Shown: one piece after another, positions 1-43,502 of the stretch
Position numbering within the stretch: the stretch's first letter is position 1
How the letters are laid out: every line of letters starts with the position of its first letter
NCBI GenBank assembly: GCA_947591115.1
Contig: CANQCX010000001.1
Coordinates: forward strand, 1-43,502
DNA from: an uncultured Lachnospiraceae bacterium
GTDB taxonomy: Bacteria; Bacillota; Clostridia; Lachnospirales; Lachnospiraceae
Direction: 5' to 3'
Length of the DNA stretch: 43,502 nt
Notes under the pieces: generated by a model
The model's input: the letters and a program-made list of their open reading frames with translations, nothing else
Database searches by the model: none
What the model was told of the DNA's origin: nothing
Translations under genes and position numbers: made by a program

Positions 1-1
1 G

Positions 2-898
2 ATTTTTCTGACAGTATTCACAGGATATGTATTGCTTGATACATTTGTCATTACCAAGGTTTACCAAACAGTCCCACATGAAACGGGAGGCACAAATGTG
101 GTCGAACAAGACGATAAAGGCACAGGTGCTCATGAATCTGTATCTGAACAGCAGAATTCCAAGTCAAACATCACTGAAGACAGCTATACGGATGACAATA
201 TTTCCATTTCTATCTCCGAATATGTAACAAACCATACGACGGTCTATGTGGCAGATGTCCGGCTTTCCTCCGCAGAATATCTGAAAACCGCCTTTGCCAA
301 TGCTTCTTATGGAAAAAATGTTACAGCAAAGACATCTGAGATTGCCGCAGAAAACCATGCGATCCTCGCCATAAACGGCGATTATTACGGCGCACAGGAA
401 AAAGGATATGTGCTGCGAAATGGTGTTATATATCGGGATTCCGCATTGAAAAATCAGGAGGATCTCGTCATATATAATGACGGATCTTTTGAAATATTTG
501 AGGAACAGAGCGTTTCGGCGGATACGCTTCTGTCAAACGGCGCGGTTCAGATTCTCTCGTTTGGTCCGGCGTTGGTCAATGACGGTCAGATTGCAGTCAC
601 AGAAAATGACGAAGTGGGCAAAGCTAAGGCAAGTAATCCCCGTACAGCTATCGGAATCATTGATGATCTCCATTATGTCTTTGTCGTTTCCGATGGAAGA
701 ACCGAGGAAAGCGAAGGGTTGTCGCTCTATGAACTCGCTGAATTCATGCAAAGTCTCGGTGTTCAAATTGCCTATAATCTTGACGGCGGCGGCTCGTCCA
801 CCATGTATTTTAATGGAGAAATCGTCAACAATCCCACAACGAACGGGAGAAGCATTAAGGAAAGGAGCGTGAGCGATATTGTATATATCGGGTACTGA
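2..898 (+). CDS. Phosphodiester glycosidase (NAGPA/DUF2233-like) family protein, 5'-truncated by the window edge
   Basis: Frame is open from position 2 (IFLTVFTGYVLLD..., hydrophobic). Family motifs AINGDYY, NPRTAIG, DGR and AYNLDGGGS are present. Confidence 0.8.
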   Translation: MFLTVFTGYVLLDTFVITKVYQTVPHETGGTNVVEQDDKGTGAHESVSEQQNSKSNITEDSYTDDNISISISEYVTNHTTVYVADVRLSSAEYLKTAFANASYGKNVTAKTSEIAAENHAILAINGDYYGAQEKGYVLRNGVIYRDSALKNQEDLVIYNDGSFEIFEEQSVSADTLLSNGAVQILSFGPALVNDGQIAVTENDEVGKAKASNPRTAIGIIDDLHYVFVVSDGRTEESEGLSLYELAEFMQSLGVQIAYNLDGGGSSTMYFNGEIVNNPTTNGRSIKERSVSDIVYIGY

Positions 899-1286
899 GG
901 GAAAGGGTTCAGAAGCTGCAAAGACGGCCCTTGTTTATTTGATACTCTCCGTTTTTTGCGCTTTGTTCGGAGCAGTATATGAATTGTTCAGCCACGAGGT
1001 CTATTCCTTTTACATGATCTATGCGTTTGGTTTTCCACTGGTCGGGGGCGCATTGCCCTATGGAATTCTGTCCGCGTTTCATTTAAGAAATTCCTCAGCG
1101 CTTGCAAGGAATTTATATCATTCCGGAATCGCTGCACTTACGGTAGGAAGCATTGTCCGGGGCATTCTTGACATATATGGGACAACAAACAGTCTGTCCA
1201 AATATTATTGGTATGTCGGCGTTTTTGCTGTCGCTGCGGGAGTTGTGATCGGCAGTATCCGTTCGTTTTTCCTGAGAAAAACATAA
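879..1286 (+). CDS. Small integral membrane hypothetical protein (about 4 TM helices)
   Basis: 135-aa ORF with four hydrophobic stretches, overlapping the upstream stop. Start codon uncertain. Confidence 0.65.
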   Translation: MYISGTEGKGSEAAKTALVYLILSVFCALFGAVYELFSHEVYSFYMIYAFGFPLVGGALPYGILSAFHLRNSSALARNLYHSGIAALTVGSIVRGILDIYGTTNSLSKYYWYVGVFAVAAGVVIGSIRSFFLRKT

Positions 1287-1301
1287 GCTTCTGCATCATT
1301 C

Positions 1302-1333
1302 AAAACCCCGAACAAGCTGTTTCGGGGTTTTTT
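1302..1333 (+). terminator. Rho-independent terminator
   Basis: AAAACCCCGAA-caagctgt-TTCGGGGTTTT followed by a T tract. Confidence 0.8.
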
Positions 1334-1437
1334 ATGTGAGTATGGCGGCGCGCGTTTTCAACGGGCAAAAGTCCTGAGTGCTCTTGTTTTTCTGCATATA
1401 AACTGGTATCATAATATGCAGAAACGGAGGACGAAGT

Positions 1438-2484
1438 ATGAGAAAGTTTGATTACTCTTTTTTGAATAATGGAATGCTTCCGGCTGGGTTTGTGAATCTG
1501 ACTGCGAATATTTCGGCGCTCAAAACCATGGCGGGTGTTCGAAAAGAGGAATACGCACAGATTTTTACGGAGCTGGAGGCGGTCGCCAAGGTGCAATCCA
1601 TCAAAAGTTCCAACGCCATTGAGGGAATCGTTACCAGCGACGAGCGTATTGCCGCCATTGTCAATCAGAACAGCGCACCTCTAAACCACAACGAGGCAGA
1701 GATTGCCGGATATAGGGACGCGTTGAATGAGATTCACATGGGTTTTGATCATATCGGCTTTACACAGCGGGATATTCTTCGTCTGCATGAGATGATGATG
1801 TCCGTTGCCGGTTATGAATACGGCGGGCAGTACAAGACGGACGACAACGTGATCTTGGAAGTGGACGCAGACGGCAATCGACGTGTGCGGTTCCGCCCGA
1901 CCTCCGCCGCAGAAACCCCGAAAGCGATGGAACAGTTGGAACTGGCCTATCTTGCAGCGCGGGACGACGCGAATATCAATCAGCTTCTGCTGATCCCCTG
2001 CGTGATTCTGGATTTCCTCTGCATCCATCCGTTTCGGGACGGCAACGGCAGAATGTCTCGGCTGCTCTCGCTGCTGCTTCTTTATAAAAACGGGTATGAC
2101 GCCGGAAAATATGTGTCCTTTGAGGAACAGATCAACAACTATAAAACCTATTACTATGAGGCCCTGCGGCAGTCCTCCGTCGGGTGGGACACGAATGAAA
2201 ACAGCTATTTCCCATTTATAGAAAATTTCCTTTCCATGCTCTATATGTGTTATAAGGAGTTGGATAAACGGTTTGCTGTAGTCAACGGAAAGAAGATCAC
2301 GAAAAAAGCTCGTGTGGAAGCTACAGTACTGAATAGCCTGACGCCTCTTTCCAAAGCGGAGATATGCAGGATTCTTCCGGATGTCAGTCCGACTACGGTG
2401 GAGGCTGTGCTGGGCGCAATGGTCAAAAGCGGTTCTGTTCAGCGCATTGGCAGCGGAAGAGCTACAAAATATATAAAAAAGTAA
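1438..2484 (+). CDS. Fic-domain protein (class II type, N-terminal inhibitory motif) with C-terminal HTH
   Basis: Catalytic motif HPFRDGNGRMSR, N-terminal SSNAIEG inhibitory-helix motif, HTH-like C-terminus, GGAGG RBS. Confidence 0.88.
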   Translation: MRKFDYSFLNNGMLPAGFVNLTANISALKTMAGVRKEEYAQIFTELEAVAKVQSIKSSNAIEGIVTSDERIAAIVNQNSAPLNHNEAEIAGYRDALNEIHMGFDHIGFTQRDILRLHEMMMSVAGYEYGGQYKTDDNVILEVDADGNRRVRFRPTSAAETPKAMEQLELAYLAARDDANINQLLLIPCVILDFLCIHPFRDGNGRMSRLLSLLLLYKNGYDAGKYVSFEEQINNYKTYYYEALRQSSVGWDTNENSYFPFIENFLSMLYMCYKELDKRFAVVNGKKITKKARVEATVLNSLTPLSKAEICRILPDVSPTTVEAVLGAMVKSGSVQRIGSGRATKYIKK

Positions 2485-2511
2485 TGATACAAACAAATGT
2501 TCTAAATATGC

Positions 2512-2540
2512 TTGCAATTATTCAGATAAATGAATATAAT
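2512..2540 (+). promoter_or_regulatory. SigA promoter with an inverted-repeat operator between -35 and -10
   Basis: TTGCAA(2512)-17 bp-TATAAT(2535), with TATTCA-gataaa-TGAATA at 2519-2536. Confidence 0.65.
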
Positions 2541-2566
2541 AGAGAATGAAGATAAGGAGGCGCGGT

Positions 2567-2737
2567 ATGGAGTATTTGACAACATTAGAGATGTCGGAAA
2601 AGTGGGGCATATCAGCAAGAAGAATAGCGTTATTGTGTGAACAGGGACGTATCGCGGGCGTTGTTAAAAAAGGGAAAACATGGTTGATACCGGAACAGGC
2701 AGAGAAACCAGCAGACAAGAGAAAAAATAGTATATAG
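2567..2737 (+). CDS. Small helix-turn-helix DNA-binding protein (excisionase/MerR-like HTH)
   Basis: AGGAGG RBS at 2555 and ATG at 2567. Sequence MEYLTTLEMSEKWGISARRIALLCEQGRIAG..K.GKTWLIP. Confidence 0.8.
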   Translation: MEYLTTLEMSEKWGISARRIALLCEQGRIAGVVKKGKTWLIPEQAEKPADKRKNSI

Positions 2738-2756
2738 CATATTAGGGGGGATTGTT

Positions 2757-3908
2757 TTGAGCAATACCAAGAAAAGACGAGACATAGAAATTTATGAGAA
2801 TTATTGGAAGTTTACGGCAGCCCATCTTGATATTACAGGAACAAAGTTTAATAACTGCTTAAACGTTATTGTTTTGTTTATAGATAAACACAAGAAGTCA
2901 TTAGAAGAGAATGCGAAGAGCGGCAGTGATTTTTCGGATTCAGAATTATATAAAACCCTTCAACAGCAAATTGTGCGCATATCGGGATTTAAAGGCAAGG
3001 ACGCAGCATTATCTGCCAGAAAAGCGATTAATCAATTTGTGAAAATAGGATTTGTGTATCCGTTATTGGTAGGGTATCATCCGTTAGTAAAGTCATTTAT
3101 TCTTGAAACAAATAAAGAAAAGAAAGCGATCATTTTTTCGAAGATTTTTTATGAAAGCTCCTCTTTAGCATCGGATGTTACTTTAGATAATAGAAATTTG
3201 AAGCATGTCAATTTTTTGTTGAAGACGTTGGATAAAAACGGTTCTCTGAACAAAAATGACATCATGGCGCTGATGGTCACAGATATTTCGAATTATAGTG
3301 CAGGATATCTTACAAGAGAGCAGTTGGATATGCAGTATCAATATGCTAAAGTAAGTGAATTTGATGAAAGAAAATATAATCAGATCGCCCATCTGATTGG
3401 ATATTTAAAACGATTTGTAGATCTTAAATATGATAAAAATGAGGAGAGATTTTGGTTTGCAAATGATCCTCAGATAGCGGATAAAGATTTTGATGAATCG
3501 TATGCAAGAGACGGGGTAAAACATAGGATTTATAAGGAGGAATTAAAGGAAGAATCGAAAGCAATTTATGGAGAAGCAGTCTGCTATTTAGATAAAAAGC
3601 CATATAAATCTTTAATCGCATCGCATATAAAACCGTTTGTTGATTGTCTGAAAGAGCATCGGGAAGATGAGGCGTATGATGTAAATAATGGTTTGCTGTT
3701 AAGTCCGACGGTAGATTCATATTTTGATAAAAAAGACATTTCTTTTACGGACGATGGTCATGTTTTAGTTGGAGTTGACGTTGCAGATTCCATCAGGGCG
3801 GATTTTGAAAAATATCAGTTGGACGACAGTGTGCTAAATGAGCGAAGAAAAGGTTATTTAGCGTATCATAGACGCTTATTTGAACAGAAAAATGGAGGTA
3901 AGCAGTAA
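2757..3908 (+). CDS. HNH endonuclease, probable type IIS restriction enzyme (HphI-like)
   Basis: C-terminal HNH_2-type motif LIASHIKPF...YDVNNGLLLSPTVDSYFDK..ISF. Directly upstream of two MTases. TTG start. Confidence 0.8.
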   Translation: MSNTKKRRDIEIYENYWKFTAAHLDITGTKFNNCLNVIVLFIDKHKKSLEENAKSGSDFSDSELYKTLQQQIVRISGFKGKDAALSARKAINQFVKIGFVYPLLVGYHPLVKSFILETNKEKKAIIFSKIFYESSSLASDVTLDNRNLKHVNFLLKTLDKNGSLNKNDIMALMVTDISNYSAGYLTREQLDMQYQYAKVSEFDERKYNQIAHLIGYLKRFVDLKYDKNEERFWFANDPQIADKDFDESYARDGVKHRIYKEELKEESKAIYGEAVCYLDKKPYKSLIASHIKPFVDCLKEHREDEAYDVNNGLLLSPTVDSYFDKKDISFTDDGHVLVGVDVADSIRADFEKYQLDDSVLNERRKGYLAYHRRLFEQKNGGKQ

Positions 3909-4954
3909 TGGCTTTTAAATATATAGATTTATTTTGTGGAGCCGGAGGCCTTTCGTTAGGCTTTGAGCAGGCAGGTTTTAAAAATGTTTTTGCCGTTGAG
4001 TTAAATCCTGAATTTGCAAAAACATATCATAGAAATTTTCCGAAGCATAAATTAATCGTTGACGATATAAGGAATATTGATAACGATAAAATCAAGAAGC
4101 TTATTGGACAGGATGAGGTTGACGTAATTATTGGCGGACCGCCATGTCAGGGATTTTCTATAGCCGGAAATATTGGGAGAACTTTTATTGATGATGAGAG
4201 AAATAGATTATTTAAGGAATTTGTTAGATTTGTAGCTTGTGTGCAGCCAAAAATGTTTATAATGGAAAACGTGGCGGCGATGGCAACGCATTTAAAAGGG
4301 AAAACCATAAAAACAATAGTTGAATCATTTGAAACTGCCGGTTGTGGGTATAAGGTCAAATATGAGGTGCTTAATAGTGTAAATTATGGAGTGGCACAGG
4401 AAAGACGAAGAATCGTTATTGCGGGAATCAGAAGTGATATGGATTCCGATTATTTTTATCCTGAAAAATCAGAAAAAATTTATACAATTAAAGATGCAAT
4501 TGATGACTTGCCAAAGCTAAAGAGCGGAGAAACCAGTGATATACCAAATCATGCGGCAATGAAACACAGCGCGCAGATGCTGGAAAAAATGGGATATGTT
4601 AAAGATGGCGGAGATCGCATGGATATTCCGGAAGAACTGCGTCCAAAATCAGGAGATATAAGAAAATATATTAGATATGATAGTACAAAGCCATCGGTTT
4701 GCGTTACCGGAGATATGAGAAAAATTTTCCATTATGAACAGAATAGGGCGCTTACAGCAAGGGAACTTGCCAGAATACAGTCTTTTCCGGATGATTTTAT
4801 TTTTGAAGGTACATCAATTCAAATTCAGCAACAGATAGGCAATGCGGTACCGCCCAAATTGGCCTATCAGATTGCTTTGCAAGTAGAGGAGGCTCTGGAT
4901 CATGGCAAAGTATCCAAAGGTAAATTACATAGGAAACAAAGAGAAGTTAGTTGA
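3908..4954 (+). CDS. DNA (cytosine-5)-methyltransferase
   Basis: Motif I DLFCGAGG, IV GGPPCQGFS, VI MENV, VIII QERRR, IX ELARIQSFPD, X QIGNAVPP. Confidence 0.96.
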   Translation: MAFKYIDLFCGAGGLSLGFEQAGFKNVFAVELNPEFAKTYHRNFPKHKLIVDDIRNIDNDKIKKLIGQDEVDVIIGGPPCQGFSIAGNIGRTFIDDERNRLFKEFVRFVACVQPKMFIMENVAAMATHLKGKTIKTIVESFETAGCGYKVKYEVLNSVNYGVAQERRRIVIAGIRSDMDSDYFYPEKSEKIYTIKDAIDDLPKLKSGETSDIPNHAAMKHSAQMLEKMGYVKDGGDRMDIPEELRPKSGDIRKYIRYDSTKPSVCVTGDMRKIFHYEQNRALTARELARIQSFPDDFIFEGTSIQIQQQIGNAVPPKLAYQIALQVEEALDHGKVSKGKLHRKQREVS

Positions 4955-5942
4955 TTGGATCATCAATGAGATGCCGGTTAAGGCTGGAACGGTGTTAGAT
5001 ATTTTTGCAGGTGGATGTTCCGTATCATATGCGCTGAAAAATAACGGATATTCCGTTATTGCGAATGACATATTGTATGCTGATTATGTTATAGAGAAAG
5101 CCTTGATAGAGAATTCAGATACAAGGCTTCCGATAAGTGTATTTGATAAGAGGGTAAGTGAAAAAAGAGTAGAAGAGCTGGCGCAGAAGTTTTCGTTTCT
5201 TGCAGGTTGTCTATATTATCCGGAAGAAGTGCAGGAATTAAGTAAATTAGTTGCAATTGCAGAAAAATTAAAGGGTTTCGAGAAGTATATGATGCTTGCG
5301 CTGATTCGCAGGGCAATGATAAGAAAACTTCCGTATTCGAGAATGAATGTACCCTGGAATCAGATTCAGAAATTACGTGATGAAGACTACAGCTATATGA
5401 AGTATAAGCGAAAAAGAGCCTATCATAATCAATCCTTTGAAGAACATATACGAGAAAATATTGATGAATACAATGATGCGATTTTTGCCAAAGAAGAATG
5501 TAAGGCATACAACTGTGACGCCTTTGATATGGTTAAGAAAATAGATTTTGTAGATGTTGTTTACATGGATCCGCCGTATCCGTCAACTATGAACAATTAT
5601 GATATGTTTTATGGTTTGTTTGACGAAATGTTTGACAAGAAAAAGAAGCATATTGATTATACAAAGAAGGCAAGCTTTCTCCATAATATGGACAAGTTGA
5701 TCAAAAAGCTTGTAGGAAAAACACGATACATAGTGCTAAGTCAAAATACACGAGTTCAGCCGGAACCAAGCGCGATTGAAGCAATGCTCAAGAAGTACGG
5801 AAAAGTTACCATTAAGGAGAAGAAGCATAATTATCAAGTAACAGGTAAAGAAAACAAGAATGCAAGCAAGGAGTTATTATTTATCCTTGAGATGGAGACA
5901 GGAGATACGGAGAGCAGAACGGAGGGATATTTTGTCAATTGA
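4902..5942 (+). CDS. DNA adenine-N6 methyltransferase (D12/alpha class)
   Basis: N-terminal NYIGNK, motif I DIFAGGCSVS, catalytic YMDPPY, GAGGAGG RBS. Confidence 0.93.
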   Translation: MAKYPKVNYIGNKEKLVDWIINEMPVKAGTVLDIFAGGCSVSYALKNNGYSVIANDILYADYVIEKALIENSDTRLPISVFDKRVSEKRVEELAQKFSFLAGCLYYPEEVQELSKLVAIAEKLKGFEKYMMLALIRRAMIRKLPYSRMNVPWNQIQKLRDEDYSYMKYKRKRAYHNQSFEEHIRENIDEYNDAIFAKEECKAYNCDAFDMVKKIDFVDVVYMDPPYPSTMNNYDMFYGLFDEMFDKKKKHIDYTKKASFLHNMDKLIKKLVGKTRYIVLSQNTRVQPEPSAIEAMLKKYGKVTIKEKKHNYQVTGKENKNASKELLFILEMETGDTESRTEGYFVN

Positions 5943-7641
5943 AAAAACAAAAAATGAAGACAGGATACTTACCCTTTATGGCTTGATTGAACATTGGGAA
6001 GATGAAGTGATAGAATTTAAAGAAGCCGGAAGGGATTATGACAGGGATAAGATTGGACGATATTTTTCTGCTCTAAGCAATGAGGCTAATTTGCGAGGAT
6101 TACAGCATGGCTGGCTTGTGTTTGGCGTAAGCAATAAAGAAAGAAAAATTGTCGGAACCGAATACAGAAATAGTACAGGCTTGGACACATTAAAACATGA
6201 AATTGGTTCCGGTACAACGGGAGGAATGTCTTTTATTGACATTTATGAGGTGTTTCCAACTGTTGACGGAGAAGAAAAACGAGTGATCATGTTTCAGATA
6301 CCGGCTGCCATTACTGCTGTTCCAACCGGCTGGCATAATCAGGAATATGGACGTGATGGAGAATCCCTTGTCCCATTATCTGAAGAAAAACGGGAGAGAA
6401 TTCGCCGTCAGGTAAAATTGGACTGGTCAAAAAGATTTGTAGAAAATGCAACAATAGAACATTTGGATAAAGAAGCCATATCCATCGCAAAAGCGAAGTA
6501 TAAAGAAAAAATGAATGATATGTATATATCTGGCGAAGTGGATGAAATGTCCGACGAAGAGTTTCTTGAAAGAAGAAAGCTGGTTATAAATGGTAAAGTG
6601 ACAAATGCAGCAATGCTTCTTTTAGGAGATGCGGCATATGATTTTTTGTTTGAAAGCGTACCGGAAGCATCATGGAGAATTTTTGATTCAAAAGAGATGG
6701 TAAAAGATTATGAAATTTATAAAATACCTTTTATTACGCTGAGCGATAGGATTTTGAAAAACATACGTAATCTCACTTATAGGTATATGCCGAATCAATT
6801 GACATTGTTCCCTATGGAAACAAAACAATATGACACATGGGTATTGAGAGAATTACTGAATAACTGTATTGCTCATTCTGATTATAGTCTGGGCGGAAGG
6901 ATTTATATTAATGAATTTGAAGATAAACTGGTTTTGACAAACCCGGGCAGTTTTATTCCGGGTAGTATAGAGCCTATACTGAAACCCGGCTATACTTCGC
7001 CGTTTTATCGTAATCAGTTATTGGCAGAAGCTATGGTTATGTTTAAGATGATAGATACGGAAACGACAGGGATTCGTCGGGTGTTTCATATTCAGTGGGA
7101 GAAATTTTTTCCATTGCCGGATTATAATATTTCTTCAAAAGACAGGGTAGAAGTGTTGGTTTATGGAAAAGAAATTAATGAACAGTTTACCTATTTGCTT
7201 CATGATAATGAAAATCTTGATCTGGCAACGGTTTTTCTGTTGGATCAAGTTCAAAAAGGAAATCCTATTTCTAAAGATGCGGCAGCGCATTTAAGAAAAT
7301 ATAAATTAGTGGAGGGAAGGATAAATAATTTGTATTTGGCATCTCCGCTTGCCAAAACGAAAGAGGATAAAGCACAGTATATTAAGAATAAGGCATTTGA
7401 TGATAAATACTATCAGGATATGATTATAAATTATCTTAGGAAATTTGGTAAGGCAAACAGGGCGGCAATACGTGATCTGTTAATAGATAAGTTCCCAGAT
7501 ACTCTTTCGTCCAGCCAGAAAGAACGGAAAGTGCTAACCTTGCTTACAGCTTTAAAGCGGAAAGGCATGATTACAACCGATTCAGAAAATAGAAAAAGAT
7601 CAAACTGGGTTCTAGTTCAAGACAATGAAAAGTTGGTTTGA
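5932..7641 (+). CDS. Schlafen/AlbA_2 domain protein with HATPase_c_4 (RecG-C-like) domain and C-terminal wHTH
   Basis: GGAGG at 5921 with in-frame TTG at 5932. Schlafen motifs EDEVIEFKEA, FSALSN, GWLVFGV. ATPase-like motifs RELLNNCIAHSDY, NPGSF, RNQLLAE. Confidence 0.85.
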   Translation: MSIEKTKNEDRILTLYGLIEHWEDEVIEFKEAGRDYDRDKIGRYFSALSNEANLRGLQHGWLVFGVSNKERKIVGTEYRNSTGLDTLKHEIGSGTTGGMSFIDIYEVFPTVDGEEKRVIMFQIPAAITAVPTGWHNQEYGRDGESLVPLSEEKRERIRRQVKLDWSKRFVENATIEHLDKEAISIAKAKYKEKMNDMYISGEVDEMSDEEFLERRKLVINGKVTNAAMLLLGDAAYDFLFESVPEASWRIFDSKEMVKDYEIYKIPFITLSDRILKNIRNLTYRYMPNQLTLFPMETKQYDTWVLRELLNNCIAHSDYSLGGRIYINEFEDKLVLTNPGSFIPGSIEPILKPGYTSPFYRNQLLAEAMVMFKMIDTETTGIRRVFHIQWEKFFPLPDYNISSKDRVEVLVYGKEINEQFTYLLHDNENLDLATVFLLDQVQKGNPISKDAAAHLRKYKLVEGRINNLYLASPLAKTKEDKAQYIKNKAFDDKYYQDMIINYLRKFGKANRAAIRDLLIDKFPDTLSSSQKERKVLTLLTALKRKGMITTDSENRKRSNWVLVQDNEKLV

Positions 7642-7736
7642 AGTTGGTTTGAAATTGGTTTGATGATTGGTTTGATAATGACAAAGTAAATGGCGAAGAA
7701 ACGCTTTATTTAAGCCGTTTTCTGAAATCAAACCAA
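7633..7736. repeat. Four tandem TTGGTTTGA copies plus one inverted copy
   Basis: TTGGTTTGA at 7633, 7644, 7655 and 7667 (periods 11, 11, 12). TCAAACCAA at 7728-7736. Confidence 0.9.
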
Positions 7737-7877
7737 TTTATAAAATAAAATTTGTTTGAAATGGCCAAACCGTTTTTAACATGTGAAAGCATAAATAATA
7801 TCAATAAAATTGATTAAATATAATCATTGCAAAAACCGCATGATTAGTTAAAATAATATCAATGTTTTTGATGAAAA

Positions 7878-7906
7878 TTGTCATGTCCCTTGCGGGCGTG
7901 TACAAT
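7878..7906 (+). promoter_or_regulatory. SigA promoter of leuA
   Basis: TTGTCA(7878)-17 bp-TACAAT(7901), with extended TG. Confidence 0.6.
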
Positions 7907-7929
7907 CGAAAAAGGAAAGAAGGACAAAA

Positions 7930-9921
7930 ATGAAGAATGTAGAAAAGTATAAAAGACAGTACTTCCTGCCGCCGGTTTATGGCTTGGAATGGGCGAAAAA
8001 GGATCATATTGAAAAAGCGCCGATCTGGTGCTCCGTAGATCTGAGGGACGGAAATCAGGCGCTGATCGAGCCGATGGGACTGGAAGAAAAAATCGAATTT
8101 TTCCAGATGCTGGTAGACATCGGGTTTAAGGAAATTGAAGTCGGGTTTCCGGCGGCGTCCGAAACGGAATTTGATTTTCTGCGCGCGCTGATCGAGCGGG
8201 GAATGATACCGGAGGACGTTACGATTCAGGTATTGACGCAGGCAAGGGAGCATATTATCAAAAAGACGTTTGAAGCGCTGAAGGGCGCGCCGCGCGCCAT
8301 TGTGCATCTGTACAATTCGACCTCGGTAGCGCAGCGCGAGCAGGTGTTCCGGAAGGATAAGGAGCAGATCAAAGCGCTTGCCGTAGACGGCGCCAAATTG
8401 CTGAAGCGTCTGGCGGATGAAACGGAAGGAAATTTCTCCTTTGAATACAGTCCGGAAAGCTTTCATGGAACCGAGGTGGAGTATGCACTGGATGTCTGCA
8501 ATGCCGTACTGGACGTCTGGCAGCCGACTGCGGACAGGAAGGCGGTTATCAACATTCCGGCAACGGTGGAAACCGCCATGCCGCATGTATTTGCTTCCCA
8601 GATTGAATACATGAGCAAAAATTTAAAATATCGGGAAAATGTAGTGCTGAGCCTGCATCCTCATAATGACAGGGGCTGCGGAGTCAGCGATACGGAGCTT
8701 GGCATACTGGCGGGGGCGGATCGCGTGGAAGGGACGCTGTTCGGAAACGGAGAGCGTACCGGAAATGTTGATATTATCACAGTTGCCATGAACCTGTTTT
8801 CTTACGGCATCGATCCGGAGCTGGATTTTTCCAATATGCCGGAGATTTCCGAGCGTTATGAACGCTTGACGAAAATGAGCGTGTCAAACCGCCAGCCGTA
8901 TGCGGGAAGTCTGGTATTTACCGCATTTTCCGGCTCGCATCAGGATGCGATCGCAAAAGGCATGAACTGGCGGGAGACGAAGAAACAGACGATATGGGAT
9001 GTTCCGTATCTGCCGATCGATCCGGTCGATGTTGGAAGAACCTATGATGCGGATGTAATCCGGATCAACAGCCAGTCCGGAAAAGGCGGGATCGCCTATA
9101 TCCTGAAACAGAATTATTCGATCTCCATACCGGAGAGAATGCGGGAAGAGGTCGGCTACGCCGTAAAGCAGGTCAGCGACGAGGAGCACAAAGAGCTTTC
9201 GCCTCAGTGGGTTTACGAAATTTTTGAGGAGAACTACATTGATTATTCTCCGAACTTTAAAATTTTAGAGTGCCATTTCAAACAAAACGACGGAATCATG
9301 GCGGAAGTAACCATTGCGGCAGGAGAAAAGAAAACCATCGTAGATGCGAACGGAAACGGACGGCTGGACGCGGTCAGCAACACGATCAAGCAATTTTTCG
9401 GGATCAGCTACGAACTGTCCGTTTACGAGGAGCACGCATTGTCCAAAGGCTCCTCCTCCAAAGCGATGGCGTATGTCGGAATTGTCTGCGACCAGAAAGC
9501 GTACTGGGGAGCAGGGATCGACGAGGACATTATCAAGGCCTCGGTCAATGCGCTTGTAGTAGCGGTCAACAAGCTTCCGCAGGTGCAGAACGACAAAAAT
9601 ATGAAAGACGACCGCCTGATGACGATGTTAAACTTTATGCAGGCAAATTACCAGACGGTTACGCTGGAGGATATGGCAAAGGAATTTCATTTTTCCACGC
9701 CGTATATTTCCAAGTACATTAAAGACAAATCCGGAAAAACATTTGGGGAACATCTGACGCAGATGCGGTTAAAAAGGGCGAAAAGCCTTTTGAAGAACGG
9801 AAATATGACCGTAGAAAATATTGCGAACGTGGTGGGTTATCCGAATGCCGAGCATTTTATCCGTCTGTTTAAAAAGACATTTGACATGACTCCGGTGCAG
9901 TATCGGAACTTAAACCGATAA
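7930..9921 (+). CDS. leuA: 2-isopropylmalate synthase (yeast/actinobacterial type) fused to a C-terminal AraC HTH domain
   Basis: [40 protein letters not shown] and the regulatory domain. The last ~105 aa form an AraC double HTH ([21 protein letters not shown]...[29 protein letters not shown]). Confidence 0.93.
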
Positions 9922-9929
9922 CCGGCAGG

Positions 9930-9961
9930 GCCGCCCTTCCGTTGGATACGGCGGCTTTTTG
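9930..9961 (+). terminator. Rho-independent terminator
   Basis: GCCGCC-cttccgttggatac-GGCGGC followed by TTTT. Confidence 0.65.
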
Positions 9962-10062
9962 CGTTTTCAATATTCTATGTGGAATAATGACAAGAAATAT
10001 GCTATAATAACGTCGAACATGATATTGTGCGAATGGAAAAGGGGTTAAGGAGGAGAACAGCA

Positions 10063-10983
10063 GTGAGATTAGTAACGCGATCGGATTTTGATGGATTGGC
10101 ATGCGGAGCCTTGCTTTTGGAGGCCGGAATTATTGACAGTTGGAAATTTGCGCATCCGAAGGATCTTCAGGATGGTCTGGTTGAGATCGATGAAAATGAC
10201 TGTCTGGCGAACGTGCCGTATGTAGAAGGCTGCGGCCTGTGGTTTGATCATCACTCCAGCGAGCATGAAAGGCTGCAACTACAGGGGAAATACAAAGGAG
10301 AGAGCCGTATCACGCCATCCTGTGCGCGGATCATTTACGAATACTACGGGGGAAGAGAGCGCTTCCCGCAGTTTGATGATATGATGGTTGCAGTGGATAA
10401 GGTGGACTCCGGCAATCTGACCATAGATGAGATCATGAATCCGCAGGGATGGATTCTGGTCGGCTTCTTGATGGACCCGCGGACGGGTCTTGGCCGCTGG
10501 AGACAGTTTACCATCCCGAACTATCTGCTGATGGAGAAGCTGATGCAGGCGTGCCGCACCATGACGACGGAGGAAATTCTGGCGCTTCCGGATGTTCAGG
10601 AGAGGATCGAGGTTTATCAAGAGCAGACAGAAAAATTCAAGGAAATGGTAACGGCGCATACCAGAGTTGAGGGAAATGTGATCATTTCCGATCTGCGCGG
10701 GGTAGATCCGATTTATACCGGCAATCGCTTCATGATCTACAGCATGTATCCGGAGCAGAACATTTCCGCATGGATCGTCAGCGGACGCGGAGGAAAAGGA
10801 TGCTCCGCAGCGGTTGGCTACAGCATTTTAAACAAAACGTCGGACGTAAATGTCGGCAGCCTGATGCTGAAATATCATGGAGGCGGACATAAAAAGGTAG
10901 GAACCTGCCAGTTTTCCGATGAAAATATGGAGACGGAACTGCCGAAAATGTTAAAAGAACTGTGTGAGCTGGCAAATCAGTAA
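10063..10983 (+). CDS. DHH-family phosphoesterase (nanoRNase/exopolyphosphatase-like)
   Basis: AGGAG RBS then GTG at 10063. Motifs RSDFDG, WFDHH and GGGH (DHHA1). Confidence 0.85.
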   Translation: MRLVTRSDFDGLACGALLLEAGIIDSWKFAHPKDLQDGLVEIDENDCLANVPYVEGCGLWFDHHSSEHERLQLQGKYKGESRITPSCARIIYEYYGGRERFPQFDDMMVAVDKVDSGNLTIDEIMNPQGWILVGFLMDPRTGLGRWRQFTIPNYLLMEKLMQACRTMTTEEILALPDVQERIEVYQEQTEKFKEMVTAHTRVEGNVIISDLRGVDPIYTGNRFMIYSMYPEQNISAWIVSGRGGKGCSAAVGYSILNKTSDVNVGSLMLKYHGGGHKKVGTCQFSDENMETELPKMLKELCELANQ

Positions 10984-11004
10984 ACGCTGGCGCTGTCGGG
11001 AGGA

Positions 11005-13164
11005 ATGCCAGTGGATATTCATGTACGAAAAATTAACAAAAGCCTGATCGTAGGGTGGTGGCTGATCGTTGCAATTTTGTTTGTTTCCTATTGCGGCGAG
11101 GTAATCAAAGGCGAGCGGACACTGTCATATTTAGCGGTATTTTTGCTGGTTACGGTCATTCCGCCGGTTCTTTGCACTGCGGTATACCAAAAAGACGCGG
11201 AATGCAAAAGACTCCGTTACTATATAGTAACGGGTTATTTTCTCATGTATTTGTTTAGCATGGCAACGGGCAGCACCAGTCTGGTATTTTGTTATATACT
11301 TCCCCTGCTGGCATTTCTCGTTCTGTATCATCAGCCGAATCTGATTCTGGTAACCGGAATCGCGGCGATCGTGGTAAACGTAATCTCTATCGTACTCCGC
11401 GCGCCGGAGGGAGCGCTGACGCTTTCCGGCAGCAAGGATTCCGAGATACAGCTTGCGCTGTTGTTTCTGTGTTTCAGCGGTTCCTATGCCGCGACCAAGC
11501 TGTATGATGAAATGAACCGGCAAAACAATGAATACGTCCGGATGCTGGATGAGAAAAACATCCAGATCCAGAAAATTACCCTGCAGACGATTACCACGAT
11601 CGCCAATACGATCGATGCGAAGGATGAATACACCAAAGGTCATTCCCGCAGAGTATCGGAATACTCGGTAGCGATCGCGGAGGAGATGGGTTTTTCGGAA
11701 AAAGAAATAAGGGAGATCCGCGCCATTGCGCTTTTGCATGATATCGGAAAGATCGGCGTGCCGGATGCGGTGCTCAATAAGCCGGGGAAGCTGACGCAGG
11801 AAGAGTATCAGTTGATGAAGCAGCATACCGTAATCGGCGCGGAAATTTTAAAAGATATTGAAATGCTGCCGGGAATCGACATCGGGGCAAAGTATCATCA
11901 TGAGCGGTATGACGGCAAGGGTTATCCGGACGGACTAAAAAAAGAAGAAATTCCAAAGATCGCCCGTATCATTGCGGTCGCCGATGCATACGATGCGATG
12001 ACCAGCAACCGCGTATACCGCAAACAACTGACCGATGAAAAGGTCATGTCCGAATTGGAAAAAGGAAACGGAACCCAGTTTGATCCGGAAGCGGTTACGG
12101 CGCTGCTGAAGCTGTTAAAAGAAGGAAAAATAGAAAATATAAGCCAAAAAGCGCAGGAGGAAGAGCATTTAAGCGATGCCTCCCAAATCCTCGCCCGAAT
12201 TATGGAAAGGCAGGAAGAGCTGAGCGCGGAGCGGCTGGTTTTGGACGAACTGACCGGAGTATATAACAAGACGTATGGGGAACGTCTGTTAAAAGAAACG
12301 GTCGGCAAGGAAAAAGGCTGTCTGATTTTGTTTGATATCGACCATTTCCGGCTGATCAATGACGGCTCCGGATATATTACCGGCGATATCTGTTTAAAGC
12401 TGGCGGCGGAAGCGATGCGGAAGATGAGCGGACATATGGTCGTTTCCCGTTTTGGAGGAGACGATTTCGTAGCGTACACGCCGGATTTCCGTACAAAAGA
12501 AGAAGCAGGTCAGGCGCTGGAGCGCTTTACGGAAGAAGTGAAAAGCACGATCGCGATCAAAGATAAATCGCAGGAAATTTCCGTATCTGCCGGAGTCGTA
12601 ATGTGCGAAGAAGGGGAGACGTTCGAAGAAGCGCTCATAAAAGCGGACAAAGCCTTGTACGTGGCAAAGACCAAAGGAGGAAATCAATCGTTTTTCCATG
12701 GGCGGGCGCAGAAGGAGGACAGAGCGCTTTCCCATACGGATCTTTCGCGGCTGGTGCATATGATGCACCATAACGGTCAGTATGAAGGCGCTTTTCAGAC
12801 GACGTATCCGGAATTCCAGAGGATATACGAATTTATCAAGAAGGTTTCGGAGCGGAACCGCCAAAAAATGCAGATGGTACTTTTTACGGTGCTGCCGAAT
12901 CATGAGGAGAGGGTATCGGTAGAAGAACGGCAGCGGGTAATGGAGCTTTTGGATAAGGCGATCATCGTATCGGTGCGCGGCGTGGACGTAACCACCAGAT
13001 ACAGCAGCACCCAGCGACTGGTGCTTTTGATGAACATGAATGACGAACAGATTCACATTGTAACGGATCGGATCATGAAAGAATTTTTCCGGATGTACGA
13101 AAAAAAGGAAATCAGCGTCTATTATGATATTGCGGATCTGGATGTGGCCGCAGAAAACGAATAA
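11005..13164 (+). CDS. Membrane-bound HD-GYP + GGDEF protein with an extra degenerate GGDEF-like C-terminal domain
   Basis: N-terminal TM helices. HD-GYP motifs YTKGHS, LHDIGK, HHERYDGKGYP. GGDEF motifs DELTG, DIDHF, RFGGDDF, ADKALY. Confidence 0.9.
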   Translation: MPVDIHVRKINKSLIVGWWLIVAILFVSYCGEVIKGERTLSYLAVFLLVTVIPPVLCTAVYQKDAECKRLRYYIVTGYFLMYLFSMATGSTSLVFCYILPLLAFLVLYHQPNLILVTGIAAIVVNVISIVLRAPEGALTLSGSKDSEIQLALLFLCFSGSYAATKLYDEMNRQNNEYVRMLDEKNIQIQKITLQTITTIANTIDAKDEYTKGHSRRVSEYSVAIAEEMGFSEKEIREIRAIALLHDIGKIGVPDAVLNKPGKLTQEEYQLMKQHTVIGAEILKDIEMLPGIDIGAKYHHERYDGKGYPDGLKKEEIPKIARIIAVADAYDAMTSNRVYRKQLTDEKVMSELEKGNGTQFDPEAVTALLKLLKEGKIENISQKAQEEEHLSDASQILARIMERQEELSAERLVLDELTGVYNKTYGERLLKETVGKEKGCLILFDIDHFRLINDGSGYITGDICLKLAAEAMRKMSGHMVVSRFGGDDFVAYTPDFRTKEEAGQALERFTEEVKSTIAIKDKSQEISVSAGVVMCEEGETFEEALIKADKALYVAKTKGGNQSFFHGRAQKEDRALSHTDLSRLVHMMHHNGQYEGAFQTTYPEFQRIYEFIKKVSERNRQKMQMVLFTVLPNHEERVSVEERQRVMELLDKAIIVSVRGVDVTTRYSSTQRLVLLMNMNDEQIHIVTDRIMKEFFRMYEKKEISVYYDIADLDVAAENE

Positions 13165-13192
13165 GAAAGCGAGCAAGATTGGGGGATAACGA

Positions 13193-14548
13193 ATGGAAGA
13201 AAAAGAAATTACAGGTGTCAAAGTGCGGACGATCTGCTTTTGGCTGCTGATATCTGCAATTATTTTGTTTATATTGCTGCTTTTCGGCCTGTTCCATATT
13301 ACGGTAAGCTATCGGTCGCTGGTCGATTCGACCAACACCTATATAGAGGCGGAAACCAATATACGGATGCTGGAATCGGCGCATTCTTATCTTACGGAAA
13401 CCTCGCGCCAATATGCCGTTACGATGGAGCCGTCCTATATGGACGCATACTTCGAAGAAGTATATGAAAGCCAGCGGAGGGAAAAGGCGGTAGAAGAGCT
13501 GGTAAAGCTGGCAAAAGGAAAGCGGAAGCTGAGGACAGCGTTGGAGGGCGTGGTAGAGGGGTCTTCGGCAATGATGGAATTGGAGATACACTCCATGAGG
13601 CTTGTTTCCGTTTTGAACGGTCTGGATGAGGCGCAGCTTCCGGAAGACGTGGCTGCTTATGAGTTGACGCAGGAGGAAATGGACGCCAGCGATCTGGAAT
13701 TGAGAAACAGCGCTTACAAGCTGGTTTTCGGGAAGGACTATCAGGCGCTGCAGCAGCAGATCTTGGGCAATCTGTCCGATGTTACCGATGCGGTGTCCGA
13801 GATTACCGAGCGGGAGCAGACAAGCAGCAGGGAGAATCTGCAGAAGTCGCTGACGGAGCTGCAGATCTATGTTTTTCTGCTGTTCCTTCTGACAGTGGTC
13901 ATTTTTGTCATTCTGACCTTCTTTGTCCTGCGTCCGGTCAACCGCTATGTGCGCTGCATCGAAGAAGAAAAGGATATGGAAGTCAAGGGATTGTATGAAT
14001 TTAAATTTCTGGCCTATACTTATAATAAGATCCATAACCGTAACATGACAAACAGTCAGGAGCTTCAAAGAAAAGCGGAGCATGATGCCCTGACCGGCAT
14101 CTGGAACCGCACCACCTTTGAATCGCTCAAGGAGAGCATGACCAAGTCGTTCTGTCCGCTGACGCTTCTCTTGATCGATGTGGACAATTTTAAAGGCGTG
14201 AATGACAATTACGGACATGAGATCGGGGATCGCGCGCTGAAACGCGTGGCAAAAATGTTAAAGGAGCAGTTCCGTTCCAACGACTATCCGATCCGAATCG
14301 GCGGCGACGAGTTTGCAGTTCTCATGGTCAATGCCACGCCGAGGGACAAGGCGGTAATCCGGCAGAAGATCAACGGAATCAATGAGGCGCTGCAAAAGGG
14401 AAAAAGCGGGATTCCGCCACTGTCGCTCAGCGTCGGCGTGGCGTTTTCCGAGTCCGGATATAACAATGAGCTGTATCTGAAAGCCGATGCGGCGCTTTAC
14501 CGTACGAAAGAAAAAGGAAAATGCGGTATTACATTCCATGGCGAATAA
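13193..14548 (+). CDS. Membrane diguanylate cyclase (GGDEF)
   Basis: Two TM segments flank an extracellular domain. Motifs HDALTG, DVDNFK, RIGGDEF, ADAALY. Confidence 0.93.
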   Translation: MEEKEITGVKVRTICFWLLISAIILFILLLFGLFHITVSYRSLVDSTNTYIEAETNIRMLESAHSYLTETSRQYAVTMEPSYMDAYFEEVYESQRREKAVEELVKLAKGKRKLRTALEGVVEGSSAMMELEIHSMRLVSVLNGLDEAQLPEDVAAYELTQEEMDASDLELRNSAYKLVFGKDYQALQQQILGNLSDVTDAVSEITEREQTSSRENLQKSLTELQIYVFLLFLLTVVIFVILTFFVLRPVNRYVRCIEEEKDMEVKGLYEFKFLAYTYNKIHNRNMTNSQELQRKAEHDALTGIWNRTTFESLKESMTKSFCPLTLLLIDVDNFKGVNDNYGHEIGDRALKRVAKMLKEQFRSNDYPIRIGGDEFAVLMVNATPRDKAVIRQKINGINEALQKGKSGIPPLSLSVGVAFSESGYNNELYLKADAALYRTKEKGKCGITFHGE

Positions 14549-15374
14549 GCGCCGGATTTTGGAAACGGAAGCAGGGAAACGGTTGACAGAGTTAGAGGCA
14601 TATTACAACAAATTCAACGAAGACAAGCGGCTGGACAGCCGACATGGACAGGTGGAGTTTTGCACCTCCATGAAATATATCCGCCAATATCTGGAGCTTT
14701 TGCAAAAAGACCGGCCAAAAGAGAAAATCCGGATTCTGGACGTGGGAGCGGGTACCGGACGGTACAGTATTCCGCTTTCGGAGGAAGGGTATGACGTTTC
14801 CGCCATCGAGCCGGTACGCCACAACCTCGGGAGATTAAAGAAAAAAGGCAGTTCGGTCAAAGCGTGGGAGGGCAATGCGCTCAAACTTTCCCGATTTGCG
14901 GATGAAAGCTTTGACCTTACGCTGCTGTTCGGCCCGATGTATCATTTACATACTTATGAAGACAAGCTTCAGGCGTTGAAAGAGGCGAAACGGGTAACGC
15001 GAACGGGCGGATTTGTGTTTGCTGCATATATTATGAATGAGTACAGCGTCATTACCTATGCGTTTAAGGAGCGGCATATCAAAGACAGCCTGTGCAAAGG
15101 GATGCTGGACGAAACGTTTCACTGTACGCAGACCGCCAATCCGCTGTACAGTATGGTGCGGTTAGAGGACATTGCCGCGCTGAATAAAGACGCCGGACTG
15201 CAGCGGGAGAAGATCATTGCGGCGGACGGAGCCGCAAACTATATGCGCCCGTTTTTAAATGCACTGGATGAAGAAGAATTTTCGTGTTTTTTGTCCTATC
15301 ATCTGGCAACCTGCGAGCGGGCGGAGCTGATGGGGGCAAGCGCACATACCGTAGATATTCTGCGGATAAAATAA
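14538..15374 (+). CDS. Class I SAM-dependent methyltransferase
   Basis: ILDVGAGTGRY and FGPMYHL motifs. Likely ATG at 14538. Confidence 0.85.
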   Translation: MANKRRILETEAGKRLTELEAYYNKFNEDKRLDSRHGQVEFCTSMKYIRQYLELLQKDRPKEKIRILDVGAGTGRYSIPLSEEGYDVSAIEPVRHNLGRLKKKGSSVKAWEGNALKLSRFADESFDLTLLFGPMYHLHTYEDKLQALKEAKRVTRTGGFVFAAYIMNEYSVITYAFKERHIKDSLCKGMLDETFHCTQTANPLYSMVRLEDIAALNKDAGLQREKIIAADGAANYMRPFLNALDEEEFSCFLSYHLATCERAELMGASAHTVDILRIK

Positions 15375-15394
15375 TCAATTTTAGGAGTGAACAA

Positions 15395-16525
15395 ATGAAA
15401 AACAGACGAAAAGGGACGGCATGGTGTCTGCTGGGATGTCTTTTGCTGAGCGGCTGCACGTTTTCGGAAAGTCCAACGCAAAAGCTGGCGCAGGCGGATA
15501 TTTCGTTCCGGCTTCCGCAGCAGATATTTGCGGCTGTGCCGACGGAAAAGGTAAAAGAAAGCATTCCCGTTGTAGAGAAGGTAACCATTACCGCGACGGG
15601 AGACTGTACCTTAGGCGCGACTCAGACGCATGGTTATGCAGGCTCGTTCCACCAGTACTATGATGATTACGGAGAAACCTATTTCTTTCAGGGCGTTCGG
15701 GATGTATTTGAAAACGACGATCTGACGCTGATCAATCTGGAATGCGTTCTGACGACGTCGGAGGCGCGTGTGGAAAAGACATGGAATCTGAAAGGGAAAC
15801 CGGAATACACAGGGATCATGACCAGCAGCTCGGTCGAAGCGTGCAGTCTGGGAAACAATCACACGAAGGATTATGGGGAAGCCAGCCATACGGATACGGA
15901 AAACGCGCTGAATGAAGCGGGGATCGTCTTCGGATATAACGACCATGTAGGAATTTATACCACGCAGGAAGGCGTAACGATCGGAATCGTCTCCGCCAGT
16001 CTGCTTTCGCAGAACGCCCAGAACGAGGGTTATATTCAAAAGGGGATCGAGCAGTTGAAGGATCAGAAGGTAGATCTGATCGTCGCCTGCTGTCACTGGG
16101 GAATTGAACGGGAATATTTTCCGAACGATTATCAGCAGACAACGGCGCACCGGATCATTGACTGGGGCGCGGATCTGGTAATCGGAAATCATCCGCATGT
16201 TCTTCAGGGCATCGAAGAATACAAAGGAAAGATAATCTGCTACAGTCTCGGCAATTTCTGCTTTGGCGGGAACAAGAATCCGCAGGATAAAAATACCATG
16301 ATGTTCCAGCAGACCTTTACTTTGATAAACGGAGAGCTTCAGCCGGAACTGGATGTAACGATCATTCCCTGCCGGCTGAGTTCAAAAACCGGAAGCAATG
16401 ATTTTCAACCGACGATCCTTTCGGGAGAAGGCAAGCAGAACATCATTGACAAGGTAAATTCCTACTCCGCGCCGTACAGTTCGGTCTCCTTTGATACGGA
16501 AGGGAAAATGCATCTGGATGATTGA
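15395..16525 (+). CDS. CapA/PGA_cap family metallophosphatase-like lipoprotein
   Basis: AGGAG RBS and ATG at 15395. Lipobox LLLSGC. Motifs GDC, NLE, LGNNH, HWG, GNHPH, YSLGNF. Confidence 0.88.
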   Translation: MKNRRKGTAWCLLGCLLLSGCTFSESPTQKLAQADISFRLPQQIFAAVPTEKVKESIPVVEKVTITATGDCTLGATQTHGYAGSFHQYYDDYGETYFFQGVRDVFENDDLTLINLECVLTTSEARVEKTWNLKGKPEYTGIMTSSSVEACSLGNNHTKDYGEASHTDTENALNEAGIVFGYNDHVGIYTTQEGVTIGIVSASLLSQNAQNEGYIQKGIEQLKDQKVDLIVACCHWGIEREYFPNDYQQTTAHRIIDWGADLVIGNHPHVLQGIEEYKGKIICYSLGNFCFGGNKNPQDKNTMMFQQTFTLINGELQPELDVTIIPCRLSSKTGSNDFQPTILSGEGKQNIIDKVNSYSAPYSSVSFDTEGKMHLDD

Positions 16526-16586
16526 CATTTTGTCAATTTTATAGAACAATAAAGATATCTGTAAAAAAGCTTGAGGTTATTTATTT

Positions 16587-18848
16587 ATGATACAATGGAA
16601 AGAACATAAAAGCCGCTACTATATACCGCGTGTGAAAGGAACGAAACCGGAGCCGCCGGCGCCGCTGGCGCCGCCAAAACCGGAGGCTGTGTCACTGGAT
16701 GAACCGGAAGAGCCTTTGAACCGGTCTGCAGAATCCTCCGTTATTGAACGACCGGACAATGTTCTGGGAAGCAGACTGCAGCCGCTGGATGTCATATCCG
16801 GCTATCGCGTCCGCCCGGGATATTTCCGGATGGATGGCGCGTATCAGACGGTCAGCGGAGTTAGTTTTACCATTAGCTCACATGGAGCCTCCAGTTGTAC
16901 GCTGCTTTTGTTCCGTCCGGAGGAAGCCGAGCCGTTTGCGGAGCTGCCGTTTCCGGACTCTTACCGCATCGGCGATACGTATTCCATGCTGGTCTACGGA
17001 CTAAAAATCGAAGAATTTGAATATGCCTACCGGATGGATGGCCCTTATGAACCGGAAAAGGGACTGCTCTTCAATAAAGAAAACATTCTGCTGGATCCGT
17101 ATGCCAAAGCGGTTACCGGACAGCGGTGCTGGGGCGAAAAGCCGGAGGGCGGAAAAGACTTTGTCTACAAGGCAAGAGTCGTGCGCAATGATTTCGACTG
17201 GGGCAATCTGAAAAGTCCCAATTATGCGATGGAGGATCTGGTTATCTACGAAACGCATGTCAGAGGCTATACCAAAGACGCCTCCTCCGGAGTAAAAGCA
17301 AAGGGCACGTTTGAGGGGCTTCGGGAAAAGATTCCGTATCTGAAGGATCTCGGGATCAACGCCATAGAGCTTATGCCGATATTTGAATTTGACGAAATGG
17401 AAAGCGCGCGCGTAGTAGACGGCGTCCAGCTTTATAATTACTGGGGTTACAATACGGTCTGCTTCTTTGCGCCAAATACCGGTTATAATTATTTTACCGA
17501 GCATCATCATGAGGGAAACGAATTAAAACGCCTCATCTATGATCTGAAGAAAAACGGGATTGAGGTCATTCTGGACGTTGTATTTAACCATACGGCGGAA
17601 GGAAATGAAATGGGCCCGTCGTTTTCGTTTAAAGGAATTGACAACAATGTTTATTACATGCTGACGCCGGACGGCTATTATTACAATTTCAGCGGCTGCG
17701 GCAATGTGCTAAACTGCAATCATCCGGCAGTCCGGAGGTTTATCATCGAGTGCCTGCGGCATTGGGTAATCGATTATCGGGTAGACGGGTTCCGGTTTGA
17801 TCTGGCCTCCATTCTTGGCCGCGACCAGAACGGCGTGCCAATGGCGAATCCTCCGACGTTAGAGGGACTGGCGGCGGATTTTGTGCTTGGCAAGTCCAAG
17901 CTGATCGCAGAGGCATGGGATGCCGGCGGAATGTATCAGGTAGGAAGCTTTCCGTCGTGGAACCGGTGGGCGGAGTGGAATGGCCGCTACCGCGACGATA
18001 TGCGCCGGTTCTTAAAGGGCGACGAGGGAATGGCGGGAATCGCCGTCACGCGGATCATCGGTTCGCCGGATCTGTATTCTCCGGACGGAAGGGGGCATAG
18101 CGCTTCGGTCAATTTCCTGACCTGCCACGACGGTTTTACCCTGTATGATCTGTATTCCTACAACTGGAAGCACAATGAAAAGAACGGCTGGGATAATACC
18201 GACGGAGATAATAACGGAAACAGCTGGAACTGCGGAGCGGAGGGCGAAACAGACGATGAAGCGGTCAACGGACTGCGCCGCCGTCTGGTCAAAAATGCGT
18301 TTGCTGCGCTGCTGTGCAGCCGCGGAGCAGCGATGTTTTTTGCAGGAGACGAGTTCTGCAATACGCAGTTCGGCAACAACAATGCCTATTGTCAGGACAA
18401 TCTGATCTCATGGCTGGACTGGAACCGTTTGGAGCAGTTTCAGGAAATTCATGATTTTGTCCGCTTCATGATCGCTTTCCGCAAAAAACATCCGGTTTTA
18501 CGGAAGAAGACAAAACCGGCGGCGTGCCAGCTTCCGGAGATCAGTATTCATAACGGATATCCGTATAATGACCGCGCAGATTACAATACGCATATGATCG
18601 GCGTCATGTATGCGGGACGGAATCTTACCGATACCGGCGACGATATCGTATTTTACAGCATGAATTCCTATTGGGAGCCGCTGACGATGCAGCTTCCGGT
18701 TTTAACAAATGGAATGGAATGGAAGATTGTGGTCAATACTTACTATGAATACAGGGATGGGGAGGATTATTCGCAGAAGGCTGAGATCTTTGGCCCGAAC
18801 ACCATCCGCATTCCGCCGAGAAGTACCATCATCTTACTTGCGGTATAA
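16587..18848 (+). CDS. glgX: Glycogen debranching enzyme / isoamylase (GH13)
   Basis: NYWGY, DVVFNHTAEG, DGFRFDLAS, LIAEAWD, NFLTCHDGFTL, GNNNAYCQDN. Confidence 0.92.
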   Translation: MIQWKEHKSRYYIPRVKGTKPEPPAPLAPPKPEAVSLDEPEEPLNRSAESSVIERPDNVLGSRLQPLDVISGYRVRPGYFRMDGAYQTVSGVSFTISSHGASSCTLLLFRPEEAEPFAELPFPDSYRIGDTYSMLVYGLKIEEFEYAYRMDGPYEPEKGLLFNKENILLDPYAKAVTGQRCWGEKPEGGKDFVYKARVVRNDFDWGNLKSPNYAMEDLVIYETHVRGYTKDASSGVKAKGTFEGLREKIPYLKDLGINAIELMPIFEFDEMESARVVDGVQLYNYWGYNTVCFFAPNTGYNYFTEHHHEGNELKRLIYDLKKNGIEVILDVVFNHTAEGNEMGPSFSFKGIDNNVYYMLTPDGYYYNFSGCGNVLNCNHPAVRRFIIECLRHWVIDYRVDGFRFDLASILGRDQNGVPMANPPTLEGLAADFVLGKSKLIAEAWDAGGMYQVGSFPSWNRWAEWNGRYRDDMRRFLKGDEGMAGIAVTRIIGSPDLYSPDGRGHSASVNFLTCHDGFTLYDLYSYNWKHNEKNGWDNTDGDNNGNSWNCGAEGETDDEAVNGLRRRLVKNAFAALLCSRGAAMFFAGDEFCNTQFGNNNAYCQDNLISWLDWNRLEQFQEIHDFVRFMIAFRKKHPVLRKKTKPAACQLPEISIHNGYPYNDRADYNTHMIGVMYAGRNLTDTGDDIVFYSMNSYWEPLTMQLPVLTNGMEWKIVVNTYYEYRDGEDYSQKAEIFGPNTIRIPPRSTIILLAV

Positions 18849-18875
18849 GTGAAATTATTAAGAAAGTATAAAATG

Positions 18876-18902
18876 TTAGCACTCGCTATTGACGAGTGCT
18901 AA
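18876..18902 (+). promoter_or_regulatory. CIRCE element (HrcA operator) overlapping the -35 of the hsp20 promoter
   Basis: Perfect TTAGCACTC-N9-GAGTGCTAA. Promoter TTGACG(18889)-17 bp-TATAAC(18912). Confidence 0.97.
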
Positions 18903-18981
18903 CAATGGTGGTATAACATACTTAACACAAAGATATGGCGTATACGACAGCAGTCGCATAGAAAAAAAGGAGGAATGACTT

Positions 18982-19425
18982 ATGTTGATGCCGAGTATTT
19001 TTGGAGAAAGTTTGTTTGACGATTTTTTTGATGATTTTACACGTCCGGTTCGGAGCGCTGTAAGATACAGCACCCCGTCCACCAACATCATGCGGACCGA
19101 TATCAAGGAAAGCGATCTGGGTTATGAGTTGGACATCGACCTTCCGGGTTTTAAGAAGGAAGATGTAAAGGCGGAGTTAAAGGATGGCTATCTGACCATC
19201 CACGCAGAGACCAACAGCGATAAGGACGAAAAAGATAACGACGGCAAATACATTCGCCGCGAGAGATACTACGGAAGCTGCAGCAGAAGTTTTTATGTAG
19301 GCGAGAACGTAACGCAGGATGAGATCAAGGCGAAGTTTGAAGACGGTATCTTAAAGGTGTCCGTTCCGAAAAAGGAAGACAAGCCGAAGGTAGAAGAAAG
19401 CAAATATATAGCCATTGAAGGCTGA
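18982..19425 (+). CDS. Hsp20/alpha-crystallin small heat-shock protein
   Basis: DLPGFKKEDV, RRERYYGSCSRSF, AKFEDGILKV, C-terminal IAIE. Confidence 0.95.
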   Translation: MLMPSIFGESLFDDFFDDFTRPVRSAVRYSTPSTNIMRTDIKESDLGYELDIDLPGFKKEDVKAELKDGYLTIHAETNSDKDEKDNDGKYIRRERYYGSCSRSFYVGENVTQDEIKAKFEDGILKVSVPKKEDKPKVEESKYIAIEG

Positions 19426-19430
19426 CGGAC

Positions 19431-19464
19431 AGGGGGCATATCAAAGCGATATGCTCCCTTTTTC
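19431..19464. terminator. Terminator between convergent hsp20 and MATE genes
   Basis: AGGGGGCATATC-aaagc-GATATGCTCCCT followed by TTTT. Confidence 0.75.
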
Positions 19465-19502
19465 TGTAAAAATAACTGCCAGATTTCGAAAAAATCTCTA
19501 TG

Positions 19503-20828
19503 TTAAGCGTCGGCAATCAACCCTTTTTGTTTCCACTTGCCGCTCTGCCAGCGGATAAACATAAAGACCGCGCGGATGCATTCATCCATTGCCATGCCGA
19601 CATAGGCGCCGATAACCATCCATCTCAGCCGGATTCCAAAGAAATAAGTTCCGCCGACTGCGCACAGATACATAAAAACGGCAGCGATGATCGTTGGGAA
19701 AAGAGCGTCTCCGCTGGTTTTTAGGGCCTGTCCGAATACCATGTTCGCGGAACGCCCGATTTCCAGTGCAATATCAATGGCAAGAAGTTTACCGACCAGC
19801 GTGATCATATCCGGATTGTCGCTGAAAAAACGCATGATCAGACCGGAGCATAGAGCGAACAGGGATTCCAGAATGACGGAGATCAGGATGCCGATCGCCG
19901 CGGCCTGTTTGGTTCCCCGATCGCATTCGCGGTACTCCTTTGCGCCGATCCGCCATCCGGTCATGATCGCATTCGCCTGTGCCAGCGCAGCCGCCACGCA
20001 ATAGGAAAAATTGGTAATCTGCATGGCGTAAGAGCGTGCGGTCACATTGACGCCGTTGGGATCCATTTGATTTAAAAAGCGCATAATCAGCGTCATAGCG
20101 ACATTGTAGAGCGCGGTTTCCATTGCAGAGGGAAGACCGATCTTAATGATCTGTCCCAAAACAAAAAGAGCGGGAAGACGTTCCGGCTGCTGTTTGGCAT
20201 GGATCAGAAAATGAGACGCGGCGATGACAATGACAAGATTGATCAGACGCGACAGCGCCGTTGCGATAGCAACGCCTTTTACCCCCATCTGCAGCGGAAA
20301 CAGAAATACGGCGTTTAAAACGATATTTAAAACGTTTGCGCAAAGCGTCGCCGCAAGCGGCCAGCGGGTGTGCCCGAATGCGCGCAGATAACTGGAAAAG
20401 ATCGGGATCAGGGCGTTAAAAATGCAGCAGCCGCCGACGATCTGAAGGTAGACCTTTGCATAGTCCATCAAAAGCGGCGCAACGCCCACCAGCTCCAAAA
20501 CCGAATCGGAAAAAAAGAACAAAAACAACGAGAGCAGGATGCCGATGGTCAGATTAAACAGCAGGCCGAGCTGTCTTGCCTGAAAGGCAACGCCGATCCG
20601 TCCGGCACCGATGTACTGCGTCATGACGGCGATCATTCCGGAGGAAATCACAGAAAACATAATGATAAACATGCCGATATAGGTATTGGAGGTGCCGACC
20701 GCCCCGACCGCCTCGTCGTTGACGGAAGAAAGCATCAGCGTATCGACCATTCCTGCCAGCATCAGGCAGAGGGTTTCCAGACAGATCGGAACAAACAATT
20801 GACCTAAAGTTTTTCTTTGCGCTTCCAT
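19503..20828 (-). CDS. MATE family efflux transporter
   Basis: About 12 TM helices. Motifs VDTLML..AVGAVG, LRAFG, GVKGVAIAT, IGLPSA. Confidence 0.92.
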   Translation of the reverse strand: MEAQRKTLGQLFVPICLETLCLMLAGMVDTLMLSSVNDEAVGAVGTSNTYIGMFIIMFSVISSGMIAVMTQYIGAGRIGVAFQARQLGLLFNLTIGILLSLFLFFFSDSVLELVGVAPLLMDYAKVYLQIVGGCCIFNALIPIFSSYLRAFGHTRWPLAATLCANVLNIVLNAVFLFPLQMGVKGVAIATALSRLINLVIVIAASHFLIHAKQQPERLPALFVLGQIIKIGLPSAMETALYNVAMTLIMRFLNQMDPNGVNVTARSYAMQITNFSYCVAAALAQANAIMTGWRIGAKEYRECDRGTKQAAAIGILISVILESLFALCSGLIMRFFSDNPDMITLVGKLLAIDIALEIGRSANMVFGQALKTSGDALFPTIIAAVFMYLCAVGGTYFFGIRLRWMVIGAYVGMAMDECIRAVFMFIRWQSGKWKQKGLIADA

Positions 20829-20943
20829 AATAGCATCTCCTAAAACACGTTTTTTTCATTTTACCCTTGTCCCACAAAAAAAACTTGTTTTTTTTCGATT
20901 AAAAATTGCACTATTTCCATATACTTGTTAAAATGGAAGAAAA

Positions 20944-21825
20944 ATGGGCAAAGAGGAAAAGATGAATCTGGAATTAAAGGAAAACCGGCCGCATGGCACA
21001 AAAGAATATCCGTATGACCAGTACCATATGCATCATATCGGGCATCGTTTTCAGGTGCCGGTGCATTGGCATGAAGAAATGGAGATCATCTATATCAAAC
21101 AGGGACAGCTTCAGGTAACCGTAAACGGGCAGAATTTTTCGGGGGAAAGCGGTTCCATTTATCTTGTCAACCCAAGAGAACTGCATTTGATGGGCTCCTC
21201 CGACGTTTCGGTCGATTACTACACGCTTCTGTTTCCCTTAGAGCTGCTCTCTTTTCAGACGATGGATGAATTGGAGACCGGACTGATGCAGCCGCTCCGG
21301 AGCGGCCAGTGGATGTTCCGGCATGAACTGACAGACGACAAAGCGCATACGTTTTCCTCGCTGCTGGAGGCGGTAATTGAGGTCAACCGCAGGAATCATC
21401 CTTGGAAGCAGCTGCGGACAAGAGTGCTTTTGCTGCAGCTTCTGGAAACTTTGATCGAAAAAAACGCGCTGCTGCGTCCCGCCGCCGGCTTCCAGAACCG
21501 TATGCAAAAAGAGATGCTTGCGTTTATTCAGGCGCATTATACGGAAAAGATTACGCTGGGAATGCTGTCCGGACAATTTCATCTTTCCGAAAAATATATT
21601 TCGCATTATTTTAAAGAACATTTTCATCTGACGTTTTCCAATTATGTCAACCATCTGCGGCTGACACATGCCAAACGCCTTTTGGAATTTACGGATCTGC
21701 CGGTTACAGAGATCGCGCTCCGCTCCGGCTTCCCGAGCGTCAGCTATTTCATCCGGACGTTCAAAGGCTCCTGCGGGATTTCGCCGCTAAAGTACCGGAA
21801 ATCATTTGACGCCCCCATTCATTGA
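20944..21825 (+). CDS. AraC-family regulator (cupin + HTH), divergent from the MATE gene
   Basis: HWHEEMEI cupin motif and C-terminal AraC HTH (IALRSGFPSVSYFIRTFK...SPLKYR). Start could be 20962. Confidence 0.93.
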   Translation: MGKEEKMNLELKENRPHGTKEYPYDQYHMHHIGHRFQVPVHWHEEMEIIYIKQGQLQVTVNGQNFSGESGSIYLVNPRELHLMGSSDVSVDYYTLLFPLELLSFQTMDELETGLMQPLRSGQWMFRHELTDDKAHTFSSLLEAVIEVNRRNHPWKQLRTRVLLLQLLETLIEKNALLRPAAGFQNRMQKEMLAFIQAHYTEKITLGMLSGQFHLSEKYISHYFKEHFHLTFSNYVNHLRLTHAKRLLEFTDLPVTEIALRSGFPSVSYFIRTFKGSCGISPLKYRKSFDAPIH

Positions 21826-21864
21826 TATTATACTATAAAGCGATTGCGACAGGGAGGCTGGTTC

Positions 21865-22446
21865 ATGTTTTTGATTGTCGGTCTGGGAAATCCGGACAAA
21901 AAATACGAAAAAACACGTCATAATATCGGATTTGACGTTATAGATGCTTTGGCGGAGCGGTATCGCATTCCGGTTACCGAACGGGGGCAGAAGGCGCTCG
22001 TTGGCAGGGGCGTGATCGAAGGAGTACGGGTTCTGCTGGCAAAACCGCAGACTTATATGAATTTAAGCGGGGACAGTGTCAGCGAGCTGCTCCGTTTTTA
22101 TAAACTGGATCCGGAGAGCGAGCTTTTAGTCATTTTTGATGACATCAGCCTGAACCCCGGCTGCATCCGCATCCGCAAAAAAGGCAGCGCCGGAGGGCAT
22201 AACGGGATCAAAAGCATCATTGCCCAGATCGGCACGCAGGATTTTATGCGGATCAAAGTCGGGGTAGGGGAAAAACCCGAAGGCTGGGATCTGGCGGATC
22301 ACGTACTGGGGCGTTTTTTGCCGGAGGACCGGAAAAAAGCGGAGGAAGCGATCTCCGATGCGGCGGACGCGGCTGTCTGGATGATACAGGGCAGGACGGA
22401 CGACGCGATGAATGAATATAACGGAAAAAACAGGAGCGGCAAGTGA
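21865..22446 (+). CDS. pth: Peptidyl-tRNA hydrolase
   Basis: IVGLGNP, TRHNIGF, KPQTYMNLSG, GGHNGIKS. Promoter TTGACG(21806)-17 bp-TATACT(21829). Confidence 0.97.
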   Translation: MFLIVGLGNPDKKYEKTRHNIGFDVIDALAERYRIPVTERGQKALVGRGVIEGVRVLLAKPQTYMNLSGDSVSELLRFYKLDPESELLVIFDDISLNPGCIRIRKKGSAGGHNGIKSIIAQIGTQDFMRIKVGVGEKPEGWDLADHVLGRFLPEDRKKAEEAISDAADAAVWMIQGRTDDAMNEYNGKNRSGK

Positions 22447-25400
22447 AAGCATTTTTAGAACCTCTCCGCGAACTCAGCGGTTTTGCGGAATTGCTGGATA
22501 CGGCGGAAAAAGAAAAAGGTCTGGTTTCTGTGACCGGATGTATTGATGCGCAGAAACCGCATATGATCTATGCATGCAGCAATGGGCGAAAAAAGAAGCT
22601 CATTGTTACTTTTCATGAGCAAAAAGCGAAGGAATTGCTGGAGGAATACCGTTTTTTTGATCCGGATGCGCTCTATTATCCGGCGAAGGATGTGTTGTTT
22701 TATCAGTCGGACATCCGAGGAAATCTTCTGACTGCGGAACGGCTTCAGGCGTTGAAGGCCATTCATGAGCGGGAAAGCGTCACGCTGATTACCACGTTTG
22801 ACGCGCTGATGAATACGATGGCGCCGCCGGAAAAAATGTGGGCCTCCATTCTGCATCTGGCGCCCTCGGATACGCTCTCCTTTTCGGAGATTTCCAAAAA
22901 GCTGGTCTGCATGGGATATGAGAAGGAATATCAGGTAATGCAGATGGGGCAGTTTGCCATTCGGGGCGGGATTTTGGATATTTTCCCGCTGACGGAGGAA
23001 AATCCGGTTCGGATCGAGCTGTGGGGGGACGAGATCGACACCATCCGCTCCTTTGATCCGGAAAGCCAGAAGTCCATCGAAACGATCGAGGAGCTTACGA
23101 TCTATCCGGCATGTGAGCTGGTGCTGTCCGAGGAGGAATTAAAAACCGGAATCGATGCGGTGCGCAGGGACGCGAAACGTCTGTCGGAGCAGCTGCGCAA
23201 GGAAATGAAAACAGAAGAAGCGTACCGGATTACCTCGCGGGCGGACGAATTGTGTGAAGAATGGGAGGAGCTTTCCCTGTGCGCCGGAACGGATGCGTTT
23301 TTGTCTTATTTTGGACTGCAGCCGGTCTGTCTGCTGGATTATCTCAAAAAAGAAGATACGCTTCTTTTTCTGGATGAGCCGGGCAGATGCGTAGAGCGGG
23401 GCAGGCAGACGGAAACCGAATTTTCGGAAAGCATGAAGCAGCGGCTTTCGATGGGATATCTGCTTCCGGGACAGATGCGGGAGCTGTTTCCATACAAGGA
23501 GATCATGGGGAGGCTGGAGGGCTGCTCCTGTATTTCGCTTGCGGCGCTGGATTCCAAAAACTACGGACTGACGCAGAGGGCGCAGTATGCGCTTCAGGTA
23601 AAAAGCGTCAACGCCTATCACAACAGCTTTGAACTGCTGGTAAAGGATTTGGAGCAGTACCGGAAGAAAAAATACCGGACGATCCTGCTGTCCGGCTCGC
23701 GGACGCGGGCAAAGCGGCTGGCGGAGGATCTGCTGGCGGAAGGGTTAAACAGTTTTTATACGGAAAATTATGACCACGAGCTGCTCCCGGGGCAGATCAT
23801 GGTCTGCTATGGAAAAGTAAAAAAAGGCTACGAATATCCGATCCTGCAGTTTGCGGTCATTACGGAGAGCGATATTTTCGGAGCGGAAAAAAAGAAGAAA
23901 AAGCGCCGCCGTATCTACGAAGGCGAAAAAATACAGAGCTTTAACGATCTTTCGGTAGGCGATTACGTCGTGCATGAAAATCATGGACTGGGGATTTATC
24001 GGGGAATCGAAAAGATAGAAAGCGAGCGGAAGGTAAAGGACTATATCAAGATCGAATACGCCGGAGGCTCGAATCTGTATATCCTTGCAACGCAGCTGGA
24101 GCTGATTCAGAAATATGCGGGCAGGGATTCCAGAAAGATCAAACTGAACCGTCTGGGAGGACAGGAATGGGCGAAAACAAAATCTAAGGTGCGCGGCGCC
24201 GTACAGGAGGTGGCGCAGGATCTGGTCCGGCTGTACGCGGCGAGGGAGGAAAAAACCGGTTATGTGTACGGACCGGACACGATCTGGCAGAAGGAATTTG
24301 AAGAGCTGTTTCCGTTCGAGGAGACGCAGGATCAGGAGCTTGCCATCGAAGCGACGAAGCGCGACATGGAGAGCAGCAAGATCATGGATCGCCTGATCTG
24401 CGGCGACGTCGGTTACGGAAAGACGGAGATTGCGATACGGGCGGCGTTTAAAGCCGTACAGGAAAGCAAGCAGGTAGCGTATCTGGCGCCGACTACCATT
24501 CTGGCGCAGCAGATTTACAATACCTTTTGCCAGAGAATGAAAGATTTTCCGATCCGTATCGACCTGCTCTGCCGTTTCCGTTCTGCGGCGGAGCAGAAAA
24601 AAACAGTAGCGGAGCTGAAAAAGGGACAGGTGGATATTGTGATCGGAACCCACCGGATCTTATCGAAGGATGTCGGGTTTCAGGATCTGGGACTGCTGAT
24701 CGTCGATGAGGAGCAGCGGTTCGGCGTAACGCACAAAGAAAAGATCAAACAGATGAAGACCAACGTCGATGTGCTGACGCTGACGGCTACGCCGATTCCC
24801 AGAACGCTGCATATGAGCCTGATCGGGATCCGCGATATGAGCGTACTGGAGGAACCGCCGATGGATCGTCTGCCGATCCAGACCTATGTGATGGAATACA
24901 ATGAAGAAATGGTCAGGGAAGCGATCAGCAGGGAGCTGGCAAGGGACGGGCAGGTTTATTACGTTTATAACAGGGTAAAGGATATTGCGGATATAACGGC
25001 GCGCATTCAGTCGCTGATACCGGAGGCCGTCGTTTCCTATGCGCATGGACAGATGAAGGAAACGGAGCTGGAAAAGATCATGTACCGGTTTATCAACGGG
25101 GAGATCGACGTACTGGTATCGACGACGATCATTGAGACGGGATTGGATATTTCCAATGTCAATACCATGATCATCCACGATGCGGACAATATGGGACTGG
25201 CGCAGCTTTACCAGCTCCGAGGCCGCGTGGGACGCTCCAACCGGACGGCGTACGCCTTTTTGATGTACCGGCGGAACAAGATGTTAAAAGAAGTCGCCGA
25301 AAAGCGGCTGGCAGCCATCAAAGAGTATTCCGAGCTGGGAAGCGGCTTCCGCATCGCCATGCGTGATCTGGAGATACGGGGAGCGGGAACGCTGCTGGGA

Positions 25401-25988
25401 GAGCAGCAGAGCGGGCATATGGAGGCGGTCGGCTATGACCTGTACTGTAAGATGCTAAACGAAGCGGTCAAAGCGGAGAAGGGCATCGGGCAGGAGGAAA
25501 CGTTTGATACCACAGTGGATGTGGAAACCGATGCTTATATTCCGTCCGGTTATATCGCAAACGAATTTCAGAAGCTGGATATTTATAAACGCATCGCCGG
25601 AATCGAAACGAACGACGAAGCGGAGGAAATGGTAGAAGAGCTGATCGACCGTTTCGGAGAACCGCCGAACTCCGTACAAAATCTGATCGTTATTGCAAAC
25701 CTGAAAGCAAAAGCGCACCGGCTCTTTATTCGGGAGGTCATCCAGAGGGGAGCGGACATAAAGCTGGTAATGCATGAAAGGGCGAGGATCCATGCCGAAC
25801 GGATTCCGACGCTGATCAAAGAAGCGGCTCCGGCGCTGCGTTTTACCGCAGACGCGGCAAATCCCTTTTTTACGTATCAAATAAAAGCGGGGCCGCGCGG
25901 GAAGAATACGGACGTTTTGGAGGCGTTAGGGCAGCTGCTGGACCGGATGGAAATCCTCATCGGGGAAGAAAACGGTTGCCAGTTATAG
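22443..25988 (+). CDS. mfd: Transcription-repair coupling factor
   Basis: UvrB-like N-terminus, RID ([11 protein letters not shown]), [31 protein letters not shown]. Conserved pth-mfd order. Confidence 0.97.
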
Positions 25989-26052
25989 GAATTAGAATTA
26001 TAATATATAAGAATATGCCGATGATCCATATCGGGCGGATGTAGGAGGACGT

Positions 26053-27180
26053 ATGAAAAAAACAAGATTTGCAGCATTGTGTATGGCAGGAGCGGTTGCC
26101 GTTTCCGTACTGACCGGATGCGGATTGGATAAAAATGAAACGATCGCCACATTGGGCGAGCAGGAGATTCCGGCGGGCGTTGCGAACTTTATGTGCAGAT
26201 ATCAGCAGTCAACAAGCGACGACGCGTTTCGGGGATATTTTGGAGACGATGTATGGTCGCAGGATCTTTACGGAAACGGCTCGACGATGCAGGAAACGGT
26301 AAAAACGCAGGTTATGGAGAGCCTGCATGAGATGTATACGCTGCAGAACCATATGCAGGAGTATGACGTTTCGCTCAGCGAGGAAGAAAAGCAGAAAATT
26401 TCAGATACCGCCGCTGAATTCATAAACGCGAATTCGAAGGATGCGTTAAAGGAAATGGGCGCGGAGCAGGAGATCGTCGAAGAACTGCTGACCCTGTATA
26501 CGATCCGGAGTAAGATGTATGCGGCGGTTACCGCGGACACCGATACCAATGTTTCCGATGAGGAAGCCAATATGAGAGCGTACAGCATGATCCGGATGGC
26601 GACGGACAGCCATTATGACGAGAATTACAACCAGATCGCCTATACGCAGGAGGAAGTGGCGCAGATTCAGGAAACGGCGGAAGAAATCGCGCAGGAATTG
26701 GAAACTAATCCGGACTTTGACGCCGTAGCCAAAGCGCATGAATATACGGCAAGCACCGGCACCTACGATGCGGACGATACGACATTGGACGAGGCGGTTA
26801 AAACCGCGCTGGACGGATTGGAGGAAGGCGTGGTTGCGGAGCCGGTGGTAACGGATAACGCCATCTATATCGTCCGGCTGGACAGCGCGAGCGATAAGGA
26901 AGCAACCGAGGAAAACCGTCAGTCCATCATAAAGGAACGGAAGGATGCGCGTTATGATGAAGTGCTGGCAGGATGGCAGAAGGACGACGGCTGGGAGGTA
27001 AAAGATAAGGTTCTGGCAAAGATCGTATTCCGGAACGGATTTACCCAGACCACCGAAACGGAAACGGAAACAGAAACCGAATCGGAATCCGAGACTGAAA
27101 CGGAAACCGAATCGGAATCCGAGACTGAAACGGAAACCGAATCGGAATCCGAAGCCGGAACAGAAGCAGCAGCAGAATAA
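26053..27180 (+). CDS. PrsA-like foldase/peptidylprolyl isomerase lipoprotein with an acidic Thr/Glu/Ser tail
   Basis: Lipobox VLTGC, SurA-like N-domain, degenerate parvulin-like region. Located downstream of mfd. Confidence 0.7.
   Translation: MKKTRFAALCMAGAVAVSVLTGCGLDKNETIATLGEQEIPAGVANFMCRYQQSTSDDAFRGYFGDDVWSQDLYGNGSTMQETVKTQVMESLHEMYTLQNHMQEYDVSLSEEEKQKISDTAAEFINANSKDALKEMGAEQEIVEELLTLYTIRSKMYAAVTADTDTNVSDEEANMRAYSMIRMATDSHYDENYNQIAYTQEEVAQIQETAEEIAQELETNPDFDAVAKAHEYTASTGTYDADDTTLDEAVKTALDGLEEGVVAEPVVTDNAIYIVRLDSASDKEATEENRQSIIKERKDARYDEVLAGWQKDDGWEVKDKVLAKIVFRNGFTQTTETETETETESESETETETESESETETETESESEAGTEAAAE
27052..27153 (+). repeat. Coding 30-bp tandem repeat (ETETETESES)
   Basis: GAGACTGAAACGGAAACCGAATCGGAATCC at 27091 and 27121, with a variant at 27061. 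Confidence 0.9.
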
Positions 27181-27385
27181 GGAATGCCACGTATTTGTCA
27201 ATTCGTTGAAAAAGAAATGGAAAAACCATATTTTTTGAATAACAACTGACAAAAAAACGAATAGTATATAGAAAGGAAGTTTCTTTCCTTGACAAAAAGT
27301 CGTAAAGACGTCTATAATTACATGTTTGTAAAAAGAATCGACTAAGAATTCCCTATCTTGGTATAGAAGATCATCGAGGTGTGTT

Positions 27386-28678
27386 ATGGAACAATATGTG
27401 ATTAAAGGTGGCAATCCTTTATATGGCGAAGTTGAGATTGGCGGCGCTAAGAATGCGGCGCTTGCCATTCTGGCGGCGGCGATCATGACGGATGAAACCG
27501 TTACCATTGAAAATCTTCCGAATGTCAGAGATATCAATGTACTGCTTCAGGCAATCGAGGAGATCGGCGCGCAGGTAGATCGCGTGAATCTGCATAAAGT
27601 CAAGATCAACGGCTCGTTTATTCGGGATGTCAGCGTGGATAATACATTTATTCGTAAAATTCGTGCGTCTTATTATCTGATCGGCGCACTGCTGGGAAAA
27701 TATAAGCGTGCGGAGGTTGCGCTTCCGGGCGGCTGCGATATTGGAAGCAGACCGATCGACCTCCATATGAAAGGCTTTCGGGCAATGGGAGCCAAGATTG
27801 ACATTGCGCATGGTATGGTTTTAGCGGAGGCGGAAAAGCTGACCGGAACCCATATCTATCTGGATAAGGTTTCCGTAGGAGCGACCATCAATATCATGAT
27901 GGCGGCGTCTATGGCGAACGGCAAGACGGTTATTGAAAATGCGGCAAAGGAGCCGCATGTAGTAGACGTAGCAAACTTTTTAAACAGTATGGGAGCAAAT
28001 ATCCGAGGAGCCGGAACGGATGTCGTCCGGATCGTCGGAGTGGAAAAACTCCATAAAACCGAATATTCCATCATACCGGATCAGATCGAAGCCGGAACCT
28101 TTATGTTTGCGGCGGCGGCGACAGGCGGAGACGTGCTTGTGAAAAACGTCATTCCGAAGCATTTGGAGGCGACTACGGCAAAGCTTTTAGAGGTCGGCTG
28201 CAGGGTAGAGGAGTTTGACGACGCAGTACGCGTGATCTCCAACGGAAAACTGGCGCATACGCAGGTTACGACGCTTCCGTACCCGGGATTTCCGACGGAT
28301 ATGCAGCCGCAGATGGCGGTTTTGCTTGGAATCGCAGACGGAACCAGCACCGTAACGGAAAGCATTTTTGAAAACCGTTTCAAATATGTCGATGAATTGA
28401 CGCGTATGGGCGCCAATATAAAAGTAGAAAGCAATATCGCGATCATTACCGGAGTAAAACGGTATACAGGAGCAAGAGTCAATGCGCCGGATCTGCGCGC
28501 CGGAGCTGCGCTGGTCATTGCGGGATTGATCGGCGAGGGCATTACCATTGTCGATGACATTTATTATATCGAGCGTGGTTATGAGGAGCTGCATAAGAAA
28601 CTGGGAGCGCTGGGAGCCAGAATCGAAAAAGTGTCCAGCGATAAAGAAATTCAGAAGTTTATCTTAAAGGTATCCTAA
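27386..28678 (+). CDS. murA: UDP-N-acetylglucosamine 1-carboxyvinyltransferase
   Basis: GAKNA, RAS, LPGGCDIGSRP, SVGAT, YPGFPTDMQ, DLRAGAAL, ERGYE. Confidence 0.97.
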   Translation: MEQYVIKGGNPLYGEVEIGGAKNAALAILAAAIMTDETVTIENLPNVRDINVLLQAIEEIGAQVDRVNLHKVKINGSFIRDVSVDNTFIRKIRASYYLIGALLGKYKRAEVALPGGCDIGSRPIDLHMKGFRAMGAKIDIAHGMVLAEAEKLTGTHIYLDKVSVGATINIMMAASMANGKTVIENAAKEPHVVDVANFLNSMGANIRGAGTDVVRIVGVEKLHKTEYSIIPDQIEAGTFMFAAAATGGDVLVKNVIPKHLEATTAKLLEVGCRVEEFDDAVRVISNGKLAHTQVTTLPYPGFPTDMQPQMAVLLGIADGTSTVTESIFENRFKYVDELTRMGANIKVESNIAIITGVKRYTGARVNAPDLRAGAALVIAGLIGEGITIVDDIYYIERGYEELHKKLGALGARIEKVSSDKEIQKFILKVS

Positions 28679-28822
28679 GCAAAAATCCACAGACTGTTTC
28701 CTAAATATCATACAACTTTTTAGAAAAAATGCCAAAGAAAAAGTTGGCTGGAACCCGCATTTTCTCTGGCATTCTGGAATTTCGTTTGTCACTGGAATTT
28801 ACTTTGGCATTCAAGCCAAAAC

Positions 28823-28893
28823 AATAAGAGCCTGTGGGAATCAGGTGCATATCCGTATCTCGATATGACCAAATCACCACAGACTCTCTTATT
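28823..28893. terminator. Long imperfect hairpin between convergent genes (probable bidirectional terminator)
   Basis: AATAAGAG.CCTGTGG...CATATC-loop-GATATG...CCACAG..CTCTTATT. Confidence 0.55.
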
Positions 28894-28927
28894 TTACATT
28901 TCTGTCCTCTGCATTCATTGGGCCAGG

Positions 28928-30883
28928 TTAAATTTCTTCCAAAACCTTCAGCTTTTCTTTTACCTGATTTGCCGCTTCCAGTATAACGGCTGCAGATGCC
29001 GCTATCTCTTCAGTTGAAGCCGCCAGATTCTGTGTTCTTCCGTTCACTTTCTCTATAATCTGGCTGAGACTGTGCGTATCATCAAGGATCTGCTTAACAG
29101 AGCTCATGATCTTCGTCTGGCTTTCATTGCTGCGGGTGGCAGTCTCGCTGGAATTGCTTGCCAGATGATTAATCTCCCCGGCCACCACCGCAAAACCGCG
29201 TCCGGCCTCTCCCGCTCTGGCTGCTTCAATAGACGCATTAAGTGCCAGCAGGTTGGTCTGAGACGCAATTTCCAGCACCTCATCATTATTTTTCTCCAAT
29301 TCACCCAGAATCATGCTGATCTCATCCATGGAGTCTGATAACTTTTCAAAGAAGGTAGCCAGGTTTGCCATTTCACCGGAAATTTCCGTACTCTCCTCAG
29401 CGTTGTTTTCATTTCCCGCTACCATGTCATCCACCGAACTGTACAGCCCCGCAAATTCCCTGTTTACTTCGTTTATAGTAGCTATAATCAGATCCTTCTG
29501 TTCCTCAATGGTAGCCTTATCCTTCTCCAGCATTTCTGCAAGCTCCATGGAACGTTGATTCTGAACTTCTACCTGTTTCTTGGTATAGTAAATACAATTT
29601 TCCTTTCTGCTGAACCCATTATAGATGGCATCCGCCATCTGACGGCAGGAATCATAACCACAGCAGGAACAGTTAATCATTCTTTCCTCCCTGGTTTTCT
29701 TGCACATTTCTTCAAAAATAGCATTCCGTTCAGCTTCTGTAGGTACTTTCACCACGCACTCTGCGGAACGATCCGTATATCCTCTCAGATAATCCTCCAG
29801 CTTCAGATTCCGGAACTGATAATTCAACCGTTTTAACCGCTGCTCCGGCGTAAGGCGTTTGGCCCATGCGCTTTTCCTTCCATCCTTCTTTGACTCTTCC
29901 CGTATTTTGAGCAGAGAACACAGTACGGAATCGTCATCAGCCTTTTCCTGATCGCAGCCTGTTCCATAAATACAGCCGCTGGAACAATTCAGCGCATCAA
30001 TAAAAAGGTACGGTGTCTGGCTTTTCGCTATTTTGTCCTTATTGTGTTCCAGATAATGATACATATGCTTTTCGCCTTCTATCTGCCGGATGAACACACT
30101 CTCGCCTAAAAACCAGTATACATTTTCCTTCAAACCGCCGGGCATGGGATAAATGGAACCAAGCCCGTACTCAATCTCATCCGAAGCAAGAGCCCCTCTG
30201 ATATTATTTTCCCTGACATATTTCATAAGATGATCAAAAGTCACATTATAGGAAACATATCCCTTATTATTGGGATCCTCGATCTCCAGCTTCTTTGCAA
30301 TGCAGGGACTGATAAAAGCCAGTTTATCCTGTATTTTCATTTCCTTTTTCGCATAAATAGCCGCACACATCATAGGACTCTGCACAGGAAAAAGCCGGGG
30401 AATAAGCTCAGGCGTATAATGCTCTATGTAACGAACCACAGCGGGACAGGGCTGTGAAATTCCTCCCAGGAAATTATTTTTCTTTACATAATTCAAATAC
30501 CCCCAGGTTGTAATATCCGCTCCGAAAGAAACGCTGATAAGATGATTTACGCCAAGCTGCTTTAAGCCTCCCAAAACGGATTCATAATCATCGGGATAAT
30601 TAGCCTTAAACGCCGGCGCAATTAAAAGCGAAATCCGTTCTCCGTTCTTCAGATCATGGAAAAACCGTTCCGTATCATCCTGAAATTCCCTGGCTTTATG
30701 TTCACACACATCCAGGCAGGCACCACATGCCACACAGCGGTTCCCATCCACCTCAATCCTGTTTTTCCCATCAATTTCCTTGGAAATACAGGCCCCTGCA
30801 GCGCTACATACACTGGTACACTTATTGCAGCCGATACAATTCTCGTTCGTAAAAACCAGTGATTTTTTTTCGTTTGTTGCCAT
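28928..30883 (-). CDS. Sensory [FeFe]-hydrogenase-like protein fused to a methyl-accepting chemotaxis signalling domain
   Basis: Two ferredoxin motifs (CIGCNKC..C, CVACGAC..C). H-cluster-like [25 protein letters not shown]. FeS motif NCSCCGY..C..C. MCP signature [30 protein letters not shown]. Confidence 0.9.
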
Positions 30884-31162
30884 AGAATTCCCTTACCTTT
30901 CCTCGCATTTTTCTAATAAAGCCACACCGATGCATCGTATTGGCTTTTTCCAACAAATCTGCCAAAACCGACTGCAGCTTATACAAAAATATTATACAAT
31001 TTATTTCAATCTTTTTCAACAAAATATGTGCATTTTGTAAAATTTAAATGATGCATTCACAGAAAACTTATGCTATAATAATGTTAAATCCACAACCGGA
31101 TGAAATTTCAATACATTTTTTATTCATTTGGATGCATTTTGGCTGTTTTTTTCAGTGAAAAG

Positions 31163-31190
31163 CTAATTTTTCTTTCTGATCAGCCGATAT
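31163..31190 (+). promoter_or_regulatory. Sigma28 (FliA/SigD) promoter
   Basis: CTAAT-15 bp-GCCGATAT. The -10 box is a perfect SigD consensus. Confidence 0.7.
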
Positions 31191-31224
31191 CTTTTATACT
31201 AAAACAACCAAGGAGGGTAAAAGT

Positions 31225-31845
31225 ATGAGTGTAAATGGAGTTACTGGTGCTTCTGATGTGTACAATGCATATTCCACAGTACAGACCAAAAGTGCGGATA
31301 CCGAAACCACAAACGAGGCCGTAAGCAGTTCCCAGTCAACCGCTGAATCTGCCGGTGCCGTATATGAGCCTTCAGAAGAAGCAAAAGCTGCTTCTGTCAA
31401 GAAATATACGCCTGACCGCAATCTGATCGCAAAGCTGAAAGCTGATGCTGATGCAAGAACCGCACAGCTTCAGAGCCTTGTTGAAAAGATGCTTACCAAA
31501 CAGGGACAGACCTACAATAAAGCCAATGATATCTGGAGCGTCTTATCCAGCGGCAACTTTACCGTTGATCCGGCCACGAAAGCGCAGGCCCAGGCGGATA
31601 TCGCCGAGGATGGTTACTGGGGCGTTAAACAGACTTCACAGCGTATTCTGGATTTTGCTACCGCTTTGACGGGAGGCGATCCGGATCAGATCGAAAAAAT
31701 GCGGTCCGCATTTGAAAAAGGCTACAAACAGGCGGAAAGAATCTGGGGCGGACATCTCCCTGACATTTCCCGACAGACCTATGATGCGGTTTTGTCCGGC
31801 TTTGATAAGCTGGCGGAAGAAGCAGGTCTTGCCAAAGAAGAATAA
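31225..31845 (+). CDS. Conserved hypothetical protein, likely in the flagellar (sigma28) regulon
   Basis: AGGAGG RBS. Low-complexity N-terminus and conserved-looking C-terminus (EDGYWGVKQTSQRILDFA..WGG.LP). Confidence 0.75.
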   Translation: MSVNGVTGASDVYNAYSTVQTKSADTETTNEAVSSSQSTAESAGAVYEPSEEAKAASVKKYTPDRNLIAKLKADADARTAQLQSLVEKMLTKQGQTYNKANDIWSVLSSGNFTVDPATKAQAQADIAEDGYWGVKQTSQRILDFATALTGGDPDQIEKMRSAFEKGYKQAERIWGGHLPDISRQTYDAVLSGFDKLAEEAGLAKEE

Positions 31846-31866
31846 AATTCTCTTATCCATAAAAAA

Positions 31867-33726
31867 GGGAGTGTTGCAAAATAACTAATTTATAGTTATG
31901 GAGCGATGCTCCCTCTCTTTTGTGAACAGCGACAGGGACAAAATCTCTTTTTGTGGATTTTGTCCCTGTTTTTGGCGTACTTTAATAAACTCTGCACTTT
32001 TTTCTATTTTACCTATGCGGTTTTTATGGTAAACAGATGGCTTCCCAGCCTGTCATTCTGTATCTTCGCGTGCAGCTTGTTGAGATTGTAGCCCATACAC
32101 AGCAGAAGTATCTCCAGTTTTACTTTTGTTTTCCCTCGCAGCAAAAATCTCTGGAACTCATAATCATTTTTCAGTACACCAAAGGCTCCCTCCACCTGGA
32201 TCGAGCGGTTCATACGGTATTGGATCCCCTTTTCGCTCAAGATGTTCTCATAGGACTCCTGACGTTTTTCTATAAAGCTTTTAGAAACATACAGCCGTTT
32301 GTTTCCTTTCGCCTTTGTACAGGCTTCTTTATAGGAGCAGCCGCTGCAATCCTCACATTCATACACCGTTACTTCTGACTCATAGCCGCTTTTGCTTCTC
32401 TGTTTCTTTTTGCCCACTGCCATAAGCCGCTTCCCGGCATGGCAGGTATAACAGTCGCTGCTTTCATCATATCCCATGTTCTCCCGTTTGCTGATGTCCT
32501 TCTTAAAACTCCGTTTCTTCCATGTCTCATAGGTCTGAGGCTTGATATAGGGTGTCTGTTCCTTTTCCCGCAGATAGCTGTAACCTTCTTCGCTTTCATA
32601 CCCGGAATCCGCAGTTACGCTGGGATAGCGGAATCTAAGTTTTTCTTCCATATGCTTCAAGAACGGCACCAGAGTCCATACATCATTCCTGTCCTGGAAG
32701 ATGTCAGCCGCAACGATATATTCACTGTCCACACCGATCTGCACATTGTACCCGGGCTTTAGCTGAGCATTCCTCATGTGGTCATCCTTCATGTGCATAA
32801 AGGTGGCATCCACATCCGTTTTGGAATAATTGTTCCGGTCCCCGAAACGGCAATGGTGCAGGTCGTATAGAAGCTGGCGGTCCAGAAACCTACGGAATAG
32901 TTCCCGGTATTTCTGGTGGATGCTCTTCCTTTTCCCCCTGCCGTATACAGATGCGACGGCATGCTGTTCACAGTATCCTTCCAGGAAATCCAGTATCCTT
33001 TGCAGATCTTGTGAGCATGTTTCTTTTGCCACCACAAATGCCTGCATGTATTCCTGATTCACCAGCTGCACCGCCTCCTGTATCTTCTGGAACATTTTTT
33101 CTTCCCATTTGCTGATGGATTTCTTCCAGACGAATGTGTATTTATTGGCACATGCCTCCAGTTTTGTTCCATCAATAAAAACAGTTTCTTGAGCCAGTTC
33201 ACCCATGTCTGCAAGATGGCGCACCAACTGGTAGAACAGGTCTTCACATGCCTCCGCTAAAAAGCCGGTCCGGAATCTGGCAATGGTGCTGTGGTCCGGC
33301 GCTTTCTGTCCTGCCAGGAGCCATAGGAAGTTGATATCCCTCCTGCATGCACTCTCGATCTTTCTGGAAGAGTAGATGTTTTGTGAGTAGGCGTAGGTCA
33401 GTATCTTGAACATGGTCTTAGGATCCACTGCGGGATTTCTGCCTTTGGCAGAGTAAGCCTGGTACAGCAAAGTGTAATCCAATTCCTCCAATTCGTGGCT
33501 CAGCAGTCGGACAGCATCATCTTCAGGAACCAGCCCTTCCAAACTTAACGGTAAAACCAGTTGATAAGTTTGCCCAAGTTCGGTATAATTTTTGTTGTAT
33601 TTTAAGTTACTCGTCATAACTTATTATACCATGAATGGCAGGTTCTTCGGAACCTGCTTTTCTGTTTTCCAACATAAAAAGGGAGCTGCTGCTCCATAGA
33701 TTACTCATCTATTTTGCAACAGCCCC
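31867..33726 (-). mobile_element. IS1182-family insertion sequence
   Basis: Terminal IRs GGGAGTGTTGCAAAATA (31867) and reverse complement GGGGCTGTTGCAAAATA (33710-33726) match at 15/17. They enclose one transposase. Confidence 0.9.
32013..33617 (-). CDS. IS1182-family DDE transposase
   Basis: YSSRKIE, PDHSTIARFR, FIDGTK, KTDVDATFM, ADSGYES, Cys-rich insertion, RSIQVEGAFG. Confidence 0.95.
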   Translation of the reverse strand: MTSNLKYNKNYTELGQTYQLVLPLSLEGLVPEDDAVRLLSHELEELDYTLLYQAYSAKGRNPAVDPKTMFKILTYAYSQNIYSSRKIESACRRDINFLWLLAGQKAPDHSTIARFRTGFLAEACEDLFYQLVRHLADMGELAQETVFIDGTKLEACANKYTFVWKKSISKWEEKMFQKIQEAVQLVNQEYMQAFVVAKETCSQDLQRILDFLEGYCEQHAVASVYGRGKRKSIHQKYRELFRRFLDRQLLYDLHHCRFGDRNNYSKTDVDATFMHMKDDHMRNAQLKPGYNVQIGVDSEYIVAADIFQDRNDVWTLVPFLKHMEEKLRFRYPSVTADSGYESEEGYSYLREKEQTPYIKPQTYETWKKRSFKKDISKRENMGYDESSDCYTCHAGKRLMAVGKKKQRSKSGYESEVTVYECEDCSGCSYKEACTKAKGNKRLYVSKSFIEKRQESYENILSEKGIQYRMNRSIQVEGAFGVLKNDYEFQRFLLRGKTKVKLEILLLCMGYNLNKLHAKIQNDRLGSHLFTIKTA

Positions 33727-33746
33727 TTTATTTATGCACTTTGCGG

Positions 33747-34907
33747 TTATACAACCGCTTTAATATAAAGTTCGCGGGAAGTAGACAGATCCAGACAGCT
33801 ATTGTCGTCAAACTGGACGATCGGACGAGACAGGTCATTTTGGTTGAGCATGACGATCTTGCAGCCGCGTCCGTCGCTTAAGATCACGCGGTTGCTCTGA
33901 TAAGTCGCCGCGATCTGCTTTAAGAAGGTCAGAATATACTGGGTATGGTATTTCTGGAACCCGTCTTTTTCAAAATTGGCGATAACCTGAAACGCGCAGA
34001 GAGGCGCGCGGTAAGCGCGTGCCGCCGTCATAGCGTCGTATACGTCGGAAATGGCGGTAATCATGGCAAACGGCTCCATGTATTCTTCGGTAATATGGGA
34101 AGGATAGCCGCTTCCGTCGCAGCGCTCATGGTGCATCAGCGCGGTATTTTTGATTCGGGGATCGATATCCAGATTTTTCAGTGCATCATAGCCGAGGCGC
34201 GGATGCTTTTTGATTTCTGCAAATTCTTCATCCGTAAGCGCTTCCGTTTTATTTAAGATTTCCTCCGGAATGAACACCTTGCCGATGTCATGAAACAGAC
34301 CGGCAAGCGTCAGCGTATTCAGCTCGTCCGGCGCGATGTGGAGCCAGCGGCCAATCATGCGGGAAATCAGCGCGACATTCAGACAGTGCGCGTAGATCGT
34401 GTCGTTGATGGAGCGCATATTGTTCAGCATATCAAACAGTTCGATAATGGTATTGCGGGAGCGGAACAGGATCGCAACGCTTTCCAGAAGCGAGTTAGGA
34501 TCGATCGTTTCCTTTCCTGCGATAATATCGGAAAATACGGATTTCAGTTTTTCGGAGGCAAGCGCATAGTCCATCTGAAAGGAATGGAACTGGGAAGATG
34601 CAGCAACCTTCTGCTTAACCGTTTTGGATTCTTCCAGATACGTCTTAGGCGCGGACACTGCCGGCTGAGGCTCGGGAGCGCTTACCGGCTGCGGTTTGGG
34701 AGCGTTTACCAGTTCCGCAGGCAGCTTTAACGCCAATTGAGGCGGAATCTCTACAACTGCAGATTCGACACGATAGAGCTTCATTCGGTTAATGAGCTGG
34801 CGGGTTACTTCCGCACCCGGGATTTCAAGAATCTGACCGCTGGGAGTTTTGACCGGCTCTAACACGATCATGCCCGGCTGCAATTCGTTTGGCGCTAATG
34901 TGCGCAT
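33747..34907 (-). CDS. HD-GYP domain c-di-GMP phosphodiesterase-like protein
   Basis: AGGAGG RBS before ATG at 34907. Motifs YAHCLNV, LFHDIGK, HHERCDGSGYP, DVYDAMT. Confidence 0.9.
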   Translation of the reverse strand: MRTLAPNELQPGMIVLEPVKTPSGQILEIPGAEVTRQLINRMKLYRVESAVVEIPPQLALKLPAELVNAPKPQPVSAPEPQPAVSAPKTYLEESKTVKQKVAASSQFHSFQMDYALASEKLKSVFSDIIAGKETIDPNSLLESVAILFRSRNTIIELFDMLNNMRSINDTIYAHCLNVALISRMIGRWLHIAPDELNTLTLAGLFHDIGKVFIPEEILNKTEALTDEEFAEIKKHPRLGYDALKNLDIDPRIKNTALMHHERCDGSGYPSHITEEYMEPFAMITAISDVYDAMTAARAYRAPLCAFQVIANFEKDGFQKYHTQYILTFLKQIAATYQSNRVILSDGRGCKIVMLNQNDLSRPIVQFDDNSCLDLSTSRELYIKAVV

Positions 34908-35049
34908 TTGACTACCTCCTGTTTCCATATTCTTACATCAGTATAGTTTTTATGGAAAAGAAAGTCAATCTTTTTTGTTATTGGTACTTGACAAGCAAAG
35001 GGATATGGCGTATTTTATCGTAAGAAAGAATAATATATAGAAGCAATTT

Positions 35050-35157
35050 CTCTTATTCAGAGTGATGGAGATACATAGGATCTGTGAAGTCACGGCAACC
35101 CCGTTTCCCAAAGGAGCAGGAAGGTGCCAGCCTGAGCGAGTAATCGAACAATAAGAG
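35050..35157 (+). ncRNA. SAM-I (S-box) riboswitch aptamer
   Basis: P1 CTCTTATT/AATAAGAG, conserved CAGAG, GGCAACC and GGTGCC. Upstream of metK. Promoter TTGACA(34988)-17 bp-TATTTT. Confidence 0.88.
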
Positions 35158-35177
35158 GATTTGGCGTTACGTGCAGA

Positions 35178-35207
35178 ATCCGCTTATTTTAATAAGCGGT
35201 TTTTTTG
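35178..35207 (+). terminator. Riboswitch expression-platform terminator
   Basis: CCGCTTATT-tt-AATAAGCGG followed by a T tract. Confidence 0.85.
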
Positions 35208-35226
35208 TTTGAAAGGAGCAAAAGAA

Positions 35227-36408
35227 ATGGAAAAATTATTGTTTACCTCGGAATCGGTTACGGAAGGGCATCCGGACAAGATGTGCGATGCGGTTTCCGA
35301 TGCGATTCTGGACGCATGCATGGAGCAGGATCCGATGAGCCGCGTGGCATGTGAGACGGTTGCCTGTACCGGATATGTACTGGTAACGGGAGAACTGACG
35401 ACAAAGGCGCAGTTGGATATTCCGGCGATCGTTCGCAAAACAGTCAATGAGATCGGATATAATGACGCGCAAACCGGATTTGACGGAAACACCTGCGCGG
35501 TCATGGTTGCGCTGGACCAGCAGTCCGCAGACATTGCGATGGGAGTGGATCAGGCGCTGGAGGCAAGAAACGGAGAGCAGACCGATGATCTGAATATCGG
35601 AGCCGGAGATCAGGGCATGATGTTTGGCTATGCCACCAATGAAACGGAGGAGCTGATGCCGTACCCGATCTATCTGGCGCACAAGCTGGCATTGCAGCTG
35701 ACCAAGATCCGCAAGGACGGAACACTTTCTTATCTGCGTCCGGACGGGAAAACGCAGGTATCGGTGGAATATGACGAAGCGGGAAAACCGAAGCGGCTCG
35801 AAGCGGTCGTACTGTCCACACAGCATGATGAAAACGTCAGTCAGGAGCAGATTCACAAGGATATCCGCAAATATGTTTTTGACGAGATTCTGCCTCAGGA
35901 GATGGTAGATGAAAATACCAAGTTTTTCATCAATCCGACCGGCAGGTTTGTCATCGGCGGCCCGCATGGGGATGCCGGATTGACGGGACGAAAGATCATC
36001 GTCGATACATACGGTGGATATGCGCGTCATGGCGGCGGCGCGTTTTCCGGAAAGGACTGCACAAAGGTAGACCGCTCGGCGGCATATGCGGCGCGTTATG
36101 TGGCAAAAAATATTGTAGCGGCGGGTTTGGCGGAAAAATGCGAGATTCAGCTTTCTTACGCGATCGGAGTCGCGCAGCCGACCTCCGTTATGGCGGATAC
36201 GTTTGGGACAGGCCGCGTTTCCGATGAAAAACTGGTGGAGATCATCCGCAGGCATTTTGACCTGCGTCCGGCGGGTATCATTCAAATGCTGGATTTGAGA
36301 AGACCGATCTACCGGCAGACCGCCGCGTACGGACACTTTGGACGTTCGGATCTTGCACTTCCCTGGGAAGCGGTGGACAAGGCCGAAGAACTGAAACAAT
36401 ACCTGTAA
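35227..36408 (+). CDS. metK: S-adenosylmethionine synthetase
   Basis: [42 protein letters not shown] then ATG at 35227. Confidence 0.98.
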
Positions 36409-36421
36409 AAGAGTAAAAAAT

Positions 36422-37903
36422 ATGAAGATCAAGACCAAACTGATAGTATCCTTCTGCATTATCATATTTGTGCCGCTGCTTTTGGCGGCGGCGGCGATCT
36501 GGGGATTTTCCAGCATCCAGATTAAAGAGATCGAGCAAAACTATGGGCTCCACGATCTGGATGTGTTTCATCTTACCAACACCGTACAGCTTTTAAACCG
36601 CTATACGGTGCAGGATTTTGACGGTTTGCAAAAGACCGCGAGGGAAGATCCGTCCGCCTTTTTCGAGCAGGAATATCTGGACAGCGTCAATCAGACGCTG
36701 GAGGGAAAATTTTCTTATCTGGTTGTGCGTCAGGGAACGCGGATCTGTTATAATGGAGGAAGCGAGAATGCGGGAGTGCTTGCGGCTTTGCCGGATTACG
36801 GCGCGACGGATCCGGTTTCCAGCATCGGCATTTATCTTGACAGCAGCGAGGAGGTTTTGATCAAGCAGTTAGATGTCTCGTCTGACAGCGGCGCCAGCGA
36901 AAGTATTTTTATCGTAACCTCCACGAAGGGACTGGTTCCCGAGGTGCGCAAGCTGTTTTGGGACGGAATCATATCGATCGTCCTGATTCTGATGCTGACG
37001 GCGGTCATGCTGATCGTCTGGGTTTACCGGAGTATGATTACGCCGATCCGCCAGCTGCAGACGGCGGCGGAGAATATTCAGGAGGGAAATCTGGACTTTA
37101 TCGTAGACGTAAAGGGCGACGACGAGATCGGGGAGCTTGGACATGCGTTTGAACGGATGCGCCAGCATTTGAAGGATAACGCAGAAGAAAAGCTTTATAA
37201 CGAAACGGAAAACCGCAATCTGATCAGCAATATCGCGCATGATCTAAAGACGCCGATCACTGCGGTCAAAGGATATGCGGAGGGCATTTTAGACGGCGTA
37301 GCCAATACTCCGGAAAAGATGGATAAATATATCCGGACGATTTATAATAAAGCAAATGAAATGGACACCCTGATCAACGAGCTGACGCTGTATTCGAAGA
37401 TCGGAACCAACCGGATTCCCTACAATTTTGCCAAGATCCATGTGGCGGAGTATTTTCAGGACTGCATCGAAGAAATCGGACTGGATCTGGAGGCGAAGGG
37501 GATCGCCCTGTCGTATTATAATGATGTAACGGAGGACGTGGTCATTATTGCGGATCCGGAGCAGCTTAGGCGGGTAATCAACAACATCATCGGAAATTCC
37601 GTAAAATATATGGATAAGCAGAAGCGGTTTATCCAGATACGGCTCAAAGATGTCGGGGATTTCATTCAGGTTGAGATCGAAGATAACGGACGCGGGATCG
37701 CGCAGCGGGATCTGCCGTATATTTTCGACCGTTTTTACCGGACGGATGAATCCCGTAATTCCGCTACCGGAGGAAGCGGGATCGGACTTTCCATTGCAAA
37801 GAAGATCATGGAGGATCATGGCGGGAAGATCTGGGCGACCAGCAAAGAGGATAACGGAACGACGGTGTATTTTGTAATCCGGAAGTATGAGGAGGTGTAT
37901 TGA
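36422..37903 (+). CDS. HAMP-domain sensor histidine kinase
   Basis: Two TM segments, HAMP, H-box AHDLKTP, N-box, DNGRGI, GSGIGL. Confidence 0.95.
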   Translation: MKIKTKLIVSFCIIIFVPLLLAAAAIWGFSSIQIKEIEQNYGLHDLDVFHLTNTVQLLNRYTVQDFDGLQKTAREDPSAFFEQEYLDSVNQTLEGKFSYLVVRQGTRICYNGGSENAGVLAALPDYGATDPVSSIGIYLDSSEEVLIKQLDVSSDSGASESIFIVTSTKGLVPEVRKLFWDGIISIVLILMLTAVMLIVWVYRSMITPIRQLQTAAENIQEGNLDFIVDVKGDDEIGELGHAFERMRQHLKDNAEEKLYNETENRNLISNIAHDLKTPITAVKGYAEGILDGVANTPEKMDKYIRTIYNKANEMDTLINELTLYSKIGTNRIPYNFAKIHVAEYFQDCIEEIGLDLEAKGIALSYYNDVTEDVVIIADPEQLRRVINNIIGNSVKYMDKQKRFIQIRLKDVGDFIQVEIEDNGRGIAQRDLPYIFDRFYRTDESRNSATGGSGIGLSIAKKIMEDHGGKIWATSKEDNGTTVYFVIRKYEEVY

Positions 37904-38593
37904 TTGAGCAGGATATTGATCTTAGAAGACGAGGTGGATATCGCGAATCTCGAAAAGGACTATCTGGAATTAAGCGGCTTTGAGGTGGAAATTGAAAATG
38001 ACGGAATGGAGGGGTTGAAACGCGCGTTAAACGAAGAATTCGACCTGTTCATTCTGGATCTTATGCTTCCGGGGATTGACGGCTTTGAGATCTGTCGGGA
38101 AATACGGGAGAAAAAAAATACGCCGATTCTGATGGTTTCCGCCAAAAAGGACGACATTGACAAAATACGGGGACTGGGACTCGGAGCGGACGATTACGTA
38201 ACGAAGCCGTTTTCGCCAAGCGAGCTGGTAGCAAGAGTCAAAGCGCACCTTGCCCGTTATGAGCGTCTGATCGGAAGCAACATCGTAGAGAACGATATTG
38301 TAGAGATCCGCGGGATCCGGATCGACAAGACCGCGCGGCGCGTCTGGGTAAACGGCGAGGAAAAGCAGTTTACGACCAAGGAGTTTGACCTGCTTACGTT
38401 TCTTGCCCAGAATCCGAACCATGTTTTTTCCAAAGAGGAGCTTTTCCGCAGGATATGGGATATGGAGTCCATCGGGGATATTGCGACGGTAACGGTTCAT
38501 ATTAAGAAAATCCGCGAGAAAATTGAAATGAATACGAATAAACCGCAGTACATCGAAACCATCTGGGGCGTAGGGTACCGGTTTAAATTATAA
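37904..38593 (+). CDS. OmpR/PhoB-family response regulator
   Basis: LDLMLPGIDG, GADDYVTKPF, wHTH ending in IETIWGVGY. Confidence 0.96.
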   Translation: MSRILILEDEVDIANLEKDYLELSGFEVEIENDGMEGLKRALNEEFDLFILDLMLPGIDGFEICREIREKKNTPILMVSAKKDDIDKIRGLGLGADDYVTKPFSPSELVARVKAHLARYERLIGSNIVENDIVEIRGIRIDKTARRVWVNGEEKQFTTKEFDLLTFLAQNPNHVFSKEELFRRIWDMESIGDIATVTVHIKKIREKIEMNTNKPQYIETIWGVGYRFKL

Positions 38594-38655
38594 AATTTTC
38601 AATATGGTAAGGAGTTCCTATTGTTTTTTTCTAAAAGATAGGATATGATAAGCAT

Positions 38656-38757
38656 GTTATATGACTGACGGAACTGTGGAGTATACCACGTGGAGTATAA
38701 CTGCGAAAGATAGCCGACCGTCTGGGCTGAACGAAGTCCGGCGGTATGGCTTTTTTT
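38656..38757 (+). ncRNA. ZMP/ZTP (pfl) riboswitch with terminator
   Basis: P1 GTTATAT/GTATAAC, GACTGACGG, P2 GTGG..CCAC, 3' GCCGACCGTCTGGGC with pseudoknot GACGG/CCGTC. Followed by a hairpin and T7. Upstream of pflB. Confidence 0.88.
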
Positions 38758-38825
38758 ATACCATAGGATGCAGAAAGTCTCCGGCGGATGCGTTAAGGTT
38801 AAGCATATTTCATCAGGAGGGAAAG

Positions 38826-41054
38826 ATGAAGCAGGAATGGAGAAATTTTCAAGGCGGAGCATGGGAAACAGAGATCAATGTTCGGGATTTTATCCAGAAA
38901 AATTATCATCCGTACGATGGCGATGATGCTTTTTTGGAGGGACCGACCAGCGATACGACCGATCTATGGGAAGAGGTATTAAGGCTGTCAAAAGCAGAGC
39001 GGGAAGCCGGAGGGGTACTGGATATGGACACAAAGATCATTTCCACCATTACCTCTCATGGACCGGCGTATCTGGATAAGGAAAAGGAAAAAATCGTTGG
39101 CTTCCAGACGGATAAACCGTTCAAACGCGCGCTGCAGCCGTACGGCGGGATCCGTATGGCGGTCAAGGCATGTGAGGACAACGGCTATCAGGTGGATCCG
39201 GAGGTGGTGGAATATTTTACCACGCACCGCAAGACGCACAACGCCGGCGTATTTGACGCATATACGCCGGAGATGCGCGCATGCAGAAGCTCGCATATCA
39301 TTACCGGTCTGCCGGATGCGTACGGCAGGGGAAGGATTATCGGAGATTACCGCCGGCCTGCCCTGTATGGCGTAGATCGTCTGATCGAGGATAAAAAAGA
39401 ACAACTGAATACCACCCGTACCATCATGTATTCGGACGTCATCCGCGAAAGGGAGGAGCTTTCCGAGCAGATACGCGCGTTGGAAATGCTAAAGAAACTG
39501 GCGGAGATCTACGGCTGCGACATCAGCCGACCGGCGTCCAATGTAAAAGAGGCGGTGCAGGCGGTTTATTTTTCCTATCTGGCAGCCGTAAAGGAGCAGA
39601 ACGGCGCGGCAATGAGTCTGGGGCGCACGTCCACGTTTTTGGATATTTATGCGGAACGGGATCTGGAAGAAGGAACGTTTACGGAAAAAGAGATTCAGGA
39701 AATCGTCGATCAGTTTGTCATGAAGCTGCGCCTGATCAAATTCGCAAGAACGCCGGAGTACAACAGCATTTTTGCCGGCGATCCGACATGGGTAACGGAA
39801 TCCATCGCCGGAATGGGCGTAGACGGACGCCATATGGTCACGAAAATGTCCTACCGCTACCTGAATACGTTAAATAATATCGGAGCCGCGCCGGAACCGA
39901 ACATGACCATTCTCTGGTCGGTGCGTCTGCCGGAAAATTTCAAGCGGTTTTGCGCAAAAACCTCCATGCAGCATTCGGCGATCCAGTATGAAAACGACGA
40001 TATTATGCGCGTGGTGCATGGCGACGATTACGGAATCGCGTGCTGCGTTTCTTCGATGCGTATCGGAAAAGAAATGCAGTTTTTCGGTGCGCGGGCGAAT
40101 CTGGCGAAATGCCTTTTGTATGCGATCAACGGCGGCGTGGATGAAATGACGGGCAAACAGGTAGGACCGAAGTACCGTCCGATTACTTCCGAATATCTCG
40201 ATTATGAGGAAGTATGGAGTGCGTATCGGGATATGATGAAGTGGCTGGCCGGCGTTTATGTCAACGCGCTCAACATCATCCACTATATGCATGACAAATA
40301 CTGCTATGAAAAATTGGAGATGGCGCTTCACGATAAAAAGGTACGCCGCTGGTTTGCGACCGGAATCGCCGGATTTTCCGTAGTGGCGGATTCGCTGTCC
40401 GCGATCAAATACGCCAAAGTAAAGCCGATCCGAAATGAAAACGGCGTCGCCGTTGATTTTGAGATCGAAGGGGATTTCCCGAAATACGGCAACGACGACG
40501 ATCGGGTAGACGAAATCGCCAAAGAGGTGCTTCATACCTTTATCGGCTTTATCAAAGGAAACCACACGTATCGGGGAGGCGTCCCGACCACTTCGATCTT
40601 GACGATTACCTCGAACGTATCGTACGGCAAAAATACGGGTGCGACGCCGGACGGACGGAAAAAAGGCGTTGCATTTGCGCCGGGCGCAAATCCGATGCAT
40701 GGAAGGGACAAAAACGGAGCAGTCGCGTCGCTTGCGACGGTTGCAAAGCTGCCGTTTATGGATTCGCAGGACGGAATCTCCAATACCTTTACCATTGTGC
40801 CGGACGCGCTGGGAAAGACCGAGGAAGACGGACAGAAAAATCTGGTGGCAATGCTGGACGGTTATGTAAAAAAGGGCGGACATCATCTGAATGTCAATGT
40901 CTTAAAGAAAGACACGCTTCTGGACGCGCAGAAACATCCGGAGCAGTATCCGCAGCTTACCATCCGCGTGTCAGGCTATGCGGTCAACTTTATAAAATTA
41001 ACGAAAGAGCAGCAGGATGAAGTGATCGCGCGTACGTTCCATGAGCGTATGTAG
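38826..41054 (+). CDS. pflB: Pyruvate formate-lyase (formate C-acetyltransferase)
   Basis: AGGAGG RBS and ATG at 38826. IACCVS active site and TIRVSGYAV glycyl-radical motif. Confidence 0.97.
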
Positions 41055-41126
41055 CGAAACAGTTTTTCTGGAATAGGTTGAATTTCTCCTATTTATCGCA
41101 TATAATAAGTACGGAGGTGTACGCCA

Positions 41127-41369
41127 ATGACAATTAACACGAACACACTGGTTTCCATTACAGAAGCCAATCAAAACTTTTCCAGAGTTGCCCGACTTGT
41201 GGACGAGAACGGCGCCGCCGTTATTCTGAAAAACAATGTGCCGCGCTATCTTGTCATAGAATTTGGTCAGGCAGAATCCGAGCAGCTTGCTGCTGACGAG
41301 GATGTCATGATAATTTCCAAGCGTCTGATCGAAAAAAACAGAGAAGCTTATGAGGTACTTGCTAAATGA
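41127..41369 (+). CDS. phd: Phd/YefM antitoxin
   Basis: VSITEANQNFSRVARLV..G..VILKNN.P motif. Overlaps the doc start (ATGA). Own promoter TTGAAT(41078)-17 bp-TATAAT. Confidence 0.88.
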   Translation: MTINTNTLVSITEANQNFSRVARLVDENGAAVILKNNVPRYLVIEFGQAESEQLAADEDVMIISKRLIEKNREAYEVLAK

Positions 41370-41743
41370 AGCGGCTGACGAAAGCGCAGATTCTTTTTCT
41401 CCATAGCGCTTTGAGACGGGAAACGGGCGGAGCCGATGGACTGCGTGATGAAGGCCTTTTGGAATCTGCCTTAGAAGCACCGTTTCAAAGTTTCGGAGAG
41501 ATAGACGCCTATCCTTCCATTCAGCAAAAAGCTGCGCGGTTGGGGTTCGGCTTAATTCGCAATCACGCATTTGTTGACGGCAATAAACGAATCGGTGCGC
41601 ACGCGATGCTTGTGTTTCTGTCACTCAACGGGATCGAGCTGACCTATACGCAGTCAGAACTTTCCGATCTGATTCTCGCTGTTGCCGCCGGAACAAGATC
41701 CTTTGACGATATGGTAAAATGGATCATTGAACATCAAAAATGA
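41366..41743 (+). CDS. doc: Death-on-curing (Doc) toxin
   Basis: GLRDEGLLESAL and Doc motif NHAFVDGNKR. Confidence 0.92.
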   Translation: MKRLTKAQILFLHSALRRETGGADGLRDEGLLESALEAPFQSFGEIDAYPSIQQKAARLGFGLIRNHAFVDGNKRIGAHAMLVFLSLNGIELTYTQSELSDLILAVAAGTRSFDDMVKWIIEHQK

Positions 41744-41781
41744 AAAATAGCACAGTCTAAGCAAGGGACTGTGCTGTTTTC
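41743..41781. terminator. Terminator after doc
   Basis: AAAATAGCACAGTC-loop-GACTGTGCTGTTTT. Confidence 0.7.
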
Positions 41782-41850
41782 ATATTGTCTGCTGGGATGC
41801 GGCAAGACAAATAAAACAGAGGGTAAATAATAAAAAGGTTTAGTAAAAAA

Positions 41851-42582
41851 ATGGGAAAAATTCACTCTATTGAAACATTTGGAACAGTGGACGGACCGGG
41901 CGTCCGTTTTGTCGTTTTCTTTCAGGGATGCCCGATGCGCTGCCAGTATTGCCATAATCCCGATACATGGGATTTGGCGGACGGACAGGATATGACGGCG
42001 GATGAAATTCTGGATAAAATGGAACGCAATCTGGTATTTTACGAAAGCGGAGGCATTACGGCGACCGGAGGGGAACCGATGCTGCAGCTTGATTTTTTAA
42101 CGGAGCTTTTTTCAAAAGCGAAGGCGAAAGGAATCCACACCTGCCTCGATACATCCGGCATCCTGTTTCCGGACGAACAAAATAAGGACGCGCTTGCCAA
42201 AATCGAGCGGCTGCTTTGGCAGACGGATCTGGTGCTGCTGGACATCAAGCACATTGATGAGGAAGAATGCAAAAAACTGACCGGTCATTCCAACCGGCCG
42301 GCGCTTCAATTTGCGCGTTATCTGGAACGGATGCACAAGCCGGTCTGGATTCGTCATGTAGTTGTTCCGGGGATTACCCTGAAGGAAAAACCGCTGACGG
42401 AGCTTGGGCGTTTTCTGCGCACGCTCTCCAATATGGAAAAGCTGGAAGTGCTGCCGTATCATTCGCTCGGAAAAGTCAAATATGAGAATCTGGGAATGGA
42501 GTATGCGCTAAAAGACACGCCGCAGGCGACAAAAGAAGAAGCGGCTCAGGCGGAGCGCATGATTCGGGCGGCAATGGAGTGA
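41851..42582 (+). CDS. pflA: Pyruvate formate-lyase activating enzyme (radical SAM)
   Basis: FGTVDGPG, GCPMRCQYCHNPD, GGEP, LPYH. Confidence 0.96.
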   Translation: MGKIHSIETFGTVDGPGVRFVVFFQGCPMRCQYCHNPDTWDLADGQDMTADEILDKMERNLVFYESGGITATGGEPMLQLDFLTELFSKAKAKGIHTCLDTSGILFPDEQNKDALAKIERLLWQTDLVLLDIKHIDEEECKKLTGHSNRPALQFARYLERMHKPVWIRHVVVPGITLKEKPLTELGRFLRTLSNMEKLEVLPYHSLGKVKYENLGMEYALKDTPQATKEEAAQAERMIRAAME

Positions 42583-42594
42583 GGAGAAAGCGAA

Positions 42595-43287
42595 ATGAAG
42601 GATGAAACGATCGAGATCATATACGAAGACGAAGCGGTCATTGTCTGCCGGAAACCGGCGGGACGGGCGACGCAGACGGCAAAGCTGGGACAGCAGGATA
42701 TGGTAACGCTTCTGAAAAATTACCGCGCAGGGAAAAAAGAAACGCCTTATATCGGCGTCGTACACAGACTTGACCAGCCGGTGGAGGGACTTATGGTATT
42801 TGCCAAAACGAAGGAAGCCGCCGCAAAGCTTTGCGCGCAGATGGCAAAGCACCGCATAGGAAAACATTATTATGCCGCTGCGTATGCGCCGGAGGGGAAA
42901 AATATACGCCTCCGGCAGCAGGGGACGCTTACGGATTATCTTTCTTTTGACGCCCAAAAGAACCGGACAAAGATTCTGCCGTTGGAGGAACGCCAAAAAG
43001 GGAAAAAAGCGGTTCTGGATTATCGAGTGCTCGAATTCCGAGAAAACCTCCTCTTTTTGGATATTACTCTCCGTACGGGCAGACATCATCAGATACGCGC
43101 CCAGCTTGCCAATCAGGGGTGCCCGATCGTCGGCGATAAAAAATACGGCTTTGGAGGAAACGGGGAGGAGACGCCCCGCCCGCTGGCGCTGTGCGCCTAC
43201 CGGCTGGAATTTGCGCATCCTGCCGACGGACGCATGATGGAGTTTTCCATTGAGCCGACGTGGAGGAAGGATTATCGTTTTTTATAA
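42595..43287 (+). CDS. RluA-family pseudouridine synthase
   Basis: KPAG, VHRLD, TGRHHQIR, PIVGD.KY. Confidence 0.93.
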   Translation: MKDETIEIIYEDEAVIVCRKPAGRATQTAKLGQQDMVTLLKNYRAGKKETPYIGVVHRLDQPVEGLMVFAKTKEAAAKLCAQMAKHRIGKHYYAAAYAPEGKNIRLRQQGTLTDYLSFDAQKNRTKILPLEERQKGKKAVLDYRVLEFRENLLFLDITLRTGRHHQIRAQLANQGCPIVGDKKYGFGGNGEETPRPLALCAYRLEFAHPADGRMMEFSIEPTWRKDYRFL

Positions 43288-43352
43288 CAGTTCAGTCACG
43301 CCTGTTGCTACTTGTCAAGGACGTATTCATTTTGACCTGTTATAATTTTTTG

Positions 43353-43490
43353 TTGAATGTATGTGGAAAGTGTGGTATTCTGTTATCAGAAAAGGAAAGC
43401 ACCCACTCCAAAGTGGATGCTCCCGGTTAAGTTAATGTCCTTACGGACACCGCCTATCCTGTGTAGCAGACAGGATAGGCATTTTTATTT
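43353..43490 (+). ncRNA. Putative small RNA (promoter to terminator, no ORF), candidate type I antitoxin
   Basis: TTGAAT(43353)-17 bp-TATTCT with extended TG. Hairpins AGCACCCAC..GTGGATGCT, TGTCC.ttac.GGACA and GCCTATCCTGT..ACAGGATAGGC, then a T tract. Confidence 0.45.
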
Positions 43491-43502
43491 TCGCTTTTTC
43501 TT

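Follow-up and report, generated by a model that had tools for sequence, protein, structure and literature searches.

The genome of the uncultured Lachnospiraceae bacterium examined here (G000), from which we analyzed a stretch of 43,502 nt (the window), has lost most of its GGTGA/TCACC sites, as have many unrelated carriers of the same HphI-like restriction-modification genes. Residence of the cassette formed by these genes probably removed the sites: the first cytosine of TCACC, once methylated, would deaminate, and selection would act against new sites. Underlying this reading are the observed depletion, its lineage restriction, the homology of the cassette, a link between depletion and carriage, the distribution of losses over reading frames and a trend with cassette GC3, together with a cassette target, a methylated base, an activity and a joint action of both forces that we infer.

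HphI of Haemophilus parahaemolyticus recognizes GGTGA and is accompanied by an m5C and m6A methyltransferase pair. The cassette in the window, on the forward strand, opens with an intact 383-aa HphI-like HNH restriction endonuclease (2757..3908; Pfam HNH_2; PADLOC REase_II, E 1.5e-86), which aligns with the gonococcal protein P0124, named HphI, over 388 columns at 40% identity (E 2e-81) and in which residues C276, H290, N311 and D320 are invariant in 7/7 aligned sequences. The nuclease gene is followed by genes for a 348-aa C5-cytosine methyltransferase (3908..4954; PF00145, E 7e-82; PCQ and ENV motifs), the only PF00145 match in the assembly and 56% identical to its gonococcal partner, and a 346-aa N6-adenine methyltransferase of the D12 class (4902..5942; PF02086, E 1e-30; DPPY motif), 42% identical to gonococcal DamH. 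All three genes match one gonococcal locus, consistent with the HphI-like gene set that the first-pass annotation had placed at 2757-5942. An HNH nuclease homologous over its full length to an HphI-named protein, lying beside two distinct methyltransferases, one m5C and one m6A, whose motifs are intact, is likely to form an intact HphI-like Type IIS system that would cut outside its predicted target GGTGA/TCACC; the likely modified bases are the first C of TCACC for the C5 enzyme and the A of GGTGA for the N6 enzyme.

Upstream of the cassette lies a 56-aa HTH gene (2567..2737, forward strand; Pfam HTH_17, E 2e-5, below the cut-off) that may encode a regulator, and DNA similarity to the cassettes of relatives begins near position 2490 in several loci. 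An AT-rich AlbA_2/ATPase-like gene (5860..7641, forward strand) is dispensable for the explanation, and its place is taken by a second HNH gene in five related loci. The cassette genes are also present in a second strain at ~99% identity (run X1, contigs), and no contig joint bypassing the cassette was found among the 15 joints listed out of 32. Cover in runs X4 and X6 was low and the shares of runs X5 and X7-X9 were small, and none of these runs is counted as evidence. In agreement with the proposal that no vsr gene is adjacent, no Vsr was detected in any of the five genomes searched.

An exact recount of the forward strand of the window reproduced the reported absence of GGTGA and the six TCACC sites (28874, 29301, 29373, 29749, 33059 and 33199), all of them within 28874..33203. 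Five of the six lie inside two minus-strand genes, a hydrogenase/chemotaxis-like gene (28928-30883) and an IS1182 transposase (32013-33617), and the split between strands is only marginal (P 0.03). The initial expectation of about 85 sites, based on uniform composition, was too high and that null was dropped in favor of Markov nulls; the maximal-order model predicts 27 sites in the window (ratio 0.22, Poisson P 1.3e-6). GGTAA/TTACC is frequent (50+57), as had been claimed. Since the genome-wide rate predicts 5.2 sites, the window is typical of its own genome, whose assembly (79% complete) contains 221 sites compared to 1144 expected under the maximal-order Markov model (0.19) and 1467 under the second-order model. 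The under-representation that the first-pass annotation had noted in the window therefore extends to the genome, and it holds against both Markov and codon-aware nulls; a synonymous shuffle lacking junction control was skewed by codon-junction bias and in-frame Markov models were used instead, with genes called by a simple ORF rule that leaves a few frames wrong.

The supposition that GGTGA is singled out finds no support. Depletion across the window (1..43502) affects other restriction-site-like words as well, and genome-wide counts place GGTGA among about a dozen depleted words. CCWGG (15 vs 71 expected), CCGTG (1 vs 40), GGWCC and CCSGG show larger z values in the window, where GGGTC has a lower ratio; CCGTG and CCWGG are even scarcer than GGTGA in this genome, and CCGTG/CACGG is purged in all six frames. 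No methyltransferase matching CCGTG or CCWGG, or any other of these words apart from GGTGA, was found in the 79%-complete assembly, and none of the N6/N4, D12 and C5 methyltransferases detected was common to the CACGGA-poor genomes examined. A candidate CCGTG enzyme from G101 was rejected, as it matched just 2 of 157 genomes, one of them at only 49%, and an apparent TC-ACG halo in the orthologue comparison was accounted for by overlapping CACGG depletion.

Comparison with relatives ties the loss of GGTGA to carriage of the cassette. GGTGAA density in G000 (47 per Mb) is the lowest of 157 congeners, most of which lie at 300-650 per Mb, and the second-lowest (78 per Mb) belongs to G179, one of just three other carriers. 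Equal depletion is not seen in G155, G105 and G094, where GGTGA is normal; the depletion is specific to the lineage of G000 and arose after its split from the nearest sampled congener, in line with the suggestion that a long-resident GGTGA-specific system purged this lineage. A placement of G179 as a sister lineage was not supported, given its median identity of 77% vs 85% for G155 (small samples), a MetK identity of 85% that equals that of other congeners, and differing cassette flanks. Among 401 genomes drawn from the family without selection, the three other carriers rank 1, 2 and 5 of 400 (ranked manually; probability ~1e-6, kinship ignored). Low site density was found in 14/21 carrier genomes overall vs 2/397 non-carriers of the family draw, an association that spans several genera, is uncorrected for kin and agrees with GGTGA as the probable target of the cassette. 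For GGTGAA, 12 of the 21 carriers do not exceed 128 per Mb and 14 do not exceed 171 per Mb; low values among non-carriers were those of G003 (151 per Mb), G243 (133) and G319 (142). No pentamer is more depleted than GGTGA in carriers G186, G187, G198 and G199, and only one is in G179, G373 and G197, and the GGTAA ratio reaches 1.37-1.93 in G186, G187, G198, G199 and G179. The remaining seven carriers are undepleted (274-522 per Mb) and all have a cassette GC3 of at most 0.30. We read them as recent arrivals, which is shown for G072 only (relaxase and integrases beside the cassette) and suggested for G188 (RepA).

Cassette GC3 correlates with site density among the 21 carriers (rho -0.82), and depletion follows carriage and residence time, for which GC3 is a proxy, rather than kinship alone, although kinship is uncorrected. 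The AT-rich, foreign-looking cassette of G000 (GC3 0.33 vs a genome median of 0.58) had been considered at odds with a purged genome. G000 is one of four genomes whose sites vanished before the cassette ameliorated; because sites are lost ahead of the convergence of cassette GC3, the supposed paradox dissolves.

The distribution of losses over reading frames provides the evidence on mechanism. In G000, frames in which C-to-T at T(C)ACC leaves the amino acid unchanged are depleted ~40-fold and those in which it replaces the amino acid ~5-fold: on native contigs, silent frames retain 27 sites of 1066 expected (0.025) and other frames 78 of 352 (0.22; P 3e-26), and in four cleaner carriers the corresponding ratios are 0.034 and 0.12 (P 3e-5). 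Loss is thus heaviest in frames that tolerate C-to-T at a single cytosine without a change of amino acid. The ACC share after Ile/Phe is at baseline overall (0.64) and higher after T-ending codons (0.74), which locates the change at C2 and not C5, and the margins at C5 and G1 are unchanged. Orthologue comparison with G155 shows retention of 0/148 and 3/265 silent-frame sites and of 11/44 GGT-GA sites, the latter similar to controls (15-31%). On the side of selection, His is retained, with CAC down to 28:438 vs CAT, and new GGT-GA sites occur at 3/701 positions vs 13/743 for GGT-AA, other contexts being higher; against it, the His frame ratio is ~0.5 in undepleted genomes too.

Tests for an excess of the deamination product gave mixed results. 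The excess equals the loss in G179, where the G share lost before Val turns up as A, which rises from 0.41 to 0.66 (n=137), and partly in G186 and in non-coding DNA, where five carriers hold 4 GGTGA vs 54 expected and 157 GGTAA vs 111 expected. It is absent before Val in G000, which shows an A share of 0.40 compared to the ~0.5 predicted by a pure G-to-A drain, and in G199, where the shift is toward C; only G179 and, partly, G186 meet the drain prediction. The matched-control orthologue table lacks it as well and fits neither pure model (selection-only P 0.007, drain P 5e-6). GGTAA also stands at 1.05-1.29 in undepleted genomes, and at 1.20 in their non-coding DNA. A quasi-independence test of product excess was uninformative (controls 1.5-4.5 in G000), and a chi-square for exit at C2 (P 9e-13) was withdrawn because its control was unsuited.

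Selection alone, in which the nuclease sometimes cuts unmethylated host sites so that any site-destroying change is favored and deamination plays no real role, accounts for the 4-8 times depletion of non-silent frames with the amino acid conserved and for the failure of A to rise before Val in G000 and G199; the matched orthologue table is closer to it than to a drain, and passages of PMC4687349 and PMC10333322 favor it. We nevertheless regard it as unlikely, since it predicts neither a frame gap that tracks the C2:G4 pair (9-fold in G000, 3.6-fold in the four carriers), nor constant margins at C5 and G1, nor the G-to-A shift of G179. Conversely, deamination with no self-cutting cost would explain the reading-frame pattern, the retention of conserved GGT-GA sites at control rates and the lack of Vsr in the five genomes searched, with non-silent losses attributed to tolerated amino-acid changes and a recurrent load of harmful mutations; product shares inconsistent with a continuing drain, the absence of His-to-Tyr loss in G000 and the rarity of new GGT-GA sites make this quite improbable as the sole force. 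Both forces that the first-pass annotation had proposed leave traces, in the frame gap and in the loss from non-silent frames.

The imprint could also stem from an earlier, lost GGTGA system, the present cassette having recently re-arrived in an already purged genome. Such a history would sit well with the roughly one dozen other depleted words that have no matching methyltransferase in the assembly, with the low cassette GC3, and with a product pattern in G000 more relaxed than that of G179 despite similar cassette GC3. Yet a comparison of 22 loci reveals no close cassette donor (identity at four-fold sites is at most 0.50, and G000 and its nearest congener share 0.52), silent frames still stand at 0.02-0.03 with no evident refilling, and the second strain shares the cassette genes, so that we hold re-arrival to be very unlikely; the assignment of GGTGA as target is unaffected by it. 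Scarcely credible is a depletion unrelated to the cassette, produced by codon-pair or compositional bias, or a cassette directed at another word such as CCGTG. CCGTG is scarcer than GGTGA and likewise fits an m5C and m6A pair, and for CACGGA, too, the two lowest values among 157 congeners are those of G000 and G179; however, GGTGA is normal in G155, G105 and G094, the CCGTG ratio is 0.83-1.13 in seven other sampled carriers depleted or partly depleted for GGTGA, and homology indicates GGTGA.

We thus favor a combined process, in which this lineage, once separated from the nearest sampled congener, would have gained the cassette horizontally and m5C at T(C)ACC would deaminate to TTACC; with no Vsr found for repair, silent positions would be the earliest to lose their sites and would lose the most. 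Sites at which C-to-T alters the protein would have undergone their roughly five-fold loss by synonymous substitution at other letters of the word. Such a loss calls for selection, either against self-cutting or against mutational load, two forms indistinguishable with the present data. The gap between ~40-fold and ~5-fold suggests that deamination and selection likely both act. Site loss would outpace amelioration of cassette codons, so that the cassette could still be AT-rich in a genome already purged, and part of the loss may go back to a previous system with this specificity.

Restriction-site avoidance is already known, and the present case is a new, well-controlled and unusually clean example of it. 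Tentatively, a mobile cassette at different ages in 21 hosts might constitute a natural time series, in which sites are lost first by one-base deamination, the loss is held by selection and codon usage converges later, and this genome might record a dozen past systems, including one for CCGTG/CACGG. If so, word statistics would give the target, modified base and arrival order of restriction systems in uncultured bacteria. The relative weight of mutation of methylated bases and selection against self-cutting is still debated in passages of PMC4687349, PMC10333322 and PMC10423294; an asymmetric site with a mutagenic m5C strand and an m6A strand, in carriers of graded age, makes the two forces separable by reading frame. 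The case also indicates that a restriction target is assignable from sequence alone, which is useful for the genetics of uncultured gut Firmicutes.

The closest known system is NgoAXVI of N. gonorrhoeae, described in passages of PMC6789123 as two methyltransferases and a nuclease acting on GGTGA (6mA forward, 5mC reverse), with which we equate the gonococcal locus L025 from its source names (HphI, DamH) and gene set. It shares the m5C methyltransferase, the D12-class m6A methyltransferase and the HNH nuclease (56, 42 and 40% full-length identity), but its nuclease gene is last, whereas that of the present cassette is first, and the gonococcal site ratio is 0.60 (100 kb only) vs 0.15 in G000. 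The same passages note that the gonococcus has Vsr enzymes and judge the middle cytosine, not the first, most plausible from SMRT kinetics, a reading that counts against the first-C assignment made here. HphI of H. parahaemolyticus, an HNH Type IIS enzyme in passages of PMC2816704, is likened to our nuclease by description. HpyAV/Hin4II (CCTTC), described there with the same set of HNH, m5C and m6A genes, differs in its target, as CCTTC is not among the depleted words of G000 and its ratio is close to 1 in most of the carriers sampled; that identity was set aside on this ground and on the full-length match of the nuclease to the HphI-named protein. The literature covered, which leaves out REBASE and most subscription papers, holds no report of GGTGA depletion in Lachnospiraceae or of a CCGTG system. 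Rusinov et al. 2015 (PMC4687349), in the passages concerned, found orthodox Type II sites, asymmetric ones included, avoided in about half of cases, with avoidance increasing with residence time and lost systems leaving traces; their threshold of 0.78 (0.926 for asymmetric sites) compares to ratios of 0.06-0.19 here, and their main text contains neither "deamination" nor "GGTGA". Passages of PMC10333322 describe how methylated motifs, one of them a IIS motif, were lost in particular lineages of Bacteroides, with hypermutation alone judged insufficient, and those of PMC10423294 a frame-resolved deamination analysis of the m5C motif ACGT in Helicobacter pylori. As far as those passages show, both studies used methylomes measured within species, whereas our analysis follows one cassette across 21 hosts from genes and words alone, with cassette GC3 serving as the residence clock.

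A recount of the window returned no GGTGA and six TCACC, identical in number and position to the hand count of the first-pass annotation. The expectation of about 85 sites that accompanied that count, which assumed uniform composition, proved too high; a maximal-order Markov null predicts 27 (P 1.3e-6). Three of the six surviving sites lie in the gene at 28928-30883, whose protein fuses a part resembling [FeFe]-hydrogenase with one resembling methyl-accepting chemotaxis proteins. In site density the window is representative of the genome, and word counting over the assembly that contains it (G000; 1.84 Mb, 79% complete) extends the depletion genome-wide: there are 221 sites, where the maximal-order null predicts 1144 and a second-order one 1467. 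The surviving sites are clustered (dispersion chi-square 890, 231 degrees of freedom), and three contigs, one of them phage-like, carry 56 of the 221 and also keep other rare restriction-site-like words. Contig C9 (19 kb) has a normal GGTGA density (33 sites); its genes, on translations judged by eye, include ones for DNA polymerase, packaging, capsid and lysis and resemble those of a small phage of the phi29 type, so that the contig either stems from recent infection or was binned wrongly. Contigs C86 and C100 also have normal site density, which marks them as recently acquired or misplaced in binning; they contain a cluster of ABC transporter/aminotransferase genes and another that looks glycosylation-related. 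Islands could be dated by their site density.

The cassette comprises open frames, with motifs present, for an HNH nuclease (2757-3908), a C5 methyltransferase (3908-4954) and a D12-class adenine methyltransferase (4902-5942). A single gonococcal locus (L025) matches all three genes (40%, 56% and 42%, respectively), and its homologous proteins are named HphI and DamH in public sources; PMC6789123 describes the gonococcal system as two methyltransferases and a nuclease acting at GGTGA, where one strand carries 6mA and the opposite strand 5mC. The nearest relatives of the cassette, from Lachnospiraceae assemblies, are 85-90% identical; two of those assemblies and two congeners give identical counts, which makes Lachnospiraceae the likely family of the host. 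The cassette is the sole C5 and sole D12 methyltransferase locus found in the 79% complete G000 assembly, in which searches found neither an N6/N4 methyltransferase nor Vsr. A strain about 99% identical to G000 also carries the cassette genes, with sequence diverging upstream of 2743. Elsewhere the cassette takes a four-gene form, in which the adenine methyltransferase is followed by another HNH gene, a paralogue with 40-49% identity (L005:5008-6099; L006:4748-5839; L008:13160-14248; L011:4261-4887; L016:2766-3862); the window has an AlbA_2/ATPase-like gene in its place and an adenine methyltransferase about 13 residues longer. A SoFic-like Fic gene (1438-2484) lies immediately ahead of the cassette, LeuA (2-isopropylmalate synthase; 7930-9921) carries a fused C-terminal AraC-type helix-turn-helix domain, and a short Doc-like gene (41366-41743) lies near pflB. 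The gonococcal record of L025 (NZ_CP119142.1, 2.17 Mb) is labelled a plasmid but, judging from its size, is likely a chromosome.

With GGTGAA per Mb standing in for site density, G000 is the lowest of 157 congeners (47; majority 300-650). Close matches to the adenine methyltransferase occur in four of these: G000, G179 (78, second lowest), G166 (492) and G072 (438). An unselected family draw of 401 genomes contained four carriers, and once G000 is set aside the remaining three take places 1, 2 and 5 of 400 in a manual ranking based on rounded sizes; 2 of 397 non-carriers fall to 171 per Mb or below. A protein search returned 22 handles, of which a fragment of 31 residues and two named but distant records were set aside; of the 19 carriers left, 11 have densities of 128 per Mb or less, two have 171, and the remaining six range from 274 to 522. 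Ranking of about 510 pentamer pairs by depletion in sampled DNA puts GGTGA first in G186, G187, G198 and G199, second in G179, G373 and G197, and eighth in G280; its frequency is normal in G155, G105, G094 and G166. Carrier hosts span several genera and 40 to 56% GC, and the cassette tree intermixes low-density and normal carriers, although some low carriers are kin. This association across genomes independently supports GGTGA as the target, and the first-pass assignment of this site to the resident cassette is likely right.

The first-pass annotation held that a long-term imprint was at odds with an AT-rich cassette. Third-codon-position GC (GC3) argues otherwise: among 21 carriers, cassette GC3 (0.23-0.75) is inverse to site density (Spearman -0.82, P 6e-6). 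All seven undepleted carriers have cassette GC3 at or below 0.30, and in another eight carriers the cassette matches its flanks in GC3 or exceeds a short flank; the site densities of these eight run from 36 to 171 per Mb, with just one above 111. Four genomes, G000 among them (GC3 0.33 versus a median of 0.58), are purged despite a still AT-rich cassette, and site loss therefore precedes amelioration. A fitted model of Val codons explains this order, as a 30-fold raised rate clears three quarters of silent sites in one tenth of the G155 distance. The nearest sampled congener, G155 (87% complete), has neither the depletion nor a match to the adenine methyltransferase gene; the imprint is thus younger than the split from G155.

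The manner of loss was resolved by reading frame. In native G000 contigs, the frames in which conversion of the first C of TCACC to T is silent (nTC-ACC and nnG-GTG-A) retain 0.03 and 0.02 of in-frame expectation, compared to 0.21, 0.27 and 0.13 for three non-silent frames (pooled P 3e-26); four cleaner carriers give 0.034 versus 0.12. Across 349 orthologues common to G000 and G155, 0/148 and 3/265 silent-frame sites survive, while 11/44 survive in the GGT-GA frame, like controls. The ACC share after Ile/Phe and the G share before Val are both unchanged overall, so the base pair that mutated is C2:G4 and not the outer pair. This location and the frame pattern are what deamination of a putatively methylated T(m5C)ACC would predict.

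Deamination is not the whole story, as non-silent frames are depleted as well. His is retained in them, but CAC is swapped for CAT (28:438 versus about 0.4 expected), and newly arisen GGT-GA sites are rare (3/701). Nor is the product always TTACC: before Val, the lost G share goes to A in G179 and mostly to A in G186, but spreads evenly in G000 and goes to C in GC-rich G199. Were a drain still in progress, A should make up about 0.5 of the bases before Val; the matched orthologue table fits neither a pure drain nor pure selection. Sites were probably lost early through deamination of T(m5C)ACC, after which selection would have kept them from re-entering, with later relaxation towards host codon preference. 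The selection may act against self-cutting or against mutational load, and these data are compatible with either.

Although the depletion of GGTGA is real, its rarity is not unique. CCGTG/CACGG is scarcer still (window, 1 versus 40 expected; genome, 70 versus 1862; ratio 0.04), at 0.01-0.03 in each of six frames, and CACGGA density is lowest among the 157 congeners in G000 and G179 (16 and 25 per Mb), followed by G008, G101, G021 and G061; a search for the responsible methyltransferase found none. G000 is also short of about a dozen other words that resemble restriction sites, with patterns that vary with frame: CCWGG (0.07), GGGCT (0.20), GGGTC (0.23; also depleted in G155), GGWCC (0.30), GGCC (0.35), CCSGG (0.41), GTCGAC, GTTAAC, GTGCAC, CCAAGG, CCATGG, GAGCTC, CAGCTG and GCATGC. 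GTCTC/GAGAC is the most depleted pentamer in sampled regions of G280 (0.17; L163-L169) and G197 (0.31; L177-L182), likely the imprint of another Type IIS system.

In the open-access literature searched, neither this cassette nor a loss of GGTGA in Lachnospiraceae is reported. The relevant sections of earlier reports describe Type II site avoidance, asymmetric sites included, that grows with residence time and leaves traces of lost systems (PMC4687349), lineage-specific motif depletion for which hypermutation was deemed insufficient (PMC10333322), and deamination resolved by reading frame (PMC10423294). The finding is real but adds a further case to an effect already described; it is valuable for how strong the loss is, for the gradation among hosts and for the unexplained words depleted alongside GGTGA, CCGTG foremost.
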